In this document: positions 1 to 64,000 of the stretch, one piece after another | Position numbering within the stretch: the first letter of the stretch is position 1 | How the letters are laid out: every line of letters begins with the position of its first letter | Sequence record: NC_025447.1 | Direction: 5' to 3' (one strand) | Source: Escherichia phage 121Q | DNA: 64,000 nucleotides | Program-made: the position numbers and the translations under genes | The notes under the pieces: model-generated | The model's input: only the letters and a program-made list of their open reading frames with translations | Databases searched by the model: none | What the model was told of the DNA's origin: nothing

Positions 1-80
1 AAACATTTAATAATCATGATATTTGCATTACATTAAAAACACCTATTAGTATTGTAATTAAAAAAAATAAAGATGATGAA

Positions 81-383
81 TTGACATTATCTATTGGTCG
101 TGATAAAATCATTTTAAGTAATTTGTCTGAAGAAGAATTCTTTCAAAGAAGTACTATTATCGATATGAAAGATTTCACATATGAATCATTGGTTGAACTC
201 AATACACGTTTTAACGATATTCAGGAACGATTGCGACCAATTCTTCGTATCGAAGAAGAAGCCTGGATTGAAAGTATTAGGAAGATGCAAGAAATGTTGA
301 AAGAAAATATTAACAATCTGGGTAAAGCTACAATGGAATTTGGTAAAACTTTTAAACTGAACTTTTCAAAGGATCGTAAATGA
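81..383 (+). CDS. hypothetical protein, EExFFQxST-motif family
   Basis: ORF track; product contains EEEFFQRSTI. Confidence 0.45.
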   Translation: MTLSIGRDKIILSNLSEEEFFQRSTIIDMKDFTYESLVELNTRFNDIQERLRPILRIEEEAWIESIRKMQEMLKENINNLGKATMEFGKTFKLNFSKDRK

Positions 384-835
384 AAATTGATAATTTGATT
401 CATGTTTTAGGATCTTTACATAAAATATTATCACATCTACATGAGATAAAGAAACTGGGATTTAACATCTCAAATTCAATTGAAACTACATTTAAATATC
501 AATCAATTACTGGTGATGGTTATTACATAATCGAATATACCTATGAAACCGATCCAGACTTCTATCCTCTTACGTTGAGAATTTATCCAACAAATCCGAG
601 AGGAATTCACGACATATCATCAATTTCACTTGATCCAGATGGTGAAACGAGTATTGAATACAATAATGATTCAAAACCAGAATTTTACATTGATGATATT
701 AAAATGATGTTCAACGATGAATATGTGTTCCAGCAAAGTACTGTGCATGATGTTGGAAGTACTAATGGACAATTTTGGAATACATGTTATTATCATATGA
801 TTGAAATTTGTAAATTACTAAAAGGCGATGATTAA
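380..835 (+). CDS. hypothetical protein, EExFFQxST-motif family
   Basis: ORF track; product contains DEYVFQQSTV; start overlaps upstream stop. Confidence 0.45.
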   Translation: MKIDNLIHVLGSLHKILSHLHEIKKLGFNISNSIETTFKYQSITGDGYYIIEYTYETDPDFYPLTLRIYPTNPRGIHDISSISLDPDGETSIEYNNDSKPEFYIDDIKMMFNDEYVFQQSTVHDVGSTNGQFWNTCYYHMIEICKLLKGDD

Positions 836-1218
836 TGAAATACAGCATTGAAGTACATTACACTACAGGGGACACTGAAAATTGTTATGACGTTCTTAAT
901 ACAATTGATATTCAATGGTCTTCTAAAGAGGAAGCAGTTGCTGCTTTACAGTGCCTAAAAGAGCATTGGGTGTTTTATATGAAGCAAGATAATTGCTATA
1001 CTAAAGAACACGAAACTATCGTTGAAAATGCTAAACAAAAAGAGTGGTTTGACCCAATATCACCAGAATATTCATTCTTGGTTAAAGTTGGCGATGTGAC
1101 AGTTCCATTACGAACACCGTGGAACGGCTACTTTGAAACTCTTCATAATGCACGAGTTGTCGCTGTTGATAATCCTGAGCAAATCGATTTCGATTCATTG
1201 GACTGGAAAAAACTATGA
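835..1218 (+). CDS. hypothetical protein
   Basis: ORF track; ATGA overlap with upstream gene. Confidence 0.45.
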   Translation: MKYSIEVHYTTGDTENCYDVLNTIDIQWSSKEEAVAALQCLKEHWVFYMKQDNCYTKEHETIVENAKQKEWFDPISPEYSFLVKVGDVTVPLRTPWNGYFETLHNARVVAVDNPEQIDFDSLDWKKL

Positions 1219-1658
1219 CAGTACTGCACCAATTGAAGAAGGTTAAGCATCCAGTTGTATACGAGGATTGGAAACGACAGAAATTGATGGGTGATTTTTA
1301 TTTCCCAAAATCTAAAGTTCTTGCGAATTCAAGATGTACATATGTCACACATAATTATAAAGATACAGTATTTGTTGAAATGGGTTTCAATCCATCAAAT
1401 ACAATGTTCAGTACTAACCAGACATTTTACAAATTTCATATCAATAAAGATTCATTTTCTATTATGATTATAAAATTTTTAGTTGAAGATCTGGTATACA
1501 GTGAAGAAAGAGTTCCTTTATCATTAGTGGATATTCCTTATGATAATTTAGAGGAAATGTACTTCCAACAGTTGACAGTGCAAGAAAACTTCGGTATGAT
1601 AGGACTTCAAGAGTTAGAGATGATTAAGCAAATTCGTGATATCTACTTTAAGGAGTAA
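1215..1658 (+). CDS. hypothetical protein, EExFFQxST-motif family
   Basis: ORF track; product contains EEMYFQQLTV. Confidence 0.45.
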   Translation: MTVLHQLKKVKHPVVYEDWKRQKLMGDFYFPKSKVLANSRCTYVTHNYKDTVFVEMGFNPSNTMFSTNQTFYKFHINKDSFSIMIIKFLVEDLVYSEERVPLSLVDIPYDNLEEMYFQQLTVQENFGMIGLQELEMIKQIRDIYFKE

Positions 1659-2191
1659 CTATGCCAGTACGTAACAGTACTTCACGCTTTACGCTTCAAC
1701 AGAAAGCAGATCTTTTGAATATGGCTAACAAAGATTCTAATTTTTACTATCTAGTACTCGGTGGGTCAGTAGAAAAGATTGACCTACGTGAGTGTATGAA
1801 ATAACAAAAGGGGACTAAAAATGAGTCTACGTGAATCATGGGAACAATTTAAAGAAGAGATTGGTTATCGTGGTGTTAAGATTGAAAAAATCAATCGAAC
1901 CGAAAGCATCAAAGCCAGTACTAATGGCACTACCTATGATCGTTATGATGAAAAGTATGGTTTGCATTCTAAACCGAAGGATACTGAATAATGGTATACA
2001 CTAACATTTTTACTGGTATTATGCGTAAATTTATTAATGGTACTGGATACGTATCTAATGACAACGGTAGTACATGGGTAAAAAATAATACGTCTGAATC
2101 TTTAGTAAAAAGTCTTCCGTATTATAAAGCTTGACACATGAAAATGGAGTATATATAATACTCCTATATTAATTAAACGAGGATATACGAA

Positions 2192-2764
2192 ATGGCTGGT
2201 GTTGATAAAATTTGTGAATTCAGTTCAGATTATGAAGGTTACGAGATGTACAAGTCCAAGCGTAATCACATTCAAGTACTGTCAAAGTACCGTAAAGAAT
2301 TCCGAGGCCACAAAGCAACATTGTATGTTTTTGAGAATGGATATTCTGAAGTTTTCACAAGTGGTGGGTACAGTACAGCTAACATGGCACATATCAACCC
2401 AAACCCAACTGAAGATGATTGGAATAGTGGTAACGCTTTTCGTATTTCAATTTTGAATAAAATGAATCGTTACGACCGTTATTGTACATTCTTTGAAAAT
2501 ATTTCAGAATACAAACAAGCATTAAAGAAATATAATCAACGCTTACTAATGAATTATGATTACATTCTTCATGTGCCAACTGTTCCAGGTCAGGTTAATG
2601 GTCTGTATACGAATAGTACACATGATTTAACTGCGGTGAAGCGTCGCCTCAAACGTATGTTGGGTTGTCGTAATTTAACAATCAAGGTTATGCGTAATGA
2701 ATCAATGTATAACTTTTTAGATGTACTACACTACACACTGAAGGATAATAATGGAAACGATTAA
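2192..2764 (+). CDS. hypothetical protein
   Basis: ORF track; preceded by TTGACA...TATATAAT promoter-like sequence near 2130-2160. Confidence 0.45.
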   Translation: MAGVDKICEFSSDYEGYEMYKSKRNHIQVLSKYRKEFRGHKATLYVFENGYSEVFTSGGYSTANMAHINPNPTEDDWNSGNAFRISILNKMNRYDRYCTFFENISEYKQALKKYNQRLLMNYDYILHVPTVPGQVNGLYTNSTHDLTAVKRRLKRMLGCRNLTIKVMRNESMYNFLDVLHYTLKDNNGND

Positions 2765-2944
2765 GTTTATGTTTGAGGTGTTTGTTGCATTCATCTTATG
2801 TGCTGTGTCTCTTACTATTGCTTTAATCCCAGTAATCGTTTACCAAGTTAATGGTGGGACAGATCCAACAATTGATATTTTACTTCGTTGTTTCGGCTTT
2901 TTTATATGGTTGGCGATGTTTATGTACTACATGCATCTTGAGGA

Positions 2945-3781
2945 TTGATTATGTCATTAGAAAAAATAATCATTTCTGAATTCCGAAAGTATATCATGGA
3001 TTGTGATAGAGATGTGCAGCGTAAGTTCAATGAGTACCTTGACAAATATCCGTATTTGATGTTTAATCCGTTTGAAACTGATGATGATTTATATCTTGGT
3101 TTTTACATAGGATTTACTCAACGAATTCTTCATAAAGATGAAATGAAACAATCTGAGATTTGGGTAGAAACTGACTCATCAGAGTCTAATGTTTTTTATC
3201 TTTATACATATTATGCCGAAATTGTTAGAGATACGACACCTGATGGTTGTCTATTTATACAATCGTCTGATATTGAAAGAATATATATCGAACCTGTATC
3301 TTTAGATATGGTTGCCCAGCTTCCAACTATCCAACAGTTAGGTGCAGACGAATTAACTTATTCTGTATTTGAATATCTAGGTAGAGATGATTTGACTCAA
3401 GAAATTGATAAAATGGTTTCTAAATATACTTCATCACTTATTTCAAATGGTAAACTTAAATTAGAATTAATTTTTGAAGATACTAGTATTAATCCAGTAA
3501 GAGGGGTAACAATTGGAAAAGTTACCATACGTGTTGTTTACGATAATGAAGTATTAGGATATATTTCAAAACGTGGACATGATTTATGTATAATTAGTAC
3601 ATTCGTTGTTTCTCGTAAAAAATGGAATGATTTAATGCAAAAAATCGTGGACGGTAGTAAAATTCGTGATATAATATGTAATGACATGGTAATTATTAAT
3701 CCTGATGTTGACTGTGATGTATATTTTCCAGTTCCTGGATTTACACGAGAAAACTTTAGTAAATTGAAGGATAAGAAATGA
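2945..3781 (+). CDS. hypothetical protein
   Basis: ORF track; 278 aa; co-directional tight packing. Confidence 0.5.
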   Translation: MIMSLEKIIISEFRKYIMDCDRDVQRKFNEYLDKYPYLMFNPFETDDDLYLGFYIGFTQRILHKDEMKQSEIWVETDSSESNVFYLYTYYAEIVRDTTPDGCLFIQSSDIERIYIEPVSLDMVAQLPTIQQLGADELTYSVFEYLGRDDLTQEIDKMVSKYTSSLISNGKLKLELIFEDTSINPVRGVTIGKVTIRVVYDNEVLGYISKRGHDLCIISTFVVSRKKWNDLMQKIVDGSKIRDIICNDMVIINPDVDCDVYFPVPGFTRENFSKLKDKK

Positions 3782-4068
3782 AAATTTTAGAAGTCTTGCT
3801 AGAAAAAGATGCATCTGGTACTCTTTATGTTGGTAATGAGTTCAGTCCAGATCCAATTGATATGTTACAGAGAATCCAAACACTGACTCAAAACATCTCG
3901 GTTAAAAAACCGTTTCAGAAAGAATTGGAAATCTTTTGTGATAAAGATATTGAACAGCATGATAATGTGATTTCAGATATTAAAAGTCTATTGACAAAAA
4001 ATGGTTATGTAGAGTATAATCCTCCTATCGTAATCGTTATTCCAGACTTCATGAAAGGAACAATTTAA
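3778..4068 (+). CDS. hypothetical protein
   Basis: ORF track; ATGA overlap with upstream gene. Confidence 0.4.
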   Translation: MKILEVLLEKDASGTLYVGNEFSPDPIDMLQRIQTLTQNISVKKPFQKELEIFCDKDIEQHDNVISDIKSLLTKNGYVEYNPPIVIVIPDFMKGTI

Positions 4069-4337
4069 TGACTAAAGAAGAAATGAAATCTCGCTTAAGC
4101 GAACTGAAGAAAGAACGTAAACTAGTACGTTTAGACTGGGATATCCTTAACAGGAAAGATGAGCAATCATATGCTAACTGGAGTTCTGATAAAGTACGAA
4201 ATGACCGTTCTAAAGAAGATGCAAAGCAATTCATGGCATTATCGAAGCGACTATCATCTTTGAACAGTGAAATTACTGGCCTTCAGAAAGAGATTATTTC
4301 CATTCTTAAAGCGGAGATTGAATCACTCTATGAATAA
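4068..4337 (+). CDS. hypothetical protein (Lys/Glu-rich, coiled-coil-like)
   Basis: ORF track. Confidence 0.4.
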   Translation: MTKEEMKSRLSELKKERKLVRLDWDILNRKDEQSYANWSSDKVRNDRSKEDAKQFMALSKRLSSLNSEITGLQKEIISILKAEIESLYE

Positions 4338-4626
4338 ACATGAAGTAATTCATTTTGATGATAAGATCTATATTCCAAATATTGATAGTACTGAAACATA
4401 TTACCTAATCAATAAGATTATGGCTGAAACAAATACGTGTTGTCGTCAACAGCCAGGAAAATATGAGTTCAGTCAGACTATTGGTTATTACCGATATGAT
4501 ATGTTAGAATCATTTACAATTGATAAGTCTAAAGTTATTGACATTCTTGTACAGAATGGATATAATGAACAACGTGTAAATAATACAGATTTACCAGTTT
4601 CAAAAATTGTTCTTTCTAATAATTAA
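4330..4626 (+). CDS. hypothetical protein
   Basis: ATG at 4330 (MNKHEV...) overlapping upstream stop; track ORF 4267-4626 trimmed to this start. Confidence 0.4.
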   Translation: MNKHEVIHFDDKIYIPNIDSTETYYLINKIMAETNTCCRQQPGKYEFSQTIGYYRYDMLESFTIDKSKVIDILVQNGYNEQRVNNTDLPVSKIVLSNN

Positions 4627-4629
4627 AAA

Positions 4630-4713
4630 TTGGACAAGAACAGATATTGTGATATAATGTTTGTTATCGGCAGATATTAAAATGCAAACCATTCCTCAAT
4701 GATGAGGGTTTTT
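4630..4713 (+). promoter_or_regulatory. sigma70-like promoter (TTGGACA / TGTGATATAAT) followed by leader stem-loop CCTCAatgaTGAGG + T-run
   Basis: -35/-10-like hexamers with extended TG; hairpin at 4694-4707 then GTTTTT; upstream of ORF 4742. Confidence 0.4.
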
Positions 4714-4741
4714 CATAAAAAAGAAATAAAAGGGTATTAAA

Positions 4742-4951
4742 ATGGCTAAAGAAACTAACGCACAAGTACTAGATATCACCGACTTCGACCGCACTGTGAA
4801 CTACATTCAATTCCAGATTCATCAAGCAGAAGAAGCTCTAGCAGTATTCCACGGTACTGGTGCAAGGCCAATCCGTTTTGCTCACTTGATTGCATGGAAG
4901 AAAAGTCTTCAAGAAGAACTATCTGAACTGCGTAAAGCAAATCGTAAGTAA
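4742..4951 (+). CDS. hypothetical protein
   Basis: ORF track; RBS-like AAAGGG upstream. Confidence 0.45.
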   Translation: MAKETNAQVLDITDFDRTVNYIQFQIHQAEEALAVFHGTGARPIRFAHLIAWKKSLQEELSELRKANRK

Positions 4952-5016
4952 TTTATCTTACCGCCTCATCATTTTTGATGGGGCATTTTAATCATATAAA
5001 GTAAGAGGATTTATAA

Positions 5017-5523
5017 ATGAGTGTTGAATATTGGTTTTTGTTTGTGTGTATTGGTACACTTGCATTAATCACCATTGGATTGATTTTCAATACCATGATT
5101 AGTGGAAGTAAGTACTTTAAGACATTCCAACTTTTAATGTCTGCTATGCCATATAGTGCTGATGCCGAAAAAACAATTTCTCTAATTTTAGATAAGTTCG
5201 ATGCAAATCTTTTGGTGGCTAAAATTTCAGCATGTGATACAAATATTTCATTTTACACTGTAGAGACAGAACAGAATGGGATTGATACACAATACTCAAA
5301 TCCAGTAGTTGCTGAAATTTTCATTGGTTCAAAATATTATGCCTATGGATATGTAAGAAAATATTATTCAGAAGCAAAAGCTGAGTTGACGAAGAAGCGA
5401 CCATCAATAAAAACTTTAAAACGCATCATTGCGTTGGAAAAATCACTTCGTGGTCAAACAAGCGTTAATGAGCCACCATCAGTGATTAAATCCAAAAAAA
5501 GTAATGTTGTGGAGTTGGAGTAA
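5017..5523 (+). CDS. hypothetical protein with N-terminal transmembrane helix
   Basis: ORF track; hydrophobic N-terminus FLFVCIGTLALITIGLIF. Confidence 0.45.
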   Translation: MSVEYWFLFVCIGTLALITIGLIFNTMISGSKYFKTFQLLMSAMPYSADAEKTISLILDKFDANLLVAKISACDTNISFYTVETEQNGIDTQYSNPVVAEIFIGSKYYAYGYVRKYYSEAKAELTKKRPSIKTLKRIIALEKSLRGQTSVNEPPSVIKSKKSNVVELE

Positions 5524-5813
5524 TGGAACCAGAAAAATCAAGAAAAATTCTTATTGATGTCCAAACTAAATTATTAGATATTATGGAAATCATCAATGAG
5601 TTACCACAGGGTTATCAGTACAAAGTTCGTGAAATGTTATCTTGTGCCGAAACCGTTGTTTCTATGTACGATGATATTCAACATGGTATTATCCCTGATA
5701 TTCTCAAAGATGACGTAAATATTAACACTGAGGTAAAAGAAACTAAATTAGAATCAGAAACAGTATCTAATAAAAAAGTTCTAGACCTTAGTGGTATAAA
5801 AATTAATATCTAA
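5523..5813 (+). CDS. hypothetical protein
   Basis: ORF track. Confidence 0.4.
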   Translation: MEPEKSRKILIDVQTKLLDIMEIINELPQGYQYKVREMLSCAETVVSMYDDIQHGIIPDILKDDVNINTEVKETKLESETVSNKKVLDLSGIKINI

Positions 5814-6001
5814 AAAACATCCAATAGGAGAAGTAATGAGTAATCAAAAAATCGACTTAGTAGTAAAACTTCAAGAGATTCAAGCACTAGCTAAAGACCT
5901 TGATAACACACGTGCATCAGTAGTTGATTCACTATGTGCAACAATCCTGACTGTTTTTACAGATTACGAAAAGAAATCTGATTAAACGTTACTTTGTAAA
6001 T

Positions 6002-6028
6002 ACCCAGTCAAGTACTGGGTATTTTTTT
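6002..6028 (+). terminator. rho-independent terminator-like hairpin
   Basis: ACCCAGTcaagtACTGGGT followed by ATTTTTTT. Confidence 0.5.
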
Positions 6029-6039
6029 AAGGAAATAAA

Positions 6040-6432
6040 ATGACTGAATCAGAACTACACGAAATGATAGATTTCATTTATGAAATGGTGCAAGATAAAA
6101 ATAACATCAATACAATTACTACTGGACCAAGACAAATTGGTAACCAAATGACCTATTCGTTGTCTTTATGGTTACACCCGAACTTCAAGGTTGATTGTTT
6201 GTATTTCCGTCCTGATATTGATGCTTATTATTTTGTAAATCATGATGCATTAATGAAACCAAATAAGCGTACAGTTGATGATACCTTTGTGACACACCCA
6301 TTTTACCTGGCTGATTCCGAAGAAGATGAGTTTCAAAAGAACACAACGTTAAACCTAGGTGAAATTTGCATCCCTCACGAACTTAAAGATAAAATGAATC
6401 ACATCACAGAAGTTATGAAAACATGCTTGTAA
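6040..6432 (+). CDS. hypothetical protein, EExFFQxST-motif family
   Basis: ORF track; product contains EEDEFQKNTT. Confidence 0.45.
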   Translation: MTESELHEMIDFIYEMVQDKNNINTITTGPRQIGNQMTYSLSLWLHPNFKVDCLYFRPDIDAYYFVNHDALMKPNKRTVDDTFVTHPFYLADSEEDEFQKNTTLNLGEICIPHELKDKMNHITEVMKTCL

Positions 6433-6480
6433 GTGCAATGAATCTCTAGTATAATACTATGACTTTTTTAAGGAGAACAT

Positions 6481-7050
6481 ATGAACTTTATTAAATTCAA
6501 CACATCTGAGTTAGAAGCATACTTTAATACAAATAATAAATTCAATATTATTCTTAAAGACGGAACAACTGTTATCGGAGTATCATTGCTTTCATTTGAT
6601 GGCGAAAAACTCAAAACTGTTTATAAATTCACCAATCTTGATGGTGATTACTGGGATACATCAGATGTATCTAAAATTTGTACACATTATGTATTTGAAT
6701 CAATTGAAGTTGGTGATGGATGGGCATTGACCTGTAATGGTAATAAAGTATTTTCTGGTAACATATTTGGGGTAATTTCAAGTAAAGAAATCGTAGACCA
6801 TCATCTTCATGTTCTCAATAATAACGCCAACACTTATACACCTGATAATATCAAAATTCACGATATTGTAACATATACTGATTATAATGGTTTCAGTCAT
6901 AAAGCAATCGTAACTGAAGTTAAAAAACCAAAAAATTATTTCGACCACGGTTTAATTGAAGTATATATGGTAGGTGGCGACACACAATACTTTGAACATT
7001 TCACTTATACTGGTTGGGATAGATTTCTAACCGTTATTGAGGAATACTAA
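6481..7050 (+). CDS. hypothetical protein
   Basis: ORF track; GGAGAA RBS-like upstream. Confidence 0.5.
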   Translation: MNFIKFNTSELEAYFNTNNKFNIILKDGTTVIGVSLLSFDGEKLKTVYKFTNLDGDYWDTSDVSKICTHYVFESIEVGDGWALTCNGNKVFSGNIFGVISSKEIVDHHLHVLNNNANTYTPDNIKIHDIVTYTDYNGFSHKAIVTEVKKPKNYFDHGLIEVYMVGGDTQYFEHFTYTGWDRFLTVIEEY

Positions 7051-7051
7051 C

Positions 7052-7540
7052 ATGCCTATTCGTGGTGTACCAGAGCCATTAAATGAAGTATTAAAATATG
7101 TTAATATTGAACTGCGAGATGTAAATCTTCGAAGAAATAATATATATTACTTTAAATCAACTGAAATGTGTTCAGTGCAAGTAATTATAGGTACATCTGT
7201 TAAGATAACTCGTGTACTTGATGGTAGTACAGATTTCGTCGAATACAACGTACTTACTAACAAAGTAACACACACATATAAATGGAGTGGGTATAAAACT
7301 ATTAAGTATGAGTTTGATGTTGCTAGAACTGAAGAAGAACGATTTATGTTAAGTACTATCAATCCAGCAAACTACCCTGAACTTGATACATTTTTGCTAA
7401 TTTTAAAACTGTATAATGAAGCAAATGGGAAAGCTAAGGAGTATGATAGAATTATGTATGAACGCAAAAAAGAACGTGCTCAGAAAAGTTATGATCTTTA
7501 TGATAACCCATATGTAAAATATAATAAGGGGAGAAAATGA
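7052..7540 (+). CDS. hypothetical protein
   Basis: ATG at 7052 directly after upstream stop (track starts at alternative codon 7037). Confidence 0.45.
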   Translation: MPIRGVPEPLNEVLKYVNIELRDVNLRRNNIYYFKSTEMCSVQVIIGTSVKITRVLDGSTDFVEYNVLTNKVTHTYKWSGYKTIKYEFDVARTEEERFMLSTINPANYPELDTFLLILKLYNEANGKAKEYDRIMYERKKERAQKSYDLYDNPYVKYNKGRK

Positions 7541-7941
7541 ATAACGAAGTTGAAATTATCATAACTCCACCTATACAAAGTCTTGATGTATCTATTAGTG
7601 ATTTTTTAGAAAAATATTATGAATGGTTTAATAATGATAATATCATTTATAATCATACATTACCAGATGGTTTCGTGGAGCTTATAGAATTAAATTCAAA
7701 ATCACTATACTTCTGTGTTGAATACAATGATTATATGACAGATGAAGCTTATCGTTTTCGTTGTACATTGTATCCGAATTATTTTTCAATAGGTTATAAA
7801 GACTACCAGTACTGCACCACTAACTACAGTGTAGAGGAAGAATTTCAGTACAATTTACTTTATCCAGATTTAGATTATACTATTGCAGTACTGTTATCTA
7901 AAATTATGGATTTTTATAAAGGTAAATACAGTGCAGCCTAA
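7537..7941 (+). CDS. hypothetical protein, EExFFQxST-motif family
   Basis: ORF track; product contains VEEEFQYNLL. Confidence 0.45.
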   Translation: MNNEVEIIITPPIQSLDVSISDFLEKYYEWFNNDNIIYNHTLPDGFVELIELNSKSLYFCVEYNDYMTDEAYRFRCTLYPNYFSIGYKDYQYCTTNYSVEEEFQYNLLYPDLDYTIAVLLSKIMDFYKGKYSAA

Positions 7942-8116
7942 AACATTTGACGAGTGGTATCAAATGCATTACAATATAAATGCAGGTGATGTATACTTCT
8001 TTAAGTTGGAGTTGTTTTTATTGTTAAATGATCCCGAATCGTACTATAACAATATCATTTATTGTGATGATTTTAGTACATATTTTAGTATTGCAGTTAT
8101 GGATATAAAAAGATGA
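7883..8116 (+). CDS. hypothetical small protein, possibly related to MTHEEW family (start uncertain)
   Basis: ORF track; contains TFDEWYQMHY resembling the MTHEEW N-termini; real start may be GTG near 7932. Confidence 0.3.
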   Translation: MQYCYLKLWIFIKVNTVQPKTFDEWYQMHYNINAGDVYFFKLELFLLLNDPESYYNNIIYCDDFSTYFSIAVMDIKR

Positions 8117-8477
8117 CACATGAAGAATGGTTGGTACAAACTGAACACTTGGTTATAGCAAGTATGAAATTTTGAAATGAACAGTTGATGCACTTGGTAA
8201 GTAATAAAGCGTATTACGATGCATTCTTTGGGAAAAATGCTACAATTGAGGTTCATGTGTATTATGCTATTACATTTGGTGATTAATTTATGAAATATGA
8301 ACATTTAAAATACTATGCTGATAGAATAAATTATTATCCCTTTTATATAAGATTAGATGCATTAATATCAAAAAAAGTTGTATATAAACGTTCTCAAGCT
8401 GATCTAACCAATATAGCATTCATTCTTGCAGTACTGTCTAAAATGGGATAATATTAAATTAAGATGGATATTAAGAG

Positions 8478-8654
8478 ATGACACATGAAGAATGGTTAGA
8501 TGAACTAAAATTCAAACATAATCCTTTTGGTTTTGGTATACGCCAAGGTCATTATGATGTGTTAAAAGATAAACAACTTTTCAAATCATTTGTACTTGAT
8601 GCGGATAGCAACCACTGGTTCATCTATGAGCTTGCAATTAGAGACAAAAAATAG
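8478..8654 (+). CDS. small protein, MTHEEW family
   Basis: ATG-initiated 58-codon ORF starting MTHEEWLDEL...; below the track size cut-off. Confidence 0.4.
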   Translation: MTHEEWLDELKFKHNPFGFGIRQGHYDVLKDKQLFKSFVLDADSNHWFIYELAIRDKK

Positions 8655-8659
8655 TAAGA

Positions 8660-8995
<336 letters not shown>

Positions 8996-8996
8996 A

Positions 8997-9179
8997 ATGA
9001 CACACGAAGAATGGATGTACAAACAGCATAAAGAACATGACTGCTTTGGGAATGGTATTCGTCAGGTACATTATGATATTCTCAAAGATATAAATTTATT
9101 CATAAAATATGTTTTGGATGAAAATAAACATTGGTTTATATATGAGATTGCATATAGAAACTCAAATAAACAAAAATAA
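8997..9179 (+). CDS. small protein, MTHEEW family
   Basis: Product MTHEEWMYKQ...; track ORF 8979-9179 trimmed to the family ATG. Confidence 0.4.
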   Translation: MTHEEWMYKQHKEHDCFGNGIRQVHYDILKDINLFIKYVLDENKHWFIYEIAYRNSNKQK

Positions 9180-9193
9180 ATAAGGAATATATT

Positions 9194-9412
9194 ATGGAAA
9201 CAACGTTATTTGAAGTTATTCAAGCATTAAAAACTGGTGATGACATTCAAGTATTGCTACATGGTTATCGTTTAAAAGGCACTGTGGTTTTAGTTAATGA
9301 CACAACGTTAGTTATTGCCGAAACAAATCCATATGATAGTAATCAAGTTGCTAATATCCATATTGATATTAAAAGCATTATTGGTGTAGGCGTAAATAAA
9401 AATCAAGAATAA
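9194..9412 (+). CDS. hypothetical protein
   Basis: ORF track; AAGGAA RBS-like upstream. Confidence 0.4.
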   Translation: METTLFEVIQALKTGDDIQVLLHGYRLKGTVVLVNDTTLVIAETNPYDSNQVANIHIDIKSIIGVGVNKNQE

Positions 9413-9490
9413 CAAATGTTTTTGAAAAAAACCAGAAAATGAATGATTTTTTTGGACAACTCAAAAATATATGATATAATAATTAGTACA

Positions 9491-9580
<90 letters not shown>

Positions 9581-9584
9581 ATAT

Positions 9585-9680
<96 letters not shown>

Positions 9681-9689
9681 CTAAAAACC

Positions 9690-9854
9690 ATGACGCATGA
9701 AGAATGGATGAATGATATTAATTTTAGATATTCGGGTATCGGTAGTTGGCGAAAATATCATTGGGAAATTATTTCAGACCCAGCAGAATACGATAAACTT
9801 ATAAACCATGAAGTATATCCGTGGTTCTTTATTGAAATAATGGTACGAATATGA
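9690..9854 (+). CDS. small protein, MTHEEW family
   Basis: 54-codon ORF MTHEEWMNDINFRYSGIGSW...; stop overlaps next ATG (ATGA). Confidence 0.45.
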   Translation: MTHEEWMNDINFRYSGIGSWRKYHWEIISDPAEYDKLINHEVYPWFFIEIMVRI

Positions 9855-10011
9855 CGCATGAAGAATGGATGAATGACATTAATTTTAGATATTCGGGTAT
9901 CGGTAAATGGCTAAAGTATCATTGGGAATTCATTTCAGAGCCACATATGTATGATAAACTTATCAACGATCCAGCATATGAAATGTACTTAATTGAACTA
10001 CTGGTACGAAT

Positions 10012-10015
<4 letters not shown>
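9851..10015 (+). CDS. small protein, MTHEEW family
   Basis: 54-codon ORF MTHEEWMNDINFRYSGIGKW...; ATGA overlaps at both ends. Confidence 0.45.
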
Positions 10016-10595
<580 letters not shown>

Positions 10596-10599
<4 letters not shown>

Positions 10600-10627
10600 C
10601 TAAATAATTCAGTACTGAGGATATTAA
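10596..10627 (+). promoter_or_regulatory. sigma70-like promoter variant (TTGACT ... TATTAAT)
   Basis: Same TTGACTAAATAxTTCAGTACTG core as neighbouring promoters. Confidence 0.4.
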
Positions 10628-10656
10628 TATGTTTAAAGATGAACGTCCAGATTTGT

Positions 10657-10694
<38 letters not shown>

Positions 10695-10699
10695 GAATT

Positions 10700-11040
10700 C
10701 CACAATCAGACGTATATGGTGTAAGCTACGTCGATGCAATCCAGAACAAGATCTCTGGTACTCTAGGAAGTGGTGAATGTTAACCTAGACGGGTTTGATA
10801 ATTGGACGATAGGCAATTATTACTTGACTAGCAGGTTGAAACTAGAGGTGACAGTCCTTCACCAAACTGGAAAACCGGATGGACTTTTATTTAAAAGGGT
10901 AAGGCGTGGAAATATGTTTACAGAAGTTGCTTTTAGTAGCCTGTACGCCCCACGACAAGGTAGCCGAAAGGTAAGTTAAAACGGGTGGTTATAAAGCTGA
11001 ATTAACAGCGGCGTTTAAAAGCGTCACCATCCATTTTTTT
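10700..11040 (+). ncRNA. candidate structured non-coding RNA (unclassified)
   Basis: About 340 nt with no ORF, GC-richer than flanks, just downstream of a consensus promoter; GNRA-type hairpins (e.g. CCGAAAGG); ends in a T-run. Confidence 0.25.
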
Positions 11041-11056
11041 AATTAAAGTTGGCGAT

Positions 11057-11809
<753 letters not shown>

Positions 11810-11826
11810 TTCACATGATATAGGGA

Positions 11827-12088
<262 letters not shown>

Positions 12089-12096
12089 GAATCTTC

Positions 12097-12498
12097 ATGA
12101 AAAAGAATGACTTGATCAAAATGCTCCAAGAGATTGACGGCAATCCAGAGATTGTTATTTGGAATGGCTATGTCGATGATTATATGAACATCGAAAAAGG
12201 CTTGACTAAAATCACACTAGTCAAAGAAACTGAACAGTTCCTTCTGAACGCATTAGAGCATGAATGGTGCGAACGTAACAAGACATTCGACATTCCAGAA
12301 GACCAACGAACTAAGATTGCAGAACGTGCTAAAGAACTTCATAAGAAGCGTGAATACGATTTCCAGAACCCATATGTTACTGAAGAAGAATTCAATCGCT
12401 GGTACGGAAAAAGAAAGTTGACAAAGTATGTTCTTTCACCTAAACTACGTGGTAAGACTTCTCTTGGTGTATTCAATGCATCTGACTTAGATTACTAA
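12097..12498 (+). CDS. hypothetical protein (paralog of 13138-13353)
   Basis: ORF track; N-terminus MKKNDLIKMLQEIDGNPEIVIW resembles MKAKDLISILQKNPEADILIH. Confidence 0.45.
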   Translation: MKKNDLIKMLQEIDGNPEIVIWNGYVDDYMNIEKGLTKITLVKETEQFLLNALEHEWCERNKTFDIPEDQRTKIAERAKELHKKREYDFQNPYVTEEEFNRWYGKRKLTKYVLSPKLRGKTSLGVFNASDLDY

Positions 12499-12508
12499 GG
12501 AAAACAAA

Positions 12509-12829
12509 ATGATGTGGTATTCAAATGTACCGTGTGAACCTAAATATATTCAGATTTCACATAATGCACTGAAAGCGTTCTGTGATAATTGCAGTACTAA
12601 AGATTATCACTTCGAAGACTTCAGAACGTTGATTTATGACCATCACTGTCAGCCAGCAACCAAAGATGGTATGTTTGTAATTGAACAATTCTTTCATGGT
12701 AAGGTATTGCAAATTGTTGCTGATTATCTGAAAGCAATGGGATATATTATCAAAGATGATTATCTTGATTTAGAAGGTGAATGCATTGTTGATGGTTATG
12801 ATGGTGTACTGATGAATTGGACATGGTGA
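12509..12829 (+). CDS. hypothetical protein
   Basis: ORF track. Confidence 0.45.
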   Translation: MMWYSNVPCEPKYIQISHNALKAFCDNCSTKDYHFEDFRTLIYDHHCQPATKDGMFVIEQFFHGKVLQIVADYLKAMGYIIKDDYLDLEGECIVDGYDGVLMNWTW

Positions 12830-12833
12830 TGAA

Positions 12834-13136
12834 ATGATTGCAACAATGATGATTGTACTTATCCCAATAGTACTAGTAATTCTAGTGACTTCATATGGTG
12901 CAACCACAACTATTGAAGATCTAAAAACACATTACGCTATCGTCTTTAGTGAAGCACATGAAGACTTTGGTACAGTACTGACCGATAAGACTTATATTGC
13001 AACTAAATGTAAGTACTACCGATTCTGGGAACGTTCTGACAAATACCACTACAGAGATGAGAAAGGCGTGAATCAGTACTTAGACGTACTGGATGCATTC
13101 TTGAAACCTTACTATACAGTAACCGAGGTAAAATAA
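12834..13136 (+). CDS. hypothetical protein with N-terminal transmembrane segment
   Basis: ORF track; hydrophobic N-terminus. Confidence 0.4.
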   Translation: MIATMMIVLIPIVLVILVTSYGATTTIEDLKTHYAIVFSEAHEDFGTVLTDKTYIATKCKYYRFWERSDKYHYRDEKGVNQYLDVLDAFLKPYYTVTEVK

Positions 13137-13137
13137 C

Positions 13138-13353
13138 GTGAAAGCTAAAGATTTGATTTCAATTTTACAGAAAAACCCAGAAGCAGATATTCTTATTCAT
13201 GCTTCGCCTTATGATGACTATGCGATTGGTAGTTGCGAAACTGCTCATTCATATCAAGCAGGGGACACCGCTGTTGAAGAGTCTGGTGAAGATTTTTCGG
13301 AATCATTTGATGAAGATGGAAAACTCTTAGTACCAGTCATCATTCTCTCATAA
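13138..13353 (+). CDS. hypothetical protein (paralog of 12097-12498)
   Basis: ORF track; likely GTG start. Confidence 0.4.
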   Translation: MKAKDLISILQKNPEADILIHASPYDDYAIGSCETAHSYQAGDTAVEESGEDFSESFDEDGKLLVPVIILS

Positions 13354-13360
13354 AAGAACG

Positions 13361-13393
<33 letters not shown>

Positions 13394-13442
13394 CAGGGGA
13401 GGTTGTAATTCCCGATTCAGTAGCTTTTTAAGCTGTTCCGTG

Positions 13443-13543
<101 letters not shown>

Positions 13544-13562
13544 AGAGGTACTTCGAGTATGC

Positions 13563-13629
<67 letters not shown>

Positions 13630-13704
13630 TAATTGACATAACTTTGAATGGAGTGTATTATGTTCCAAGAAGAAAACTGGGGTTTTTAACATAACGGGGA
13701 ATGT

Positions 13705-13750
<46 letters not shown>

Positions 13751-13755
13751 GTGCT

Positions 13756-13794
<39 letters not shown>

Positions 13795-13795
13795 A

Positions 13796-13837
<42 letters not shown>

Positions 13838-13838
13838 G

Positions 13839-13889
<51 letters not shown>

Positions 13890-13895
13890 TAATTA

Positions 13896-13968
13896 GCCGA
13901 CTTAGCTCAGTAGGTAGAGCGTTCCTCTTGTAAGGGAAATGTCACCAGTTCAATTCCGGTAGTCGGCA
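13896..13968 (+). tRNA. tRNA-Thr (anticodon TGT) candidate
   Basis: Acceptor GCCGACT/AGTCGGC, D-arm GCTC-AGTAGGTAG-AGCG, anticodon loop CTTGTAA, T-loop TTCAATT; one T-stem mismatch. Confidence 0.65.
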
Positions 13969-13980
13969 CAAAATAAAGGT

Positions 13981-14421
<441 letters not shown>

Positions 14422-14429
<8 letters not shown>

Positions 14430-14787
14430 TCTAATAGTACGTATAATGCAAGATGTTTGTAATAACCTTTATACAGGCAATTTTGACGATCCGAACATAA
14501 AAATATTATGTTATGATGGTTTTACAATGGTACATCCAGCCTATTCAAATAATATCTACGTAGCATATACAGGTGAAAATCTATTGTATCAATTTGATAT
14601 ATATAGTACAATGACAAAGATAATTTTGGATGCATCTAAACCAGCAATCTTTATTGCTTCTCATGATTACCATTACACGGAAGAATCACTATTTCAGTAC
14701 TCAATGATTAATGACATTGGTGGGTTGACATTGGATGAGGTTAATGCTATACTAGCTGTCTCACGTTTGGTTAAAACCCACAATTAG
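14422..14787 (+). CDS. hypothetical protein, EExFFQxST-motif family
   Basis: ORF track; product contains EESLFQYSMINDIGGLT. Confidence 0.45.
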
Positions 14788-14987
14788 GAGATTCATATGT
14801 TCTGGAATTTATTATGCTTGTTTGGTCGCACATTAGTACTTGCAATTATTCATACACCTGGCATTCGTAATTATGTTTCTTATGAATTTAAGAAAGATTA
14901 TCACAACGGTACTGAAGTACGTGCCACTAAAATGTGCAAAGACTTCAATGTATCCGTTCCTCCATTTAAGAAGTACGAGGATGAATA

Positions 14988-15272
14988 ATGGAATTCATTG
15001 TTGCACCTGATGAACTTAAAACATTCACGTTCAGAGATAATAATAATTATCCTTATACAAATCATTCATTGAATTCATTACATGTTATTTCAATCATTGC
15101 ATCTGAATATAGAGATAATCCATGTATTGATTTTAAAACCACTGATGGTGAATATACATGGGTGATCCCAAAAGATAAATATAGTTATCAAGGGGCAGTA
15201 GATATTCGTGACTCGATTCTAAAACAAATCGAAGATGGAAATACTCATCCTAAACTAAAAACTCAGTACTGA
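14988..15272 (+). CDS. hypothetical protein
   Basis: ORF track. Confidence 0.4.
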   Translation: MEFIVAPDELKTFTFRDNNNYPYTNHSLNSLHVISIIASEYRDNPCIDFKTTDGEYTWVIPKDKYSYQGAVDIRDSILKQIEDGNTHPKLKTQY

Positions 15273-15427
15273 AATCGTTTAACCCGATAGCTTCTAGTCA
15301 GTACTGATTCCTCCTTATGTATAGAAGCTATCACTTTTTACGTATAATGATATTACCCTCAAATTCATTATATTCGTTACCCTCTAACAGTATCTTTTTA
15401 TTCCTCTTGGATGCTGTAATTTAGAAG

Positions 15428-15487
15428 TTGACATTTTAACTTCTTATATGTTATACTTAAGGCTGATTCAATGAATCGGCCTTTTTT
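15428..15487 (+). promoter_or_regulatory. promoter-like TTGACA element followed by terminator-like hairpin (GGCTGATTCA/TGAATCGGCC + T-run)
   Basis: Hexamer and hairpin read directly; immediately upstream of ORF 15497. Confidence 0.35.
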
Positions 15488-15496
15488 CTTATATAG

Positions 15497-15925
15497 GTGA
15501 ATGCAATGAGTTATTTGTTTACTTTAATTGATAAGTATGTTGACATTGTATACCGTCAAGTTTGTAGTGATACGTTTGAAACAAAAAACCCAATTAGAGA
15601 TGGAATTTTTGATGTTGCCGTTGGATCATTTTTGAATGGGTACACCGAGTCATTATACAACAGTAATAATATTTTTATTTCAGTTCAATCAAGGCATACA
15701 TCAGACTATGCTGTTAGCATTGATATTTGGGAAAATAATATAGAAATAGACATAACGGAACATACTAACATTTGTGTTGATGATACATTTAATCAATTAA
15801 CTGAAGAAATGTACTTGCAGTTGAATTTTGTACATGATCTTACAAATATCAGTTATGATACATTAAGGAAAATATGTTTTCTTAGTGGGGTGATTCGTAG
15901 TAATATGAGTAAGTATGGGAAGTGA
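15497..15925 (+). CDS. hypothetical protein, EExFFQxST-motif family
   Basis: ORF track; product contains EEMYLQLNFVHDL. Confidence 0.45.
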   Translation: MNAMSYLFTLIDKYVDIVYRQVCSDTFETKNPIRDGIFDVAVGSFLNGYTESLYNSNNIFISVQSRHTSDYAVSIDIWENNIEIDITEHTNICVDDTFNQLTEEMYLQLNFVHDLTNISYDTLRKICFLSGVIRSNMSKYGK

Positions 15926-16343
15926 AATGTTAAAAATTCCACCTAAGTCGTTAACACATCTTATTGAATGTGGTGTAATATTTTCCGAAGGTGATACCTC
16001 ATCATACACATCGGTCGATGAACCTTATAATTTTTCATACCAATCTTATAAAAATAATTCTAAAATTTCTTGTAGAGAGGCTGAAAACATATTAATAGAT
16101 GTTTCGTTACATAATGTTCCGAAATTTTACATTGATATCTTTGGTGATTCTTTGACAATTCGAACATATGATTATTTTATTAACAAAGACCTCTTGAATC
16201 TTCCAATTGAACATGATAGTATAGATTCAGAACTTTTCTTTCAACTATCAACTGTTTATGATTTACAGGGTTTAACTGTTGAACAGTTGAATGGTATTTT
16301 TGAGATTTCACGAAACATACGAAGCAGGAACACAAATGTCTAA
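15915..16343 (+). CDS. hypothetical protein, EExFFQxST-motif family
   Basis: ORF track; product contains SELFFQLSTVYDLQGLT. Confidence 0.45.
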   Translation: MGSEMLKIPPKSLTHLIECGVIFSEGDTSSYTSVDEPYNFSYQSYKNNSKISCREAENILIDVSLHNVPKFYIDIFGDSLTIRTYDYFINKDLLNLPIEHDSIDSELFFQLSTVYDLQGLTVEQLNGIFEISRNIRSRNTNV

Positions 16344-16746
16344 TATTTTAAATGAAAAAACAGTTGATGTTGCTATTGGCGTTCTTAACACCGCAACTTC
16401 ATTTCAGAAGAAACACAGTGTTGTATACTTTGGTGAAGATTGTTGGCTGAACTATACTAATAATTCGTTTATAATTCGTGTAGAGGCTGATGATATTGGA
16501 TTAACCGTTCAGGTAGGATATACCAAAACTGGTAAACAAATCACTGTCATTGTCGATAAACTTACGTCTTCTTTTTATGATAGTATAAATGATTGTGAAC
16601 ACTATAGTTCAACATTTTATGATACCGAAGAAGAACATTTTATGGATAGTACTGTTAAAGAGTTAGCTATTCCATATAATCTAATGAAAGCCGTGAGTGA
16701 TTTAATTTTAAAATATAAAAAAATAGGAGTTACTAATGCAATTTAA
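16336..16746 (+). CDS. hypothetical protein, EExFFQxST-motif family
   Basis: ATG at 16336 (MSNILNEK...) overlapping upstream stop; product contains EEEHFMDSTV. Confidence 0.45.
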   Translation: MSNILNEKTVDVAIGVLNTATSFQKKHSVVYFGEDCWLNYTNNSFIIRVEADDIGLTVQVGYTKTGKQITVIVDKLTSSFYDSINDCEHYSSTFYDTEEEHFMDSTVKELAIPYNLMKAVSDLILKYKKIGVTNAI

Positions 16747-17182
16747 TGGTAAAGTTTCCAAAGTAGGTTTGGTTTTTGAAAACTGTGAATTTGTTGATAT
16801 TGATGTAAAGAATGTTTTATGGATGCATATTGCTGATGAGAAGACTCTTTGTAGCCGTTTTTCAAACGGACTGACAATTAGTACTGTTATCGGTGAGTTT
16901 GGTATTGCTTTACGCAGCAATACACCATCTGATTTCATGGATAACTCTACATTGTTGGAACGTTTGAAAATGCGTGACGTGACACACGTTTATCTTTATG
17001 ATACTAACGGTGTTATTCAACGTTATGTAGTCGAATGGGCTGATTACAACCTTAATGGGCAATATTCAGTTAACCAGCGTGTTCAACTAACGCCCGGTGG
17101 AAATATTGTGTTTGTTAGTTCAACTGGCAAATTAATCAGTGTAGATGATAAAAACATTGACCTATTCACAGCATATAACTAA
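16736..17182 (+). CDS. hypothetical protein
   Basis: ORF track. Confidence 0.45.
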   Translation: MQFNGKVSKVGLVFENCEFVDIDVKNVLWMHIADEKTLCSRFSNGLTISTVIGEFGIALRSNTPSDFMDNSTLLERLKMRDVTHVYLYDTNGVIQRYVVEWADYNLNGQYSVNQRVQLTPGGNIVFVSSTGKLISVDDKNIDLFTAYN

Positions 17183-17193
17183 TACGAGCTTCT

Positions 17194-17613
17194 ATGAAAA
17201 CAATCAAAATTCATTTCAAAGACACTTGGACAGAAGTAAGTACTGGTAATATTCAGGATATTTTATATAGTACTGAAACTATTCATGTTTATGATGAAGA
17301 AACTGGTGCCGAGCAGTTAAAAGTTTTGCATCGTAGTGTTGGTGAGCACACTGAATATGGAATTAAACATACTCGTGAATTACTTAATACTAATCACATT
17401 GAAACCCGTAAAGCAAACTTATCAAAAGAAGAAATGTTTGATTTCATCCTGAACCATAAAGTTCATATTGAACCTGATGGGTCGATATGGGAGAACACTG
17501 CTGGACAAAAAGTGCTGAAAAAATATCATGTTTCTATTGATAATGTAAAAATGTCAGGGTATGATTTGGAAGATGCAATTAATGAATATGTATCTAGGCA
17601 GAGGGCAAATTGA
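17194..17613 (+). CDS. hypothetical protein
   Basis: ORF track. Confidence 0.45.
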   Translation: MKTIKIHFKDTWTEVSTGNIQDILYSTETIHVYDEETGAEQLKVLHRSVGEHTEYGIKHTRELLNTNHIETRKANLSKEEMFDFILNHKVHIEPDGSIWENTAGQKVLKKYHVSIDNVKMSGYDLEDAINEYVSRQRAN

Positions 17614-17984
17614 TGAGCTTGATCACATTTACAATTATTTGTTGCATTACTATTGTACTTTGTCGCCTGATTCATGTATACTCATATCATAAAGCGTTGC
17701 GAATCGAACAAGAGATTTACAACGAAAACCGAGAACCAGAACCAGTCAAGAAGCCACCTTCCCCTTATGGGTTGAAACGTGAGATGCATTCTCAAAGTAA
17801 AAAGTGGGGTTATGCAATTACTAAAAATGGCTACATCTACACTGCAAGTAATGGTTATTTTCAAATTCACCACGAATTAGAAGTGGCAGTTCAAATTTTG
17901 TGGGAGATGGAGGACATTGGTGGTTATGAGCGTACTAAGTTTGAATTCATATCAAATGATCCAGGAACTTCACGAGAAACATGA
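17610..17984 (+). CDS. hypothetical protein with N-terminal transmembrane helix
   Basis: ORF track; ATGA overlap. Confidence 0.4.
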   Translation: MMSLITFTIICCITIVLCRLIHVYSYHKALRIEQEIYNENREPEPVKKPPSPYGLKREMHSQSKKWGYAITKNGYIYTASNGYFQIHHELEVAVQILWEMEDIGGYERTKFEFISNDPGTSRET

Positions 17985-18129
17985 TATAATTGTTGATGTG
18001 GAGAAGAAGGAAGTCGTTATGAAAACGCAAGCATATAGAATTTTAGAAGACTTCCATCTAAAAGCATTTATAATGAAGTTCTGTACAGATGAACATCTTA
18101 CCGGACGAGTAATACGTAAGGAGTTGTAA

Positions 18130-18471
18130 ATGAACTTAAGTTCAACAATTCAGTACTTGAGCAGTAACTTCGAGAAAATTATTTCTCGCGGTGGGATGAT
18201 TGTACACCCAGAAACAGAGGAAATGTACATCATTGGATTTGATAAAAATTCTTATGATCAAGTACTTGTAATTTCCAAGTTAGAAAGTTATAATGAAGTT
18301 GTTCAGTTTTGCTGTACCGAATTTGGTATCTATATTAAAGACGCTGAAACTAATACAATTTCGCATTATTTTTACCACACACTGATGGGTACTAAAGATT
18401 TCGGATTGAAGTTCAATGATTTAGTACAATGTCACTATATGTTTAAAACCTTCCCAGCTAGTGGGCACTAA
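18130..18471 (+). CDS. hypothetical protein
   Basis: ORF track. Confidence 0.45.
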   Translation: MNLSSTIQYLSSNFEKIISRGGMIVHPETEEMYIIGFDKNSYDQVLVISKLESYNEVVQFCCTEFGIYIKDAETNTISHYFYHTLMGTKDFGLKFNDLVQCHYMFKTFPASGH

Positions 18472-18484
18472 GGAGTATATCAAT

Positions 18485-19273
18485 ATGAGCAACATTTTCT
18501 TCAAAACTATTTCTTTCAAAAAAGCATCTTACTCCTACGCCTACGTTGATGGTAAAGTGCTTAATATTGTACTGGATGGTGTTGATGTACCAGTTGAATT
18601 TAAAACACATGAAGAAGCAGTTGAAGGTGCTAAAGAATTGAATTCAATTCTTAATGGTGAAGTAAGTCAAAAACAAAATGTAAAATCTGATTTAGATGTA
18701 CTTTTGGAAAAAATCAAAACTGGTGAAGTATTAGAAATTTTAGACAACTGTAATGAAAAACTTCGTAATGTAGTTAATAATGTTCGTGACCAGATTCAAG
18801 AAAAAGCACTAGAGCAAGCATTCAAACATGTATCCAAGAATGCTGAATCTCGTATTGATGGTATGGTTAAAAATCTTGATGATGTACTATCCCATCTCTT
18901 TACTAAAGAATACGAACAAGAAGTTGAAGAAGAACCAGTAAAAGAAACCAAAAAAGAAAAACGTAGCTTTGGTTCAGGTGATGATGTGTTTGGCTTTACG
19001 AATGTCCGAACAAGTGCAGATGAACCAAAAGAAATTAGTGAGATGCTCATTGGTGACATGACAACTAAGCAGCTTCGTAATGAAATTGACAAGTTTGTAA
19101 CTAGTTGTATCAAATCAGAACGTGCACAAAGTATGTTTAAAAGCATTAGTGAGAACTTTGGTCCAGAAGCAACTGAGCAGGCACTAACTGCATTTAAAGA
19201 ATTGATTTATAATGTAGCCATTAGCAATCCAGATAAAACACTTGAAGAAGTTCTACGTGACAATTTCAAATAA
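18485..19273 (+). CDS. hypothetical protein
   Basis: ATG at 18485 after AAGGAG RBS; track ORF 18461-19273. Confidence 0.5.
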   Translation: MSNIFFKTISFKKASYSYAYVDGKVLNIVLDGVDVPVEFKTHEEAVEGAKELNSILNGEVSQKQNVKSDLDVLLEKIKTGEVLEILDNCNEKLRNVVNNVRDQIQEKALEQAFKHVSKNAESRIDGMVKNLDDVLSHLFTKEYEQEVEEEPVKETKKEKRSFGSGDDVFGFTNVRTSADEPKEISEMLIGDMTTKQLRNEIDKFVTSCIKSERAQSMFKSISENFGPEATEQALTAFKELIYNVAISNPDKTLEEVLRDNFK

Positions 19274-19286
19274 TTAGATAAAATTA

Positions 19287-19315
19287 AAGCCACTACAATG
19301 TAGTGGCTTTTTTTA
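19287..19315. terminator. bidirectional rho-independent terminator
   Basis: Hairpin GCCACTAC/GTAGTGGC flanked by A-run upstream and T-run downstream; sits between convergent genes. Confidence 0.6.
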
Positions 19316-20470
19316 TTATGCGTTGTAACCAACTATTACGACTGAGCAGTCAAGCGGTTCTACTACTTTTAAAATCACATTATCATCTTCATCCACTTGT
19401 ATTTCGCTATGAACTACATGATTGTCTGAAGAATATAATTGAACTTGTGGTAGTGCTTTACCATGTTCAGTTACTGGAACTGAGATAGAGTACATAGAGT
19501 CTTCACCGAGAACCCACTCACTTAAAGTATATTCTTTATGGAAAGGAGTAGTATGCAGTGTTTTTCCGATTATACTCAAAGAAACAGGTAAATTATCAGT
19601 TTGATACACAGTAATATTACCTTCTGCGTCTACAGAAAGATCTACACCAACTTGATATAAGTCACCACTGTATGCTTGAAGTGCTAAGTACTGTCCACGA
19701 TCATGAACATCAAATGGAACAACCGCAGAAAATACACCTTCCGAAACAGGTTCAAATTGGGATAGAAGAACTGATGTAACAAAATCAATATCCTCACCAC
19801 TTTCAAGAACATCAAATTCCACCACTTTAGTGTTATAATATGGAGAAGTGAGCGTAGCAGTACCTTTCCCTGATTGTGTGATAACATCAACTGGAATTGT
19901 AAATGCATCATTAACAAATTGGGTAGTAAAGTATTCTGTCCCGTCTGGTAATACGATTGTTATTACCATACCGTTAGTATCAATTTCTGAACCAGTGTTG
20001 AATAATTTACCACTAATTGAGTCATTACCAACAAATACTGGTGAAATGAGAATATTATCTATATCACGATCTATAATACCACATTCAGGTGTATACATAT
20101 GATACAAGGTTTGTGAACTACCTAAAATTGTTTTATGTAGCATGAATTTATATACAAATCCAGTATCAGTTTCTTGTGGCTCTTCGGAATATCCACGAAC
20201 AAAGAAACAATTTTTATTAATTTCACTTAATAGTTGGTCATTAGTTTTATTGTAATTTAATAGATAACCTTTATTATCTTTAGTTGTTATTTGTACTTTA
20301 CGATATATTATATTAGTTCTGGGATCAACTAAATCATATAATCTATGGCTTCTTTGGCGATAGATTCTAATATTTTTTAGTCTAGTTCCATCGTTGAGGA
20401 TTGCACCATCAACAACATAACCACATTCACCAAACTTATAGCGTCCAGCCGCAGCAATTGACCTTGACAT
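19316..20470 (-). CDS. hypothetical protein (384 aa), lone minus-strand gene
   Basis: Long ORF; GGAGGG RBS 5 nt upstream of ATG; AATAAATA late-promoter-like motif upstream on minus strand. Confidence 0.55.
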   Translation of the reverse strand: MSRSIAAAGRYKFGECGYVVDGAILNDGTRLKNIRIYRQRSHRLYDLVDPRTNIIYRKVQITTKDNKGYLLNYNKTNDQLLSEINKNCFFVRGYSEEPQETDTGFVYKFMLHKTILGSSQTLYHMYTPECGIIDRDIDNILISPVFVGNDSISGKLFNTGSEIDTNGMVITIVLPDGTEYFTTQFVNDAFTIPVDVITQSGKGTATLTSPYYNTKVVEFDVLESGEDIDFVTSVLLSQFEPVSEGVFSAVVPFDVHDRGQYLALQAYSGDLYQVGVDLSVDAEGNITVYQTDNLPVSLSIIGKTLHTTPFHKEYTLSEWVLGEDSMYSISVPVTEHGKALPQVQLYSSDNHVVHSEIQVDEDDNVILKVVEPLDCSVVIVGYNA

Positions 20471-20586
20471 TTATCCCTCCATTGGTATAATTATTATAAC
20501 GTATTTATTATGCATATCCAAAAAATGAGCTTGACTGGTGTATGATTTGGTGTTATCATGTAGTGAATGAATAATGAGGTGTTTTT

Positions 20587-21171
20587 ATGAATGTTATTGA
20601 TAATAGATTAGTACTGAAAAATGGAAAAATGACTGTTAAGTTATATAAAGATGAAGCAGATTCTTTCATGGCAAAAGCGATTGAAAAATCAGAACGATAT
20701 AAACTTTTGGCTCCAGCCAGTAAATCGCCATATGGTTTTAATCATGCACATAGTCATTTTGTTGGTATGGTATGTGAGCACGCATCTTTAGTACTTTTTA
20801 ATGAAATTGAAAACAATACTGGTATTAAACTTAATATCGATCCAGCATTCCAAAATGAAGCACGTGACGGTGAATGTGATATTAAGGTAAACAACCTTCG
20901 TATTGAAGTAAAAGGTATCAAGTATAAATCATGGACTGACTTTGGACCATGTGTTAGTACTCGACAGTTAAAAAATATCCAGAAAAAAGCTGACGTAATA
21001 CTATGGGTATTGTATAATGAGAAAAAACAAGAGTTCACGTTTGAGGGATTCAACTATGTAAAAGATATTAGTTCTATCCCAGTTATCCTCACTGGTGTAC
21101 CAGGGCGACCAATGATTGAAAATCACCCAGTACTCGGTATTATGAAACCACTACAGGAGTTACCATTGTGA
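20587..21171 (+). CDS. hypothetical protein
   Basis: ORF track; TTGACT promoter-like element near 20529-20560. Confidence 0.5.
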   Translation: MNVIDNRLVLKNGKMTVKLYKDEADSFMAKAIEKSERYKLLAPASKSPYGFNHAHSHFVGMVCEHASLVLFNEIENNTGIKLNIDPAFQNEARDGECDIKVNNLRIEVKGIKYKSWTDFGPCVSTRQLKNIQKKADVILWVLYNEKKQEFTFEGFNYVKDISSIPVILTGVPGRPMIENHPVLGIMKPLQELPL

Positions 21172-21395
21172 TTACTGCAACTGTATATCAAGATATCAAT
21201 GAAGAATTTCATTCTAAAATTGCGTTCTTATCATTTCCTGTACTCCCAGCAGTTGGGTCAACGTTGAATCTTACCATTTGTGGTTTTGAGAAATATTATA
21301 AAGTACTAGATATTGAGTACTGTGCTGATGTATATTCATGTAATAGTGAAATTGCAATTCCAGTATCAATCGATATTATTGTAAAAGAGGTTTGA
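21168..21395 (+). CDS. hypothetical protein
   Basis: ORF track; ATGA overlap. Confidence 0.4.
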   Translation: MITATVYQDINEEFHSKIAFLSFPVLPAVGSTLNLTICGFEKYYKVLDIEYCADVYSCNSEIAIPVSIDIIVKEV

Positions 21396-21397
21396 TT

Positions 21398-21853
21398 ATG
21401 TTTAAGAATTTTATGGTTATCGTAGCAGTACTGTTTGGTACATCATGTTTCATTTCCCCAGTACACGCAGAAGAACAACGTCAAACTATTAAAACTATTG
21501 GGACTGGTAAAACTCCCCCTAAACGTACTGCTGAAGAATACATGCCTGAAATGCGTGAACGTTATCGTCAGACATACAGGGAAAAACATGCTAATGATAA
21601 ACCCATCAAGAAGCATAAATGGGAAGTTGTTAAATCTCCTTCATTTTGTGCTGGATATGCTAAAGTAAAGATTGAGCAGCACAAAAACCAGTACTATAAA
21701 GATATGTATTCCTTCTATGACTCCAGAATTTCTGACACAGATATGATGGCAGGGAAGGTTGATAAAGAAGAATTTCTACAAGGCTATGATATGATGGACG
21801 ATGACAAAATCATGGAATGCGTTGAAGTGTATGAAAAATACAGAGGCTTCTGA
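21398..21853 (+). CDS. hypothetical secreted protein (signal peptide)
   Basis: ATG after AAAGAGG; N-terminus MFKNFMVIVAVLFGTSCFISPVHA. Confidence 0.45.
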   Translation: MFKNFMVIVAVLFGTSCFISPVHAEEQRQTIKTIGTGKTPPKRTAEEYMPEMRERYRQTYREKHANDKPIKKHKWEVVKSPSFCAGYAKVKIEQHKNQYYKDMYSFYDSRISDTDMMAGKVDKEEFLQGYDMMDDDKIMECVEVYEKYRGF

Positions 21854-22329
21854 TGTTAACAATAGTGTTGTTGGTTAGTCCATTTGTGTATTTTGTGCTG
21901 TATAATATTTTTAGTAATGCTAATCATTTTAAATATGCACAAACAATTGCAAAGCATGAAGGTTTTTGGAATTTTTTCCCAGCATTACTATGCTCATATC
22001 TATACCATGAACGCTATTTCATTTTTCCTGAATATAAAAATTATGGTTATGATTCTAAAGTAAATGGTATAATTGAGTACTGTATAAGAAATTATATTAA
22101 TAATAATGATAACGTCCAAGTAAGAATAGGAAATGGTAATATATCAAGAATAGTTTTCATACCTGATATACAAGACCCAATATACTTATATCCATATGAT
22201 TATAGTATTAGTGTAGGTTGTTCGATACATGGTAGTAAATCTATGTACGATTATTTTATCTTACCACCAACACAAATTAGATTAATAGAAAAATATTTGA
22301 GGGAAAAGTTTGACAACAAAGATTCTTAG
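21853..22329 (+). CDS. hypothetical membrane protein
   Basis: ORF track; hydrophobic N-terminus. Confidence 0.4.
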   Translation: MLTIVLLVSPFVYFVLYNIFSNANHFKYAQTIAKHEGFWNFFPALLCSYLYHERYFIFPEYKNYGYDSKVNGIIEYCIRNYINNNDNVQVRIGNGNISRIVFIPDIQDPIYLYPYDYSISVGCSIHGSKSMYDYFILPPTQIRLIEKYLREKFDNKDS

Positions 22330-22370
22330 TATTATAATTAACACACCAAGTAACCCAAGGGGGATGGAAA

Positions 22371-22829
22371 ATGGATGTATTAGCTACAAATTTCAAACGT
22401 AACACAGAAGAGCGTGAAGGTTATTTGAGTATTAGTGAAGTTGTCGATGACAATTTTAAACAATACATTTTTAATAGTGCAATTAAATTAAAATGCACAA
22501 AAGATTCACCTGATCGTAGCTTTACTAAATGGATTGCGTATTGGGAAGATTCACCAGTTGCAATTGAAATGACTGTGATTACAACAGTACTTGAAACAGG
22601 TTACATCAAAGCCATTATAGTTGATAAGAAAGTCCGTACTCTTGATGAAATTAATCCATATACAGCCCGAAATTCTAAAGTTTTTGGTGTGTTGGTTGAT
22701 GGTAAATTTATGATAGAAAAAGATGCAAAGGAATATGTAATTAATAAACTTCAAACTACATCAGAAAAAAAGGAAGTAGTGGACCAAAACTCTGTTGATG
22801 CAATCAAAAAAGCATGGGGACTAAAGTAA
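22371..22829 (+). CDS. hypothetical protein
   Basis: ORF track; GGGGGA RBS-like upstream. Confidence 0.45.
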   Translation: MDVLATNFKRNTEEREGYLSISEVVDDNFKQYIFNSAIKLKCTKDSPDRSFTKWIAYWEDSPVAIEMTVITTVLETGYIKAIIVDKKVRTLDEINPYTARNSKVFGVLVDGKFMIEKDAKEYVINKLQTTSEKKEVVDQNSVDAIKKAWGLK

Positions 22830-22830
22830 T

Positions 22831-23253
22831 ATGTTCACACTAAGTAATGCAAAATATCTTTTTCTTATTAGTATTATTGGTTGGGTTATGGCTCCAGTGC
22901 TAAATGCACTGGGGTTTTCCGATGAACATAAACTTTTAAATGTTTCAGGTTTAATTCAGGGTATTTCATGGTATACATTAATTATATTTTCAGTGTGCAT
23001 CAATACATTTGCCCGTGATTATCGACGTTTGTTATATCTGAAAGTATTTGGAACTACACGATATAGTTTTGTTTACACTTTCATTTTAGTACCGTGTATG
23101 TTATATGCATTTGTATTTGATTACTATACATATCTATGGGTATGTGGAACTATGTTTGTTATGTTGGAATACATCAGAACTGTTCAAAACTCATATGCCG
23201 ATGAGTTTCATGATCTAGAAGTTAAACGAAAATTAACGGAGCTAAACAAATGA
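22831..23253 (+). CDS. hypothetical polytopic membrane protein
   Basis: ORF track; multiple hydrophobic segments. Confidence 0.45.
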   Translation: MFTLSNAKYLFLISIIGWVMAPVLNALGFSDEHKLLNVSGLIQGISWYTLIIFSVCINTFARDYRRLLYLKVFGTTRYSFVYTFILVPCMLYAFVFDYYTYLWVCGTMFVMLEYIRTVQNSYADEFHDLEVKRKLTELNK

Positions 23254-23675
23254 GAGGCTATAATAAGATTTGTATTTTTGTATTTTTAGTTTGTGCATTC
23301 AATTCGTTTGGTTACTACTGTACAGAAAATAATATTTCATATGGTTTAAATCCTTTGTGGTTTACAATTTCCAATGTAGCACAAATTGGTATTGCTCTTA
23401 TGTCTGCACTTATGTTCTGTCCAATTGTCACTATGGATACTGATCATGAAAGGCTTGGATTTCTCCGTGATACTGGAGACGAACCTTACAGTAGATTGAT
23501 TGTGTTGTATCCATTTATTGTTATTTTAGGTACTAACATCCAACTTGGGTCATTATCTAATAGTGTTACATCAGCAGCTATTGCTATATTTGCATTCACA
23601 TTTTTTATGGTACACAAATCAGTACTTAATTGGTATATCACAAAAATGGCAGAAGAAGGTACTAAAAATACTTGA
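23250..23675 (+). CDS. hypothetical polytopic membrane protein
   Basis: ORF track; ATGA overlap. Confidence 0.45.
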   Translation: MRGYNKICIFVFLVCAFNSFGYYCTENNISYGLNPLWFTISNVAQIGIALMSALMFCPIVTMDTDHERLGFLRDTGDEPYSRLIVLYPFIVILGTNIQLGSLSNSVTSAAIAIFAFTFFMVHKSVLNWYITKMAEEGTKNT

Positions 23676-23734
23676 CATAATTTAGTATGTTATATATAAT
23701 TATTTTGTTAAAAACAAATTAGAGTAAGGAACTT

Positions 23735-23986
23735 ATGAACATCGATAAGGTCAAAGAACTTAGTGCTGCACTAATTAAGAATGAAGAAGTTTGTGAAGAA
23801 CTTCGCAGTACTATCAAAGTTGAGTACGCACGACTCCAAGGTATGCTTCAAGAATCAGAATGGGTAGTAACTAAATCTATCGAAGCAATCTATAAGGATA
23901 TCGAATCCCTTTTCAACAAGAAAAGTAAGATTGAATCTGATTCATATAACAAACGTAAAGAGTTATCTACTGCACTTGGTATCTAA
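23735..23986 (+). CDS. hypothetical protein
   Basis: ORF track; TTGACA promoter-like at 23672. Confidence 0.45.
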   Translation: MNIDKVKELSAALIKNEEVCEELRSTIKVEYARLQGMLQESEWVVTKSIEAIYKDIESLFNKKSKIESDSYNKRKELSTALGI

Positions 23987-24060
23987 AAGTATTTGACATA
24001 ACAAATAATATGGAGTACAATGTGCTCCTAATTTAATTATCAGCTAAAAAGGAAAACATT

Positions 24061-24321
24061 ATGAAATCTATTCTCGTTGCAGTTAACCTGGTTGCTTCCC
24101 CATCTTTCAACTTCAAACAAGTTGTTGCTGATAATCTGAAGAAGATCTGTCCAAACGCTGAATTGACTTTCTGTGTATTTGATTCAGAAAAAGTAACTAA
24201 AGTTGATCTAAACTATCTTTTGAACGAAGTACAAAGCGTTTCTGGTGAAAGTAACTTAAAAGTTCTTCATGAGATTGCAGAAGATTATGATGACACTCTA
24301 GTAATTTCGGAGAAATTCTAA
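24061..24321 (+). CDS. hypothetical protein
   Basis: ORF track. Confidence 0.45.
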   Translation: MKSILVAVNLVASPSFNFKQVVADNLKKICPNAELTFCVFDSEKVTKVDLNYLLNEVQSVSGESNLKVLHEIAEDYDDTLVISEKF

Positions 24322-24326
24322 ATCAA

Positions 24327-24746
24327 ATGATTACATTCATTCAGTACTTAATCATTAAATTTTTTGGCTATTATACGATTGAGGGCAAAGCTACGCTTGC
24401 ACATAAAATCTTTGTAGCATTATGTACGGGTGATTATGACGTATTGAATAAGTACTGTAAATCTAAAGAATGTATTGATATAATGGCACTTCGTATCTAT
24501 GAGTGCCGATCCAATAGATACAATTTTTACCAGTACAGATTTGATAAAGAAGAATTTGATAGCATCAAAATGCTAAAGAATTTATGTAACAATAAAAAGA
24601 ATATGCATATATCAGAATTTGTTGCTTTGTATTTTTATTTAAAAAGTTCATTGTATATGAACACGATGCAAAGATTCGATACTAGAATTAATGTATTCAC
24701 CGATAAAGAATTTTATATATACGATAAATTCTTAGATAAGGTTTAA
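24327..24746 (+). CDS. hypothetical protein
   Basis: ORF track. Confidence 0.4.
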   Translation: MITFIQYLIIKFFGYYTIEGKATLAHKIFVALCTGDYDVLNKYCKSKECIDIMALRIYECRSNRYNFYQYRFDKEEFDSIKMLKNLCNNKKNMHISEFVALYFYLKSSLYMNTMQRFDTRINVFTDKEFYIYDKFLDKV

Positions 24747-24747
24747 T

Positions 24748-25245
24748 ATGACAACTGTTTATATTGATAAACGATTAAATTTATTGATTACCGATTCTAG
24801 AGTTACGTCAACTATACCACGAAACTTATTTGGTTTTTTCCCACTAAGACCAAAATATCAATATGGAGTTGTTAATCAAAAAACTTTATATGTACATGAC
24901 CGTTTATTCAGTGCTAGTGGGTCAGTAAGTGAAATTGATAAAGTACTGGATTGGTTAATTAATAAAGTACCAGTTATACCTGACAGAAAGTTAAGTTGCC
25001 ATTGTGTGCTTCTTTCTAAAGATTATGTTATTCATATGATTTTAACTAAAGGAAAGTTTATTAAAAAACTTGAATATCTACATGAAGACTACACTTTCTT
25101 TATGGGAAGTGGTGGAGAATACATGGTAGATGCTGCTATTCATGAAGAACATACAACTTTATATGATAAAGTGTTTAGTACTTTCATGGATGTGCATAAC
25201 CATGATTGCTTCACAGATGATAATATTAATGTATATCGATTTTGA
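24748..25245 (+). CDS. hypothetical protein
   Basis: ORF track. Confidence 0.45.
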   Translation: MTTVYIDKRLNLLITDSRVTSTIPRNLFGFFPLRPKYQYGVVNQKTLYVHDRLFSASGSVSEIDKVLDWLINKVPVIPDRKLSCHCVLLSKDYVIHMILTKGKFIKKLEYLHEDYTFFMGSGGEYMVDAAIHEEHTTLYDKVFSTFMDVHNHDCFTDDNINVYRF

Positions 25246-25266
25246 TTTCGTCATTAGGAGATGTAA

Positions 25267-26232
25267 GTGAAAAAGCTTGATTTAAATACAATTGCCGAAG
25301 AAGTTCTGGATGAATGTTTTTCTAATGAAGAAGTCAACACACTAGAAGCCTTAGATTTCGTTGAAGATAAAGATGAAAATGAAGGTAAAGTACAAAGCAG
25401 TTTCAAATATAATATTACACTTAAGCGACCACCAAATGTTTCCAATGAAGATCTAATTCGTGATATTCAAGCTGGTATCAATGTAAAGAAAAACACTGAA
25501 CTGTTAGTTCGTTACAATTATGGACTTATTATTGATGTAGCAAGTAAATGTACTTGTTATATCCCATTTGAAGATAAGATTTCATATGGTGTTGAGGGGT
25601 TCATGAGAGCACTAAAAACCTTTGATCTTAATAAGAATGTGAAGTTCATTACCTATGCTTCTTCTAGTATTTACATGACAGTTTATAACGAAAGTTCTGA
25701 CGCTAACTATATGGTACACTTCCCACGTTATATGAGTGTTCATAAGATCAAAGTAAAAAGATTCTGTCAGGAATATATGCGTAAACATGGTGTTCGCCCA
25801 ACTCCTGAAATAATCTCAGAGGGTACTGGGATTGAGATTCAGCATGTTAATAACTGTTTGTTATTTCAAAGCGAATACACTTCTCTGGATGCACCATTAG
25901 ACGGTGTTACCGATGGTACACTAGGTGACATTATTCATTCACCTGCTTCTGATTTTAACCTCAATGTTGATAGTATTCGTGCACCTTTACGTTATGCTAT
26001 CAATGAACTGACTAACGAATTGAGTACTAAAGAACGTGAGATTATCCAGCGTGTTCATGGTCTAGGTGAATATGAACCTGAAACGCTTCGTGAGATTGCT
26101 GATAATGGTTTTGTTGATGATAATGGAAAATATGTTAAATCCCGTTCATCAATACATCGAAAGTACAGTGAAGCTATGCAAAAGCTTAAGAAGCTAGTAC
26201 TTGCAAAAGGGTACGAATACGAAGATTTCTAA
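25267..26232 (+). CDS. sigma-70 family RNA polymerase sigma factor-like protein
   Basis: GTG start after AGGAG; region-2-like LVRYNYGLIIDVASK...GVEGFMRALKTFD...KFITYASSSIY and region-4-like C-terminus; motif match by eye only. Confidence 0.55.
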   Translation: MKKLDLNTIAEEVLDECFSNEEVNTLEALDFVEDKDENEGKVQSSFKYNITLKRPPNVSNEDLIRDIQAGINVKKNTELLVRYNYGLIIDVASKCTCYIPFEDKISYGVEGFMRALKTFDLNKNVKFITYASSSIYMTVYNESSDANYMVHFPRYMSVHKIKVKRFCQEYMRKHGVRPTPEIISEGTGIEIQHVNNCLLFQSEYTSLDAPLDGVTDGTLGDIIHSPASDFNLNVDSIRAPLRYAINELTNELSTKEREIIQRVHGLGEYEPETLREIADNGFVDDNGKYVKSRSSIHRKYSEAMQKLKKLVLAKGYEYEDF

Positions 26233-26238
26233 AGAAAA

Positions 26239-26266
26239 AAGGTTGGCTTATGCCAACCTTTTTTTA
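26239..26266 (+). terminator. rho-independent terminator
   Basis: AAGGTTGGC-TTAT-GCCAACCTT followed by TTTTTT. Confidence 0.6.
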
Positions 26267-26289
26267 TGGGATGAAGTAAAAGTTTGTGA

Positions 26290-26880
26290 TATAATTATCT
26301 TGTACAATTCTGTTGGCATGATATTCATGTACCTGATCCACTCGAAAACGTAGAGGGCAGTTGAGCAGTCCGACAGTGCGAACAGCAAAAGAAACCCGTT
26401 AGATGTGGGCATAGTTTGAACCCCTCACGGCAATGCGGCTGTATAAAGAACCACGTTAGGATAGCTGGTGGTTCCTTGATAGACATATAAGGATAACACC
26501 TTACGAATTATCTAAGGGAGAGTTATCAAATTTTGTACAGGAAAGTTGCGTCCAGAATTTGAGTACTCACATTAAGTATTTGATTGCATAGATACTTAAT
26601 GAAGATACACTATGTTTAAAAGTGTAGACCGTCATATGAAACTGAAGTAGAGAGAAACAGGATGACCCGCTTTCGCACTCGTTATGAGTAATCTTCAATG
26701 CAATAGCTCTGATACCATCAGCGTCAAATTTCCCTCCTTGTGGGGGGAAGAAAAATCCCTTCCTCAAATCCCGTCAATATTAAAAGTCCTTGACAGTTAT
26801 TAATCATTCGCGTAGAATACGTAGTATTAGAAGCGAACAGACATCTCGAAGAGATGGATGATTAACCATTAAGGAATATC
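26290..26880 (+). ncRNA. candidate large structured non-coding RNA (unclassified)
   Basis: About 590 nt without a plausible ORF in a densely coding genome; GC-richer than flanks; TGTGATATAAT promoter-like at 26285-26296. Confidence 0.25.
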
Positions 26881-26882
26881 CA

Positions 26883-27092
26883 ATGAATTCAGTAATCTTT
26901 TTAGTAGTCGCTTTCTCTGTTAATTCCGGTATACAAATAACCCCAATGAATTCCATGAATCAATGCATAGCAGTACGTGATAGTACATACGAACAAGTAA
27001 ACAAAGATATTTGGATTACAGTTAATAAAGAACAAATGTGGTGTTACAATAGTAATACTAACACAAAGCTTATTGTAGGACAAACTCAATGA
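26883..27092 (+). CDS. hypothetical protein
   Basis: ORF track. Confidence 0.4.
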   Translation: MNSVIFLVVAFSVNSGIQITPMNSMNQCIAVRDSTYEQVNKDIWITVNKEQMWCYNSNTNTKLIVGQTQ

Positions 27093-27319
27093 GTTATGGT
27101 GTTCGTTTTGAGATTCGTTCTATTGTCATCGATGCAGAGAAACAAGTATCGTTAGATGGTGATATACGTGAAATTTATCTATCATGTATCCGTGCGAAAT
27201 CTGAAGCAGATGCCTTAGTACAAATGTATAGTTTTAACTTTTCAAATGGATTCTATTTGGTACGAGTTGTTGAAGTTAAAAAAGTAATTCTTGGTTGTTG
27301 CATAGAAGGAATAATGTAA
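27089..27319 (+). CDS. hypothetical protein
   Basis: ORF track; ATGA overlap. Confidence 0.4.
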   Translation: MSYGVRFEIRSIVIDAEKQVSLDGDIREIYLSCIRAKSEADALVQMYSFNFSNGFYLVRVVEVKKVILGCCIEGIM

Positions 27320-28108
27320 ATGAGCACTATCGATGAACTGATTCAACGGAATTCAAAATATTACCAACCATCAGAAATTGTGGATAACATTACTAAATCT
27401 GAGTTTGGACCGAACACACGCAAACTCATTCATGTAATGTCACGTGATGGCTTTAAATGTGATTGTTGTGGTGAATCAAATGTAGTATTCACTTTACACA
27501 AGCACAGTACTAAAGAACGTTATAAATTCAGACCTTATGTACTTAAAGGGAAACGCCTTGTACGCATGACGTTAGACCATAATGTACTGGACTGTCTTCA
27601 GGGCGGTAATGATAAAGAGAACATGACTGCATTGTGTGAAGATTGTAACGCATTACGCCAGCATAAGTTTGCTGAGTACAGTGAGTTTAAACACTGGTAT
27701 CATAACGCGGATCGTTCAATCGAGCCTGACGTTAACTACTGCTTCATTGAGTACATTAAGAATGCCAAAGATACATACATTCTTAAATCAATGTCACCTA
27801 TTACCGTGTTTCCTGAGAACCTATTCACTACATTAAAGAATAGTTTTATTGTCGGTGATATTGATGCATTCAAGTATTTTGACAAAGGTGCAAAACATTT
27901 TGAAATTCAATGTCTTAGTACTGCACTATGTAAACTCATTAAAATTTACATAAAAGAGTATTTGGGTATTGACAATGTACGTGTACCAGAGTATACTTTT
28001 TCTATTGAATTCGATTGTGAATCAATTAAAGAGTTTGGAATTCTTTTCAATAAACAAATAGAACTTGCAATTCAAAACGAAATCAAGTACTATACTACTA
28101 ACATTTAA
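27320..28108 (+). CDS. HNH endonuclease (putative homing endonuclease)
   Basis: CDCCG ... TLDHNVLDCLQGGNDKENMTALCEDCNALRQHK matches the HNH catalytic motif. Confidence 0.7.
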   Translation: MSTIDELIQRNSKYYQPSEIVDNITKSEFGPNTRKLIHVMSRDGFKCDCCGESNVVFTLHKHSTKERYKFRPYVLKGKRLVRMTLDHNVLDCLQGGNDKENMTALCEDCNALRQHKFAEYSEFKHWYHNADRSIEPDVNYCFIEYIKNAKDTYILKSMSPITVFPENLFTTLKNSFIVGDIDAFKYFDKGAKHFEIQCLSTALCKLIKIYIKEYLGIDNVRVPEYTFSIEFDCESIKEFGILFNKQIELAIQNEIKYYTTNI

Positions 28109-28123
28109 TCAGAGGAAATTATC

Positions 28124-28306
28124 ATGCAAATTATCATTCTTATCGTTGGCATCATGCTGGGTGTTTACGGTCACTCCTGGATGAACGAGAAGTTTCCTAA
28201 TACGCGTCCTGAGTATTGCAGTACTAATGTATTCCAGAATGGTGAGAAACCAAAGGAAAGTATTGGTAAAAAGCTGGACAAAGTACTTGATGTGATCAAT
28301 GAATAA
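28124..28306 (+). CDS. small membrane protein
   Basis: ORF track; hydrophobic N-terminus. Confidence 0.35.
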   Translation: MQIIILIVGIMLGVYGHSWMNEKFPNTRPEYCSTNVFQNGEKPKESIGKKLDKVLDVINE

Positions 28307-28517
28307 GGGCCATAAAATGTTTAAACCGAATTCCAATGTTGGAAAGAAAGTTCAATTACTTGAGGATGTATCCACTCTGAGTGGAATTTTCCCAAGAGGT
28401 CACATCATGACTATTATTGCCGAAACATCCCGTGGTTGGGACTTGGAAGATGCTGATGGTAATCGCATCCTTGAAGCTGGCTTCTATGGTCATCGTGAAT
28501 ATAAAATTATCGATTAA
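28299..28517 (+). CDS. hypothetical protein
   Basis: ORF track. Confidence 0.4.
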   Translation: MNKGHKMFKPNSNVGKKVQLLEDVSTLSGIFPRGHIMTIIAETSRGWDLEDADGNRILEAGFYGHREYKIID

Positions 28518-28614
28518 GGATATAAAATGATGTTAGAGGCTATCGTTGGTATTGTTAGTTTTAGTCATCTGTGTTGCTTGCTTTGGGTATATGATGATTT
28601 TTGGTGATTAATAC

Positions 28615-28642
28615 TTGACAGAAGATATCAGTACTGTATAAT
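28615..28642 (+). promoter_or_regulatory. sigma70-like early promoter (TTGACA - 16 nt - TATAAT)
   Basis: Spacer contains CAGTACTG directly upstream of -10. Confidence 0.5.
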
Positions 28643-28687
28643 GTTTATATCAAACGAAATCCACTTTAACAAATGATAGGAAATATT

Positions 28688-28966
28688 ATGTCTTTTTCTA
28701 AAGAAGAACGTGACCTTATTAAAAAAGCAATTTGGTTTTATGCTAATGAAGGGAAGTGCGATGAAGAAAAAGCACGTGAACTGTGTAATATCCTTGAGAA
28801 GAAACAAGAACTGAAAGTGTATCGTATCCGTGATTTGGATGAAGGGGATCGTATTGTCCTAGCTGAAACAAAAGAAGAAGCAGAACAAATCTTCACTGAT
28901 AAAAACGAAAATCCACATTGGATGGAAGAAGTCTGTGATGTTAAAAAAGGTACTTATATCGATTGA
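28688..28966 (+). CDS. hypothetical protein
   Basis: ATG at 28688; track ORF 28673-28966. Confidence 0.45.
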   Translation: MSFSKEERDLIKKAIWFYANEGKCDEEKARELCNILEKKQELKVYRIRDLDEGDRIVLAETKEEAEQIFTDKNENPHWMEEVCDVKKGTYID

Positions 28967-28991
28967 CAGTACTGAATAATAGCAGTATAAT
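28963..28991 (+). promoter_or_regulatory. sigma70-like early promoter (TTGACA - 17 nt - TATAAT)
   Basis: Contains CAGTACTG; upstream of ORF 29085. Confidence 0.5.
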
Positions 28992-29084
28992 GTTTATATC
29001 AAAGGGAATGCAGTGAAAGGAAAGACAGCATAATCGTACTCGTCACTGCGTTCCCGCCCTTTTAAATTAAATGAGGAATTAACT

Positions 29085-29393
29085 ATGTTTCAAACTAACA
29101 CTCAAGGTTTTGTAATCATCGATTTGAATCAAAACAGCGGTTATTGGATGAAACCTACTGACGCATGTATGCAGTTTGATTTCTTAGGTTACAGAATTAG
29201 TGTAAGTACTGGTGCTTCTGTACTGAGAGGTGGTTGTATCGTTGAACATCTGGTAACTGATCCAGAAGGTCGTGAGTATGAAATCGCAGGTTCAGTACAA
29301 GATGCCATTATGTTTGTATGTCAGCGTGAAATGAATGGTTCGAACTCAAATGCACTGACTCATGCTCTTTCTCAAGAAGTGGAGGTTCGTTAA
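29085..29393 (+). CDS. hypothetical protein
   Basis: ORF track; GAGGAA RBS-like upstream. Confidence 0.45.
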   Translation: MFQTNTQGFVIIDLNQNSGYWMKPTDACMQFDFLGYRISVSTGASVLRGGCIVEHLVTDPEGREYEIAGSVQDAIMFVCQREMNGSNSNALTHALSQEVEVR

Positions 29394-29644
29394 TGAAATA
29401 CATTGTAGCAGTACTCGTCGCATTTTTACTCACTGCATGTGATGCTTCAACCAAAGAACGCACAAGTGATTTTGAACTCCCTACTGAATTAAAAGAAGCA
29501 GGATGTAAGATTTATCGTATGCAACAGGAAGGTGCTGGTGCAACGTTGTATACAGTTTATTGTCCTAATGCAAACACCAGTACTGGATACACTAGCGGAA
29601 AAACACGAATCAACACTTCAGTGATTAATGGAGTACAACAATGA
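29393..29644 (+). CDS. putative lipoprotein
   Basis: N-terminus MKYIVAVLVAFLLTAC (lipobox-like LTAC). Confidence 0.45.
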   Translation: MKYIVAVLVAFLLTACDASTKERTSDFELPTELKEAGCKIYRMQQEGAGATLYTVYCPNANTSTGYTSGKTRINTSVINGVQQ

Positions 29645-30009
29645 GCCTTGATACAACCCGTGCAACAGATTTATTCACTCGTCTGAATGATGAAGAATAT
29701 CTTGCTGAAATAAAGTACAAGCTTGAAAAACTGGCTCGAAGTGCTGAAGTAATTGAAGTTAAAGGTCATTTACCAATGGATCAATTCCATACGTTCAAAG
29801 AAGATATGGTTTATTATCCAAATGAAATTTGGATTGAGTGGGAACATTGGACTAACAAAACTCTACGCATTGAAGGTTATTGTGTGAATTATGAATCTGA
29901 ACCTGGTGATGTTACAAAAACTCTCTCCATTTGGTGTACAAAAACACATGAACTAGTTGAGGTGAATTTGAATTATATGAAAGGTTTCCGTTGGGGTGAT
30001 ATTCAATGA
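29641..30009 (+). CDS. hypothetical protein
   Basis: ORF track. Confidence 0.45.
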   Translation: MSLDTTRATDLFTRLNDEEYLAEIKYKLEKLARSAEVIEVKGHLPMDQFHTFKEDMVYYPNEIWIEWEHWTNKTLRIEGYCVNYESEPGDVTKTLSIWCTKTHELVEVNLNYMKGFRWGDIQ

Positions 30010-30281
30010 TTAAAAAACTATTGACAGTTGTCTTTGTATTCTGTACAATGTTTCTTACAGCATGTAATGATGACGGCAGGTTTAGTGCAAAAGACTTAGT
30101 TCGTCAGGATTGTACATTCACAGGCAAGTCTTTTATTAACGAGTATGAAATATGTACACAATCAGGTCGTATCTGTGGTGGTTGGGAAAAACGTCAGGAG
30201 CGATTGTATGTATATGAATGCCCTGGACATCACAACAAAGTACTAAGCACACACAAACTTGTTTATGATAAGGTTGAATAA
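30006..30281 (+). CDS. putative lipoprotein
   Basis: N-terminus MIKKLLTVVFVFCTMFLTAC (lipobox-like). Confidence 0.45.
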   Translation: MIKKLLTVVFVFCTMFLTACNDDGRFSAKDLVRQDCTFTGKSFINEYEICTQSGRICGGWEKRQERLYVYECPGHHNKVLSTHKLVYDKVE

Positions 30282-30496
30282 TGACTACCAATGAAATGAT
30301 GCAGGTTATTTGGGATAAAGGTTGTGATATTAAAATCACCAGTACTGAAGTTCGTGTATTCAAAACAGAATATATGGAGTACTTGGACCTTGATACTTAT
30401 AATAATATTGTATCAATTGAACACAAAGGTGCAGTACTGGAAACGATTGATGTAGTTCTCAAGAAAGCTACCGACCTATTAGGAGTGGTAGTGTGA
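30281..30496 (+). CDS. hypothetical protein
   Basis: ORF track. Confidence 0.4.
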   Translation: MTTNEMMQVIWDKGCDIKITSTEVRVFKTEYMEYLDLDTYNNIVSIEHKGAVLETIDVVLKKATDLLGVVV

Positions 30497-30647
30497 ATAA
30501 CAAAGAGTGGGAAGATTACCGCAAGAAGTGCCGAGAGTTTGATAAAGAACTCACAGGTGCAGTGAACGCGGTAATGTGGGTATCTGCAATTATTGCAGTA
30601 CTTGGTTTGGGTGCTATTATTATTAATAAATTATTCTAAGGACTAAT

Positions 30648-30848
30648 ATGTTTACTTTATATCTTGCAGTAGTACTAACTAATGGTGAAATCACTCGCAC
30701 CGTTGGTGAAGGTGTATATAAAACACCTGATCAGTGTTACTCTGCAACTCATTGGCCTCGTGATGCTGGTGATGAAACTCGCACTGAATACAAATGTATG
30801 AAGGTTAAAGGTGACTTTGTAAATCTAAAGGTTATTGAGACTAAGTAA
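30648..30848 (+). CDS. hypothetical protein with N-terminal hydrophobic segment
   Basis: ORF track. Confidence 0.4.
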   Translation: MFTLYLAVVLTNGEITRTVGEGVYKTPDQCYSATHWPRDAGDETRTEYKCMKVKGDFVNLKVIETK

Positions 30849-31366
30849 TGGATATTAATGAGTTGTTGAAATTAGTGTTTAATCGTGAACGCCGCGATAC
30901 AAGACCAATTGAATATCAAGATGTGATACGCATTGAAACTGATTTCTGTTATGGTAAAACAACTCATGATCTTTTGAATCTCTCTGGAAAACGCTATGCT
31001 GATGTTTGTTTTTCAGAGAGAAGTGATGGTTCAGAAATAACAAGTACTGATATTGTTTGTTACGCACGCAGTGCTGATAAATCTTATGAAATAGAACTTA
31101 TATATTCCCCTAGTTCTAAAACAAATCATCACCGCCATATTTTATATGATGTTTACACACCACCTGGTATTGCTGAATATTTTGTTATTGATTATAGTAC
31201 TGAAGAAAATGTGTTTCAACAAAGTTTGATTCATAACTTTGAGGTGAATGATCCATTAGTACCAAAGTTGTTCAAACTACTTGACACCATCGATGTTGAC
31301 TTTGAATTTGTTATGTGCATTAGAACTTCTTTATTCAATGAATTCATGGAACTTTTTAATATATGA
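30848..31366 (+). CDS. hypothetical protein, EExFFQxST-motif family
   Basis: ORF track; product contains EENVFQQSLI. Confidence 0.45.
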   Translation: MDINELLKLVFNRERRDTRPIEYQDVIRIETDFCYGKTTHDLLNLSGKRYADVCFSERSDGSEITSTDIVCYARSADKSYEIELIYSPSSKTNHHRHILYDVYTPPGIAEYFVIDYSTEENVFQQSLIHNFEVNDPLVPKLFKLLDTIDVDFEFVMCIRTSLFNEFMELFNI

Positions 31367-31584
31367 ATAGATACTATGTTGTGTATGAACACGTCTCTGA
31401 ATTTAATAACATACGCGGGTTTTCCAGAGTAGTCACCAAGATGGATGTATTCATTCGTGCTCTTAGTGAAGTAGATGCACTGTTTAAATTGTTTGATGAA
31501 ATTACAAAGTATAACACACCCAAAACACACCGCTATGTGGAAACTGTACATAGCATTATGCTAACTGAAAGTGATGAGGAATGA
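31363..31584 (+). CDS. hypothetical protein
   Basis: ORF track. Confidence 0.4.
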   Translation: MNRYYVVYEHVSEFNNIRGFSRVVTKMDVFIRALSEVDALFKLFDEITKYNTPKTHRYVETVHSIMLTESDEE

Positions 31585-31587
31585 TAA

Positions 31588-31806
31588 ATGAATTTATATC
31601 TAGTTGAAGGTTTAGTACAAGTCTATAAACCAGAAGGTGAAGGTCAACGTTTTTCACACGTAGAAGAATTTAAGTACGTTGTACAGGCTGATGGTCAGTA
31701 CGATGCGGAAATTCAAGTAGATGAATCATTCCGTAAGAAAAATGAAATTGGTAAATTTCAATACCAGAACTTACAATACAAAGTATGGCCTAGCATAAAT
31801 GACTAA
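31588..31806 (+). CDS. hypothetical protein
   Basis: ORF track. Confidence 0.4.
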   Translation: MNLYLVEGLVQVYKPEGEGQRFSHVEEFKYVVQADGQYDAEIQVDESFRKKNEIGKFQYQNLQYKVWPSIND

Positions 31807-32014
31807 GATGTGGTGGTGTCATGGTGTATATAACGTGTATGTAAATGGTAGATATAAAATGTCTAGTACCTATGCAAGACGTGTTAATGCGAACAACCAA
31901 GTTGATGCTGCCTGTGAGATCATTGAGTGGTATGCTGAGTTCAATGCACCTGACTATATGTACGAAATAGTTACAATAAATGTTGTACAAATAGATACAT
32001 TTTTGATACAATAA
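31799..32014 (+). CDS. hypothetical protein
   Basis: ORF track. Confidence 0.4.
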   Translation: MTKMWWCHGVYNVYVNGRYKMSSTYARRVNANNQVDAACEIIEWYAEFNAPDYMYEIVTINVVQIDTFLIQ

Positions 32015-32045
32015 CCACATCAAAAAATTGCATCTGAGGATACTT

Positions 32046-32708
32046 ATGTTAGTTAATCTTAATTTCATCACTTCACCTGACTGGGCATTACGTGGGGTTT
32101 CTTTAAACTTCAAGGAAACTATGTTTGATTACATTGGTGAGTGTACATTGGTAAATGCAACTTTTGACCCAAATCATCCGTTCTGGGCTGAAATTCATGA
32201 TCCAACTGTAAACAACAATACATCTGTTATGACTATTGTCCAGACTAAACATGCAGGTATCCTTGCAGGTTATCGACCTGGACATGCAATTGAACACTTC
32301 ACTGATTACGATGTAGTGGATGAATACCCAATGATCCATGAAGATGGAAGTCTATACACATCTGAAGACTTCCGTGCTATCTTTAATAGTACTGATGATA
32401 TTCTACCAAGTGGACGTCCACGTCCTGAGTCTTATCTTATGCATCCATCTTATGGTGTAGCAGATACGCTTGAACAGATTATGAATAAGTACAAGAACCT
32501 AATTGAAGGTCCAGAAGAAATTGTCCTGTGCTATCACCCAGTACTTAAGTCTGAACAACCAAAGGATGGTGGATGGCGTTGGCATAAGAATGGTGAGTAT
32601 ATCGGTACTAAACGAAGTAAAGAACGTTTTGAGTACTTGTATGATGAACCAGATGTTGATGTGGTTTTGTGTTATAATTTTATTAAGGTGAAAAAGAAAT
32701 GTATCTAG
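32046..32708 (+). CDS. hypothetical protein
   Basis: ATG at 32046 after GAGGA; track ORF 32028-32708. Confidence 0.45.
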   Translation: MLVNLNFITSPDWALRGVSLNFKETMFDYIGECTLVNATFDPNHPFWAEIHDPTVNNNTSVMTIVQTKHAGILAGYRPGHAIEHFTDYDVVDEYPMIHEDGSLYTSEDFRAIFNSTDDILPSGRPRPESYLMHPSYGVADTLEQIMNKYKNLIEGPEEIVLCYHPVLKSEQPKDGGWRWHKNGEYIGTKRSKERFEYLYDEPDVDVVLCYNFIKVKKKCI

Positions 32709-32941
32709 TACTAAGTTTTGTTGTTGCACTATTGTTTATGTTCTATCCTACACTAGTGGCATTAGCCACTAGACGAACGATGGTAGATCTCACTACTGTA
32801 TTCTTGCTAAACGTGGCATTAGTACTGGTGTCTATTATCATTCCAGTGAGCTTTACAGTTATTGATATTATTTCGGTATTACTCTTCGTGTTAAGTTATC
32901 TTATGCTTATTGAAGAAACAAATGTTGACAAACGTTCGTAG
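32699..32941 (+). CDS. small membrane protein
   Basis: ORF track; two hydrophobic segments. Confidence 0.4.
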   Translation: MYLVLSFVVALLFMFYPTLVALATRRTMVDLTTVFLLNVALVLVSIIIPVSFTVIDIISVLLFVLSYLMLIEETNVDKRS

Positions 32942-32952
32942 TACTGTATAAT
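32925..32952 (+). promoter_or_regulatory. sigma70-like promoter (TTGACA - 16 nt - TATAAT)
   Basis: Spacer contains TAGTACTG; upstream of ORF 32999. Confidence 0.45.
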
Positions 32953-32998
32953 GGTTCCTGTAGTCTGAAACTTAACACTTAAACTTGAGGTAAAAAAT

Positions 32999-33325
32999 AT
33001 GCTATCAGTACTAATTTCAATTCCGTCTTTAATTCTGATTTGGCTTCTGGTTTACGAATGCTTTATTACTGATGATAATGATAAAAAAGAGTTCTCTGAG
33101 TTGTTTATGCTTGATTCACCGATTGTGCGTATTTTCTATACAGTCGTTGTGGTTTCAGTAATTGTATGGGTTTTGAGTTTTATCTTCCCACTCGGTGCAG
33201 TAGTTAAAACTTTGGATTTAGTTGAGAACTTTGTTGCAATTATGTGGCTAATCAAAGCACTATTTGCAGGAAATGTTAAAATTTGGATTGATATTATCAA
33301 ATTCAAGTTCACGAATAAGATGTAA
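32999..33325 (+). CDS. small membrane protein
   Basis: ORF track. Confidence 0.4.
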   Translation: MLSVLISIPSLILIWLLVYECFITDDNDKKEFSELFMLDSPIVRIFYTVVVVSVIVWVLSFIFPLGAVVKTLDLVENFVAIMWLIKALFAGNVKIWIDIIKFKFTNKM

Positions 33326-33403
33326 CAGTGAAAATATCTCTATAGTATTAAATACTTCTGTACATATATATAGTACAGAAGTATTTCTCGTTAGAGGTTT
33401 GTT

Positions 33404-33763
33404 ATGAAGAGTTATATAAAATTAATAGCACTTGTGTGTGCATTATTTTCATGTTTTAGTTATGGTGCAGCAGCAGAAACATATTGTCGTAGTACTAAGG
33501 GAACGTGGCATGTATTGACTAACGACCCTAGAAATGGTAAAAATATAGTTGTTGATGGTGTGATTTATCGTTTTAAAGTAGAAAGTATTATCGGTAATAA
33601 AAAAATCTCGACTTATAGAGATGATTCTGGTACATTAGCAAACGTAATATTAATTGTAGACCCAAGAACTGGTAATGGTGATATCTATATAGTAATTTAC
33701 TTGGACTCATCGGTACGCCGTGACCTAGATATAGATAAATTGAACTTACACTGTGAAATATAG
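33404..33763 (+). CDS. hypothetical secreted protein (signal peptide)
   Basis: N-terminus MKSYIKLIALVCALFSCFSYGAAA. Confidence 0.45.
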   Translation: MKSYIKLIALVCALFSCFSYGAAAETYCRSTKGTWHVLTNDPRNGKNIVVDGVIYRFKVESIIGNKKISTYRDDSGTLANVILIVDPRTGNGDIYIVIYLDSSVRRDLDIDKLNLHCEI

Positions 33764-33774
33764 GACTTAAAAAA

Positions 33775-34152
33775 ATGGTAAACACTATTTTACTTTTGTT
33801 GTTGAATATTCCAATTATTCTGTCTTTTTTAATTTCTATTTTTATGGCAGGATATTGTTTAGTTGCAGTAATTCATTTCATTTTAACAAACAAATATGTC
33901 CTAATTTCTAAGCTTGATTCTATTTTTGCTTGCGATTCGATTGCTTATAACTTGTGGTTAATTTGTTCTTGCATTATGGGAGTAACTTTCCTTCTGCATG
34001 TATTTGATGTCCTTGACCAAAAGTTCGTATACATCAGTACTGGATTGGCTCTTTATCCTGCTACGTGGTACTTGATTTACGTTGGTGATATATGGTATAG
34101 TACTTATAAAGAATATCAGTACAAGAAATCACTTAACGTTGGAGGAAAATAA
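33775..34152 (+). CDS. hypothetical membrane protein
   Basis: ORF track; polytopic hydrophobicity. Confidence 0.4.
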   Translation: MVNTILLLLLNIPIILSFLISIFMAGYCLVAVIHFILTNKYVLISKLDSIFACDSIAYNLWLICSCIMGVTFLLHVFDVLDQKFVYISTGLALYPATWYLIYVGDIWYSTYKEYQYKKSLNVGGK

Positions 34153-34154
34153 TC

Positions 34155-34505
34155 ATGAAAATTATTTTATTTTTTGTATGTATGTTAATGTGTGGATTGT
34201 CATATGCTGAACCATTGGAAGGTTTAGTTTGTACAGATGGTAATATTAAACATATCTATCAAGGTGATAGTGACGATAGAGATATTGTATATATTGATGG
34301 ACAATCATATACGTTTGTTAAAGAGCATACAGTAGGCGACATTAGCTTCACTGAGTTTTCTAACGACACAGACCCTAACTTCTTAGCGTTTATTGAAGTA
34401 GATGTATATGAAGATAGTAATGGTACACAATATGCTAAATTAGTTATGATGCGTCGTGGTGCTAAAGAAACTAGTTTTGGTGGCTTGTGTAAATATAAGG
34501 ATTGA
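34155..34505 (+). CDS. hypothetical secreted protein (signal peptide)
   Basis: N-terminus MKIILFFVCMLMCGLSYAEP. Confidence 0.45.
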   Translation: MKIILFFVCMLMCGLSYAEPLEGLVCTDGNIKHIYQGDSDDRDIVYIDGQSYTFVKEHTVGDISFTEFSNDTDPNFLAFIEVDVYEDSNGTQYAKLVMMRRGAKETSFGGLCKYKD

Positions 34506-34509
34506 TATT

Positions 34510-34701
34510 ATGTTGATTTATCAAGGTGATAATATTCGTGTTATGCAGCATCCCTACTTACAAATCTTTGATGTGCAGCAGTATATGGAAGGTGATGACC
34601 CAAGAACCTATGGTCGTAAGTATGATTACTTCACTGTAAAGCAGTGTAAAAATATTAACGAAGTACGACAATTAGTTCAAGAACTTCAAAACAAAGGTTG
34701 A
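34510..34701 (+). CDS. hypothetical protein
   Basis: ATG at 34510; track ORF 34456-34701. Confidence 0.35.
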   Translation: MLIYQGDNIRVMQHPYLQIFDVQQYMEGDDPRTYGRKYDYFTVKQCKNINEVRQLVQELQNKG

Positions 34702-34727
34702 CTTCGGTCAGCCTTTTTTGTTATAAT
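34695..34727 (+). promoter_or_regulatory. stem-loop terminator overlapping promoter (PeSL-like cassette)
   Basis: AAGGTTGAC-TTCG-GTCAGCCTT + T-run; TTGACT inside the stem and TATAAT 18 nt downstream. Confidence 0.55.
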
Positions 34728-34755
34728 TCTCTTAATAAATTAGAGGATTTTAATT

Positions 34756-35196
34756 ATGTATGTATATCGTTTTGAACTTAAATTTAGTTACATTGAACCT
34801 AACTTAGATCCTGCACGAACTGTAGGTCCGTTTGCACGGTATTCAACCAGATACAGTACTAAAAATGGATTTGACCGTTTGCTCATGACTACACCTTCTC
34901 AATTCCAACCTGAACCAACTGAGGATGGGATCTATTCAATCAAAAGTGGATGGGTATTTGGCTGTCAAAGTTTGAAAGATTTGTTCAGATTCTTCACTAT
35001 GGACTTAGGTAAATTGCATCGTGCTGGGTTTGCTATATCTGTATATGAAGTTCCAGACCACCATGTAGACATTGGTCGTAATCAGGTTCAGTACTATTGC
35101 GGTAGTGCTAAATTAGTTCGTATCATGTCAGTTAAGGAAGCAAAGGATGAGTTCCGACAAAGTAAAAGAGAAACACATGAGGTAATATATGGATAA
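34756..35196 (+). CDS. hypothetical protein
   Basis: ORF track. Confidence 0.45.
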   Translation: MYVYRFELKFSYIEPNLDPARTVGPFARYSTRYSTKNGFDRLLMTTPSQFQPEPTEDGIYSIKSGWVFGCQSLKDLFRFFTMDLGKLHRAGFAISVYEVPDHHVDIGRNQVQYYCGSAKLVRIMSVKEAKDEFRQSKRETHEVIYG

Positions 35197-35533
35197 AACT
35201 CAAATAGAATTAAAGAAATTTGTTTCATTCTATCTTCCTGATGACCCACGTAATTCACAAAAAGATATTGAATATTATAATATCCTATCTAAACAGTTAA
35301 TGAGAAAGTTTCAACAGTGTTTAACTATATTCAATACAGATGGAAGACGTAGATACCGAATCGTTTCAATGAATGATGAAAACGCAAATTTCTTTGATTA
35401 CGATGTGGTTTTTAGAGCATATAATGATGATCGTATAAAATTAAATTATGATCAAATTATACTTGACCTGAATGTTATATGTGTTATAATCACTCACGTA
35501 GCCGAACTTAATGGTTTTAAAGAATGGTATTGA
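35189..35533 (+). CDS. hypothetical protein
   Basis: ORF track. Confidence 0.4.
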   Translation: MDKTQIELKKFVSFYLPDDPRNSQKDIEYYNILSKQLMRKFQQCLTIFNTDGRRRYRIVSMNDENANFFDYDVVFRAYNDDRIKLNYDQIILDLNVICVIITHVAELNGFKEWY

Positions 35534-35547
35534 ATAAAGGATAACAT

Positions 35548-35814
35548 ATGAAGCTTAAATTACAATATAATGGATTTACTTTACGTAATGATACTGAATT
35601 TATTAATCGTTCTCCTGGTGCTGAACTGTTTTTACGAGAGATGAACATTCCTTTCATCATTACTACAGTGGGCGACCGTGAAGTTCTACAATACGCAGAG
35701 CATCCGATCATTGATGTTCCTTGGTACTCTGAGCATATGTACATGGATATGGCACGTCGCTACAACTGTAAGTTCGTAGTTGAAGGTGATAAAATTACAG
35801 TCGAATTTAAATAA
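35548..35814 (+). CDS. hypothetical protein
   Basis: ORF track. Confidence 0.4.
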   Translation: MKLKLQYNGFTLRNDTEFINRSPGAELFLREMNIPFIITTVGDREVLQYAEHPIIDVPWYSEHMYMDMARRYNCKFVVEGDKITVEFK

Positions 35815-35825
35815 GGTAAATTAAA

Positions 35826-36119
35826 ATGATCAGTACTTCAGTTAATGAAAGCATCGTCGCTGACGTAGAAATGGTTAAAGAATGTGCAGATGAAACTCTT
35901 CGTGATATGTACATTAATGATTTAATTACTGAATACGGTAGTCGTGGTGTACACGAATTTATTCGTTTAAGTGGAGAGTTGATGAAAAATCGAATTCGTA
36001 TGAAGCTTAACGTACATCCAAAAGCATGGGCATTTACATTAAAATACGCAGAAGATATTGTGAATTTGCGTCGAACTGAAGTATATGAACGTTTACACAA
36101 TGGTATGTTAGATAAATGA
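35826..36119 (+). CDS. hypothetical protein
   Basis: ORF track. Confidence 0.4.
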   Translation: MISTSVNESIVADVEMVKECADETLRDMYINDLITEYGSRGVHEFIRLSGELMKNRIRMKLNVHPKAWAFTLKYAEDIVNLRRTEVYERLHNGMLDK

Positions 36120-36171
36120 TTGTAAAATAGGAATTCTTAAATGAATTCCTTTTTGTTTATAAGGTATAGTA

Positions 36172-36393
36172 ATGAAATATATAGTACTTGTACTGATATT
36201 ATTCAGTACTGTTGTAAGTGCTAAACAAAAAGAATATGTTAAATGTATAAATTACGAAGAGAAATATGTTGAAACATATAAAAAAAGTATAATTAAAAAC
36301 GTTTCTATTACTGACCGAGGAACAATCATTGTACTTAAAAATGGGTTAATTATGTTATATAAACCACACGTTAAATGTGAAATTATTAATTGA
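36172..36393 (+). CDS. hypothetical secreted protein (signal peptide)
   Basis: N-terminus MKYIVLVLILFSTVVSA. Confidence 0.4.
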   Translation: MKYIVLVLILFSTVVSAKQKEYVKCINYEEKYVETYKKSIIKNVSITDRGTIIVLKNGLIMLYKPHVKCEIIN

Positions 36394-36400
36394 GGAAATT

Positions 36401-36973
36401 ATGAATCGTAAAGGTCGTTTTAAAGTATCAAAAAAGAACAAAAGTTCTAGGTTTAAACCTATTGTTTTAACAGTTAAATCTAACAAAGATTTAACTGCAC
36501 TTAGTAAAAAGATAATTTCATCTAAGATTGAAGTATCATACGTAAATTCATTAAAATATATGAATGTCAAACCACTGGACCAACTCATTTCACTTATATT
36601 TGAACGTAATGATTTTGAGATATCAGTAGATGATTATAGAGCCTATAATGCTGGTTTCATTAATGTTACTTGTAATAAAAAACTAACTGAGTTGGAAAAT
36701 TTGTCATGTATAATAAATCTAGATAAAGGTGTTGTGAAGTACCATTTTGTACATTTCACTAATATCAATAATGGAATGGGTGTACAATCCAGACCTATAG
36801 TGCCTACGTGTGATGTTACTAAATTAGCAAAGCTCAATGATGAAGAATATTTTCAAGAAAGCATTGTAACTGAGCATTTAGATGATATAATAGCTACTTA
36901 CAAAGAATGCATATGGGTGTTGAATGCTATAAAACCTAAATTGTGTTTAATGAATATTGTTCGTGATTTATGA
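36401..36973 (+). CDS. hypothetical protein, EExFFQxST-motif family
   Basis: ATG at 36401 after GAGGAAA; product contains DEEYFQESIV. Confidence 0.45.
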   Translation: MNRKGRFKVSKKNKSSRFKPIVLTVKSNKDLTALSKKIISSKIEVSYVNSLKYMNVKPLDQLISLIFERNDFEISVDDYRAYNAGFINVTCNKKLTELENLSCIINLDKGVVKYHFVHFTNINNGMGVQSRPIVPTCDVTKLAKLNDEEYFQESIVTEHLDDIIATYKECIWVLNAIKPKLCLMNIVRDL

Positions 36974-36986
36974 ATGGGGAATCGTA

Positions 36987-37430
36987 ATGAGTTGGGTAAA
37001 TGTTAATAGTATTGAACTTAACGAACAAGATATTTTTGCATTTGTAAATTTAACTAATAACACAGTACTAAAAGGGCGTTTGTTCAGTGCTAGTGATGGG
37101 TACAAATGGATCTCTTTGATGGATGATAGTGGTGTGATTTATAATGTAATGCAATTACCCCAATGGGTATATAGTAACACTGCTGACGATGTTCTTACCG
37201 CAGTTATGCGTGAGTTTGAAAAACTCCCAGGTGGTGATATCAAAAACAAAGTTTTTAATGCAGAACGTAAAAATTATACAGCACAGCAATTGGAATCCCT
37301 TGCCATTGCTGCTTATCAAGCTGCTATTAAGAAGCCAGAGTGCGTTATTCTTAAGTATGTACCAGACTTAAAACTTACGTTGGAAGACATGGATGCATTC
37401 ATTTTTACATCTGAACTTGAACAGTACTAA
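36987..37430 (+). CDS. hypothetical protein
   Basis: ATG at 36987; track ORF 36957-37430. Confidence 0.45.
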   Translation: MSWVNVNSIELNEQDIFAFVNLTNNTVLKGRLFSASDGYKWISLMDDSGVIYNVMQLPQWVYSNTADDVLTAVMREFEKLPGGDIKNKVFNAERKNYTAQQLESLAIAAYQAAIKKPECVILKYVPDLKLTLEDMDAFIFTSELEQY

Positions 37431-37545
37431 TTTAACTTTGGGACAACCATTCTTATTATGATATAATGTTTTATGTCATTCGATATAAATGACAACGGAA
37501 CTATAAATATTATAGTAAAATTTATCTCTTATAGGAGTTATAAAA

Positions 37546-37929
37546 ATGGTTGATAAATGGAATAAGAAAGATCCATCACATGATGTTGATATTTCTGGTC
37601 TAGACAATGCACATAAGCACAAGTATCTAGATTCACTAGGTCTTCTAAAACCAGACCAAAGTCTTGCACATGATCGTCCATCCCGTGAAAAAGCATTTAG
37701 CCTAGAATCACTAGGTCATGAGCTTAATCGTGTGTTTGAGGATCACCCAATCTATGTACGTGATATTATCGAGAAACTTAAAGTAACTCCTAAAGAGCAC
37801 TTTAAAGCAACTGTACACTCTGCATTCCGTGCATTACATGAATCTCTAAAGAAAACTCACAATCTTCGTAAAATTCATGATGAAATCGTGAATGCAATCG
37901 AAAGTGAAAAACATAAGTTCAAGAAGTAA
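37546..37929 (+). CDS. hypothetical protein (shares motifs with 38175-39686)
   Basis: ORF track; YLDSLGLLKPDQ and VTPKEHFKATVHSAFRAL resemble segments of the downstream 503-aa protein. Confidence 0.5.
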   Translation: MVDKWNKKDPSHDVDISGLDNAHKHKYLDSLGLLKPDQSLAHDRPSREKAFSLESLGHELNRVFEDHPIYVRDIIEKLKVTPKEHFKATVHSAFRALHESLKKTHNLRKIHDEIVNAIESEKHKFKK

Positions 37930-37935
37930 TAAAAA

Positions 37936-37968
37936 GGGTTGACTAAGGTCAGCCCTTTGTTGTATCAT
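37936..37968 (+). promoter_or_regulatory. stem-loop terminator overlapping promoter (PeSL-like cassette, variant)
   Basis: GGGTTGAC-TAAG-GTCAGCCC hairpin, then TTTGTTG and TATCAT. Confidence 0.45.
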
Positions 37969-38117
37969 AACTTCTCAATATAACTGAGGTATCATATATG
38001 CAAGGTTTAAAATTTGTAGTTGCTGCACTCATCGCCGCAGTACTGGTTGGTGGTGTATTCTATGTAGTGGATCAAAAAGTAAATCCACCTGCACAAGAAC
38101 AATCTAAGTAACAAAAT

Positions 38118-38150
38118 AAGGTTGACTTCGGTCAGCCTTTTCTTTATACT
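38118..38150 (+). promoter_or_regulatory. stem-loop terminator overlapping promoter (PeSL-like cassette)
   Basis: AAGGTTGAC-TTCG-GTCAGCCTT + T-rich; TATACT downstream. Confidence 0.5.
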
Positions 38151-38174
38151 ATAAATATAGACATAGAGAAAAAA

Positions 38175-39686
38175 ATGAAATCTATGGAGAGAAATCAAAT
38201 GCCAAGTAATTTTACTGATAAAAATGGTGGTAACATGGCTGGTCACTCTGATAAATGGAGTGAACGCAACCGCCGTCCAAATAGTTATCAAGCAGGTCAA
38301 GGTTCACGTGGGTCACGTAACCAAGGAACTGGTCTAGCTGGTAAAGCAAACGCAGAAGCAGGTGAAGTTAAGAGTACTGAGAACATGACTGAGCTAGAAA
38401 AGCTACGTTATGTTAACTCATTAGGTCTTCTTAACGCAACACAAAAACAACGCCTTGCTGATATGGAACGTGCTGAGAAAGAACAAGCAGTTCCTAAAGA
38501 AGAACCAAAAGCAGAAGTACCTAAAGCTGCTAACCCTGTTAAAGAGTTATCAGATAACTTAGGTAAGATCTTTGCTAACAAACCACAGTTGATTCAGGGT
38601 ATTGTCAAAGCACTACAGGCAGTTCCTAAAGAAGAACTCAAAGGTAAAGCACAAGCTGTACTTGATGTAATGAAAGGTAATAAGAGCACTGAACCAACTG
38701 AAGTATTCAGTACTATCATGCGTGCACTTGAAGGTACACACAAAGAAGATTCCAAAGAACCTGAACAGGGTGAAGCAAGTCTTGATGGTATTCTTAAAAC
38801 TTTTGATAATATTGGTAAAGCAGACCGTGCTAATGCCCAGCAAGTCAAGAATGTACTGGCTAAACTTGAAAACCGTTTAGAAGGTAAAGACGATAAGGTT
38901 AAGCTCGTATCAGATGCAGTTAACAGTGCACTTAAATCTTATGTACAAGGTGAGAAAAGTCGCTTCGTAACAGCTATGGATGCTGCATTCAACACTATGA
39001 AAAAGTATGAAGCAGAACATGGTGAGAAGGTAACACCAGATGGTTATCTAAAGCGTGCAGATGAAGAGGGTGCAGTTGAACAGAAAGATGTTGAGCCTGA
39101 GCAAGAAGAAATACCTGATACCGTTGATATGGATGGATACATTCATCGTCCTGAGATGGAAGAGTTTGGGTCAGATAAAGAAGGTTTTGAACATGCAATG
39201 GCAGTATATAAAGCATTAGTTAAAAATCCAGATTATGCTAACCGTTTTGTTGACGAGTTTGATAGTGCATGGAATAACTACAAAGAGAAAGGTTATGACT
39301 TCCCTGCTGAAGCTGCATTCTTTGAACTTGGTAAACTATTAGCTAAACATGGAATTGACGTTGGTTCATCTGATTCCGAAGGTATGGAAGAAGAACATCT
39401 TGAAATGACCGATAAATCAATTCATGAACTTCAAAAGCTAATGATGTGGATATCCGAGATTGGCAAAAAAGCAGGTGCTGATCGTAAAAGTATCAACAAA
39501 AACATTAGTTGGATTAAAGATAATGTTGGTAACAATGCTCGTAAACTTCAAAAGGCGTGGGCTGATTTAGTAAATGGTGCAGATGATGTTGACATTGAAT
39601 CACCAGAAGCATATGAGTATGCACTAACTACACTTGATAACTCATTCAAAGAGTACGACAGTGGTGTTGGAAAGGATAAAAAATAA
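38175..39686 (+). CDS. hypothetical acidic protein (503 aa) with internal repeats
   Basis: Long ORF flanked by terminator cassettes; repeated NSLGLL and AVPKEE/VPKEELK segments. Confidence 0.55.
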   Translation: MKSMERNQMPSNFTDKNGGNMAGHSDKWSERNRRPNSYQAGQGSRGSRNQGTGLAGKANAEAGEVKSTENMTELEKLRYVNSLGLLNATQKQRLADMERAEKEQAVPKEEPKAEVPKAANPVKELSDNLGKIFANKPQLIQGIVKALQAVPKEELKGKAQAVLDVMKGNKSTEPTEVFSTIMRALEGTHKEDSKEPEQGEASLDGILKTFDNIGKADRANAQQVKNVLAKLENRLEGKDDKVKLVSDAVNSALKSYVQGEKSRFVTAMDAAFNTMKKYEAEHGEKVTPDGYLKRADEEGAVEQKDVEPEQEEIPDTVDMDGYIHRPEMEEFGSDKEGFEHAMAVYKALVKNPDYANRFVDEFDSAWNNYKEKGYDFPAEAAFFELGKLLAKHGIDVGSSDSEGMEEEHLEMTDKSIHELQKLMMWISEIGKKAGADRKSINKNISWIKDNVGNNARKLQKAWADLVNGADDVDIESPEAYEYALTTLDNSFKEYDSGVGKDKK

Positions 39687-39693
39687 ACATTTA

Positions 39694-39730
39694 AAAGGTT
39701 GACTTCGGTCAACCTTTTTTTGTAAATATA
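39694..39730 (+). promoter_or_regulatory. stem-loop terminator overlapping promoter (PeSL-like cassette)
   Basis: AAAGGTTGAC-TTCG-GTCAACCTTT + TTTTTT. Confidence 0.55.
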
Positions 39731-39757
39731 AAAGAGGAATTAAGAAGAGGGATTACA

Positions 39758-40009
39758 ATGAAAAAATATATTATATTTGGAATTGTATTATTTTCCAGTA
39801 CTAGTTATGGTGCAGATTATCATTGCTCCGTAGCAAGACAGGATTTCAGAAATGGGGATTTCTATACCACTTCATACACAAAAGGAATAATACACGACAT
39901 CGACACAACTATTGGATTTAATGCATTTGATAACAAAGATTCATATACTTCAGGTATACTATCTGAGCGTAAGACTGATGTAATGGGAATAGAAAAAGAG
40001 TTCCGGTGA
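39758..40009 (+). CDS. hypothetical secreted protein (signal peptide)
   Basis: N-terminus MKKYIIFGIVLFSSTSYGA. Confidence 0.45.
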   Translation: MKKYIIFGIVLFSSTSYGADYHCSVARQDFRNGDFYTTSYTKGIIHDIDTTIGFNAFDNKDSYTSGILSERKTDVMGIEKEFR

Positions 40010-40019
40010 TTCAGTAGCA

Positions 40020-40343
40020 ATGTGCAATGACATTGAAAGTACTAAAACAATTTATTATAATAATGAACGTAATTATCGTTTTCATAATTTAACCACAAAT
40101 AAAAGTTTACTATTTTACAATTGTAAAGAAGTAAAACTCCCACCCGACAATAGCTGTAACCCGACGAACCCATCACCAGCACAATGTAATACTCAATCTG
40201 AACCTGATAACAATAAAAAAGACAAAGATAAAGATAAAAAAGAAGACAAAAAACCTTTAAAAGATAAAAAGAAAGATAAAAAACCTAATCCGTTTAAAAA
40301 TAATAAACCAGCACAACCCGATATGACGTGTAAAATAAAATAA
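40020..40343 (+). CDS. hypothetical Lys/Asp-rich protein
   Basis: ORF track; KDKDKDKKEDKK low-complexity tract. Confidence 0.35.
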   Translation: MCNDIESTKTIYYNNERNYRFHNLTTNKSLLFYNCKEVKLPPDNSCNPTNPSPAQCNTQSEPDNNKKDKDKDKKEDKKPLKDKKKDKKPNPFKNNKPAQPDMTCKIK

Positions 40344-40352
40344 GGATATATA

Positions 40353-40772
40353 ATGAAAAAGATTTTTTTAAGTATTATTTTAGTACTTTTTAGTTTTAAT
40401 GTATATGCAGCAGATGCTAAACAGGTTGCAAATACAGTAAAAGATGTTATAGTAGATAATGCTCCTACATTAGAGGAAATTGGGGTAAAAACTTGTGATA
40501 TTGTAATATATAATTTAGTTAATGATGAACGAGTTATGTTGAATACGTATGAACAAGTAGTCCCATTGGTTGAATCTGGTGATGCTTTTAGCTTTACATA
40601 TAAAGTTAAATTAACAGGAGGGGTTGAAGTTAATCTTGACATTGATACCGCTTCAGTACTAAAAGATAAACTAGGATATGTGTTCAATCGTATTCGTGAA
40701 GAAGGTCATCTTAAGTATGTTTATGAAAGTAAAATACTAAAACGTGCAATAGTTATAGAAAACTGTAAATGA
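40353..40772 (+). CDS. hypothetical secreted protein (signal peptide)
   Basis: N-terminus MKKIFLSIILVLFSFNVYAA. Confidence 0.45.
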   Translation: MKKIFLSIILVLFSFNVYAADAKQVANTVKDVIVDNAPTLEEIGVKTCDIVIYNLVNDERVMLNTYEQVVPLVESGDAFSFTYKVKLTGGVEVNLDIDTASVLKDKLGYVFNRIREEGHLKYVYESKILKRAIVIENCK

Positions 40773-40779
40773 TAATAAA

Positions 40780-40813
40780 AGGGTTGACTTCGGTCAGCCT
40801 TTTTTGTTATGAT
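40780..40813 (+). promoter_or_regulatory. stem-loop terminator overlapping promoter (PeSL-like cassette)
   Basis: GGGTTGAC-TTCG-GTCAGCC + TTTTTT; TATGAT downstream. Confidence 0.5.
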
Positions 40814-40841
40814 GTTGATATTAACTACAGAGGATAAAGTA

Positions 40842-41483
40842 ATGACTAAGCAAGAAATATTCAAAACTTTAATTGACATTTTGCGTCCATCAAAAACTCG
40901 TTGTGCGATGGAGTTTGATATTCCTTATGCTGAACGCGTAATCTTTCCACAAGTTAAAGCTGCTGGACTTACTTTGCTTGGAATGGGGATGTACTCTGTA
41001 GTAGTTGAACATAAAAACTATCCTGGGCGTGCATTTAAAGTAACCACTTCACGCTGGGATGGTTTTCGTGCTTATGCAAAGTACTGCATTGAAAACGCAG
41101 GAACCAAGTTTCTTCCAGTGATCTACAGTGCCAACGAACAAGGAAACTTTGGATGGTATGAGATGGACAAGTACTATCCTATAATTAAACAAAAAAATAA
41201 TTATGATGACTTTGTTAGTACTAAAATTGGAGATTTATATTCTTATGCACATGCTGGTCAGTACGCTACTTCAGTGAATGATATGCGTGGTAATTCTGAA
41301 GAGATTGCTATTGCAACGGTCGCTGCTAACATCATGAAAGAGTTTCACGGGCGTTTTGTACCAGACATTCATTCAAGTAATGTAATGATGGATAAAGATG
41401 GGAATGTATTCATTACTGATCCTCTTTCGTGTGATGTGCGTAGAGAAATACCAATTACTGAAGAAGATCCAGTTTTTTATTGA
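40842..41483 (+). CDS. hypothetical protein
   Basis: ATG at 40842 after AGAGGA; track ORF 40809-41483. Confidence 0.45.
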   Translation: MTKQEIFKTLIDILRPSKTRCAMEFDIPYAERVIFPQVKAAGLTLLGMGMYSVVVEHKNYPGRAFKVTTSRWDGFRAYAKYCIENAGTKFLPVIYSANEQGNFGWYEMDKYYPIIKQKNNYDDFVSTKIGDLYSYAHAGQYATSVNDMRGNSEEIAIATVAANIMKEFHGRFVPDIHSSNVMMDKDGNVFITDPLSCDVRREIPITEEDPVFY

Positions 41484-41544
41484 CAGAACTGATGTTCTGG
41501 TGTATTCTTAATAAACCATAAAAATTGCGGTAAAGGATAAAATC

Positions 41545-41826
41545 ATGCGTTCATTTGAAAACTTAATAGGTAAGCATCTTTTATCTGAAATTGATGCAGA
41601 CGTTAAAGAATTATCCAAATCAAAAAGTTACATTCATTTGGATGAACTGTTTATTAAGTACGGTGAGATTGGTTTTAAGTCATTATTTGTTTTTACTATG
41701 AAAGTACATAGTTTAAAGTACTTCGATTTGAGTACTAAAGATGGTGAACCGAATCTATATTACATGTATTACCTTAAGAACAAAGATGAAGCTAATACAT
41801 TACTCTCTGAATATATATTGGGGTAA
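41545..41826 (+). CDS. hypothetical protein
   Basis: ORF track. Confidence 0.4.
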   Translation: MRSFENLIGKHLLSEIDADVKELSKSKSYIHLDELFIKYGEIGFKSLFVFTMKVHSLKYFDLSTKDGEPNLYYMYYLKNKDEANTLLSEYILG

Positions 41827-41828
41827 AA

Positions 41829-42167
41829 ATGGAACAATATTTTGAATTAATAAACAAAGTATCATTTTATGTAGTATCTTTGGTTTGGGTGTATTATATG
41901 TTTTGCTATATTATTGCATTCTTCCGATATACTACTTTATATGAACGTATCTACTATGATGCCCCAATTTCATTCTTGATGTTTTGTGCCTGTACGTGGG
42001 GAATATTAGAAGTACTGATATGTGGGTATAGTACTGATGAATTAAATCTGGTATCGGTGTTGACTGGGTTTTCATTTGTTGTTATGATAGCTGCCGTTCC
42101 AGTATGGTTGTTCTTTGGACTAGTTCATCGCATTGATATATGGCGTTCTAATATCCCTGAAAAGTAA
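41829..42167 (+). CDS. small polytopic membrane protein, paralog family (C-terminal RxNIPEK-type motif)
   Basis: Hydrophobic segments; ends HRIDIWRSNIPEK. Confidence 0.45.
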   Translation: MEQYFELINKVSFYVVSLVWVYYMFCYIIAFFRYTTLYERIYYDAPISFLMFCACTWGILEVLICGYSTDELNLVSVLTGFSFVVMIAAVPVWLFFGLVHRIDIWRSNIPEK

Positions 42168-42176
42168 GGATTGGTA

Positions 42177-42518
42177 ATGATTTATTACACTAACATGTTT
42201 GCCTATGCTGTTGCTTGCATTTACATTGTTTACTTCTTATTCGGTGGAGTACTGTGCTTCTTTAAGTACAAAACGTTGTTCAACCGAATGTACCCAAATC
42301 ATCCAATTGTAGTTGTACTTTTGATTCTTTCAGTTTCTCAAATAATCGTTGAAACTACAATGGGTATCAGTAGTGTACATTATAGTTTTGGTACTATAGT
42401 AATTATTACTATGCTTATTGCATACATTTTAGTACTTGGATATGGTATCTTTGGTAATATTGGTATGAAAATGTATCATCGAATTAAAACATTACGTGAT
42501 AATCTACCGGAGCGTTGA
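42177..42518 (+). CDS. small polytopic membrane protein, paralog family
   Basis: ATG at 42177; ends HRIKTLRDNLPER. Confidence 0.45.
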   Translation: MIYYTNMFAYAVACIYIVYFLFGGVLCFFKYKTLFNRMYPNHPIVVVLLILSVSQIIVETTMGISSVHYSFGTIVIITMLIAYILVLGYGIFGNIGMKMYHRIKTLRDNLPER

Positions 42519-42519
42519 T

Positions 42520-42864
42520 ATGTATAATTTGAACCTAATCTCATATATTATAACAACACTGTTTACATTCTATGCCTTTGTTGGTATAATCCTACTGTAC
42601 TTTAAATTTTATAAAGTGTTTAACCGTTTCTATCCTTCAATGGAGAATGAGTTTTTCTTTGTGTTGTACGTAGGTTACACATTAATGGCTACATGTTTCA
42701 CTGTAGCCGATGGTGTCATCGGCATTAAAACTGATTCCCCAAATGGTAGTACGCTGGTTGCATTTATTCTTACTGGATTCCTTGCAACTTATATTGCCTT
42801 CATTACAACATGGTCAGTGGTTGAATTTCTCTTGCGACTACGAAAGAATATGCCGAATCGATAG
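42520..42864 (+). CDS. small polytopic membrane protein, paralog family
   Basis: ATG at 42520; ends LLRLRKNMPNR. Confidence 0.45.
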   Translation: MYNLNLISYIITTLFTFYAFVGIILLYFKFYKVFNRFYPSMENEFFFVLYVGYTLMATCFTVADGVIGIKTDSPNGSTLVAFILTGFLATYIAFITTWSVVEFLLRLRKNMPNR

Positions 42865-42873
42865 GAGACATAT

Positions 42874-43128
42874 ATGTTTGCGTTGCGTAATAAAAACACT
42901 AAAGAATTATTATGTATTGATACCGTATGGGATTGTGCGGGTTCAACTACAGTTCTTGAAGAAGGAACTGGATATTGCGTGTTTGTTGTACATGATAGGA
43001 ATGAACTCGAATTATTACTTGCTGAGTTCAATGCTGGTGGTAATCCTAACAGTACTGAATACCCTGAGATTATCAATCCAGCACCTCCAGGTTCATATGA
43101 AATCCTACCACTATGGGTGTTGAAATAA
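42874..43128 (+). CDS. hypothetical protein
   Basis: ORF track. Confidence 0.4.
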   Translation: MFALRNKNTKELLCIDTVWDCAGSTTVLEEGTGYCVFVVHDRNELELLLAEFNAGGNPNSTEYPEIINPAPPGSYEILPLWVLK

Positions 43129-43508
43129 TGCGACAAATGTACAAAGTAACCGAGCTAAACAAGCGTCTGGTTAAACAATCTATGTTTGAGGATAAAGAGT
43201 CTTACTATAACTTTAAACGTGCTGTAGAGGCTGCTATCCACATTCAGAAGCTTAAAGAACGTGGTTGTATTATTCTGGAAAATGGTTCGGAAGTTGTAAC
43301 GGATGACTTTAGTGTAGCGTTTGATGTTTCACCTGATGGGACGCTATCAATGCCCCGCTTAGGAACTGGAAACATGACTGTTTGGGTTGGCTTCACTATG
43401 GGGAATGTACCTGGTACTGTGTACGTAGATGATGCGGAATTGAAAGACAGTTTCAAAAACTTATCTTATCTTGAACCACAATACGCACATGAAATGAATT
43501 TATTTTGA
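43126..43508 (+). CDS. hypothetical protein
   Basis: ATG at 43126 immediately after upstream stop. Confidence 0.45.
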
Positions 43509-43509
43509 G

Positions 43510-43537
43510 TTGACAAACACATTCAGTACTGTATAAT
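43510..43537 (+). promoter_or_regulatory. sigma70-like early promoter (TTGACA - 16 nt - TATAAT)
   Basis: Spacer contains CAGTACTG. Confidence 0.5.
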
Positions 43538-43584
43538 GCTTATCAAGGGGATGAACTTCTCATCCCTACAATCGAGGAACTACC

Positions 43585-44139
43585 ATGATTACTTTTAAGA
43601 AAACTGCTAACCACATCCATGAAATCTACATTAACGGTCATAAAGCTGGCCTTCTTCGTTTACTCGCCCATCACCCTGATGCTACCGTATCTGATAATGA
43701 ACCTAAAGATTGGCGTGTCTTTTTCTTTGGAAAGTACAGTGATTTTCAAGTATCAAACCTGAAGAACATTCGTTCAGTATGCACGTTAACTGAAATTAAA
43801 GAAAAGTTAGCACAAGCATTGAAAACTAATCCAGATGGTGTTCTTCCACCTGATAACTTTGTAGAGAAAGGTTATGCCTTAGCTCATTTCAAAGATGGTA
43901 CTATTCAATCTATCAGTACTGAATATGAATATCATTGGACTGAGTACTTCACTTATGGTTCGAGTAATACATTGATGGATTCACGTAGTAAATTGGAAGA
44001 AGTACTGACTCGTATGAATGAACGCGAGCGTCAGTTATATGACAAACCAGAAATGTGGAGTTCAACTTACATTGACCGTATTGACTATGTTATTATGACT
44101 CCAATCTTTGACACTGCTTACTATGATTCTTTGAAATAA
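43585..44139 (+). CDS. hypothetical protein
   Basis: ORF track. Confidence 0.5.
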   Translation: MITFKKTANHIHEIYINGHKAGLLRLLAHHPDATVSDNEPKDWRVFFFGKYSDFQVSNLKNIRSVCTLTEIKEKLAQALKTNPDGVLPPDNFVEKGYALAHFKDGTIQSISTEYEYHWTEYFTYGSSNTLMDSRSKLEEVLTRMNERERQLYDKPEMWSSTYIDRIDYVIMTPIFDTAYYDSLK

Positions 44140-44366
44140 GGATAACTTATATGAAACTACGTACTCGTAATCGACTGATGGATGCACTGTACCATGAACA
44201 GCTTTCACTGAATGAAGTGAAGCGTCAGTTAATGTACACATATCAGTTTCCCGCTCGCATTGCAAAACAACGTGCTAAAGAATTGCTGAAAGAAGCAATC
44301 GAGTACTGGGAATCTGATTCGTACTAATATTACGTGATATGTCACGTTAATTAAGTGAGGCGATAA

Positions 44367-44618
44367 ATGAAAATATTATTAGTTCTAATACTACTAATAG
44401 TTTTACCATTTACTTTAGTATCCCCTGGACTTGCATGGAATGTATTTGTGTACTTAGTATGTACTATTGTAGTAAATGGTATCTTGTTCTTAGTTCTATT
44501 CATAAATGGAATAGGACACGGTGGAGGATGGACCAGTACTGCTGATATTGTACATAAAACCACTATGTCTTTATTTGTAATGTGGAATTTGTTCTGGACT
44601 TGGTTTGTGTTCTTCTAA
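44367..44618 (+). CDS. small membrane protein
   Basis: ORF track; hydrophobic throughout. Confidence 0.4.
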   Translation: MKILLVLILLIVLPFTLVSPGLAWNVFVYLVCTIVVNGILFLVLFINGIGHGGGWTSTADIVHKTTMSLFVMWNLFWTWFVFF

Positions 44619-44626
44619 TTAAAAAT

Positions 44627-44998
44627 ATGAATATAGATTTGAAAGGTGCAACACGAACTGTTATCCTCATTGGGGAATATGCTATCAAGATTCCAACCTT
44701 TAAAAGTTGGAAGCTATTCTTAACAGGGATGATAGCTAACCTCAATGAACGTTCGTGGATGCAGTACTCCAATCGTAGTGATAGTAGTATCTGTCCTACG
44801 TTGTGGTCATCATGTACTGGACTAGTAACTGTACAGAAACGTTGTAAGCCAGTGCAACATAGGGGTTTATTTTGGGTGGAGTTGTGTGCATTAGCATCTA
44901 AATCAGAGTTGAGTACTGACTTCTTCTATTCAGATGCGAAGCCAGAAAACTTTGGGTATCTGGGTGGTAAGTTAGTTAAACTTGATTATGGAGATTAA
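44627..44998 (+). CDS. hypothetical protein
   Basis: ATG at 44627; track ORF 44582-44998. Confidence 0.4.
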   Translation: MNIDLKGATRTVILIGEYAIKIPTFKSWKLFLTGMIANLNERSWMQYSNRSDSSICPTLWSSCTGLVTVQKRCKPVQHRGLFWVELCALASKSELSTDFFYSDAKPENFGYLGGKLVKLDYGD

Positions 44999-44999
44999 T

Positions 45000-45269
45000 A
45001 TGTACGCACTGTATAATAAAGAAAAGAAACGATTTGCTAAGGTTGAAATTTCGATTGATACATTTGATATGTTGGAGTACTGTATTGTAACTGACCTATA
45101 TGCTAACTTGTATTACGTTCTTGATGACGTATCAGTACTGCAACGATTGCTTGAGAATTCCAAAAGTCAATGCCAGGGCATCCATGATGGTTCATCTTAT
45201 GAAACACCTGAGTGTTCCTACGGCTATCTGGACGGGTATGAGATTGTGAAGTTGGGGATCATTGAATAA
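45000..45269 (+). CDS. hypothetical protein
   Basis: ATG at 45000; track ORF 44982-45269. Confidence 0.4.
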   Translation: MYALYNKEKKRFAKVEISIDTFDMLEYCIVTDLYANLYYVLDDVSVLQRLLENSKSQCQGIHDGSSYETPECSYGYLDGYEIVKLGIIE

Positions 45270-45273
45270 AGAA

Positions 45274-45309
45274 AAGGGTTGACTTCGGTCAGCCCTTTTT
45301 GCTATAATT
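45274..45309 (+). promoter_or_regulatory. stem-loop terminator overlapping promoter (PeSL-like cassette, canonical copy)
   Basis: AAGGGTTGAC-TTCG-GTCAGCCCTT + TTTT; TTGACT in stem, TATAAT 18 nt downstream; near-identical to copies at 46561 and 48723. Confidence 0.6.
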
Positions 45310-45336
45310 ATTTCATCAAGACGAGAGGATGAATAC

Positions 45337-45852
45337 ATGACACGCATTAACTTAGTACACGTTAAAGAACTTGCTGACCAACATCTGATGGCTGAATATC
45401 GTGAACTCCCACGTGTATTTGGTGCTGTACAAAAACACGTTCAAGCACGTAAGCGTGTACGTGATTTCAAAATTAATAGTACTTATCTGTTAGGTTCAGG
45501 TCATGTGACATTCTTTTACGACAAGTTATTGTACTTACAGAAGCGTCATATTGATATTGTCAACGAATGTCTGCGTCGTGGTATGAAGATTCAAAACACT
45601 GAAGTAAACGACATTAGCGGCTTCCCTGCTGAGTTTTGTAATGACTACGTACCAACGGAGTCAGAGATTAAAATGTCTCGTGATCGTTTGATTGAGAAGC
45701 TCCAGATGAAGCCTACGTGGTATAAGTTTACTGATGTTGAATGTCCACAGTACGTTAAAGATATGCAGAACGTAAGTAGTAAGAACGAATCTAGTACTGA
45801 TATGTTCGACGAAATTGAAGAACAAATCAAAGATGAAATGAATAATTATTAA
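45337..45852 (+). CDS. denV: endonuclease V (pyrimidine-dimer DNA glycosylase) homolog
   Basis: N-terminal about 130 aa closely match phage T4 DenV as recalled (MTRINL...[21 protein letters not shown]...KRVRDFKI...[10 protein letters not shown]...PTWYK); extra acidic C-terminal tail; not alignment-verified. Confidence 0.85.
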
Positions 45853-45856
45853 AGGA

Positions 45857-45877
45857 AAGGGTTGACTTCGGTTACAC
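45857..45877 (+). promoter_or_regulatory. degenerate copy of the stem-loop cassette
   Basis: GGGTTGACTTCGGTTAC: 5' half conserved, 3' half diverged. Confidence 0.3.
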
Positions 45878-45890
45878 AAAGGAACATAAC

Positions 45891-46085
45891 ATGTTATTAG
45901 TATATTCAACGCGTTTCTGGATTTCTTTTATTGTACTATCGCTAATCGGCTTCGGTTTGAGTATACTCTTTTCGTGGGATGAATTGGGTACATGGTATTA
46001 TGAAGTCCCGTGGTACATGAAGATAGCTCCTTGTTATGCGGCATTGTTCGTGTCATTCCTTATTGTTGTCTTCAGCGAGGATTAG
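45891..46085 (+). CDS. small membrane protein
   Basis: ORF track; two hydrophobic segments. Confidence 0.4.
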   Translation: MLLVYSTRFWISFIVLSLIGFGLSILFSWDELGTWYYEVPWYMKIAPCYAALFVSFLIVVFSED

Positions 46086-46191
46086 TTGATGTAGTATGTG
46101 CTACACCAAAGTATTTGGATATTTTAGATATAAACATTGACACCTGTTATATCTTTCTGTATTATGTACATCACCAAATGAGGAATACAAC

Positions 46192-46551
46192 ATGGCATCT
46201 TTAAGTGAAATCGCAGAATACAACCCACTAACAATCTCAACAATTCAACGTACAAAAACTTTTTATTTCCGTCCTGCTGATGGATGGAAACGTGGAATGA
46301 ATGGTGACTATCGAGTACTGGAAGATTCACTAATCGAGCGTATCAACTCTGAACTACAGAAGTATGAAGGTGTTAAAGTTGTGCGTTCAACTTCTCGTTA
46401 TTTTGAGTACTACATTGAGTCTTCAACTGTAAATGAAAACTCATCATTCTCGGTGGACAACACTGATATTCTTCGTAATGCAGTTGGTCTGTTATGCAAC
46501 ATTGCAGAAGAAATGGGCTTAACTATTACTACTATGAGTGAATTAGAATAA
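46192..46551 (+). CDS. hypothetical protein
   Basis: ORF track. Confidence 0.45.
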   Translation: MASLSEIAEYNPLTISTIQRTKTFYFRPADGWKRGMNGDYRVLEDSLIERINSELQKYEGVKVVRSTSRYFEYYIESSTVNENSSFSVDNTDILRNAVGLLCNIAEEMGLTITTMSELE

Positions 46552-46560
46552 CATAAAGGG

Positions 46561-46596
46561 TTGACTTCGGTCAGCCCTTTTTGCTATAATTATTTC
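46561..46596 (+). promoter_or_regulatory. stem-loop terminator overlapping promoter (PeSL-like cassette, canonical copy)
   Basis: AAGGGTTGACTTCGGTCAGCCCTTTTTGCTATAATTATTTCATCAA. Confidence 0.6.
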
Positions 46597-46616
46597 ATCA
46601 ACACAAGAGGTAACAA

Positions 46617-46856
46617 ATGAAACTATCTTTTATACGATTAGCTGAATTCTTCGGTACTGATATCATTACTTTACAACAAATTGCAGACAATACTTCATTA
46701 AGTATACAAGAAGTACTTGACTTAGATGTAATTCAGTGCGATAATACTTCAATCGATTTCAAAGAAGGTCTTGTCGAAAAAGATAAGATTCAGGCTAAGA
46801 TTAATGGTGCTGGACGGGTTCAGTACTGGAAAGGTATATTATCAAATTCAATTTGA
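46617..46856 (+). CDS. hypothetical protein
   Basis: ORF track. Confidence 0.4.
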   Translation: MKLSFIRLAEFFGTDIITLQQIADNTSLSIQEVLDLDVIQCDNTSIDFKEGLVEKDKIQAKINGAGRVQYWKGILSNSI

Positions 46857-46899
46857 AATTTTTTGTTATTCATCATATGATAATGAATGGGAACCATAA

Positions 46900-48363
46900 A
46901 TGTATAAAGTATATCGTTCAATTGAAGTTGAAAATGCATTAAGCTTGGCAAAAAGTGAAGAAGCATTTAGAATTTCGTTATTCATTCTTCGTGAAAAGCA
47001 TCCACAATTGCCAATTCCTGATTCATTTGATCAATTGGAGCAGGATACTAATACAGAATGTGATGAAAGTCTGTTGGGATTAATTCGAAATCCAAAGACC
47101 AAAGCTAAGTTCTATCTTAAAATTTGTAAAATTTGTGCAAATGATGTTCAATTGCATGGTTTGGGTGTGTATATTATTGCACAATCGTCATATTTGAATT
47201 CAATAATTCCATGTGGTTGTAGTGAGATACCAAAATGGACTCGTTATCAATATATTATTCGAATAGAAAGAAAAATTTCAAAAACTGGAAAGAAATTATT
47301 ATCAATACCAACTGGTATAATTAAAAGTAATACATATAAACCAACTCTTGTATGTGAACATCACCCAGATGAACTCATGAACAGTGCAACTATAAATGGT
47401 ATTTTATTTGGTTCGAATGGTACAAATGATGGATGTGTTAAATGTGGGAATGAAAGAAAGAAACAGTATCATCGTGAAAGTAATAACGGATTGGAAAATC
47501 ACATTAACGAAATAATGAATACTGGTAAGTTTCATCCAAAGACCACGTTCAAGCGTAGTGATACAGTTAATGATTATGGGAGATTTAGTAAACTTGTATA
47601 CTCATGTCCAATTTGTGCAAACGATGAATATACAAAAAATGGTTTATGTACTGGTGAATTTGAGCAAGAAATGCACACACTCAAACAGGGGCATTTAAGT
47701 TGTCGCTGTACTGGCGGGTTTCGTTGGACAAAAGAACAGCGTGAATATCAAATTAAAAAAGAATTATGTAATCGCTCAACTGATGAAGTGATGTTTACAT
47801 TTATTGGCTGGGACGGTGAATACACTAATTCCCGTAGTGTGTTTTTATATTCACGTAGTGATAGTTCAATTCAACAAAAAATTAATATTGCAGATTTTTT
47901 CAGTTTTGAATATGGTTTTTCAATGTATAATGAGTACGGGTTTAAGAAAAACAAACCTACACGTTCATATATGAACGTTGATCAAACAAACGAATCGGAT
48001 AAATTCGGAATAACCCAACAGGGTAACAGTATCAAACCCCGACTTAAAAAAATTAACAAATCTTTTTTAGAAGAGTATGGTGTTGATAATTTTTGGACTA
48101 ATGTATTAGTTATTTTTTTTCACACCGAAGAAGGGGGATTTTTGGCATCGGAGTTGGAAACACAAGTCCATACTGTTGCATTGTGTGGAAAACCACATAA
48201 AAATATTGGCTATTATAAAAGAGGTGATGGTTATACTGAAACATACAACAACATACATCGTCAAAATGTAATTGAAGTAATAAAACAATTCTTAGCCAAA
48301 CATGAAGGTGAGTACATTATTGAACGTGATATTAATGGTATTTTTGGTGAAGTAATTTTATAA
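46900..48363 (+). CDS. Cys-rich hypothetical protein (487 aa), possible zinc-binding nuclease-like protein
   Basis: Repeated Cys pairs (CKICAND, CGCSEIP, CVKCGNE, CPICANDEY, CRCTGG); no catalytic motif identified. Confidence 0.5.
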   Translation: MYKVYRSIEVENALSLAKSEEAFRISLFILREKHPQLPIPDSFDQLEQDTNTECDESLLGLIRNPKTKAKFYLKICKICANDVQLHGLGVYIIAQSSYLNSIIPCGCSEIPKWTRYQYIIRIERKISKTGKKLLSIPTGIIKSNTYKPTLVCEHHPDELMNSATINGILFGSNGTNDGCVKCGNERKKQYHRESNNGLENHINEIMNTGKFHPKTTFKRSDTVNDYGRFSKLVYSCPICANDEYTKNGLCTGEFEQEMHTLKQGHLSCRCTGGFRWTKEQREYQIKKELCNRSTDEVMFTFIGWDGEYTNSRSVFLYSRSDSSIQQKINIADFFSFEYGFSMYNEYGFKKNKPTRSYMNVDQTNESDKFGITQQGNSIKPRLKKINKSFLEEYGVDNFWTNVLVIFFHTEEGGFLASELETQVHTVALCGKPHKNIGYYKRGDGYTETYNNIHRQNVIEVIKQFLAKHEGEYIIERDINGIFGEVIL

Positions 48364-48383
48364 AATAAAAGAGGTTAATTAAA

Positions 48384-48710
48384 ATGAAAAAGTTAATGTT
48401 AGTTATGTTAATGTGTTTATCAACAACAGTGAATGCAAAAAATGAATCATCAACTACTTGTAAATCTTCAAAAACTGATACGATTTATCAACTGTATTTG
48501 GATGTTTCAACAAAAACTGCTAAAATTGATGGAAAGAAATTTATGTTCGAAAGTCAAGAAGTTTTTAAAGACGGGAGTGGTTCATATACTATTTTTTCAA
48601 ATGATAAATTAAATCAAAAATTAAAAGTTTTTGTTATAAAACCAAATAAGATAAAATATATAATTACCTATAATGGTAAAAATATTGATATGGGTAATTG
48701 TGTGTATTAA
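48384..48710 (+). CDS. hypothetical secreted protein (signal peptide)
   Basis: N-terminus MKKLMLVMLMCLSTTVNA. Confidence 0.45.
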   Translation: MKKLMLVMLMCLSTTVNAKNESSTTCKSSKTDTIYQLYLDVSTKTAKIDGKKFMFESQEVFKDGSGSYTIFSNDKLNQKLKVFVIKPNKIKYIITYNGKNIDMGNCVY

Positions 48711-48722
48711 ATATGTTTATAA

Positions 48723-48757
48723 AAAGGGTTGACTTCGGTCAGCCCTTTTTGCTATAA
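48723..48757 (+). promoter_or_regulatory. stem-loop terminator overlapping promoter (PeSL-like cassette, canonical copy)
   Basis: AAAAAGGGTTGACTTCGGTCAGCCCTTTTTGCTATAATTATTTCATCAA. Confidence 0.6.
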
Positions 48758-48786
48758 TTATTTCATCAACTGATGAGGATAACGAA

Positions 48787-49557
48787 ATGACCAGAGAAGC
48801 ACGCAGCATTCAAATTCAGAAAAACTTCAACTCCATGATGGTTGCTCTTGAGTGTTTGCTCGATGATAGCAGTACTGTAAAAAGTATGGTTGTCAGTGGT
48901 GCTCCTGGTGTTGGCAAGACTTACACCCTGTCTAAACGCCTCCAGAAAGCTCATGACGCAGCAGAATGGAACGTAGCTACCATCAGTGGTAAAATGACTA
49001 CTCTGGCTCTGTACGAAGTTCTGTACAAGAATCGTCATAGCACCAACGTATTAGTACTGGACGATATGGACAGTATTTTTGATTCTGAAGACGGTATGAA
49101 CCTGCTCAAAGCAGTACTGGATAGTGGTAAGCGTACCGTGTCTTATATGACTAGCTCTAAGTACTTGAGCACTAACGGAATTCCTAATAGCTTTGATTTT
49201 AATGGTCGCATCGTATTCATTACTAACAAAGATTTAGCGTTAGATGCTAAAGCTAAAACTAAAATGTCTGCTCATTATGCTGCTCTTATGTCTCGTTCTG
49301 TGTACGTGGATTTACAGATTCAGACTAAAAGTGATATCATGATTCATATTGAGAACGTGATGAATCAGACTAACATTTTAGAATCTAAGGGTATTAACCG
49401 TAATGGTAGTAAAGCAATTCTGAACTGGATGTTGAAGCACGAAGATTCTCTTCGTTCACCTTCACTGCGTATGCCACTGTTGATTTCGGCAGTATATAAC
49501 AACAACCCATACGATTGGGAAGAACAGTGCGAAAACTTGTTCCTTGAGAAAATTTAA
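48787..49557 (+). CDS. P-loop NTPase (AAA-like ATPase)
   Basis: Walker A GAPGVGKT and Walker B-like VLVLDDMD read from the product. Confidence 0.6.
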   Translation: MTREARSIQIQKNFNSMMVALECLLDDSSTVKSMVVSGAPGVGKTYTLSKRLQKAHDAAEWNVATISGKMTTLALYEVLYKNRHSTNVLVLDDMDSIFDSEDGMNLLKAVLDSGKRTVSYMTSSKYLSTNGIPNSFDFNGRIVFITNKDLALDAKAKTKMSAHYAALMSRSVYVDLQIQTKSDIMIHIENVMNQTNILESKGINRNGSKAILNWMLKHEDSLRSPSLRMPLLISAVYNNNPYDWEEQCENLFLEKI

Positions 49558-49564
49558 TTCAATA

Positions 49565-49596
49565 TTGACAGTACTAACAACGTGTAGTACTATAAC
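49565..49596 (+). promoter_or_regulatory. sigma70-like promoter (TTGACA ... TATAAC)
   Basis: Spacer contains AGTACT twice; upstream of membrane-paralog array. Confidence 0.4.
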
Positions 49597-49622
49597 AAAA
49601 GTTTAATCACTGGAGACACTCA

Positions 49623-49964
49623 ATGCGTGAGTTTTTTGAATCTAATATAATGCTTGGTATCACACTGATATACATGTTTGTATTCTTGTTTTATCATTCA
49701 ATTGTAATTAGTCTTTGGTATTTTAAAAGGAAAGTTGTTTTTAAATTGTATTCATATAATAATGTATTCTTGGTTGTATATAGCATTATACAAGGTGGAT
49801 TTATTTTATTTGGTGTGATGACATATGTGATTTACATGTTACAAATTGATAACACACCACACATTACACAATATGTTGTGTTTTCAGGACTAATCGTCTG
49901 GTTATTGGTGTGTACTATGTACTTTATTATTAAAGCTCGTGATAACTTTAAATGGGGATTCTAA
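49623..49964 (+). CDS. small polytopic membrane protein, tandem paralog 1
   Basis: ORF track; related to next copy (…FFESNIMLGITLIYMFVF… vs …FFKSDTMISITLIYLFGF…). Confidence 0.45.
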   Translation: MREFFESNIMLGITLIYMFVFLFYHSIVISLWYFKRKVVFKLYSYNNVFLVVYSIIQGGFILFGVMTYVIYMLQIDNTPHITQYVVFSGLIVWLLVCTMYFIIKARDNFKWGF

Positions 49965-50302
49965 TGTTAGAATTTTTTAAATCAGATACAATGATTAGTA
50001 TTACTTTGATTTATCTTTTTGGTTTTTTCTTTTATCATGCACTAGTTGTAGTACTATGGTATTTTAAAAAGAAAATTGTTTTTAAACTGTATCCAGTGAG
50101 GAATTCATCACTAGTTCTTTACACACTTGTTCAAGGTTTGTTTGCAATTGTTGGTCTTATGGCACACTTAATTTATTGTGCTAATCCTCACTTGAACTCA
50201 ATCTCACAATATATTGTATTCTTTGGATTGTTCATTTGGTTAGTTGCATACTTAATCCATCTCATTATTCATGGTAGAGATAAAATTCGCGGAGACTTCT
50301 AA
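49955..50302 (+). CDS. small polytopic membrane protein, tandem paralog 2
   Basis: ATG at 49955; ends HGRDKIRGDF. Confidence 0.45.
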   Translation, partial: GILMLEFFKSDTMISITLIYLFGFFFYHALVVVLWYFKKKIVFKLYPVRNSSLVLYTLVQGLFAIVGLMAHLIYCANPHLNSISQYIVFFGLFIWLVAYLIHLIIHGRDKIRGDF

Positions 50303-50649
50303 TGTTTGAAGCTTATCTTGAGTTTTTAAGGAGTAGTCCAGTTGCACATTCACTTGCAGGGATTATTCTAACAACTTATGTATCATTTTGGGTAGTTATG
50401 TTTCTAGGATGGTATTTTAAACGACAATTCTATAAACGTAATGGTGAAGATTTTATGAATTCTGTCATTAATCAATCGTTGTTTGCATCAACATTGATTG
50501 CATGTATTGTAGCAACACTCACAGGAAAGGTACTACCAGCTTTTTCCGCAGTTTACGGCACACTTGGGATGATATGTTTAACTTTTATATTGACCATTAA
50601 AATTTGTTGTGTTATGATTGAACTTCGAAATAAGATACCGGAGGAATGA
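50302..50649 (+). CDS. small polytopic membrane protein, tandem paralog 3
   Basis: ORF track; ends ELRNKIPEE. Confidence 0.45.
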   Translation: MFEAYLEFLRSSPVAHSLAGIILTTYVSFWVVMFLGWYFKRQFYKRNGEDFMNSVINQSLFASTLIACIVATLTGKVLPAFSAVYGTLGMICLTFILTIKICCVMIELRNKIPEE

Positions 50650-50984
50650 TGGAGTACTTTATTGATTTACTGCCGTGGTATATGAAAGTTAGTACCATGT
50701 ACTATATTATTAGTGCTGGATTCTACTTTCTGATGTGGTTCTTTAAACGACCAATTTCAGTATTCATCGCTGATAACATGCTGCAATTAAAATTACACGC
50801 ATGGTTTGGTATGGCGATGATTATGCCTATTATTCACTACTCAATGATTAGTAGAGGTTTCCGTTCTAATGGTGAACCAATTGTATTAGTATTCTATTGG
50901 GGTTCAACTATTGCATATGTAAGTTTGTTGTTGTTCCCAGTCGTTCATAAGTTACGTGCTAAAGTTCCTGATGCGAGGTACTAA
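50646..50984 (+). CDS. small polytopic membrane protein, tandem paralog 4
   Basis: ORF track; ATGA overlaps. Confidence 0.45.
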   Translation: MMEYFIDLLPWYMKVSTMYYIISAGFYFLMWFFKRPISVFIADNMLQLKLHAWFGMAMIMPIIHYSMISRGFRSNGEPIVLVFYWGSTIAYVSLLLFPVVHKLRAKVPDARY

Positions 50985-51300
50985 TGGATATAGTAACATT
51001 GATTTACACGTTGTATTCATTCTATTTCATTATGTGTTGGGTTGGATTTTTATTTGTACTCAAGATGTTTGATTATGTTGAAAAACAGATAAAAGAATTT
51101 TGTATTCCTTTTATCGGTTCAACCATTATTAGTGTTTCTTGTGTGTATTTTTTTGGTTTTTGATCCACCAGATAACACTGCAATGATTGACTTGATGTTA
51201 CTACCAACAACTGTTACTTTTTTATGTAGTCTGATGCCGCCGATTAGCCGTGGACTAACAGAATTTAGACGCAATCAAAAGCGTAAACGAGGGATGTAAT
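50984..51300 (+). pseudogene. membrane-protein paralog apparently disrupted by a frameshift
   Basis: 59-codon N-terminal ORF (MDIVTLIYTLYSF...) stops at about 51163; a second frame continues to ...RRNQKRKRGM, matching the C-terminus of the next paralog. Confidence 0.3.
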
Positions 51301-51667
51301 GGAAATTGCTCTTATTATCTTAACTGCTATGCTGTTTATTAGTACTGTGGTTATAATTGGTAAATTCTTTTGTGTATCATTTTTAGAAACGGTATACGAT
51401 GAAATTGCTGATGATTATGAATTCCAAGCCGGATTTTTCATTACGTATTGGCTTAGTTTATTTTGTCTAGTCATTGCTTGGATTTTACATATCTTTAAAT
51501 GGGGTATGGTAGACGGTGATCCTATTATGGCAATTATTGTTCTAGTGTTTGGTATCCTTGGTGGTGCAGTGCATAATCTAATGGTTATCTGGCAAACTGT
51601 TCAATATGTTTTGGTTCCCTATTTCGAAAAGATGCACAGTACAATTAAAAAACGTAAACGAGGTTAG
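51299..51667 (+). CDS. small polytopic membrane protein, tandem paralog 6
   Basis: ORF track; ends TIKKRKRG. Confidence 0.45.
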   Translation: MEIALIILTAMLFISTVVIIGKFFCVSFLETVYDEIADDYEFQAGFFITYWLSLFCLVIAWILHIFKWGMVDGDPIMAIIVLVFGILGGAVHNLMVIWQTVQYVLVPYFEKMHSTIKKRKRG

Positions 51668-51668
51668 T

Positions 51669-52031
51669 ATGAACGGGATAGAATTATCTTTCGTTGGTCA
51701 ATTACTAGTAATGGCGTATACATTTATCTTCTCACTGAATGCATTCGTGTGCATTGGGAAGTACTTCCATAAGCGACCATTATCAAATATATATGATGTA
51801 ATCCAAAAGAGATATAGTCCAGCATATACTGTGTTGGGTACAGTATTCAATTTTGGTTTTATTGTATTAATAATTGGACTGTTCACATCCTCTTTGAATA
51901 CAATAACCTTCGGTCTTATGATATGTTCATTGGTATTAGCCGTAATTATATGTTGTTTAGTACTGCACCTTGTGGTACTATTGTATATAAAGATCTCTGA
52001 AATCCACCAACGTTTGGGTATGAGGAAATAA
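51669..52031 (+). CDS. small polytopic membrane protein, tandem paralog 7
   Basis: ATG at 51669; track ORF 51606-52031. Confidence 0.4.
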   Translation: MNGIELSFVGQLLVMAYTFIFSLNAFVCIGKYFHKRPLSNIYDVIQKRYSPAYTVLGTVFNFGFIVLIIGLFTSSLNTITFGLMICSLVLAVIICCLVLHLVVLLYIKISEIHQRLGMRK

Positions 52032-52032
52032 T

Positions 52033-64000: not shown

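Follow-up and report, generated by a model that had tools for sequence, protein, structure and literature searches.

The gene at positions 27320–28108 of a 64,000-nt stretch of Escherichia phage 121Q (NC_025447.1; hereafter the window) raises the question of whether a free-standing HNH endonuclease is a mobile, homing-type gene, and whether its surroundings mark an insertion site. The features of the locus are as follows.

25267–26232: sigma-70-like factor gene
26235–26268, + strand: intrinsic terminator hairpin of the sigma-factor gene (palindrome self-match at 26235–26264; sub-threshold terminator-type sRNA matches)
26331–26787, + strand: structured RNA element, given for context and outside the cassette
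26790–26818, + strand: sigma-70-like promoter TTGACA-N17-TAGAAT, upstream of ORF69-ORF76-HNH
26883–27092, + strand: ORF69, a conserved small early gene and the left neighbour, its 3' half dimorphic
27062–28104: segment without alignable counterpart in phages EC22.5-2, JNE01 and Turkey5, which have a 77–82-bp promoter-bearing spacer there instead
27089–27319, + strand: ORF76 (76 aa; PHROG 28392, a family of no assigned function), left half of a ~1.03-kb cassette
27320–28108, + strand: HNH endonuclease ORF, 262 aa plus stop (PHROG 35175, family motif, model and fold)
27332–27859, + strand: codons 5–180 (nuclease domain), removed in phage A4
27458–27664, + strand: HNH catalytic core and CCCC zinc finger (C47, C50, D86-H87, N97, N101, C106, C109, N110, H115)
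27707–28105, + strand: C-terminal all-helical domain, aa ~130–262 (predicted helices, pLDDT >90)
27969–27997, + strand: embedded sigma-70-like promoter TTGACA-N17-TATACT (11/12 match)
28124–28306, + strand: ORF60, a conserved small gene and the right neighbour, always directly 3' of the HNH gene

The HNH gene and its protein

Over 25200–29000, the window shares 99.6% identity with Escherichia phages vB_EcoM_G17 and Sharanji, and 97–99% with phAPEC6, PBECO4 and others. These identities therefore place phage 121Q in Asteriusvirus, as a Rak2-like jumbo myovirus that is, strictly speaking, not of the T4 type assumed in the original prediction.

The HNH gene is a stand-alone ORF between ORF69 and ORF60, which persist in relatives with or without it. 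Within at least 3 kb, its neighbours are the sigma-70-like factor, the RNA gene and small early ORFs of no assigned function. A terminase-associated HNH protein of the HK97 gp74 type was considered and set aside, as there are no terminase or portal neighbours, and Rfam detected no intron family at the locus. The ORF76 start overlaps the ORF69 stop (ATGA), and the cassette genes ORF76 and HNH are translationally coupled to ORF69. The HNH ORF starts at the first ATG past the stop of the preceding ORF (taaATG), with GAAGGA as its ribosome-binding site. The gene had been described as following a long non-coding region. About 600 bp without ORFs do lie between the terminator of the sigma gene and ORF69, but ORF69 (26883–27092) and ORF76 (27089–27319) intervene before the HNH gene.

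The protein carries the motifs C47-D-C-C50, T84-L-D86-H87, G95-G-N97, N101 and C106-E-D-C109-N110, followed by H115. Taken singly, the sequence scores under the Pfam gathering thresholds (HNH, 15.7 versus 21.4 bits; HNH_5, 15.1 versus 27.5 bits), and single-sequence phmmer against the PDB returned nothing but a spurious L33 match. PHROG 35175, 'HNH endonuclease', matches from end to end at 1.8e-188, and the matches to PHROG HNH families overall range from 1.8e-188 to 1e-3. The family was defined by an exhaustive profile search of 1.84 billion proteins, a word-indexed homologue search having given only five close relatives; it is small, with 28 representatives at E ≤ 1e-10. Across the 43-sequence family alignment, C47, C50, H87, G95, N101, C106, C109 and N110 are invariant, and D86 is conserved at 90% or more. 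The D86-H87 dyad (nt 27575–27580) aligns with the lDH of Cas9 and Gme HNH proteins. H87 is thereby the catalytic His expected at the end of beta-strand 1, and G95-G-N97, N101 and N110 (then H115) fit the H-N-N/H pattern of structural and metal-binding residues on the alpha-helix. Two CxxC pairs, C47/C50 and C106/C109, all invariant, make the zinc finger one of the McrA/HNH_5 subtype. HNH_5 is matched by 34 of the 43 family members and HNH by 28 (best 5e-14), while the family profile matches PDB HNH domains (a Cas9 and Gme HNH) at E ~7e-5.

An AlphaFold2 run with the 43-sequence alignment reached a pLDDT of 90.5 and replaced an unusable run with only four close homologues (pLDDT 50). The predicted HNH structure has the beta-beta-alpha-metal fold. 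Its fold matches in BFVD are HNH endonucleases of phages; the top one, the slurp01 orthologue, already goes by the name 'HNH endonuclease'. The HNH motif had been called clear, which holds at the level of family, profile and fold but overstates what the single sequence gives at Pfam thresholds. Together, the ORF, the invariant family residues, PHROG 35175 and the predicted fold bear out the prediction of a genuine free-standing HNH nuclease gene, whose nuclease activity itself we infer. Several GenBank and UniProt records of near-identical phages already label the gene 'HNH endonuclease', and it is an uncharacterised representative of a known class.

The C-terminal domain (~130 aa) is confidently predicted to be all-helical, and has no Pfam or fold match and no recognisable DNA-binding fold; it is most likely a DNA-binding or specificity module.

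The structured RNA upstream

The ORF-less region upstream, which had been proposed to mark an insertion, is a conserved, unclassified, multi-copy structured RNA gene of ~450 nt and not an insertion scar, a conclusion that is strongly supported. Positions 26375–26870 of the window are 92–100% identical among relatives even where flanking genes are only 45–75% identical. By blastn, 60 jumbo-phage records spanning nine genera have three to five paralogues per genome, nearly all of them without annotation. Of the 68 consensus pairs in a 12-sequence alignment, 34 show compensatory double changes; 97.5% of the alignment cells are paired, compared with 38–49% when the partners are slid, and 0 of 500 shuffles reached the observed covariation. 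G-U pairs are frequent, which marks the + strand as the one that folds. With a covariance model built on the 5' domain, one copy was detected in the window (26361–26524, 187 bits) and another, independent one in metagenomic sequence (E 4e-30). An invariant 20-mer of the RNA occurs in IMG/VR on contigs of 350–378 kb and on two shorter ones of 174 and 33 kb. No copy was matched by any Rfam 15 family, and a description of the RNA was not found in the literature searched.

HNH(+) and HNH(−) phages share the RNA at 99.8% identity, and the cassette indel leaves it unaffected; the region persists whether or not the nuclease gene is present. The RNA gene was also considered as the target of the nuclease and rejected, since identity across both allele classes leaves no immunity polymorphism and makes it an unlikely target.

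The HNH protein might act with, or on, this RNA family as an RNA-guided or RNA-scaffolded HNH-only nuclease, comparable to IscB with its omega (HEARO) RNA. The RNA gene lies ~0.5 kb upstream on the same strand, in NCBIfam the protein matches only the IscB model, within its HNH segment (E 3.7e-4), and organism-name tallies show that the genera with HNH homologues match those carrying the RNA. However, the IscB match scores 19.7 bits against a cutoff of 175 and involves only the generic HNH core, and the protein has no RuvC or bridge-helix part. Most of the three to five RNA copies per genome are far from any HNH gene, the HNH paralogues of phages CBB and BF lie 3.5–7 kb from the nearest copy, and the near-identity of the RNA in HNH-less phages also speaks against a partnership. 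Membership in IscB fails, as NF040563 covers only aa 78–126 of a 262-aa protein whose all-helical C-terminal half has no RuvC match. An upstream HEARO RNA was likewise dismissed: neither HEARO nor any other Rfam family matches even at E ≤ 10, and a promoter and two ORFs separate the RNA from the gene. We therefore regard an RNA-associated nuclease as highly improbable. The HNH gene itself matters little; the adjacent structured RNA, unconnected to any insertion, is the more interesting object and deserves its own study.

Alleles without the gene and the embedded promoter

By tblastn, 29 of 35 Asteriusvirus-type records have the HNH gene at full or almost full length; one further record (A4) has a nuclease-domain deletion and five lack the gene. 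There is one gene copy of the HNH family per Asteriusvirus genome. The cassette of ORF76 and HNH (~1.03 kb) is absent, with shared breakpoints, from EC22.5-2, ECO103 4-12-1, JNE01 and Turkey5, and no HNH homologue was detected by tblastn in the whole EJP2 record. ECO103 4-12-1 was grouped with EC22.5-2, being a record of equal length with the same absence. The gene is thus not universal at this position, and gene-less alleles, on which the idea of a mobile nuclease depends, do exist. EC22.5-2 aligns to the window over 25000–27061 at 97.9% and over 28100–30000 at 94%, with 86 unaligned bases between the blocks. The indel breakpoints fall at ~27062–27092 and ~28100–28108 (blastn 27061 and 28100–28105, together with junction alignments). 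Between the ORF69 stop and the ORF60 start, the gene-less alleles have a 77–82-bp spacer with a TTGACA-N17-TATACT or TATAAT promoter.

A4 retains an ORF76 homologue and an 88-aa ORF, A4_184, composed of MSTI plus aa 181–264 of the WPEC5-type protein (92% identical). It has lost codons 5–180, the entire nuclease domain, in a clean in-frame deletion flanked by short repeats. ORF76 is seen only in Asteriusvirus, in 30 records, each of which also has the HNH gene or the A4 remnant. The copies in SD-1_S14 and CMSTMSU are frameshifted; they were not counted as pseudogenes because neighbouring genes there are fragmented too, which makes sequencing error likely. IMG/VR scans with the occupied and the empty junction sequences gave no match, and a metagenome scan with ORF69 found two further alleles, both occupied.

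The embedded promoter spans the codons G-I-D-N-V-R-V-P-E-Y. The same promoter form in the same codons occurs in UE-S1, WPEC5, the truncated A4 ORF and a 60%-identical metagenomic homologue, and it is kept despite saturated synonymous divergence in the C-terminal half; the CBB and BF homologues have no embedded promoter. Judging by its motif, it would presumably drive ORF60 and the genes that follow. At this promoter, over 27969–28012, the EC22.5-2 spacer matches the window at 36 of 44 nt, a score reached by 0 of 1000 dinucleotide shuffles, and nowhere else in the 64 kb does it match better. The alignment of the JNE01 spacer falls there too, but by itself lacks significance (130 of 1000 shuffles). 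The promoters of the phage share an extended consensus, which weakens the argument from spacer homology. The spacer carries the promoter form embedded in the gene, which points to loss rather than gain. The gene-less alleles thus look like deletion relics and not like virgin sites, an impression that is suggestive, not proven. A convincing virgin empty site was not found among the HNH-less alleles or in the IMG/VR and metagenome scans. Comparing the locus with gene-less relatives, as originally proposed, therefore yields alleles without the gene, but these resemble deletion derivatives and not never-occupied sites.

In a metagenomic relative, the sigma factor is followed by extra ORFs, the RNA element, a homologue of ORF69, three ORFs that are unrelated, the HNH gene (60% aa identity) and a homologue of ORF60. 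The HNH gene stands beside ORF60 there too, so this adjacency is old, while its left neighbours differ. The 70-aa ORF that takes the place of ORF76 in this relative shows no detectable kinship with it, and the extra ORFs there have no Pfam match. The position of the gene beside ORF60 in a 60%-identical relative, together with the relic-like empty alleles, argues for long residence with occasional loss; invasion is not demonstrated. Taken together, the gene is a resident of long standing, worn down or lost on a few occasions, with the promoter-bearing piece always retained. The gene may persist since the promoter of the downstream operon sits inside its own coding sequence, such that every deletion must keep part of it and a selfish gene gains resistance to loss. 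This idea is tentative and less likely than not, though more probable than an RNA-associated nuclease.

The junction is strictly dimorphic. In the HNH(+) and remnant alleles (n=5), ORF69 has a common 3' end that runs into ORF76 through the ATGA overlap; the empty alleles (n=3) have the other, in which TAATAG is followed by the promoter. On this sequence evidence, ORF69 is a candidate site of target or immunity polymorphism. Scored in 100-nt windows, EC22.5-2 matches the window at 98–100% on both sides, to the left through 26870 and to the right from ~28255, and the patch between (26871–28254) is a different allele that is 93–99% JNE01-like on its left. ORF69 shows a dS of ~1.9 between the window and EC22.5-2 in this 98–100% identical background. 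Patch and dS therefore indicate that alleles have been exchanged by recombination exactly at the cassette site. The patch imported into EC22.5-2 carries the empty allele, which is opposite to the direction of homing or at best ambiguous. More broadly, the neighbourhood is a patchwork in which the sigma gene is 43–88% identical, ORF69 77–81% and downstream genes 93–100%.

Two HNH types occur in Asteriusvirus. Between the window type and the WPEC5 type, the C-terminal half has 61% nucleotide and 47% amino acid identity (dS ~1.06), whereas ORF76 and the nuclease half are 87–99% identical with a dS of 0.15–0.29 (nuclease half, 91–99% nucleotide identity, dS 0.29). This contrast places a recombination or domain boundary near residue 170–180, coincident with the endpoint of the A4 deletion, and the gene has a modular history. 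Covariation of the ORF69 C-terminal type with the HNH C-terminal type, as in an arms race between target and specificity, was considered and dropped, as SD1_S14 breaks the pattern.

Such plasticity invites the explanation that this is a plain accessory gene in a hyper-plastic early region, its presence or absence due only to random deletions and homologous recombination between phages, with the nuclease playing no role in its own spread and perhaps serving recombination or repair, or being catalytically irrelevant. The patchwork of conserved and highly divergent segments, the resemblance of HNH-less alleles to deletion relics, the A4 deletion between short repeats and the differing left neighbours in the metagenomic relative all agree with it. 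However, the catalytic and zinc ligands are all invariant and strongly constrained, related jumbo phages have several paralogues at different sites, as is typical of mobile nuclease genes, and the allele dimorphism is concentrated exactly at the junction. On these grounds we consider it distinctly unlikely.

Homing, competition and known systems

The nuclease domain is under strong purifying selection, with a dN/dS of 0.04–0.055, compared with 0.22–0.43 for the C-terminal domain and 0.41–0.46 for ORF76. The enzyme is therefore functional, and not decaying, in most phages.

We consider it probable, if only just, that the gene is a free-standing homing-type (selfish) HNH endonuclease, homing being what we infer from the pattern as a whole. 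The enzyme is a two-domain, stand-alone protein, in which an N-terminal zinc-finger HNH nuclease is joined to a C-terminal helical domain that most likely binds DNA. ORF76 and HNH form the ~1.03-kb cassette between the early genes ORF69 and ORF60, and host-type sigma-70 promoters would drive its transcription. In a mixed infection, the enzyme would introduce a cut or nick into the cassette-less allele close to where ORF69 meets ORF60; with a cassette-bearing genome as repair template, the cassette would then be copied in, or inheritance of the region would at least be skewed. The target, if any, most likely lies in the dimorphic 3' end of ORF69 or in the spacer. The locus is old and, on this reading, in the later stages of the homing-gene life cycle, with most copies intact, A4 without its nuclease and one class having lost nearly all of the cassette. 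That nearly empty class (JNE01, Turkey5 and EC22.5-2/ECO103 4-12-1) has moved between backgrounds by recombination. The 3' part carries a promoter for the downstream genes, which would explain its retention in every deletion derivative.

The fold, an intact active site under strong constraint, a gene that stands alone and occurs sporadically, a dimorphic junction and paralogues in related genera all fit homing, which is plausible but unproven. A homing HNH endonuclease of a jumbo phage that nicks a gene of a rival phage is on record (PMC13282480). Strict dimorphism between HNH(+) and HNH(−) junctions is as expected if the occupied allele must be immune. Related jumbo phages have two family paralogues each (CBB_528 and CBB_535; BF_0523 and BF_0529). 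However, the presence of the gene in most genomes, and at the same place in a 60%-identical relative, means that vertical inheritance with occasional deletion explains the distribution without homing.

Strong constraint and long residence at one locus could also belong to a resident nuclease that benefits the phage, an early HNH nickase or endonuclease directed against the DNA of co-infecting relatives (interference competition, marker exclusion) or of the host and dispensable in some lineages. The nuclease-domain dN/dS of ~0.05 would suit such a role, as would the position in an early region with sigma-70 promoters, in line with the description of the CBB early region (PMC5259590). The nearest small relative with a solved structure, Gme HNH (4H9D), has been described as a nicking enzyme, and a jumbo-phage HNH endonuclease that nicks the polymerase gene of a rival provides a precedent (PMC13282480). 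Against this, at least five viable phages are without the nuclease, no self-protection is evident beyond the junction polymorphism, and PADLOC matched the HNH gene to no defence-system family. The mechanism also overlaps with homing, so the two are inseparable by sequence. We judge a phage-beneficial role unlikely, and homing remains the reading that we prefer.

The locus offers a natural series, from the intact gene through a deleted nuclease domain to a promoter-only relic. A near-isogenic HNH(+)/HNH(−) pair (G17 or Sharanji versus EC22.5-2) would make homing or interference competition in Rak2-like jumbo coliphages directly testable. The conserved promoter inside a coding sequence suggests how such genes become hard to delete.

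Among solved structures, the HNH domains of Cas9, IscB, Gme HNH (4H9D), EcoKMcrA, phage GVE2 HNH and PtuB share the beta-beta-alpha-metal fold and the D-H...N...N arrangement with the predicted structure, and the CCCC zinc site is as in the McrA, Gme and GVE2 types. T4-type phages have free-standing homing endonucleases of the HNH class (MobA-E) and the GIY-YIG class (SegA-G), which spread by 'intronless homing'. Like the Mob and Seg genes, the gene described here is a small stand-alone nuclease gene between conserved genes, sporadic among close relatives at a fixed site, with allele-specific polymorphism beside the insertion and a nuclease joined to a presumed DNA-binding domain. It differs in that its sequence kinship is limited to the HNH core as far as compared, its host is an Asteriusvirus and its gene-less alleles look like deletion relics.

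PhiPA3 gp210 is a jumbo-phage, intron-encoded HNH endonuclease that nicks the RNA polymerase gene of a rival phage (reviewed in PMC13282480). Both are HNH nucleases of jumbo phages for which a part in the competition among co-infecting relatives is proposed. In contrast to gp210, which is intron-encoded in a nucleus-forming phiKZ-like phage, the gene here is free-standing and belongs to an unrelated jumbo lineage.

The nearest counterparts are the Rak2-like HNH genes CBB_535 and CBB_528 of Pectobacterium phage CBB, BF_0529 and BF_0523 of Serratia phage BF and those of Cronobacter phage GAP32 and Yersinia phage fHe-Yen9-03/04, which belong to the same family at 27–42% identity, often over both domains. 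They occupy other loci with other neighbours, occur as two paralogues per genome compared with one in Asteriusvirus, and are without the embedded promoter and the ORF76 partner. They share the CxxC...DH...N...CxxCN core followed by an (F)AEYxEFKxWY motif, and likewise stand alone in early-type regions of related jumbo phages. The CBB homologues have been described as free-standing homing endonucleases (PMC5259590).

Structured RNA and sigma-factor genes

The gap between the sigma-factor gene and ORF69, a long non-coding region in the original prediction, encodes, on the evidence of its conserved base pairing, a structured RNA of ~450 nt. The relevant features in the window are as follows.

25267-26232, + strand: phage sigma-70-like factor gene, hypervariable
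26331-26787, + strand: structured RNA, ~450 nt, at least 12 helices
~26356 paired with ~26715, + strand: closing helix of the RNA core
26361-26524, + strand: 5' domain of the RNA

Compensatory changes were present in 34 of the 68 predicted pairs, and 97.5% of cells in the alignment were paired, compared to 38-49% in slid controls. The observed score was reached by none of 500 shuffles. Each genome carries three to five diverged paralogues of the RNA (inter-paralogue identity ~70%), located unannotated in intergenic gaps of ~600 bp. Individual paralogues are 92-100% conserved between phages, while the neighboring genes are far more diverged. The RNA occurs in Asteriusvirus and Mimasvirus (CBB, GAP32, XbC2), as well as in Eneladusvirus (BF, fHe-Yen9 and Erwinia phages) and Salmonella jumbo phages of the Munch/7t3 type. 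It matched none of the Rfam 15 families, and no description of it was found in the literature searched.

The adjoining sigma-factor gene presents a different picture. Compared to WPEC5, JNE01 or A4, the window is only 43-88% identical across this gene (100-nt windows), whereas the RNA gene is 92-100% identical in the same comparison. Against WPEC5, the genes lying further to the right reach 93-100%. Such divergence beside a well-conserved RNA gene and right-hand genes suggests that the sigma factor has undergone allelic replacement or diversifying selection.

Other features of the window

A 165-aa ORF (24748-25245, + strand) has a weak PHROG match to the HslV-family peptidases (phrog_1040, E 4.9e-6) and also matches its own PHROG family, annotated as function unknown. 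A tRNA cluster lies elsewhere in the window.

8682-13969, + strand: six-tRNA gene cluster (Gly-TCC, Ser-TGA, Ser-ACT, Met-CAT, Asn-GTT, Thr-TGT)

The ACT-anticodon Ser tRNA that ARAGORN calls at 11464-11555 is unusual; the Gly tRNA of the cluster is not listed by Rfam at the gathering threshold. Between 53109 and 62961 there is a series of long stretches (270-1500 bp) with no ORF of 55 aa or more on the + strand, which could hold minus-strand genes or more non-coding elements; the RNA covariance model gave no match in this interval.

The HNH gene: records, putative embedded promoter and a near-isogenic pair

In Escherichia phage Ecwhy_1 (MH791411.1, positions 2-565), the HNH gene is cut by the start of the linear record, leaving only amino acids 1-188 visible (92% identity). 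According to the fEgEco12 paper (PMC13070987), Ecwhy_1 lacks the sigma factor Gp519 as well as the HNH endonucleases Gp520 and Gp570. If either endonuclease corresponds to this HNH gene, the point at which the record was opened may have made it look absent. Frameshifts split the gene in Salmonella phage SD-1_S14 (3067-3824) and in CMSTMSU (3437-4229). True pseudogenes are disfavored here, because genes near HNH are fragmented in both records too, and sequencing or assembly errors are the probable cause.

The HNH ORF also contains a promoter-like sequence.

27969-27997, + strand: sigma-70-like promoter, TTGACA-N17-TATACT, within the HNH ORF

Every Asteriusvirus HNH variant, even one only 60% identical, has it at these codons, and each deletion derivative of the gene keeps it. 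This putative promoter may drive ORF60, the small conserved gene directly 3' of HNH, and downstream genes, and may be the reason that part of the HNH gene always survives.

EC22.5-2, which lacks the HNH cassette, is near-isogenic with the window: flanks are 98-100% identical, and the difference is a recombinant patch (26871-28254) holding the cassette. The two phages could be used as they stand for crosses on homing or competition.

Follow-up and report, generated by a model that had tools for sequence, protein, structure and literature searches.

Why does a jumbo phage encode, close together, so many small proteins that look destined for the envelope of its host, and what might they do there? 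We addressed this question in a 64,000-nucleotide stretch of the genome of Escherichia phage 121Q (NC_025447.1; here called the window), an Asteriusvirus jumbo phage of the PBECO4/121Q group whose host is E. coli. Most of the roughly 550 to 670 annotated genes in these jumbo phages lack an assigned function, and publications on PBECO4, 121Q, phAPEC6, Sharanji, and fEgEco12 are silent about the genes described below. To our knowledge, only a handful of exclusion or envelope-remodelling proteins have been described for virulent phages (T4 Imm and Sp, T5 Llp, Cor, and Rtp45). The sequence evidence strongly supports the view that the proteins of this island are real and under purifying selection, that their export signals are conserved, and that their genes form a nonrandom cluster behind consensus promoters for host RNA polymerase; superinfection exclusion or envelope remodelling is a plausible function for them.

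Genes for putative exported proteins are clustered

A preliminary description of the window had credited at least eight small ORFs with signal peptides. All eight were found where it had placed them (on the plus strand, as are the ninth ORF, the ORF at 40020, the membrane protein genes from 30493 to 34152, and the promoters and closing hairpins described below), each with an ATG start and an upstream Shine-Dalgarno-like motif, and all eight N termini run from a Lys/Arg n-region through a hydrophobic core to a small-x-small cleavage site. A rule-based scan (net positive n-region; hydrophobic core free of charges, 8 residues or longer; agreement with the -3/-1 rule; no transmembrane [TM] segment farther on) flagged 8/8 and also a ninth ORF, absent from that description, at 21392 to 21853 (153 aa, VHA↓EE). 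These calls are heuristic and are supported by conservation in homologues. By the same scan, the Sec (SPase I) pattern, with a hydrophobic h-region of 8 to 15 residues, was found in the ORFs starting at 33404, 34155, 36172, 39758, 40353, 48384, and 21392. The secreted protein encoded at 36172 to 36393 (73 aa, VSA↓KQ, Cys at positions 8 and 52 of 56) occurs in Asteriusvirus only. Another (83 aa, SYG↓AD; 39758 to 40009) heads a hairpin-bounded unit (upstream hairpin at 39695 to 39716, closing hairpin at 40780 to 40801) that ends with a 139-aa secreted protein (VYA↓AD; 40353 to 40772), the mature part of which has no sequence match in the PDB. Between these two lies a Cys- and Lys/Asp-rich ORF of 107 aa (40020 to 40343) with a weak ribosome-binding site and no signal peptide; its membership in the set is uncertain.

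Small membrane proteins are interspersed among these genes, as had been described. They are encoded at 30493 to 30639 (48 aa, with a single predicted C-terminal TM segment), at 32699 to 32941 (80 aa, two to three TM segments; three are annotated for its counterpart in Klebsiella phage Muenster), and at 32999 and 33775 (see below), and others lie at 41829 to 42864, 44367, and 49623 to 52404. The exported set had also been called unusually numerous. In the complete PBECO4 genome, the scan flagged 21 of 609 ORFs; 9 of the 21 fall within 174 to 200.5 kb (26 kb, 64 ORFs; hypergeometric p = 1e-4), and the span corresponding to the stretch first described contains 7 among its 29 ORFs (p = 2e-5). The statement stands as an enrichment on the scale of a single genome.

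Signal peptides and lipoboxes are retained in homologues of just 20 to 50% identity, most of the secreted proteins have Cys pairs close to both ends of the mature chain, and dN/dS was 0.13 to 0.35 where computable. Together, these three observations support export and, with it, the envelope targeting that had been proposed; the paired Cys residues near the mature termini in particular lend indirect support to cleavage and a periplasmic location for the secreted proteins. The envelope genes are more diverged than their neighbors. The 40353 product is at least 99% identical among PBECO4-type phages, but its 121Q-type positional orthologue is only ~41% identical.

Several island genes are absent, truncated, or mislabelled in public records. 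The phAPEC6 annotation leaves out three of these genes, PHROG profiles begin at residue 10 or 11 of the ORFs, and in CRJP21 the labels “structural protein” (on the 34155 homologue) and “protein kinase” reflect an annotation that is offset by nine genes.

Two putative lipoproteins include a member of a widespread family

Two of the ORFs had been singled out for a lipobox-like LTAC, and we recovered LLTA↓C in the product of 29393 and FLTA↓C in that of 30006. In both, the signal peptide leads into the pattern [LVI][ASTVI][GAS]C (lipobox sequences MKYIVAVLVAFLLTA↓C and MIKKLLTVVFVFCTMFLTA↓C). The 29393-to-29644 gene encodes a precursor of 83 aa that belongs to phrog_902, a family with 583 phage records that include Felixounavirus, Vequintavirinae, T4-like, jumbo, and Vibrio phages. 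All 74 aligned homologues keep the Cys of the lipobox, and VVRCPN and GK motifs are conserved. In Acj61, a T4-like phage of Acinetobacter, the gene for the phrog_902 lipoprotein is located two genes away from 61.1/61, the neighborhood of sp in T4. The second precursor (30006 to 30281, 91 aa, with four further Cys residues) occurs in Asteriusvirus as well as in a few jumbo phages of Salmonella and a single Klebsiella phage record, and it is possibly a distant paralogue of the first.

Annotations of relatives of the phrog_902 lipoprotein carry the name “Cor.” The match to the Cor PHROG (phrog_1119) was weak (4.6e-3 for the window protein; 0.01 or less for 22 of 74 family members). A full-length hhalign comparison with the Cor profile gave an E value of 9.5e-6, with the score driven by the signal peptide, and the mature parts alone scored 13.4 (E = 0.044), within the range of shuffled sequences. 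Because the similarity vanishes when the signal peptide is taken off, we rejected the Cor label. A precomputed Pfam tag on homologues, PF16225, was likewise set aside, since hmmscan gave no such match. Identity as an o-spanin was rejected as well: the curated spanins of PBECO4 and 121Q are another gene pair at a distant locus (39998 to 40678 of the PBECO4 genome, far from the island), and no TM segment is present in the ORF that separates the two lipoprotein genes, so the spanin arrangement is absent here.

A duplicated module of membrane and periplasmic proteins

A promoter-to-terminator operon at 32999 to 34505, also found in Klebsiella RaK2-like phages, encodes in order a membrane, a secreted, a membrane, and a secreted protein. 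The first gene (32999 to 33325) encodes a predicted 3-TM inner-membrane protein of 108 aa (phrog_31401), and the third (33775 to 34152) encodes a 125-aa protein with two to three predicted TM segments (phrog_31707). The secreted products of the second gene (33404 to 33763; 119 aa, mature Cys 7 and 96 of 98) and the fourth (34155 to 34505; 116 aa, Cys 8 and 94 of 98) are paralogues, and a third, probable paralogue is encoded at 48384 to 48710 (108 aa, Cys 8 and 88 of 90), with a hairpin downstream at 48725; the PBECO4 homologue of this third protein is truncated. The three share the motif IDGxxYxF, and all homologues at 20 to 50% identity keep their signal peptides. The chains, of ~95 residues, are probably closed by an end-to-end disulfide. 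A low-confidence structure model of the family, with 34155 modelled with eight beta strands, is all-beta and suggests a small beta barrel.

An exhaustive HMM search with this beta family found just ~8 small phage homologues. Matches to repeat proteins arose via a short C..DG.SY.F motif and were judged spurious; a PDB profile match to the cell-wall-binding repeats of C. difficile toxin A (E = 0.004 over 33 residues) was attributed to a shared beta-hairpin motif, not homology. A Foldseek search of the PDB with the low-confidence barrel model returned nothing significant. At the syntenic Klebsiella locus, the CPT annotation (SignalP/TMHMM) gives the name “putative secreted protein” to two unrelated ORFs (494 and 522) and lists the 34155 homologue (516) as a 1-TMD membrane protein and the 33404 homologue (514) as hypothetical; despite these labels, both 514 and 516 have signal-peptide-like N termini.

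Consensus sigma-70 promoters precede the operons

The window contains 10 perfect sigma-70 promoters, all on the coding strand, versus 0.23 expected. One (TTGACA-17-TATAAT; 28963 to 28991), also found in phAPEC6, precedes the 29085-to-30848 gene run that includes both lipoprotein genes. A second (32925 to 32952) serves the four-gene envelope operon and is still perfect in CRJP21, fEgEco12, vB_Ec-M-J, and phAPEC6. That operon ends at a hairpin terminator (34693 to 34716; AAAGGTTGACTTCGGTCAGCCTTT), in which TTGACT forms the -35 element of the following promoter-like site. The excess of perfect sigma-70 promoters, two of them directly upstream of envelope operons, supports early transcription of the island and agrees with its original designation as an early gene set.

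Searches for known families

Searches of Pfam, PHROGs, NCBIfam, and the PDB matched no protein to Imm, Sp, Llp, or any other recognized exclusion family. In Pfam, PHROGs, and NCBIfam, the candidates and neighboring membrane proteins gave only families without assigned function or subthreshold noise (Myticin, TrbK, and CT795). Profiles of T4 Imm (PF14373) and Sp matched none of the membrane or secreted proteins of the window (Pfam, PHROGs), and the “immunity to superinfection” labels in vB_Ec-M-J belong to ORFs missing from the window (one is subthreshold, E = 0.014). No sequence or fold similarity to the solved T5 Llp and Rtp45 proteins was found, no Pfam match to MliC/PliC appeared at E values up to 1, and there were no matches to holin or RI families.

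Possible functions of the island

The interpretation that we favor, tentatively and at a little less than an even chance, is that this early accessory island exports a battery of small proteins that re-model the envelope and exclude superinfecting or competing phages. The battery would comprise the two lipoproteins; the three paralogous periplasmic proteins, two of which are each encoded right behind a 2- to 3-TM inner-membrane protein; and several secreted proteins that are specific to the genus. Soon after infection, the envelope would be altered so as to shield a long infection cycle. The lipoproteins may attach to outer-membrane receptors or entry routes and block them from the periplasm, as T5 Llp, Cor, and Rtp45 do, and the periplasmic proteins, acting jointly with their partners in the membrane, may neutralize incoming tail or genome-delivery components, much as T4 Sp and Imm do. 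Superinfecting or competing phages would be excluded, and fewer progeny would be lost to cell debris.

Localization, early promoters, and clustering are equally compatible with manipulation of host envelope physiology for other ends, such as inhibition of host hydrolases or proteases in the periplasm, of porins, of transport, or of vesiculation, or protection of the infected cell from colicins or T6SS effectors. Nearby early genes act in host takeover (e.g., a T7 gp0.7-like kinase), and lysozyme inhibitors are among the neighbors of the barrel fold, from the low-confidence model and without Foldseek significance, along with a T6SS immunity protein and lipocalin-like binders. However, no specific target is indicated, and the stronger divergence of the periplasmic genes is a better fit to variable opponents from outside than to conserved targets in the host, though not exclusively; we regard this alternative as rather unlikely. 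A narrower version of the exclusion interpretation, in which the periplasmic barrels inhibit peptidoglycan hydrolases (lysozymes) and so counter tail lysozymes and lysis from without, seems improbable.

The membrane and secreted pairs might instead regulate the timing of lysis, either as holin/antiholin-like proteins or as sensors for lysis inhibition like T4 T/RI/RIII. Small 2- to 3-TM proteins do adjoin small periplasmic proteins within one operon, and T4 RI, a small protein that is exported to the periplasm and binds the holin, offers a precedent. Yet the operon has a consensus sigma-70 promoter of the early type, lies well away from the spanin genes and from the lysozymes annotated in PBECO4, contains a tandemly duplicated gene pair, and has no match to holin or RI families, and we consider such a role distinctly improbable. 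That the signal peptides are chance hydrophobic N termini of junk or miscalled ORFs, or belong to virion or spanin proteins, could draw on the shorter starts annotated in some relatives and in PHROG profiles, the genes omitted in phAPEC6, and the CRJP21 “structural protein” label, but this idea is very improbable and largely refuted by the ribosome-binding sites preceding the long starts, the dN/dS values, the export signals of distant homologues, the displaced CRJP21 labels, the remote PBECO4 spanins, and the phAPEC6 virion proteome, which from this region has only gp035c and gp037c (homologues of 38175 and 37546).

A bolder interpretation, which we regard as speculative and rather unlikely to hold, posits two new envelope systems that together form a multitarget shield: an exclusion or antilysozyme module of a TM protein and a disulfide-closed periplasmic barrel, tandemly duplicated and common to Asteriusvirus and Alcyoneusvirus, and a phrog_902 exclusion lipoprotein. 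The shield would allow a slow jumbo phage to keep its host from faster competitors, and phrog_902 would be a widespread, unrecognized exclusion lipoprotein of virulent phages. In practical terms, the island provides a short, testable list of candidates, namely, two lipoproteins and a conserved membrane-plus-periplasmic module. The phrog_902 family occurs in hundreds of therapeutic-type phages, and the candidates could account for phage-phage interference in cocktails and mixed infections. If blockade of receptors or tail enzymes proves to be their role, they would be ready-made probes of envelope proteins; otherwise, the finding is a tidy improvement in annotation.

Comparison with known systems

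Llp of T5 and Rtp45 of phage Rtp act from the periplasm to block the outer-membrane receptor of the phage, which is FhuA or LptD (PMC9586334, PMC12685063). The island lipoproteins resemble them as small, early lipoproteins of a virulent phage, with ~60 to 70 mature residues and a predicted disulfide. Like Cor (phi80/HK022/T1/N15; phrog_1119), the phrog_902 protein is made as a lipoprotein precursor of ~77 to 83 residues; unlike Cor, which has a C-terminal Cys, the phrog_902 family has a midchain RCPN. MliC and PliC, periplasmic lysozyme inhibitors, differ from the island proteins in being bacterial rather than phage proteins, and identity is 4 to 9%. In T4, Spackle (Sp, gp61.3) and Imm are made early and cooperate against superinfection and lysis from without. 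The island resembles that system in its virulent myovirus setting, its early type, and its combination of an exported periplasmic protein with a small inner-membrane protein. In contrast to Sp, which is helical, the beta family of the island is predicted to be all-beta, and, unlike those of Sp and Imm, the membrane and periplasmic genes of the island are adjacent and duplicated.

Export signals and clustering of the island ORFs

ORFs are named by their start positions. A rule-based scan of the window, which asked for an n-region with net positive charge, a hydrophobic core free of charged residues, compliance with the -3/-1 rule, and the absence of any subsequent transmembrane (TM) segment, bore out all eight small ORFs that the preliminary description had credited with signal peptides (29393, 30006, 33404, 34155, 36172, 39758, 40353, and 48384) and added a ninth, at 21392; all eight have ATG starts with a Shine-Dalgarno-like motif upstream. 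The two lipobox ORFs that it had reported have canonical lipoboxes, MKYIVAVLVAFLLTA/C in 29393 and MIKKLLTVVFVFCTMFLTA/C in 30006, and the lipobox Cys is invariant across 74 aligned 29393 homologues. ORF 33404 contains LFSC, yet none of its homologues has a lipobox, and it was therefore rejected as a lipoprotein and taken as an ordinary secreted protein. The interspersed small membrane proteins were found at 30493, 32699, 32999, and 33775, with others downstream.

Homologues of the 33404/34155 family (20 to 50% identity) all have a signal peptide at the N terminus. At the syntenic locus in Klebsiella phage Muenster, the CPT annotation (SignalP plus TMHMM) lists ORFs 494 and 522 as "putative secreted protein"; these are different genes from the homologues of 33404 (514, labeled hypothetical) and 34155 (516, labeled a 1-TMD membrane protein), whose translations have signal-peptide-like N termini despite those labels. 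Exactly two cysteines are present in six of the nine mature chains (lipid-modified Cys excluded) and four in one more; in 33404, 34155, 36172, and 48384, they lie 7 to 8 residues from the mature N terminus and 3 to 5 from the C terminus, the pattern that would be expected of DsbA-oxidized periplasmic proteins. Against the 121Q-type genome, dN/dS was 0.13 to 0.35 for the five secreted-protein genes with computable values, while saturated dS left 33404 and 34155 without a value. Conservation, cysteine pattern, and purifying selection are three independent kinds of support for the export calls.

Clustering was assessed by running the same scan on the assembled complete PBECO4 genome, where 21 of 609 ORFs were flagged. 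Nine of these fall among the 64 ORFs at 174 to 200.5 kb, the counterpart of the window (hypergeometric p = 1e-4), and the span matching the island has 7 flagged among 29 ORFs (p = 2e-5). Beyond 174 to 200.5 kb, about nine flagged ORFs resemble, by eye, TM anchors and not cleavable peptides; discounting them leaves roughly three classical signal peptides elsewhere. The clustering of exported-protein genes is therefore real within the PBECO4 genome, and the impression that they are unusually numerous holds on that scale. In the papers searched on this phage group, there is no mention of a jumbo phage having its exported proteins concentrated in a single island. The same PBECO4 region is also enriched in membrane proteins (13 of 67; p = 0.015), and in the window two sets of tandem paralogues, each encoding 3-TM proteins about 112 to 122 aa long (41829-42864 and 49623-50984; phrog_19285 and phrog_19454), carry this enrichment past the island span.

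Promoters and hairpins

Ten perfect TTGACA-N16-18-TATAAT sigma-70 sites, compared with 0.23 expected, occur in the window, all on the coding (+) strand (2131, 3991, 4538, 20464, 22310, 23672, 28615, 28963, 32925, and 43510), and several have in common an extended AGTACTGTATAAT -10 region. Genes are oriented on the + strand as far as about 53 kb. In PBECO4 there are 29 perfect sites, and every one lies on the main coding strand of that genome. Promoter 28963 is upstream of the gene run with both lipoprotein genes, and promoter 32925, 47 nt 5' of 32999, is perfect in four relatives though the downstream genes have diverged. At the sequence level, these consensus matches ahead of island units support transcription by host RNA polymerase and hence the putative early gene set proposed initially.

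A 22-nt UUCG-loop hairpin, AAGGTTGACTTCGGTCAGCCTT, of the form A[A/G]GGTTGACTTCGGTCAGCC[T/C]T, has seven copies in the window (34694, 38118, 39695, 40780, 45275, 46557, and 48725). Copies close the 32999-34701 unit, flank the 39758-40772 unit at both ends, and come after 48384. The hairpins look like terminators, and in several of them TTGACT also acts as the -35 element of the next promoter-like site downstream; the combination would be a candidate repeated terminator-promoter module.

A four-gene operon and a putative beta-barrel family

One unit, from promoter to terminator, comprises 32999 (3 TM), 33404 (secreted), 33775 (2 to 3 TM), and 34155 (secreted). All four genes recur in Muenster with their order unchanged (23 to 40% identity), and the flanking genes there are at 46 to 75%. 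The membrane-secreted pairing is thus ancient as well as conserved, an argument for each membrane protein acting together with the periplasmic protein encoded beside it. This tandem membrane-plus-barrel module, too, goes without mention in the papers searched on this phage group.

The secreted proteins 33404, 34155, and 48384 form a paralogous family, on the evidence of blastp (1e-3), hhalign (5e-6 and 1e-3), and a common C...IDGxxYxF...C layout. Across 1.8 billion proteins, an exhaustive profile search returned only about eight small homologues, and tblastn placed the family in Asteriusvirus and the Klebsiella RaK2-like phages (Alcyoneusvirus). AlphaFold predicts eight beta strands at low confidence (pLDDT 62), and Foldseek with this model gave nothing significant; a beta-barrel fold class is therefore plausible and lysozyme inhibition only a lead. 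The counterpart of 48384-48710 is shortened in PBECO4 (174237-174464; 75 aa) and in the database homologue P0012 (60 aa), which suggests that some lineages can do without this third paralogue or are losing it.

Lipoproteins and divergence

The 29393 family (phrog_902; conserved motifs VVRCPN and GK) spans 583 phage records, with all copies hypothetical; among them are records from Felixounavirus, Vequintavirinae, Eneladusvirus, many Vibrio phages, and one T4-like Acinetobacter phage. ORF 30006 is possibly a distant paralogue. In the Acinetobacter phage, Acj61, the phrog_902 gene (1495-1746 of the extracted locus) is two genes from 61.1/61, the neighborhood where sp (61.3) sits in T4. ORFs 36172 and 40353 turned up in no records other than those of Asteriusvirus and closely similar Salmonella-hosted ones, and in the family-profile scan the sole match of 39758 was phrog_28901, a function-unknown family.

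The 12 kb around the island shares 96 to 98.6% identity with Asteriusvirus jumbo phages CRJP21, PBECO4, Sharanji, G17, and phAPEC6, whereas identity with the 121Q-type sublineage is about 86%. Against the 121Q-type genome, cytoplasmic neighbors typically show 88 to 99% identity, compared with 59% for 32999, 62% for 33404, 44% for 33775, 78% for 34155, 51% for 36172, 67% for 39758, and 41% for 40353; the two lipoproteins (92% and 99%) are the exception. Median dN was 0.20 for secreted proteins and 0.055 for cytoplasmic neighbors (Mann-Whitney p = 0.03, or 0.01 once membrane proteins were added). The divergent genes also have saturated dS, so that recombinational exchange of old alleles, as opposed to simple positive selection, may lie behind the pattern.

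Annotation and neighboring features

Nearly all island genes are labeled "hypothetical" in every record, and phAPEC6 omits the homologues of 29393, 30006, and 33404 altogether. In CRJP21 (OQ708376, locus 6158-8397), labels are displaced by nine genes, which explains why the homologues of 34155 and 34756 carry "structural protein" and the homologue of 36172, a 73-aa secreted protein, carries "protein kinase." The 121Q sublineage has three additional small ORFs, inserted within the island, that are absent from the window (extracted loci, about 8470-8710 and 10500-11055). Two are annotated "immunity to superinfection" in one record; the single Imm_superinfect match, which is on the first, does not reach the threshold (E = 0.014).

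Virion-protein identity was rejected, as the phAPEC6 particle proteome includes from the island region only homologues of 37546-37929 (gp037c) and 38175-39686 (gp035c), detected by mass spectrometry. These two early genes encode a weakly paralogous pair whose products may be injected, given their homologues in virions. A T7 gp0.7-like protein kinase gene lies at 40809-41483 (from the phAPEC6 gp031c note), and a shorter ORF at 44582-44998 has, by eye, kinase catalytic-loop-like motifs. Five paralogous mini-genes (54 to 66 aa; N terminus MTHEEWM) at 8478-10176 alternate with tRNA genes, six of which lie within 8682-13969, one being called tRNA-Ser with an unusual ACT anticodon. On the - strand, the array at 53089-63797 comprises seven or more paralogues that share the conserved N terminus MLPFxRMVKYGN and correspond to the "RCC1 / DNA condensation" proteins of PBECO4; phAPEC6 virions contain similarly named "DNA condensation" proteins (gp003-gp010), possibly from the same genes.

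Possible functions of the island

What can be shown are the signals for export, the early-type promoters, the gene clustering, the operon layout, and the patterns of conservation and divergence; the function is inferred. Tentatively, we favor a battery of early proteins that protects the envelope. The lipoproteins would act from the periplasmic side to obstruct outer-membrane receptors or routes of entry, in the way of Llp, Cor, and Rtp45 (PMC9586334, PMC12685063), while the barrels in the periplasm, together with their membrane partners, would counter incoming tails or genome delivery. The preliminary description had pointed to exclusion or envelope remodeling; its envelope targeting and early timing are supported, as are its numbers within this genome. 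The function is a further step, and no island protein had a profile match to Llp, Imm, Sp, or the lysozyme inhibitor MliC. Cor was rejected as an identity for 29393, the full-length hhalign value of 9.5e-6 dropping to shuffle level without the signal peptide.

The other readings are not all mutually exclusive. Manipulation of host envelope physiology in some other way, which would share the envelope targeting and early timing, is possible but rather unlikely. Specific lysozyme inhibition, a narrower version of envelope protection resting on the barrel lead, is improbable. Control of lysis timing by these envelope proteins is quite improbable; a spanin identity was rejected, with the curated spanin pair of PBECO4 and 121Q located elsewhere. 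That the set is an artifact is hardly credible.

The island represents a known kind of element, the early envelope-targeted accessory proteins of virulent phages. Its members are unrelated to known examples, and the likeness that we propose is functional, between the barrels with their membrane partners and the Sp and Imm proteins of T4.

Follow-up and report, generated by a model that had tools for sequence, protein, structure and literature searches.

The window (the whole analysed stretch of 64,000 nucleotides, 64 kb) belongs to Escherichia phage 121Q, an Asteriusvirus of the PBECO4/G17 group and a Rak2-like jumbo phage, and is 96–99% identical to phages G17 and CRJP21. About 14 kb of it, with mostly hypothetical genes, carries a family of short intergenic repeats. 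When searched with the motif GGTTGACTTCGGTCAGCC and up to three mismatches, the window gave nine matches, all on the + strand and spanning 34696–48744 (starts 34696, 37937, 38120, 39697, 40782, 45277, 45860, 46559, and 48727), while 100 shuffled sequences gave none, and none is expected by chance. A repeat finder recovered the same family, and a structure-based scan of the 64-kb window revealed no copies beyond these nine. Eight copies are full, in the order A-tract, GC stem with a TTGACT −35 hexamer in its 5' arm, tetraloop, T-run, and −10 hexamer; the ninth, at 45860, is a half copy. The nine elements of about 35 bp described in an earlier note are therefore present as eight full copies and one half copy, with a length of about 47 nt. 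The identity over about 45 bp that it had claimed for three of them holds over 47 nt (45273–45319, 46555–46601, and 48723–48769; matches 45277, 46559, and 48727). The features, in window positions, are as follows.

34689–34727, + strand: cassette c1; hairpin AAAGGTTGAC-TTCG-GTCAGCCTTT with T-run; TTGACT-18-TATAAT, TG before the −10; predicted unit 34756–37929; the TGA of the upstream ORF (34699–34701) falls within the −35 hexamer
37929–37968, + strand: cassette c2; TAAG loop; TTGACT-18-TATCAT; predicted terminator of the unit ending in a 127-aa virion-protein gene; predicted target a 37-aa membrane-peptide ORF (37998–38111)
38112–38157, + strand: cassette c3; TTGACT-17-TATACT; upstream of the 503-aa gene; late-promoter motif TATAAATA at 38150–38157, overlapping the end of the −10
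39689–39728, + strand: cassette c4; stem a perfect palindrome (GTCAACC); precedes three small ORFs, of which two begin like signal peptides; predicted to be mostly a terminator, as it has no good −10
40774–40813, + strand: cassette c5; TTGACT-18-TATGAT, TG before the −10; predicted targets a kinase-annotated gene and 11 others
45269–45319, + strand: cassette c6; TTGACT-18-TATAAT with TG; 47-nt stretch identical to c8 and c9; predicted target denV (45337–45852)
45850–45877, + strand: half cassette; left flank, 5' arm, and loop 96% identical to c6
46553–46601, + strand: cassette c8; core identical to c6 and c9; predicted targets 79-aa, 487-aa (CapR-domain), and 108-aa ORFs
46841–48720: variable gene slot adjoining the 5' edge of c9
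48720–48769, + strand: cassette c9; core identical to c6 and c8; predicted target an AAA ATPase gene (48787–49557)
26232–26262, + strand: terminator-only relative, AAAAAAGGTTGGC-TTAT-GCCAACC-T7, no −10; after a sigma-70-family gene
36129–36155, + strand: plain hairpin terminator with no promoter, within the c1–c2 unit; ARNOLD terminator of −9.5 in the G17 record
37502–37509, + strand: late-promoter motif TATAAATA ahead of the 127-aa gene, whose product the records of relatives list as a virion structural protein

The hairpins of the full copies have 9–13 bp and folding energies of −12.4 to −19.0 kcal/mol (n = 8). The earlier note had given all nine a TTCG loop and a T-run; the T-run lies directly 3' of the hairpin in all eight full copies, but the loop is TTCG in seven of them and TAAG at 37937. 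The half copy at 45860 lacks the 3' arm, the T-run, and the −10, and its folding energy is only −1.7 kcal/mol. It precedes a 64-aa ORF, and both are missing in phages PBECO4, slurp01, and SD-15. On the transcribed strand each full copy reads as a GC-rich hairpin followed by a U-run, the form of an intrinsic terminator, and the G17 record has ARNOLD terminators (−13.5 to −17.0) annotated at the cassettes. The T-run can partly pair with the A-tract, which leaves a shorter free U-tract.

In every copy, three to six A in a row stand before GG(G)TTGAC. The −10 hexamer announced about 18 nt after TTGACT was found, with at least 5/6 matches to TATAAT and at 17–18 nt, in seven of the eight full copies (TATAAT in four, and TATCAT, TATGAT, and TATACT), c4 being the exception; at a background of 2.3% per position the binomial P is 2.5e-11. 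In five copies the −10 is preceded by TG. The 18-nt spacer is one above the optimum. The cassettes lie 0–16 nt past the upstream stop codon, and in seven of eight copies an ATG follows 56–59 nt from the start of the −35, with a GAGG-type ribosome-binding site between. The + strand of the wider region has about 24 further TTGACA-N17-TATAAT sites; its − strand has none. By these sequence features the cassettes are a hairpin-bearing subclass of the TTGACA/TATAAT-type predicted promoters of the region, and the wider region looks early.

The cassettes would split the 34.7–48.8-kb block into eight insulated units. The bracketing of single genes, as supposed in the earlier note, was not borne out, as the cassette-bounded units hold 8, 1, 1, 3, 12, 3, and 3 genes. 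Its reading of the 503-aa gene, downstream of cassette c3, as an early unit needs amending. Records of relatives list the product as a virion structural protein, and since the conserved TATAAATA motif overlaps the −10 of c3, the gene is probably late or dual-timed rather than simply early.

Cassette positions are conserved in eight Asteriusvirus genomes. Phage RaK2 has 13 copies in 24 kb, some of which precede denV and the homologous ATPase gene; the loops differ among these copies (TTCG, GAAA, TTAT, ATAA, and TTAG), while −35 and −10 are constant. Another reading takes the elements as terminators only, with the −35/−10 likeness arising incidentally from AT-richness of the genome and a stem that happens to contain TTGAC. 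The records of G17 and UE-S1 annotate terminators alone, c4 has no good −10, and the related hairpin at 26232 has none at all. This hairpin lies outside the 34–49 kb range of the earlier note. The −10, however, stands outside the hairpin and is nevertheless kept at 17–18 nt in seven of eight copies, and at the same spacing also in RaK2, nt-1, KVP40, and phage A9. Moreover, TTGAC is invariant where a −10 exists but has drifted to TTGGC, with a compensating change, at 26232, and the distance to ribosome-binding site and ATG is constant. A terminator-only function is therefore quite improbable.

Over 33 aligned copies, drawn from four genera, pairing holds in 92.9% of stem cells, a value barely above that of shuffled sequences. 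One outer-stem position, the sole pair changed on both sides, has compensatory GC/AU/UA changes; with so little variation in the stem, covariation is weak. The homologue of the 26232 hairpin in UE-S1 (GGGTTGAC-TTAG-GTCAACCC) carries a compensatory change from A-T to G-C. At one stem position, 23 of the 33 copies have a U-G wobble; this and other G-U pairs can form in RNA of the + strand only. A functional reading of the conserved wobble is that it keeps the opposite strand free of a mirror-image TTGAC. These data bear on the idea that the inverted repeat is not an RNA hairpin at all but a DNA operator, at which a dimeric phage regulator shuts the promoters off. A palindrome-like repeat overlapping the −35 is in the classic operator position, and the phage encodes its own sigma-70-family factor nearby. 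The arms are asymmetric, though, and the wobble is a C-A mismatch on the opposite strand; loop sequence and length vary freely, the outer stem covaries, and the T-run is invariably 3' of the stem. The element also occurs across unrelated families and hosts, which are unlikely to have one regulator in common, and an operator is a most improbable explanation.

Gene content between cassettes was compared among relatives, as the earlier note had advised. Two cassette-bounded modules (183 bp and 2168 bp) are precisely absent from UE-S1, which keeps one chimeric cassette at each site, with the left flank of c2 and the right of c3, and the left of c8 and the right of c9. In Ec-M-J, content is swapped exactly between c2 and c3. 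Against six relatives, 32 unique structural (indel) junctions were surveyed, and seven were associated with a cassette (within 12 nt) versus 1.3 expected (P = 2.6e-4). Most larger intergenic gaps are occupied by cassettes, so this enrichment may partly reflect tolerance of indels.

The cassettes could accordingly be regulatory only, with junctions clustering there because indels would survive at gene boundaries only and because free-standing homing endonuclease genes would favour the ends of transcription units, just ahead of a terminator, as landing sites. The 24 of 32 junctions away from cassettes fit this, as does the precise whole-ORF deletion at 44330–44619, which used microhomology of 10–15 nt instead of a cassette. 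HNH- or endonuclease-annotated genes figure in three events at cassette edges; genes so annotated make up the insertions at 45265–45270 and in the slot 46841–48720, which adjoin only the 5' edge of one cassette and are not flanked by two. On the other side stand the two chimeric cassettes of UE-S1, with the crossover inside the repeat as homologous recombination predicts, the Ec-M-J replacement exactly from c2 to c3, and the mini-circles detected for comparable elements of RB49 and phi1 (PMC2839356). We regard a purely regulatory role as a real but minor possibility. The earlier proposal of module shuffling via cassettes is directly supported by the UE-S1 chimeras and by the excess of junctions, with the qualification that most junctions lie away from cassettes and that three events at cassette edges concern HNH or endonuclease-like genes.

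More probably (at about three chances in four), each element is a composite cassette of the PeSL type (promoter-early-stem-loop), terminator and promoter in one, that also acts as a substrate of homologous recombination. A single sequence of about 47 nt would then have two readings, as RNA terminator and as DNA promoter. In RNA arriving from upstream, the A-tract, GGGUUGAC-UUCG-GUCAGCCC, and the U-run would form an intrinsic terminator and close the upstream unit a few bases past its stop codon. As DNA, the same bases would be a near-consensus promoter for host sigma-70 with the A-tract immediately before the −35; TTGACT lies in the 5' arm, and the 3' arm and T-run would serve as the 17–18-nt spacer, often ending in TG, before TATAAT. 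Transcription would start about 7 nt past the −10, at the A of CATCAAC, so the new transcript would lack the hairpin and would continue through the ribosome-binding site to the ATG about 57 nt from the −35. Being direct repeats of 40–50 nt, the cassettes would be recombination substrates, and recombination between them may delete or insert whole units. The anatomy, its conservation across genera, and the chimeric cassettes of a relative are observed; that transcripts actually end at the hairpins, that host sigma-70 initiates at the promoters, that this happens early, and by which pathway the copies recombine is what we infer.

Near-identical cassettes were found in Rak2-like jumbo phages of Escherichia, Klebsiella, Pectobacterium, Cronobacter, Serratia, and Yersinia, in T4-like phages of Vibrio and Aeromonas, and in the SPO1-like Brochothrix phage A9 of a Gram-positive host, which shares 37 identical nt with one RaK2 copy. 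The CATCAAC leader is common to the 121Q copies, KVP40, and nt-1. With the element recurring in phage families so far apart, one may ask whether it was transferred or arose by convergence. Both fit, as promoter or terminator function constrains nearly all of its bases and the conserved wobble, too, has a functional reading; that the cassette is a horizontally mobile regulatory module crossing unrelated families of large virulent phages, as opposed to having independent origins, seems rather unlikely. PeSL-type cassettes are hereby extended from T4-like phages to Rak2-like jumbo phages (Asteriusvirus and Alcyoneusvirus), for which public records annotate terminators alone and genome papers are silent on the overlap. 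The cassettes give a ready map of predicted transcription units for a block of host-takeover and repair genes and a concrete, testable path for gain and loss of small genes in 350-kb genomes, and the compact dual-use sequence may serve phage engineering as a short insulator part.

The likeness to PeSLs suggested earlier is right as to layout, shared with a published PeSL-rich segment of phage nt-1, but not as to the carrier, which is a Rak2-like Asteriusvirus and not a T4-type phage. A T4-like carrier belongs to the description of PeSLs, which reflects where they were first found, not their mechanism. Of the other features, these are present: a sigma-70-like promoter, an upstream AT tract, a stem-loop, an intergenic site ending in a Shine-Dalgarno sequence and start codon, clustering in a variable small-gene region, breakpoints at cassettes, and a degraded half copy. 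The design being the same as in T4-like phages, a known kind of element is extended here and no new kind revealed.

The PeSLs of the Vibrio phages nt-1 and KVP40 (Comeau, Arbiol and Krisch 2014, PMC4122927) are 71–76% identical to c9 and have a common order with the 121Q cassettes over about 70 nt: A3–4, G3, −35 in the 5' arm, short loop, C3, and T-run spacer, then −10 at 17–18 nt, CATCAAC, GAGG, and ATG. The nt-1 copy 4955 has the TTCG loop of most 121Q copies, and in these phages too the elements cluster among small unknown ORFs, beside indels, and include degraded half copies. They differ in the −35 (TTGACT in 121Q, TTGCAC/TTGCTT in nt-1/KVP40), the spacer (mostly 18 nt versus 17 nt), and the carrier (a Rak2-like jumbo coliphage versus Straboviridae); c3 of 121Q bears a late-promoter motif, whereas nt-1 has middle-promoter variants (PmSLs).

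For the PeSLs of the coliphages RB49 and phi1, promoter and terminator activity was measured by lacZ fusions, and mini-circles from PeSL-PeSL recombination were detected experimentally (Arbiol et al. 2010, PMC2839356). Like the 121Q cassettes, they hold a strong sigma-70-like promoter, an AT-rich upstream part, and a stem-loop within a single intergenic cassette, at whose end stand the ribosome-binding site and the start codon; they too flank ORFans and have crossovers inside. The RB49/phi1 stem is polyG/polyC and is mostly placed in the interval from −35 to −10 or across the −10, whereas the −35 itself forms the stem in 121Q.

Phage CBB is Rak2-like, as is 121Q, and its predicted RpoD-like early promoters with UP-like element (Buttimer et al. 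2017, PMC5259590) are likewise A-rich, with TTGAC and TATAAT, and concentrated among short early ORFs. That paper handles promoters and terminators separately and mentions neither their overlap nor a role in indels. Most of the listed CBB promoters have no hairpin, but Porf_41 (AAAAAGGAGTTGACAACAGTTGGCTCCTTTGCTATACT) has the hairpin layout.

Nine matches to GGTTGACTTCGGTCAGCC with up to three mismatches were found in the 64-kb window, where shuffles predict none, and the same cassette family was recovered by a repeat finder. The nine-copy terminator-promoter element described in an earlier note is real and was correctly recognised. The copies located by the motif search start at the following positions.

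34696, plus strand, cassette c1
37937, plus strand, cassette c2
38120, plus strand, cassette c3
39697, plus strand, cassette c4
40782, plus strand, cassette c5
45277, plus strand, cassette c6
45860, plus strand, half copy
46559, plus strand, cassette c8
48727, plus strand, cassette c9

Eight copies form hairpins of 9–13 bp (−12.4 to −19.0 kcal/mol), each followed by a T-run, with the loop TTCG in seven and TAAG in one. A folding hairpin had been ascribed to all nine, but the copy at 45860 is truncated: it retains just the 5′ arm with its left flank and the loop, is 96% identical to c6 over that part, diverges beyond it, and cannot fold (−1.7 kcal/mol). The identity claimed for c6, c8 and c9 holds over a common stretch of 47 nt. 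No further cassettes were found elsewhere in the 64-kb window by a structure-based scan for hairpins that have a −35-like pentamer in one arm and a T-rich stretch directly after them. The sole Rfam matches on the window are tRNAs, with no overlap with the cassettes.

Every copy starts 0–16 nt past a stop codon, and in c1 the TGA stop falls within the −35 hexamer. Counted from the −35 start, the following ATG lies at 56–59 nt in seven of the eight copies and has a GAGG-type ribosome-binding site before it. TTGACT is carried in the 5′ arm, and the expected TATAAT about 18 nt downstream is present as a hexamer with at least 5/6 identity at 17–18 nt in seven of eight copies (background 2.3% per position, P = 2.5e-11), but a usable −10 is missing from c4. 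TG precedes the −10 in five copies. The A-tract and GGG directly 5′ of the −35 presumably resemble a proximal UP-element subsite. In this layout the terminator would span promoter positions of about −45 to −12, and transcription would start about 7 nt past the −10, so the hairpin would be excluded from the new transcript. The records of the related Asteriusvirus genomes G17 and UE-S1 annotate these elements as terminators only.

To judge the hairpin, 33 copies from the window, Ec-M-J, RaK2, nt-1, and KVP40 were aligned. In this alignment 92.9% of stem cells are paired, and one stem position has compensatory GC, AU, and UA pairs. Covariation was dropped as proof of the hairpin, as only one pair changed on both sides and the pairing percentage is barely above that of shuffles; with a stem that hardly varies, being constrained by the −35, the signal stays weak. 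The hairpin was judged from wobble pairs, loop variation, and a terminator-only relative. A U-G wobble occupies one stem position in 23 of the 33 copies, and further G-U pairs are present. If the inverted repeat were a protein operator, it would act as a DNA palindrome, but these wobble positions pair in plus-strand RNA only and the RaK2 loops differ (TTCG, GAAA, TTAT, ATAA, TTAG, TTTG). We infer that the wobble G also abolishes the mirror-image TTGAC on the opposite strand. The terminator-only relative is the following.

26232–26262, hairpin GGTTGGC-TTAT-GCCAACC-T7, after the sigma-70-family gene, no −10

In this hairpin TTGGC stands in place of TTGAC, and relative to UE-S1 (GGGTTGAC-TTAG-GTCAACCC) the pair shows a compensatory change from A-T to G-C. 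A terminator alone, as in the G17 and UE-S1 annotations, would not readily account for −35 and −10 remaining constant in RaK2 while loops vary, nor for the drift of TTGAC where the −10 is absent. Wobbles, loop variation, and the 26232 hairpin favour a plus-strand RNA terminator joined to a promoter that is probably itself under selection. At 26290–26540, 3′ of the sigma-factor gene, there is a noncoding stretch highly conserved with UE-S1 (a repeat_region is annotated nearby) and with no Rfam match, which may be a structured RNA.

The window belongs to Asteriusvirus (PBECO4/121Q/G17 group), being 99.2% identical to CRJP21 over the block and 96.5% identical to G17. The phage is a Rak2-like jumbo phage and, strictly speaking, not T4-type. 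About 24 further TTGACA-N17-TATAAT sites without hairpin are on the plus strand of 81–50590, and none on its minus strand. The restriction of plain promoters to the plus strand suggests that 81–50590 is one large early region read by host sigma-70. Within this predicted set, the cassettes are a terminator-bearing subclass of early promoters, their −35 being TTGACT and their spacer mostly 18 nt long. By the G17 gene calls, the cassettes delimit units of 8, 1, 1, 3, 12, 3, and 3 genes (the last count from window ORFs), and the unit after c9 continues for about ten genes. Insulation of each bracketed gene thus fits some single-gene units, but not those with up to 12 genes. Pfam confirmed denV (Pyr_excise, 5.9e-15) and the AAA ATPase, and identified two CapR domains in a 487-aa ORF.

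Two other repeats were observed in the window. A duplicated promoter, agtacTTGACTaaatagttcagtactgaTATAAT, at 10666 and 11425 has an AGTAC/GTACT inverted repeat over the −35 and spacer, and adjoins a tRNA cluster (tRNAs at 9491, 11464, 11563, 11728, and 13896). At 56575, 57865, 60310, and 63591, in a minus-strand region, a repeat of about 120 nt recurs where paralogous genes end; the annotation of these genes is RCC1-like or DNA-condensation protein.

TATAAATA, the T4 late-promoter motif, has been put forward in the same role for the related phage CBB (PMC5259590). The window strongly avoids this motif: 3 sites are present versus about 13 expected. The plus-strand sites are as follows.

37502–37509, plus strand, TATAAATA site before the 127-aa gene
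38150–38157, plus strand, TATAAATA site overlapping the −10 of c3, before the 503-aa gene

Each is just 5′ of one of the two genes annotated in PBECO4 and Ec-M-J as virion structural proteins. Exactly these two sites are present in the regions fetched from each of G17, UE-S1, Ec-M-J, UB, and SD-15, and UB retains the second despite the loss of c3. With the motif overlapping its −10 before the 503-aa gene, c3 is a composite of three predicted parts: terminator, early-type promoter, and late promoter. The 503-aa gene, previously listed as an early unit, is by this predicted composite not simply one. Cassettes c2–c4 appear to insulate two putative late genes within the early region.

Comparison of cassette-bounded gene content among relatives, as had been proposed, revealed fixed cassette positions and variable content in eight Asteriusvirus genomes, slurp01 and CRJP21 being compared by cassette spacing and annotation only. 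UE-S1 has a single cassette at the c2/c3 site, with the left flank of c2 and the right flank of c3, and the 37-aa ORF module is absent; its single cassette at the c8/c9 site likewise joins the left flank of c8 to the right flank of c9, without the 2168-bp three-ORF module. At the two sites the BLAST segments share 44 and 71 nt, which crossovers within the repeat would be expected to produce. Exactly between c2 and c3, Ec-M-J has 735 bp versus 138 bp in the window; in UB, where c3 is lost, the insert at this place is 834 bp long. In both genomes, c6 is separated from the preceding ORF's stop codon by a 404-bp HNH endonuclease gene (insertion site at window 45265–45270; comparison locus L011, 12323–12728), and Ec-M-J has a 196-bp ORF inserted at the 5′ edge of c8. 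The content of the slot 46841–48720 at the 5′ edge of c9 changes with nearly every relative: the 487-aa ORF and a 108-aa secreted-looking ORF in the window and UB, genes annotated as HNH or endonuclease in G17, Ec-M-J, and PBECO4, other ORFs in CRJP21 and slurp01, and none in SD-15.

The 51 junctions from six relatives reduce to 32 unique positions. Seven of these are at most 12 nt from the cassette zone, which makes up 4.1% of the sequence (expected 1.3, P = 2.6e-4), but most of the 32 are away from cassettes, cassettes fill the main intergenic gaps, and some cassette-edge events are due to endonuclease-like genes. An eighth junction falls in the stretch common to c8 and c9. Module shuffling through the cassettes has comparative support for part of the changes, including the two chimeric UE-S1 cassettes. 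The UE-S1 deletion of the c4–c5 module comes within 9 nt of c5 at its right junction, but its left junction falls in a diverged gene end, 31 nt ahead of c4, and the event was not counted as cassette-to-cassette. An 83-aa membrane-like ORF (44330–44619) is precisely missing in UB, SD-15, and PBECO4 with a junction overlap of 5–15 nt and no cassette, and this is therefore a microhomology deletion. Over 34000–49600 the window is a mosaic, CRJP21-like (99.2%) up to 46841; 45261–49600, including the c8–c9 module where CRJP21 differs, matches UB at 97.5%.

BLAST with a 53-nt cassette recognized 743 places in 181 phage records, including Asteriusvirus (6–10 places per genome), RaK2, K64-1, CBB, GAP32, Serratia BF, Yersinia fHe-Yen9, the KVP40 group, Aeromonas 65 and CC2, and several 150-kb myoviruses; diverged copies are undercounted (RaK2, 9 versus 13 found in 24 kb). 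One of the 13 RaK2 copies is before denV and one before the homologous ATPase gene. In the 50 kb of UE-S1 examined, copies are confined to this block and one terminator-only site. An exact 26-mer is present in 13 IMG/VR stretches, mostly 345–378-kb contigs, and also in Aeromonas phage 65 and Brochothrix phage A9. The latter, with a Gram-positive host, has the full composite including the −10 (A9 locus L029, 2267–2330: AAGGGTTGACTTCGGTCAGCCCTTTTGTTATTAT, then AAGGAGG, then ATG), sharing 37 identical nt with a RaK2 copy (locus L019, 5511). This cross-family recurrence could reflect either transfer or convergence.

Promoter-early stem-loops (PeSLs) combine a strong sigma-70-like promoter, preceded by AT-rich sequence, with a stem-loop, and also include the next gene's ribosome-binding site and start codon; they cluster in hyperplastic regions and at indels (PMC2839356; PMC4122927). 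Those of RB49 and phi1 were demonstrated to act as promoters and terminators and to form mini-circles (PMC2839356). In the searchable literature, PeSLs are discussed for T4-like phages and cyanophages only, nothing usable was found on Asteriusvirus transcriptomics or promoter analysis, and the cassette motif had no match as a literal string. Promoters and terminators go unmentioned in the recent Asteriusvirus papers on Sharanji and fEgEco12; hairpin-bearing promoters are listed in the CBB paper, with the overlap with the terminator unremarked (PMC5259590). The PeSL consensus is TTGYVH for the −35 and TAWWAT for the −10 (PMC4122927). In the 51–56 kb segment of nt-1 singled out by the 2014 paper (PMC4122927), one cassette reads AAAAGGGTTGCTTCGGCAGCCCTTTTTTGTTATTCTACATTTATCAAC...GAGAGG...ATG and a second GAAAAGGGTTGCACTATGCAGCCCTTTTTAGTATTATATCTACATCG..., so TTGYVH lies inside the 5′ arm and TAWWAT 17 nt on, the same layout as in the window. 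The KVP40 cassette is AAAAGGGTTGACTGCGGTCAGCCCTTTCGCGTATTATAGCTTCATCAAC. These nt-1 and KVP40 copies are 71–76% identical to c9 over about 72 nt. The resemblance to PeSLs proposed at the outset is confirmed: every sequence-level feature of the PeSL is present in the window cassettes, and on these they belong to the PeSL family, specifically the nt-1/KVP40 type, with the corresponding functions predicted. To the known kind they add the putative late-promoter composite at c3 and a design that reaches beyond T4-like phages.

What the first reader, a model, noticed from the sequence alone, without database searches (positions are those of the whole stretch)
37546..39686. Acidic 503-aa repeat protein and a smaller paralog, each insulated by terminator cassettes
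The two products share peptide blocks (YLDSLGLLKPDQ vs YVNSLGLLNATQ; VTPKEHFKATVHSAFRAL vs AVPKEELKGKAQAVLDVM). Their charge and repeats are reminiscent of abundant internal or scaffold-like proteins, but no T4-style MKTYQEFIAE targeting peptide is present.
Basis: partly seen in the sequence, partly recalled or inferred. Interest (0 to 1): 0.4.

Follow-up and report, generated by a model that had tools for sequence, protein, structure and literature searches.

The report
Two late-expressed jumbo-phage virion proteins
These two neighbouring genes of a PBECO4-like giant E. coli phage encode related all-helical proteins that published mass spectrometry already places in the virus particle, so the finding is real but largely known, and where the proteins sit in the particle and what they do is still open.

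Summary
The window is an Asteriusvirus (PBECO4/121Q-like jumbo myovirus, 99.3-99.7% identical). Both ORFs exist as described: 37546..37929 (127 aa) and 38175..39686 (503-aa maximal ORF; the conserved start is M9 at 38199, giving 495 aa). They are true paralogs (hhalign 98.7%, E 2.6e-16). p127 corresponds to residues 12-181 of the long protein, minus a Gly/Ser/Arg-rich segment.

Orthologs were detected in purified virions of phAPEC6, JP4, RaK2 and CBB. RefSeq and PHROGs already call them 'virion structural protein'.

New here:
- The only two sense-strand TATAAATA (T4-type late promoter) sites in the 64 kb lie 37 and 18/42 nt upstream of these genes, inside an otherwise early-type region.
- The 'terminator cassettes' are a stereotyped terminator-plus-sigma70-promoter unit that occurs 8 times in the window.
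- The long protein is a conserved N-terminal module (65-73% identity) joined to divergent, gained-or-lost helical cassettes (34-41%).

Most likely role (inferred, about 0.4): head-internal proteins of the prohead core or inner body. No fold or family match gives a function.

The parts
37438..37467 (+). Sigma70-like promoter candidate upstream of p127 (TTGGGA, 18 nt, TG-extended TATAAT)
   Evidence: Consensus scan, 10 of 12 matches with TG; sequence read. This is a consensus match only; function was not shown.
37502..37509 (+). TATAAATA, T4-type late promoter motif, 37 nt before the p127 ATG
   Evidence: One of only two + strand sites in 64 kb, where 13 +/- 3.7 are expected on both strands. Conserved in PBECO4, G17 and phAPEC6. 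In the phAPEC6 structural module, 7 of 7 such sites are intergenic, in the sense orientation, and 24-64 nt upstream of gene starts, including the major capsid and scaffold genes.
37546..37929 (+). p127: 127-aa short paralog, 14.8 kDa, pI 9.05. It has a disordered N-terminus, a short conserved 'YLDSLGLL' helix, and a four-helix core (aa 53-126).
   Evidence: ORF; phrog_16530 at 3.6e-56; AF2 model with core pLDDT 82-89. Identical to JP4_541 and 100% identical by tblastn to the phAPEC6 locus holding gp037c; both are MS-detected.
37929..37963 (+). Intrinsic terminator hairpin (GGGTTGAC-TAAG-GTCAGCCC plus a T-rich tail). Its TTGACT also serves as a -35 for TTGACT-18-TATCAT, ahead of the small ORF.
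   Evidence: -17.6 kcal/mol, z -6.0; pattern family; promoter geometry; ARNOLD terminator annotated in G17.
37998..38111 (+). p37: 37-aa single-pass membrane peptide ORF lying between the two cassettes. It belongs to the locus but not to the paralog family.
   Evidence: phrog_35037 at 2.2e-29; annotated in PBECO4, G17, phAPEC6 and JP4; absent from the phAPEC6 virion table.
38118..38139 (+). Terminator hairpin GGTTGAC-TTCG-GTCAGCC plus T-run. The embedded TTGACT, a 17-nt spacer and TATACT (38122-38150) form a sigma70-like promoter.
   Evidence: -12.4 kcal/mol, z -4.9.
38150..38157 (+). TATAAATA late promoter motif fused to the -10 element (TATACTATAAATATAG). It lies 18 nt before ATG 38175 and 42 nt before ATG 38199.
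   Evidence: conserved in relatives; control.
38175..39686 (+). p503 maximal ORF; the probable real start is M9 at 38199 (495 aa, 55 kDa, pI 5.1)
   Evidence: ORF; phrog_20398 at 1.8e-250. 'MP...' is the start shared by 14 of 19 aligned relatives and by the short forms. A GGAGAG sequence lies upstream of 38199. Virion MS of orthologs.
38199..38372 (+). N-terminal segment aa 1-58 (MPSNFTDKNGG..HSDKWS..RRPNSYQAGQGSRGSRNQGTG..GKAN): predicted disordered, basic, yet conserved
   Evidence: pLDDT below 50; 69% mean pairwise identity among 16 long forms; also present in the 156-180 aa short forms.
38373..38486 (+). Conserved helical segment aa 59-96 containing EKLRYVNSLGLL
   Evidence: K68, Y71, L75 and G76 are invariant across the long and short families; 65% identity.
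38487..38531 (+). Pro/Glu/Lys/Ala-rich linker aa 97-111 (first QAVPKEE copy; weak DNA tandem repeat)
   Evidence: TRF period 12-15, 2-2.7 copies at 38485-38527; pLDDT below 50.
38532..38735 (+). N1 four-helix module aa 112-179, the family-defining core that is homologous to p127 aa 53-126
   Evidence: hhalign alignment; 73% identity among long forms; many invariant columns.
38778..39023 (+). M2 helical cassette aa 194-275
   Evidence: AF2 helices 195-274; 34% identity among long forms; remote similarity to M4.
39024..39164 (+). Acidic disordered linker aa 276-322
   Evidence: The 50-residue block 301-350 of the 503-aa ORF has net charge -10; low pLDDT at 289-303.
39165..39365 (+). M3 helical cassette aa 323-389, absent from phAPEC6/JP4-type orthologs
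   Evidence: Alignment A1; column occupancy 0.49; phAPEC6 and JP4 proteins are 417 aa.
39405..39683 (+). M4 helical cassette aa 403-495; a related module exists as a stand-alone 146-aa protein elsewhere
   Evidence: AF2 pLDDT 79-93; P0093 matches profile positions 425-524 only.
39693..39718 (+). Intrinsic terminator after p503 (AAAAGGTTGAC-TTCG-GTCAACCTTTT plus T-run)
   Evidence: -14.2 kcal/mol, z -5.0; ARNOLD terminator annotated in G17.

Best explanation
p127 and p495/p503 are paralogous proteins found only in RaK2-like jumbo phages. They are made late in infection and end up in the virion.

Each gene is its own small late transcription unit. A T4-type late promoter (TATAAATA, read by the phage's gp55-like sigma factor) sits just downstream of a sigma70-like promoter, and a strong intrinsic terminator closes the unit. 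These units are embedded in a long run of small early-type genes.

The family-defining part is the N-terminal module. It consists of a conserved but intrinsically disordered basic Gly/Ser/Arg/Asn-rich peptide, a short 'EKLKYxNSLGLL' helix and a four-helix bundle. I infer that this module is what gets the protein into the particle. In the long form it carries fast-diverging helical cassettes joined by acidic disordered linkers.

My most likely placement is inside the head. The proteins would be prohead-core-derived internal proteins, and so candidates for the DNA-embedded inner body seen in 121Q and phAPEC6 and/or for ejection into the host. That would make them functionally analogous to T4 internal proteins or phiKZ inner-body proteins, but without a T4-type cleavable targeting peptide.

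Shown: paralogy, modular architecture, the promoter and terminator signals, and virion association of orthologs.
Inferred: actual late transcription, the incorporation role of the N-module, the head-internal location, and any role after ejection.
For: Virion association: MS detection in four phages of three genera, namely phAPEC6, JP4, RaK2 and CBB.

Late expression:
- The only two sense-strand TATAAATA sites in 64 kb precede exactly these genes, and the motif is otherwise depleted (3 observed, 13 +/- 3.7 expected).
- In the phAPEC6 structural module, 7 of 7 sites are intergenic, in sense, and 24-64 nt upstream of genes including the major capsid and scaffold genes. A late sigma factor is annotated there.
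- The same motif class was proposed as the late promoter in CBB and GAP32 (PMC5259590).
- A relaxed motif flags the window's third MS-confirmed virion gene, the ortholog of gp077 at 42.88 kDa.

Architecture:
- hhalign 98.7% for the paralogy.
- All-alpha, beads-on-a-string AF2 models.
- The N-module is 65-73% identical among long forms, against 34-41% for the C-terminal cassettes, with M3 present in about half of them.
- p503 is a local divergence hotspot: 83.7% identity to G17, against 95-100% for every neighbouring gene.
- Cassettes exist as stand-alone proteins elsewhere.

Head-internal reading (circumstantial):
- 121Q and phAPEC6 have a phiKZ-like inner body whose proteins are unidentified (PMC5646251; PMC7247149).
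- T4 IP/Alt genes are non-essential, poorly conserved and linked to the host arms race (PMC9026906). The divergence of p503 fits that pattern. That T4 and phiKZ internal-protein genes also form paralog sets encoded away from the head-gene cluster is from my own recollection, not from a paper read here.
- Helical, charged and disordered proteins are unlike fibres, sheath or baseplate parts.
Against: - Nothing localises the proteins within the virion.
- The MS lists that contain them also contain likely contaminants (RecA, SSB, PhoH, ClpP).
- JP4 abundances are about 30-80 fold below an abundant virion protein. That argues against a bulk inner-body constituent.
- There is no T4-type CTS and no conserved [L/I]-x-E site in the N-terminal region. 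Yet the major capsid protein appears to be cut at LTE|S.
- There is no sequence or fold similarity to any known internal, ejection or scaffold protein.
- The phAPEC6 authors favoured RCC1-domain proteins as inner-body candidates.
- TATAAATA is a sequence signal only. No transcript data exist for this phage group in the literature I could search.
Confidence: 0.4

Rival explanations
1. They are external or peripheral virion components. Examples would be capsid decoration or cement proteins, adaptors anchoring the unusual head and tail 'hair' fibres of 121Q/phAPEC6/CBB-type phages, or neck/tail accessory proteins. They would be made late and bound to the outside of the particle.
For: The virion MS and late promoter evidence is the same as for the best explanation and does not distinguish inside from outside. 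121Q and phAPEC6 have unassigned decoration densities and fibre-anchoring proteins (PMC5646251; PMC7247149). Low copy number in JP4 fits a peripheral adaptor. The fast-evolving C-terminal cassettes could be surface-exposed.
Against: Decoration, fibre and tail proteins are typically beta-rich or Ig-like. These proteins are all-alpha four-helix units on long disordered acidic or basic linkers. A conserved basic Gly/Ser/Arg-rich disordered N-terminus is more typical of nucleic-acid-contacting or core-contacting proteins. The family is also present in genera whose fibres differ.
Confidence: 0.25
2. They are prohead assembly factors, that is auxiliary scaffold or core proteins. They would act during head assembly, and only remnants would persist in mature particles.
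For: The proteins are helical, charged and elongated with a modular architecture. Late promoter. Low abundance in mature JP4 virions. T4 prohead cores contain several such minor proteins, gp67, gp68 and IPIII, with IPIII affecting assembly (PMC9026906).
Against: A dedicated scaffold (gp226c) and protease (gp227c) are encoded next to the capsid gene. Coverage in mature virions reaches 29-57%, which suggests largely intact protein. There is no conserved T4-type cleavage site. Assembly factors are usually conserved, but p503 is the most divergent gene of its neighbourhood.
Confidence: 0.15
3. They are not virion components. They would be abundant late (or early plus late) cytoplasmic proteins, for example nucleic-acid-binding or host-takeover factors, that co-purify with particles.
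For: All four proteomes list obvious non-structural proteins. Both genes also have sigma70-like promoters and sit among early-type genes next to a T7 gp0.7-like kinase. JP4_543 has only 2 peptides.
Against: Detection is consistent across four independent preparations and three genera, with high coverage: 48% for gp037c, 56.6% for CBB_38 and 20 peptides for RaK2 gp275. The late promoter motif is otherwise reserved for morphogenetic genes.
Confidence: 0.1
4. The long protein is an SMC/SbcC-type 'chromosome segregation protein', as annotated for phAPEC6 gp035c.
For: The phAPEC6 record's note cites a weak SbcC/SMC resemblance at 0.039.
Against: There is no SMC, SbcC or ABC-ATPase domain in Pfam, even at E<=1. 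There is no match to solved structures by profile. The model has no ATPase head or long antiparallel coiled coil. The resemblance is compositional, from charged helices.
Confidence: 0.02

Closest known systems
PHROG families 16530 and 20398 ('virion structural protein' of RaK2-like jumbo phages: PBECO4 gp325/gp323, phAPEC6 gp037c/gp035c, 121Q gp199/gp201 by synteny, RaK2 gp275, CBB_38, GAP32_032)
   Same: Direct membership: E 3.6e-56 and 1.8e-250, 99-100% identity to the PBECO4 and phAPEC6 orthologs, the same gene order, and the same flanking hairpins.
   Different: Nothing of substance. This lineage has a shorter C-terminal tail (...SGVGKDKK instead of ...GNVTxWEKDIMSKYGK) and retains cassette M3, which phAPEC6 and JP4 lack.
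[quoted passage not shown]
   Same: From PMC9026906: small virion-associated proteins that are non-essential, poorly conserved between relatives, and carry a shared N-terminal part with variable bodies. p127 is small and basic like the IPs. From my own recollection, not checked here: the T4 IP genes lie outside the head-gene cluster.
   Different: There is no 10-residue CTS (MKTYQEFIAE-like) and no conserved L/I-x-E cleavage site. The shared N-terminal part is about 180 aa rather than 10. The long form is acidic. There is no sequence or fold similarity. Copy number looks low, whereas T4 has about 300 copies of each IP. Head-internal location has not been shown.
phiKZ/SPN3US-type inner-body and ejection proteins
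   Same: These phages have a bubblegram-visible inner body. These are phage-group-specific proteins of no recognisable fold. From my own recollection, not checked here: the phiKZ inner-body proteins form paralogous families.
   Different: No sequence similarity: the phAPEC6 authors found none to any phiKZ inner-body protein, and no PHROG, Pfam or BFVD link was found here. Processing at S/A/G-x-E is not testable. RaK2-like phages are T4-related (gp23-type capsid protein, gp21-like protease, gp55-like sigma), not chimalliviruses.
T4-type late transcription units (gp55-dependent TATAAATA promoters)
   Same: The same 8-bp motif, its position a few tens of nt upstream of the start codon, its depletion elsewhere, and its association with morphogenetic genes. 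A gp55-like sigma factor is encoded by the group.
   Different: No gp33 or gp45 homologs were reported in CBB. Here the late motif is fused directly to a sigma70-type -10 element and to a terminator hairpin that supplies the -35.

Membership tests
RaK2-like 'virion structural protein' family (phrog_16530 / phrog_20398) | Significant profile match over most of the protein | tested here: met
   p127: 3.6e-56 to phrog_16530. p503: 1.8e-250 to phrog_20398 and 5e-38 to phrog_16530.
RaK2-like 'virion structural protein' family (phrog_16530 / phrog_20398) | Presence in purified virions | not testable with these tools
   Not testable for this phage. Published MS for orthologs: phAPEC6, JP4, RaK2, CBB.
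T4 internal proteins (IPI/IPII/IPIII) | About 10-residue N-terminal capsid targeting sequence of the MKTYQEFIAE type | tested here: not met
   The N-termini are MVDKWNKKD and MPSNFTDKNGG (or MKSMERNQ for the maximal ORF).
T4 internal proteins (IPI/IPII/IPIII) | Removal of the propeptide by the gp21-type protease at L/I-x-E | tested here: not met
   No [LI]xE motif is conserved in at least 70% of the p503 family anywhere. In the p127 family the only conserved site is IIE76, inside the helical core. Actual processing cannot be tested here.
T4 internal proteins (IPI/IPII/IPIII) | Small, basic proteins | tested here: inconclusive
   p127: 14.8 kDa, pI 9.05 (met). p495: 55 kDa, pI 5.1 (not met).
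T4 internal proteins (IPI/IPII/IPIII) | Located inside the capsid with the DNA and ejected into the host | not testable with these tools
   No localisation data were found in any paper read.
phiKZ-type inner-body proteins | Sequence or fold relationship to phiKZ inner-body proteins | tested here: not met
   No such family appears among PHROG hits. BFVD Foldseek returns only the protein's own family. The phAPEC6 authors report no similarity.
phiKZ-type inner-body proteins | Processing at S/A/G-x-E by the prohead protease | tested here: inconclusive
   Conserved STE165, ALE178 and SPE470 sites exist in the p503 family. The motif is short, the sites lie in or beside helices, and the protease here is T4 gp21-like.
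SMC / SbcC chromosome segregation proteins | ABC-type ATPase head domains with a long coiled coil and hinge | tested here: not met
   No Pfam hit at E<=1; no PDB profile hit; the model is four short helical bundles.
T4-type late gene | TATAAATA in the sense orientation a few tens of nt upstream of the start codon, in an intergenic position | tested here: met
   Sites at 37502 and 38150; both intergenic; control 7 of 7 in the phAPEC6 structural module.
T4-type late gene | Phage encodes a gp55-like late sigma factor | tested here: inconclusive
   Not in this window. Annotated in the close relative phAPEC6 (gp237c) and reported for CBB (CBB_244).
T4-type late gene | Transcript appears late, with its 5' end just downstream of the motif | not testable with these tools
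   No transcriptome for an Asteriusvirus was found.
Rho-independent terminator | G+C-rich hairpin followed immediately by a U-run, downstream of a stop codon | tested here: met
   Eight copies of GGTTGAC-NNNN-GTCARCC in the window against 0 expected.

The most novel reading that the evidence does not exclude
The roughly 180-residue N-terminal module would be the packaging or anchoring device of RaK2-like jumbo phages. It consists of the conserved disordered MPxxFxxKNGG...SRNQGTG peptide, the EKLKYFNSLGLL helix and a four-helix bundle. On this reading it is a large, uncleaved functional counterpart of the 10-residue T4 capsid targeting sequence. It would load proteins into the head interior or inner body, and in the long forms it would deliver rapidly diversifying helical cassettes into the host as arms-race effectors. 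That would make p127 and p495 the first identified constituents of the 121Q/phAPEC6 inner body or ejectome.
Probability: 0.15. Interest if true: 0.6.

Novelty: already known. Interest (0 to 1): 0.3.

Why it matters
The 350-kb RaK2/121Q-type phages carry about 60 virion proteins, most with no assigned place. They also have a phiKZ-like inner body whose components are unknown. These two paralogs are reproducible virion proteins with an unusual layout: they form a late-promoter island inside early genes, the N-terminus is conserved though predicted disordered, and the C-terminal cassettes are the fastest-evolving part of the neighbourhood. That makes them reasonable, cheap-to-test candidates for internal or ejected proteins, and the N-module is a possible handle for loading cargo into jumbo-phage heads. 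As it stands, the genes and their virion association are already in the literature and in RefSeq, so the finding itself adds little. The promoter and terminator grammar noted here (late-motif depletion, and the terminator hairpin that doubles as a -35) is useful for annotating these genomes.

Tried and rejected
1. Pfam scan of all three ORFs at E<=1 gave only sub-threshold noise: Tau95, Phage_80a_gp11, DUF3786.
2. Foldseek of the p495 model against PDB gave nothing at E<=0.001. Against BFVD it returned only the protein's own family.
4. Profile searches against PDB sequences gave nothing below E 0.2.
5. Is RaK2 ORF276 (130 aa, just downstream of gp275) the small paralog? No: 21% identity and no alignable motifs.
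6. The Gly/Ser/Arg-rich N-terminus followed by 'GKIF' in phAPEC6 gp231c / JP4_332 (next to the portal gene) suggested a shared targeting peptide. BLASTP gave E 0.048-0.13, which is not significant, so this was dropped.
7. Is the long protein built of four copies of one module? Only M2 versus M4 shows a weak signal. N1 is not repeated.
8. Does the - strand TATAAATA at 3252 mark another late gene? No: it is antisense inside + ORF 2945..3781 and no - strand gene follows.
9. Conserved T4-type protease sites were sought as evidence of head processing. None was found in the N-terminal region.
10. Rfam on 36000-41000 gave no RNA family.
11. Peptide-level MS data were sought to look for processed N-termini. 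The JP4 supplement lists proteins only, and no phAPEC6 supplement is held.
12. The Sharanji paper has no proteome or transcriptome.
Full report
**Origin of the window.** The region 37400-39800 is 99.3-99.7% identical to Escherichia phages vB_EcoM_CRJP21 and PBECO4 (genus Asteriusvirus, about 350-kb jumbo myoviruses of the RaK2/121Q group). It is 85-93% identical to some 30 other Asteriusvirus genomes. RefSeq annotates the two genes in PBECO4 as 'virion structural protein' (gp325 and gp323), with a 37-aa hypothetical protein between them.

**Checking the observation.** The quoted peptide blocks are present.

The paralogy is real:
- BLASTP gives E 9e-8.
- Both proteins match phrog_16530. p127 matches profile positions 50-168, and p503 residues 9-188 match positions 1-165.
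- Profile-profile comparison gives 98.7% probability and E 2.6e-16 over 121 columns, aligning p127 with residues 12-181 of the long protein.

Alignment with 171-172 aa relatives (P0078, CBB_38) shows what p127 is. It is the same module lacking the first dozen residues and the Gly/Ser/Arg/Asn-rich segment 'RRxNSxxAGQGSRGSRNQGTGxxGKAN'.

The 503-aa figure is the maximal ORF. Fourteen of 19 aligned relatives, all short forms, and the annotations of PBECO4, G17, phAPEC6 and JP4 start at the 'MP...' methionine (M9, nt 38199). A GGAGAG sequence precedes it. I therefore treat the protein as 495 aa.

Four points need correction:
- Only the long form is acidic (pI 5.19, net -18). p127 is basic (pI 9.05).
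- 'Repeat protein' rests on very little. QAVPKEE occurs twice, and a Pro/Glu/Lys linker gives a 2-2.7-copy DNA tandem signal. One remote module pair, M2 and M4, scores 26.8 by hhalign against 10.9 +/- 2.4 for column shuffles. The conserved N1 module is not repeated.
- p127 has no upstream terminator.
- The cassette is not special to these genes (see below).

**Transcription signals.** Three hairpins with T-runs follow p127, the 37-aa ORF and p503. Their energies are -17.6, -12.4 and -14.2 kcal/mol, with no shuffle of 200 folding as well. G17 carries ARNOLD-predicted terminators at the same sites.

The hairpin GGTTGAC-NNNN-GTCARCC occurs 8 times in the window, where none is expected. All copies are in the sense orientation between + strand genes, from 34.7 to 48.7 kb. 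The same hairpin occurs in RaK2.

Its TTGACT lies 16-18 nt upstream of a -10-like hexamer. The hexamer is a perfect TATAAT in four copies, TATGAT, TATCAT and TATACT in three, and the weak TGTAAA at the eighth copy (39697). So the 'terminator cassette' is a combined terminator and sigma70-type promoter unit.

More telling is TATAAATA, the T4 late-promoter consensus. It is depleted in the window (3 sites against 13 +/- 3.7 expected). Its only two + strand copies lie at 37502 and 38150. That is 37 nt before the p127 start, and 18 nt before ATG 38175 or 42 nt before ATG 38199. The third copy is antisense inside a + strand ORF. Both sites are conserved in PBECO4, G17 and phAPEC6.

As a control I examined 50 kb of the phAPEC6 structural module. 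All 7 TATAAATA sites there are intergenic, in the sense orientation, and 24-64 nt upstream of a gene start. The genes include those for the major capsid protein and the scaffold, and a late sigma factor is annotated nearby. The CBB paper independently proposed ATAAATA as the late promoter of CBB and GAP32 and noted a gp55-like sigma factor (PMC5259590).

Relaxing the motif to ATAAATA gives five intergenic hits in the window. One of them lies 32 nt upstream of the - strand ORF 19316..20470. That ORF encodes 384 aa and 42.88 kDa, matches phrog_10468 'virion structural protein', and has the same mass as MS-confirmed phAPEC6 gp077.

I conclude that p127 and p495 are late transcription islands inside a region of otherwise early-type small genes. 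The neighbours include signal-peptide ORFs and a T7 gp0.7-like kinase. Both genes also have sigma70-like promoters just upstream, so early-plus-late expression is possible. None of this has been shown at the RNA level.

| Phage | Protein | Size | Peptides | Coverage | Source |
|---|---|---|---|---|---|
| phAPEC6 | gp035c | 46.39 kDa | 8 | 28.8% | PMC7247149 Table 1, |
| phAPEC6 | gp037c | 14.83 kDa (the mass of p127) | 5 | 48.0% | PMC7247149 Table 1, |
| JP4 | JP4_541 (identical to p127) | 127 aa | 4 | 29% | PMC12648861 suppl. 2, |
| JP4 | JP4_543 | 417 aa | 2 | 5% | PMC12648861 suppl. 2, |
| RaK2 | gp275 | 64.1 kDa | 20 | 34.3% | PMC3622015 suppl. 3, |
| CBB | CBB_38 | 172 aa | 9 | 56.6% | PMC5259590 Table 4, |

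JP4 label-free abundances are 5.1e6 for JP4_541 and 1.6e6 for JP4_543, against about 1.4e8 for an abundant virion protein in the same table. So they look like minor components. These lists also contain probable contaminants such as RecA, SSB, PhoH and ClpP.

**Architecture and evolution.** AlphaFold2 models are all-alpha.
- p495 (pLDDT 69.5, pTM 0.27) has a disordered N-terminus (aa 1-58) and a helix pair carrying EKLRYVNSLGLL.
- It then has four small helical bundles: N1 (112-179), M2 (194-275), M3 (323-389) and M4 (403-495). Low-confidence linkers separate them, and one linker is strongly acidic.
- p127 is the disordered N-terminus, the LGLL helix and a confident four-helix core (aa 53-126, pLDDT 82-89).

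Among 16 long forms, mean pairwise identity differs sharply by region:

| Region | Mean pairwise identity |
|---|---|
| Disordered N-terminus | 0.69 |
| LGLL helix | 0.65 |
| N1 | 0.73 |
| M2 | 0.34 |
| M3 | 0.34 (present in about half) |
| M4 | 0.41 |

phAPEC6 and JP4 lack M3. Other relatives carry an extra cassette 'X' of about 90 aa.

An exhaustive HMMER scan of 1.84 billion cluster representatives finds only 39 at E<=0.001. Most are 156-180 aa short forms. A few are stand-alone proteins equal to cassette X (81-88 aa) or M4 (146 aa).

Against G17, p495 is 83.7% identical while every neighbouring gene, p127 included, is 95-100% identical. So the picture is a conserved N-terminal module fused to shuffled, fast-diverging helical cassettes. 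The sequence conservation of a region predicted to be disordered suggests that it binds a partner.

**Function.** No search gave a functional homolog:
- Pfam gave nothing.
- PDB sequence profiles gave nothing below E 0.2.
- Foldseek against PDB gave nothing, and against BFVD only the protein's own family.
- The 'chromosome segregation protein' label in phAPEC6 reflects a 0.039-level compositional resemblance and is not supported.

My preferred reading is that these are head-internal proteins: prohead-core-derived, and candidates for the inner body or for ejection. Several circumstantial observations favour it.
- 121Q and phAPEC6 have a bubblegram-visible inner body (91 x 18 nm in phAPEC6) whose proteins are unidentified (PMC5646251; PMC7247149).
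- The genes form a paralog pair encoded away from the head module.
- They combine a shared N-terminal part with a divergent body, and p503 diverges quickly.
- The proteins are helical, charged and disordered.

The shared-N-terminus-plus-variable-body pattern, and poor conservation tied to the host arms race, are described for T4 IP/Alt proteins (PMC9026906). That T4 and phiKZ internal-protein genes also form paralog sets lying outside the head-gene cluster is from my own recollection.

There are clear points against this reading.
- There is no T4-type CTS and no conserved L/I-x-E site. Yet the capsid protein seems to be cut at LTE|S42, which would fit the published 42.2 to 37 kDa shift.
- Abundance is low in JP4.
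- No localisation data exist.

I put the head-internal reading at about 0.4. External or peripheral virion component gets about 0.25, residual assembly factor about 0.15, co-purifying non-structural protein about 0.1, and SMC-like about 0.02. That the proteins are late-made and virion-associated I hold at about 0.9.

**Verdict.** However, the genes and their virion association are already annotated and published, so novelty is 'already known' and interest is modest (0.3).

The most novel reading not excluded is that the N-module is an uncleaved capsid-targeting or anchoring device that loads diversifying cargo into the inner body or ejectome. I give it a probability of about 0.15.

Noticed in passing
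window 34696, 37937, 38120, 39697, 40782, 45277, 46559, 48727 (18-nt hairpin cores, + strand): The stereotyped hairpin GGTTGAC-TTCG-GTCAGCC plus T-run occurs 8 times where 0 are expected. It doubles as a sigma70-type promoter: the TTGACT in the stem is a -35, then 16-18 nt, then a -10-like hexamer (perfect TATAAT in 4 copies; TATGAT, TATCAT and TATACT in three; weak TGTAAA at 39697). Three copies share an identical 25-nt downstream stretch. The same hairpin occurs in RaK2 (L004), so it is conserved across genera.
   Followed up: partly
whole window: TATAAATA is about 4-fold depleted (3 sites against 13 +/- 3.7 expected). This is consistent with selection against spurious late promoters. The only sense-strand copies precede the two genes of the finding.
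   Followed up: yes
window 19316..20470 (- strand), motif at 20502-20508: A lone - strand gene inside the + strand early region encodes a 384-aa, 42.88-kDa acidic protein (phrog_10468 'virion structural protein'). Its mass matches MS-confirmed phAPEC6 gp077. It is preceded by AATAAATA 32 nt upstream, making it another late island. The adjacent + ORF 18461..19273 (270 aa) may be the gp078c ortholog; this was not checked.
   Followed up: partly
window 37998..38111 (+): A 37-aa single-pass membrane peptide (MQGLKFVVAALIAAVLVGGVFYVVDQKVNPPAQEQSK; phrog_35037) sits between the two paralogs. It has its own hairpin-derived sigma70-like promoter and its own terminator, no late motif, and is not in the phAPEC6 virion table.
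   Followed up: partly
window 39660..39686 (C-terminus of p503): This lineage (with P0001 and P0002) ends ...EYDSGVGKDKK. Most relatives end ...DYDxGNVTxWEKDIMSKYGK. That suggests a small deletion or frameshift at the 3' end.
   Followed up: no
proteins P0102, P0104, P0105 (81-88 aa), P0106 (362 aa), P0093 (146 aa): Cassette 'X' and cassette M4 of the long forms occur as free-standing small proteins or fused to unrelated sequence in other metagenomic proteins. Cassette X is absent from this window's protein. This implies domain shuffling. Their genomic context was not examined.
   Followed up: no
window 36172..36393, 39758..40009, 40353..40772, 40809..41483 (+): The neighbours are small ORFs with signal-peptide-like N-termini (MKYIVLVLILFSTVVSA, MKKYIIFGIVLFSSTSYG, MKKIFLSIILVLFSFNVYA) and a T7 gp0.7-like protein kinase (phrog_15752, 1.2e-98). 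This is typical early or host-takeover content. Some relatives annotate neighbours as superinfection-immunity or lipoprotein genes.
   Followed up: partly
window about 52000-64000: GC skew flips sign at about 52 kb, which indicates - strand genes. By synteny with phAPEC6 these should be the RCC1-domain 'DNA condensation' paralogs, which were also MS-detected. No TATAAATA lies upstream of them.
   Followed up: no
L006 (phAPEC6) 16122-17297, major capsid protein: The major capsid protein N-terminus contains LTE|S at residue 42. Cleavage there would remove about 4.8 kDa, matching the published 42.2 to 37 kDa shift for 121Q. This suggests T4 gp21-like L/I-x-E specificity in this phage group.
   Followed up: partly

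Follow-up and report, generated by a model that had tools for sequence, protein, structure and literature searches.

Gene content of the A and B arrays

The window analysed here, a stretch of 64,000 nucleotides from Escherichia phage 121Q (NC_025447.1), belongs to a PBECO4/121Q-like jumbo coliphage of the genus Asteriusvirus. It is AT-rich, with a GC content of 31-39%, and nearly all of its genes are carried on the + strand up to ~53 kb, where gene orientation and GC skew both flip. The region from 41 to 44 kb is 98-99% identical to ~20 Escherichia and Salmonella Asteriusvirus jumbo phages with genomes of 310-385 kb, among them CRJP21, PBECO4, UB, G17 and Sharanji, and a second tier consisting of UE-S1, TH47, ph0011, WPEC3/5 and EC.P1 matches at 86-93% identity.

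Two tandem arrays of small genes, designated A1-A3 and B1-B8, lie in the window (Table 1). The preliminary description reported the first as three tandem ORFs with RSNIPEK, RDNLPER and RKNMPNR tails; the tails are as quoted, on the + strand, and the outer coordinates agree exactly with the ORF list. The start of A2 is most likely ATG 42177 rather than TTG 42171, and that of A3 most likely ATG 42520 rather than the overlapping GTG 42496, since orthologue annotations agree with these positions (PBECO4, BF17 and ph0011 for A2; BF17 and ph0011 for A3). A Shine-Dalgarno-like motif stands ~10-11 nt upstream of each refined start; for A3 it is a GGAG 11 nt upstream of the ATG, which supports the assignment.

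Table 1. Genes and promoter-like sites at the A and B arrays of the window
Feature	Position	Strand	Description
sigma70-like match	41480..41508	+	TTGACA-17-TATTCT; consensus match in the gap before orf93; candidate A-operon promoter
orf93	41545..41826	+	soluble 93-aa protein; first gene of the operon
A1	41829..42167	+	112 aa; three TM helices, predicted N-out/C-in; tail ...WRSNIPEK
A2	42177..42518	+	113 aa; three TM helices; tail ...LRDNLPER
A3	42520..42864	+	114 aa; three TM helices; tail ...LRKNMPNR
orf84	42874-43128	+	soluble; downstream in the tightly packed A unit
orf131	43113-43508	+	soluble; downstream in the tightly packed A unit
sigma70 consensus	43510..43537	+	TTGACA-16-TATAAT; perfect match; start of the next transcription unit
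Promoter-like site	48729-48758		consensus match before the ATPase gene
ATPase	48787..49557	+	AAA/P-loop ATPase, T4 NrdC.10 homologue; 256 aa; directly upstream of the B array
Promoter-like site	49565-49593		consensus match before B1
B1	49623-49964	+	type I paralogue
B2	49964-50302	+	type I paralogue
B3	50302-50649	+	type I paralogue; A-like tail ...KIPEE
B4	50646-50984	+	type I paralogue; A-like tail ...KVPDARY
B5	50984-51299	+	split by a frameshift into 59-aa and 55-aa ORFs
B6	51299-51667	+	type II paralogue
B7	51669-52031	+	type II paralogue; 120 aa from ATG
B8	52033-52404	+	type II paralogue

A1-A3 are genuine genes and not chance ORFs. At least one A-type gene is present in 34 of 34 Asteriusvirus records, and all eleven array positions stay intact ORFs in good-quality relatives; the CMSTMSU record, which is marked UNVERIFIED and ridden with frameshifts, was left out of this comparison. 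The phrog_19285 HMM matches each of the three A genes end to end (A1, E = 3.9e-59; A2, E = 1.5e-58; A3, E = 2e-4). When compared with phage BF17, at ~80% protein identity, dN/dS was 0.17 for A1, 0.14 for A2 and 0.30 for A3, and ranged from 0.10 to 0.37 across B2, B3, B4, B6, B7 and B8, the B genes included in the comparison, indicating that the array genes are under purifying selection. The neighbouring orf93, orf184 and ATPase genes gave values of 0.11, 0.27 and 0.04, respectively.

Orthologues of the A genes occur in PBECO4 and 33 other Asteriusvirus genomes, with no biological difference between them, and are labelled hypothetical in public records. Those of PBECO4 include gp317 (YP_009150631.1) and gp316 (YP_009150630.1), with a UniProt entry, L7TI41, named "Transmembrane protein"; the PBECO4 A genes are ~99% identical to those of the window, and the synteny of the kinase, orf93, A1, A2 and A3 is unchanged. 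Several records have annotation gaps: A3 is missing from the PBECO4 RefSeq entry and A1 from those of phAPEC6 and UB. Product names are shifted in the CRJP21 record.

The interruption of B5 is due to a single extra T, the window having a run of seven at 51148-51154 and PBECO4 a run of six. An intact 104-aa B5 is found in PBECO4, CRJP21, BF17, TH47, UE-S1 and ph0011, and the frameshift is seen in the 121Q window only. The earlier count of eleven copies holds if copies are taken as loci: from 869 six-frame ORFs of the window, the family HMM recovered A1-A3, the seven intact B genes and both halves of B5, and nothing else.

Genomic context and gene junctions

The A genes sit in a compact unit with the order orf93, A1, A2, A3, orf84, orf131. 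orf93 adjoins the A array on its upstream side in all Asteriusvirus loci examined, and its product has no Pfam match. The gene upstream of the A unit was labelled a T7 gp0.7-like protein kinase by the depositors, a label for which there is no Pfam support. Virion-protein flags in the PBECO4 and ph0011 records fall on nearby genes and not on the array genes.

The ATPase that precedes the B array is ~40% identical to T4 NrdC.10 over 80% of its length, and the gene order, with this ATPase followed by an array of three-TM proteins, is kept in Asteriusvirus, Klebsiella phage Muenster and Erwinia phage Hallingskeid. T4-type phages were considered as carriers of the family and rejected, as nrdC.10 of RB32 is not followed by any gene that the family HMM recognizes. 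Across the region, sigma70-like matches are no more frequent than expected (73 found vs 72.6 expected from shuffles), and those that fall in the few intergenic gaps are suggestive of promoters for these units.

Neighbouring genes of an array are spaced by -4 to +9 nt. A Shine-Dalgarno-like motif stands 4-12 nt ahead of each array start codon, inside or across the stop codon of the preceding gene. Codons of the tail double in several genes as the Shine-Dalgarno motif of the next gene, as with CCG GAG of A2, which serves A3, CCG GAG GAA of B3 (CCGGAGGA), and CGA GGG and CGA GGT of the ...KRKRG tails. This means that the likeness of the tails is partly constrained at the nucleotide level, and the C-terminal tails to which the preliminary description appealed are, taken alone, weaker family evidence than they appear. 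They do count as a protein-level feature, since the Pro codon of A1 and A3 lies outside any Shine-Dalgarno motif and the tail motif is kept in deeply diverged homologues.

Predicted architecture and membrane topology

The array members are proteins of ~112-123 aa. At the hydropathy threshold used, three hydrophobic segments are found in every intact copy except B4, and a short basic C-terminal tail is present in all. Among 67 members with three predicted TM segments, Lys and Arg together average 0.4 at the N-terminus, 3.1 in loop 1, 0.4 in loop 2 and 4.6 in the C-terminal tail. The concentration of these residues in loop 1 and the tail points to an N-out/C-in orientation, with the N-terminus periplasmic and the C-terminus cytoplasmic. 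Independent TMHMM notes in the Klebsiella phage Muenster record agree with this for five of its eight array genes ("3 TMDs; N-out, C-in"); of the remaining genes, two are noted as having three TMDs with N-in, C-out topology and one as having two TMDs.

An AlphaFold2 model of A1, built from an alignment of ten paralogues (mean pLDDT 73), placed helices at residues 2-31, 47-66 and 74-107, with a short loop helix at 35-41. The proteins are predicted to sit in the inner membrane with three TM helices, N-out/C-in, and to form a short amphipathic helix within their first cytoplasmic loop. The architecture proposed earlier as common to both arrays is borne out in the form of 100-130 aa, three TM segments, N-out/C-in topology and a basic C-terminal tail, and the positive-inside pattern is kept in 67 of 67 members.

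The sole residue invariant across the ten intact window paralogues is a Phe located where TM1 ends on the cytoplasmic side, within a [WYF]-F-[KRHC] motif. A narrow pattern for this motif matched 54 sequences in a set of 77, and some of the misses carry the motif (FFRY in A1, FFKY in A2). For the A genes, B3 and B4, the basic tail can be written R-x-[NK]-hydrophobic-P-[ED]-[RKE].

Homology of the A and B arrays

Within each array, paralogy is readily detected by BLASTP in the window (A1-A2, E = 1.5e-9; A2-A3, E = 1e-5; B1-B2, E = 5e-35). No cross-array pair from the window was significant, the best being A1-B8 at E = 0.03, and PHROGs splits the arrays into six families, with A1-A3 in phrog_19285 and the B genes in 19454, 19046, 27396, 26405 and 27618. 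Such results could be expected if the A and B arrays were unrelated and had converged on a small three-TM design, with the likeness of their tails a by-product of the embedded ribosome-binding sites; the Shine-Dalgarno motifs in the tail codons are in keeping with this. Profiles that drew on near-identical orthologues alone lacked depth, with a best A-B hhalign probability of 18% (A1-B8), although cross-array scores from these shallow profiles still exceeded those of reversed-sequence decoys (Mann-Whitney p = 0.002).

We therefore examined profiles enriched with the diverged arrays of Escherichia phages A4 and JNE01, Klebsiella phage Muenster and Erwinia phage Hallingskeid, together with metagenomic members. 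Identity to B2 in these sources was 38-45% for A4 and JNE01 and 28% for Muenster. With the enriched profiles, the A type aligned with the JNE01 A2 type at 98.2% (E = 4e-14), with the Hallingskeid array genes at 96.7% (E = 3.9e-10, 103 columns), and with the B3, B6 and B1/2 positions at 93.1% (E = 3e-7, 97 columns), 89.6% (E = 1.9e-6, 78 columns) and 89.3% (E = 2e-6, 91 columns), respectively; the B7 position gave 75% (E = 2.5e-5, 79 columns). Against reversed decoys the A-type profile reached at most 1.5%, and a single outlier (score 32) was seen among all 90 decoy comparisons.

In single-pass phmmer, the best cross-array link was between an A gene of JNE01 and the first B gene of A4 (E = 4.6e-7; 2.7e-5 in the reverse direction), and further links fell between E = 3e-4 and 9e-4, including window A1 with the B8 orthologues (~6e-4) and window A3 with a Hallingskeid gene. 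By comparison, none of 40 non-array ORFs with at least two TM segments from the same genomes scored below E = 1, and 18 of these 40 are three-TM proteins, several of family-like length. Jackhmmer seeded with any A or B gene led to the same ~98 ORFs, which comprise all of the array members of ten genomes and no further ORF among 510. Reversed sequences never scored in the iterated search, and shuffles that preserve the hydrophobic/polar pattern reached E ~1e-3, which marks the noise floor; part of the iterated-search signal is architectural. When a profile of the ten window paralogues was searched against 1.84 billion representative proteins, 33 matches at E of at most 1e-3 were returned. Thirty of these are proteins of 89-127 aa covered over nearly their full length with the motifs visible. 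The remainder consists of two truncated fragments and a 572-aa repeat protein, none of them a full-length member.

These observations weigh heavily on the convergence reading. The lack of significant pairwise similarity in the window, the separation by PHROGs and the scores of pattern-preserving shuffles near 1e-3 do speak for it, but it leaves unexplained why full-length profile alignments far exceed those of decoys, why a direct cross-array link exists, why other TM proteins of the same genomes fail to match and why the superfamily profile retrieves so few proteins from so large a set. It also does not account for the invariant Phe motif, which is common to both arrays and distant from the tail, for the Pro codon of A1 and A3 outside any Shine-Dalgarno motif, or for A-like genes within the single array of Hallingskeid. 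Convergence is accordingly disfavoured, and we regard it as very improbable. The comparisons support placing the A and B arrays in one superfamily, as had been proposed, by a remote relationship that requires profile methods and intermediate sequences to be detected.

No DNA similarity is left between the arrays in blastn, the best hit being E = 0.008 over 25 nt. This rules out a recent duplication or gene conversion between them and makes the duplication an ancient one. The duplication and dispersal envisaged in the preliminary description is supported, with the qualification that the event is an old one, without DNA similarity and with the A subfamily already present in all Asteriusvirus lineages.

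Subfamilies, distribution and copy number

Clustering and motifs divide the paralogues into two types. Type I consists of the A genes and B1-B4, with [FY]-F-[KR] after TM1 in the A genes and W-[YF]-F-K in B1-B4. Type II consists of B6-B8, with GKFF[CH] or YFFC after TM1 and tails ending in ...KRKRG or ...KRMS (...NKRMS). The B-type genes, represented by window B1-B8, CPT_Muenster_554-561 of Muenster and CDS0085-0095 of Hallingskeid, are like the A genes in length, topology and the Phe motif at the end of TM1, and in part in the R-x-[NK]-hydrophobic-P-[ED] tail, and reach 89-97% in profile-profile comparison. They differ in that identity to the A genes is ~16% in profile alignments, with the A genes forming a separate subfamily found in Asteriusvirus only; by tblastn, this subfamily was detected in the 34 Asteriusvirus records alone.

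Each B position corresponds to an orthogroup common to Asteriusvirus and Klebsiella phage Muenster. The order of these orthogroups is largely alike in the two, with a B1/2-type gene following two B3-type genes in Muenster; the B array therefore predates those genera. In Hallingskeid, proteins with A-like ...RLPER tails lie inside a single ten-gene array downstream of the ATPase, an arrangement in keeping with the A array having moved out of an ancestral single array. On the genomes and protein sets searched, the superfamily is confined to the RaK2-like jumbo phages, and the other six-frame ORFs of the window and those of the phi92 and RB32 loci gave no match to the family HMM.

Copy number varies at both loci. 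Among genomes that are 98-99% identical, ~12 have B1 and the others lack it. At the A locus, A4 has a single copy, the 121Q window three, and JNE01 three plus one unrelated ORF, always within the conserved frame of orf93 and orf184. Taken together, we hold with high confidence that A1-A3 are real genes, that they belong to this family, that the A and B arrays are homologous and that the proteins have the topology described.

Comparison with known systems

Searches for function gave no match to anything known. Pfam and NCBIfam returned no significant match for the family proteins, the weak hits to DUF350, TRAP-gamma, Wzy and SUR7 being typical membrane-protein noise, and nine family members tested against the PADLOC defence HMMs had no match. 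In Foldseek searches with the AlphaFold model, nothing in the PDB scored below E = 1, and in BFVD the PBECO4 orthologue alone did so. No distant family member is named in public sources, and literature searches on RaK2-like phages returned overall numbers of membrane proteins and paralogues, in the CBB paper, and no account of the array family. Notes in the ph0011 record that refer to "Phi92_gp231/233/234" look like automatic label transfer: the phi92 region consists of unrelated short ORFs in which the family HMM finds nothing, and phi92 relatives were rejected as family members.

Class I holins such as lambda S105 are proteins of ~100-120 aa with three TM helices, an N-out/C-in topology and a charged cytoplasmic C-terminal tail. 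In their size, their predicted three TM segments and N-out/C-in topology, and their short charged C-terminus, the array proteins are alike, and they could be read as holin/antiholin-like proteins that set the timing of lysis. The endolysin of RaK2-like phages has an N-terminal TM domain and no holin has been named (PMC5259590), and the weak BFVD fold matches include annotated holins, all of them with E above 1. Against a lysis role stand the lack of any sequence or significant fold match to class I holins, including to holin families of Pfam or PHROGs at E up to 1, and the number of copies, at eleven. The context is of the early type, with a kinase, a denV-like endonuclease, the NrdC.10-like ATPase and sigma70-like promoters; there is no adjacent endolysin and none in the 27 kb examined, and the PBECO4 annotation lists no lysis gene over the 27 kb around the array. 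The Muenster annotators, moreover, called the proteins no more than "putative membrane protein". We consider a holin-like function highly unlikely.

Small inner-membrane proteins are also known from superinfection exclusion, as in Imm and Sp of T4 and SieA of P22, which are encoded in early regions of lytic phages or in prophages and exert their effect at the cytoplasmic membrane. T4 Imm occurs in one copy, with two TM segments. The array proteins are alike in being small inner-membrane proteins but show no homology to these systems, with no match to Imm in Pfam and none in NCBIfam.

A proposed role in the infected cell envelope

We propose that A1-A3 form a conserved tandem array, a distinct subfamily of the superfamily of RaK2-like phages, whose products would be early, individually dispensable accessory factors of the cell envelope; as a whole, this explanation seems to us about evenly poised between right and wrong. 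The arrays would be transcribed by host RNA polymerase from sigma70-type promoters within a block of early/middle genes, and the mRNA translated as a coupled polycistron. The proteins would then be inserted into the host inner membrane, where each paralogue may act as a dispensable accessory factor on the envelope of the infected cell. Polycistronic early expression is the more probable part of this scheme and one that we moderately favour. As to function, the leading candidate roles would be the exclusion of superinfecting phages or the neutralization of membrane-acting host defences; an envelope accessory or exclusion-type function of early, dispensable inner-membrane factors is our best guess, though a tentative and purely hypothetical one.

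The presence or absence of B1, the variation of A copy number between one and three and the frameshifted B5 of the 121Q window suggest that members are individually dispensable. Ancient paralogues that conserve their order while single members can be lost point to a set of accessory inner-membrane factors acting early. The conservation of B-gene order between genera is a point against an accessory toolkit, as it is more in line with components that are non-redundant and possibly cooperate than with an arms-race toolkit of fast turnover.

In the main rival reading, the eleven paralogues would be the subunits of one phage-built hetero-oligomeric complex of the inner membrane, for instance a channel, a scaffold or an anchor, that works with the NrdC.10-like AAA ATPase. 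The synteny of the ATPase with an array of 7-10 three-TM genes in Asteriusvirus, Muenster and Hallingskeid, and the positional orthology of the B genes across genera, speak for such a complex; tight translational coupling would favour balanced co-synthesis of its subunits, and the conserved motif at the cytoplasmic C-terminus could serve for docking. Against it stands the dispensability of single members. The A array also belongs to a separate operon and transcription unit, at a distance of 6.6 kb from the ATPase, and the ATPase has a homologue in T4-type phages that lack such neighbours. We judge the complex to be unlikely, though less so than a lysis role. The bolder form of it, in which the eleven coupled paralogues and the ATPase make up an undescribed inner-membrane machine specific to RaK2-like phages, for example a scaffold or channel for the 350-kb infection, is a slightly more doubtful proposition still.

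All of these readings concern a multigene family that is uncharacterised and restricted to one lineage, as is common for families in large phage genomes, and no new mechanism is revealed. For ~80% of jumbo-phage genes the function is unknown. Here, two separate arrays and no fewer than six PHROG families are brought together in a single superfamily with ~11 genes per genome, whose predicted topology is uniform and whose cytoplasmic motifs are conserved, which simplifies annotation. The superfamily provides a defined, testable group of genes through which the early effects of giant coliphages on the inner membrane of their host can be addressed, and natural variants are at hand in the presence or absence of B1, the copy number of the A genes and the frameshifted B5.

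Variation within the three-TM array

The first gene of the eight-gene array of small three-TM genes (B1-B8), B1, is carried by about 12 Asteriusvirus genomes and missing in the others, including PBECO4, phAPEC6 and slurp01, among genomes that are 98-99% identical. B1 is a natural presence/absence polymorphism among Asteriusvirus genomes. B1 and B2 share 47% identity.

The fifth gene, B5, is broken into ORFs of 59 and 55 amino acids by a T7 homopolymer run, whereas PBECO4 has T6 at this position. An intact 104-aa B5 ORF was found in six relatives, among them CRJP21, the closest. Either this is a sequencing error, or B5 is a true strain-specific pseudogene here.

At the end of the array, the 41 nt that separate B8 from the neighbouring gene orf220 contain a hairpin. 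A terminator scan rated this hairpin terminator-like on the minus strand only, and a T-run is absent on the plus strand; the hairpin may serve in RNA processing or stability.

Coordinates of array genes, neighbouring genes and signals in the window
Feature	Position	Strand	Remarks
Small ORFs	22831-23675		2-4 predicted TM segments
Small ORFs	32699-33325		2-4 predicted TM segments; includes a 108-aa ORF with three (32999-33325)
Small ORFs	33775-34152		2-4 predicted TM segments
T7 gp0.7-like gene	40809-41483		'protein kinase; inhibitor of host transcription' in relatives
Sigma70 promoter	43510-43537		perfect consensus, TTGACA-16-TATAAT; intergenic gap upstream of orf184
orf184	43585-44139		
Small ORFs	44367-44618		2-4 predicted TM segments
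NrdC.10-like gene	48787-49557		AAA/P-loop ATPase, T4 NrdC.10 homologue
B1	49623-49964	+	
B5	50984-51299	+	T7 run at 51148-51154
Hairpin	52409-52434		AATCCAGTACT-TGAT-AGTACTGGATT, perfect 11-bp stem
Region with RCC1-like gene run	53089-64000	-	paralogous, 'regulator of chromosome condensation'

Public annotation

Product names in CRJP21 (OQ708376.1) appear shifted: the ATPase and B1-B4 (1819-4021) are labelled 'regulator of chromosome condensation' or 'DNA condensation protein', and A1, first of the three tandem genes of the smaller array (A1-A3), is labelled 'endonuclease V'. The PBECO4 RefSeq record lacks annotation for A3 and B7 (13520-13876 and 21293-21698), and A1 is unannotated in the phAPEC6 and UB records. 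The kinase name of the T7 gp0.7-like gene comes from depositors' calls only, and this gene has no Pfam match at an E-value of 0.01 or better.

Genomic surroundings and a metagenomic relative

The window is rich in small membrane proteins unrelated to the three-TM family. The further small TM ORFs in the table do not belong to this family: its profiles never match them. At ~53 kb, gene orientation and GC skew flip, and the RCC1-like run starts at this point; the relatives A4 and JNE01 carry at least seven RCC1-like copies.

Homologues of the NrdC.10-like ATPase were found in 1308 phage records, and in RaK2-like jumbo phages the gene is always directly upstream of the three-TM array. Two Logan metagenome contigs, L014 and L015 (P0016), encode a member of the three-TM family whose tail, ...IRSNIKPT, is A-like; its gene lies upstream of genes for 346 and 255 amino acids. 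The gene order resembles that in the Erwinia phage Hallingskeid, where an endonuclease gene and the gene of the NrdC.10-like ATPase come before the B-type array. If the two metagenomic genes are this pair, the metagenomic member would sit just outside a B-type array in a relative.
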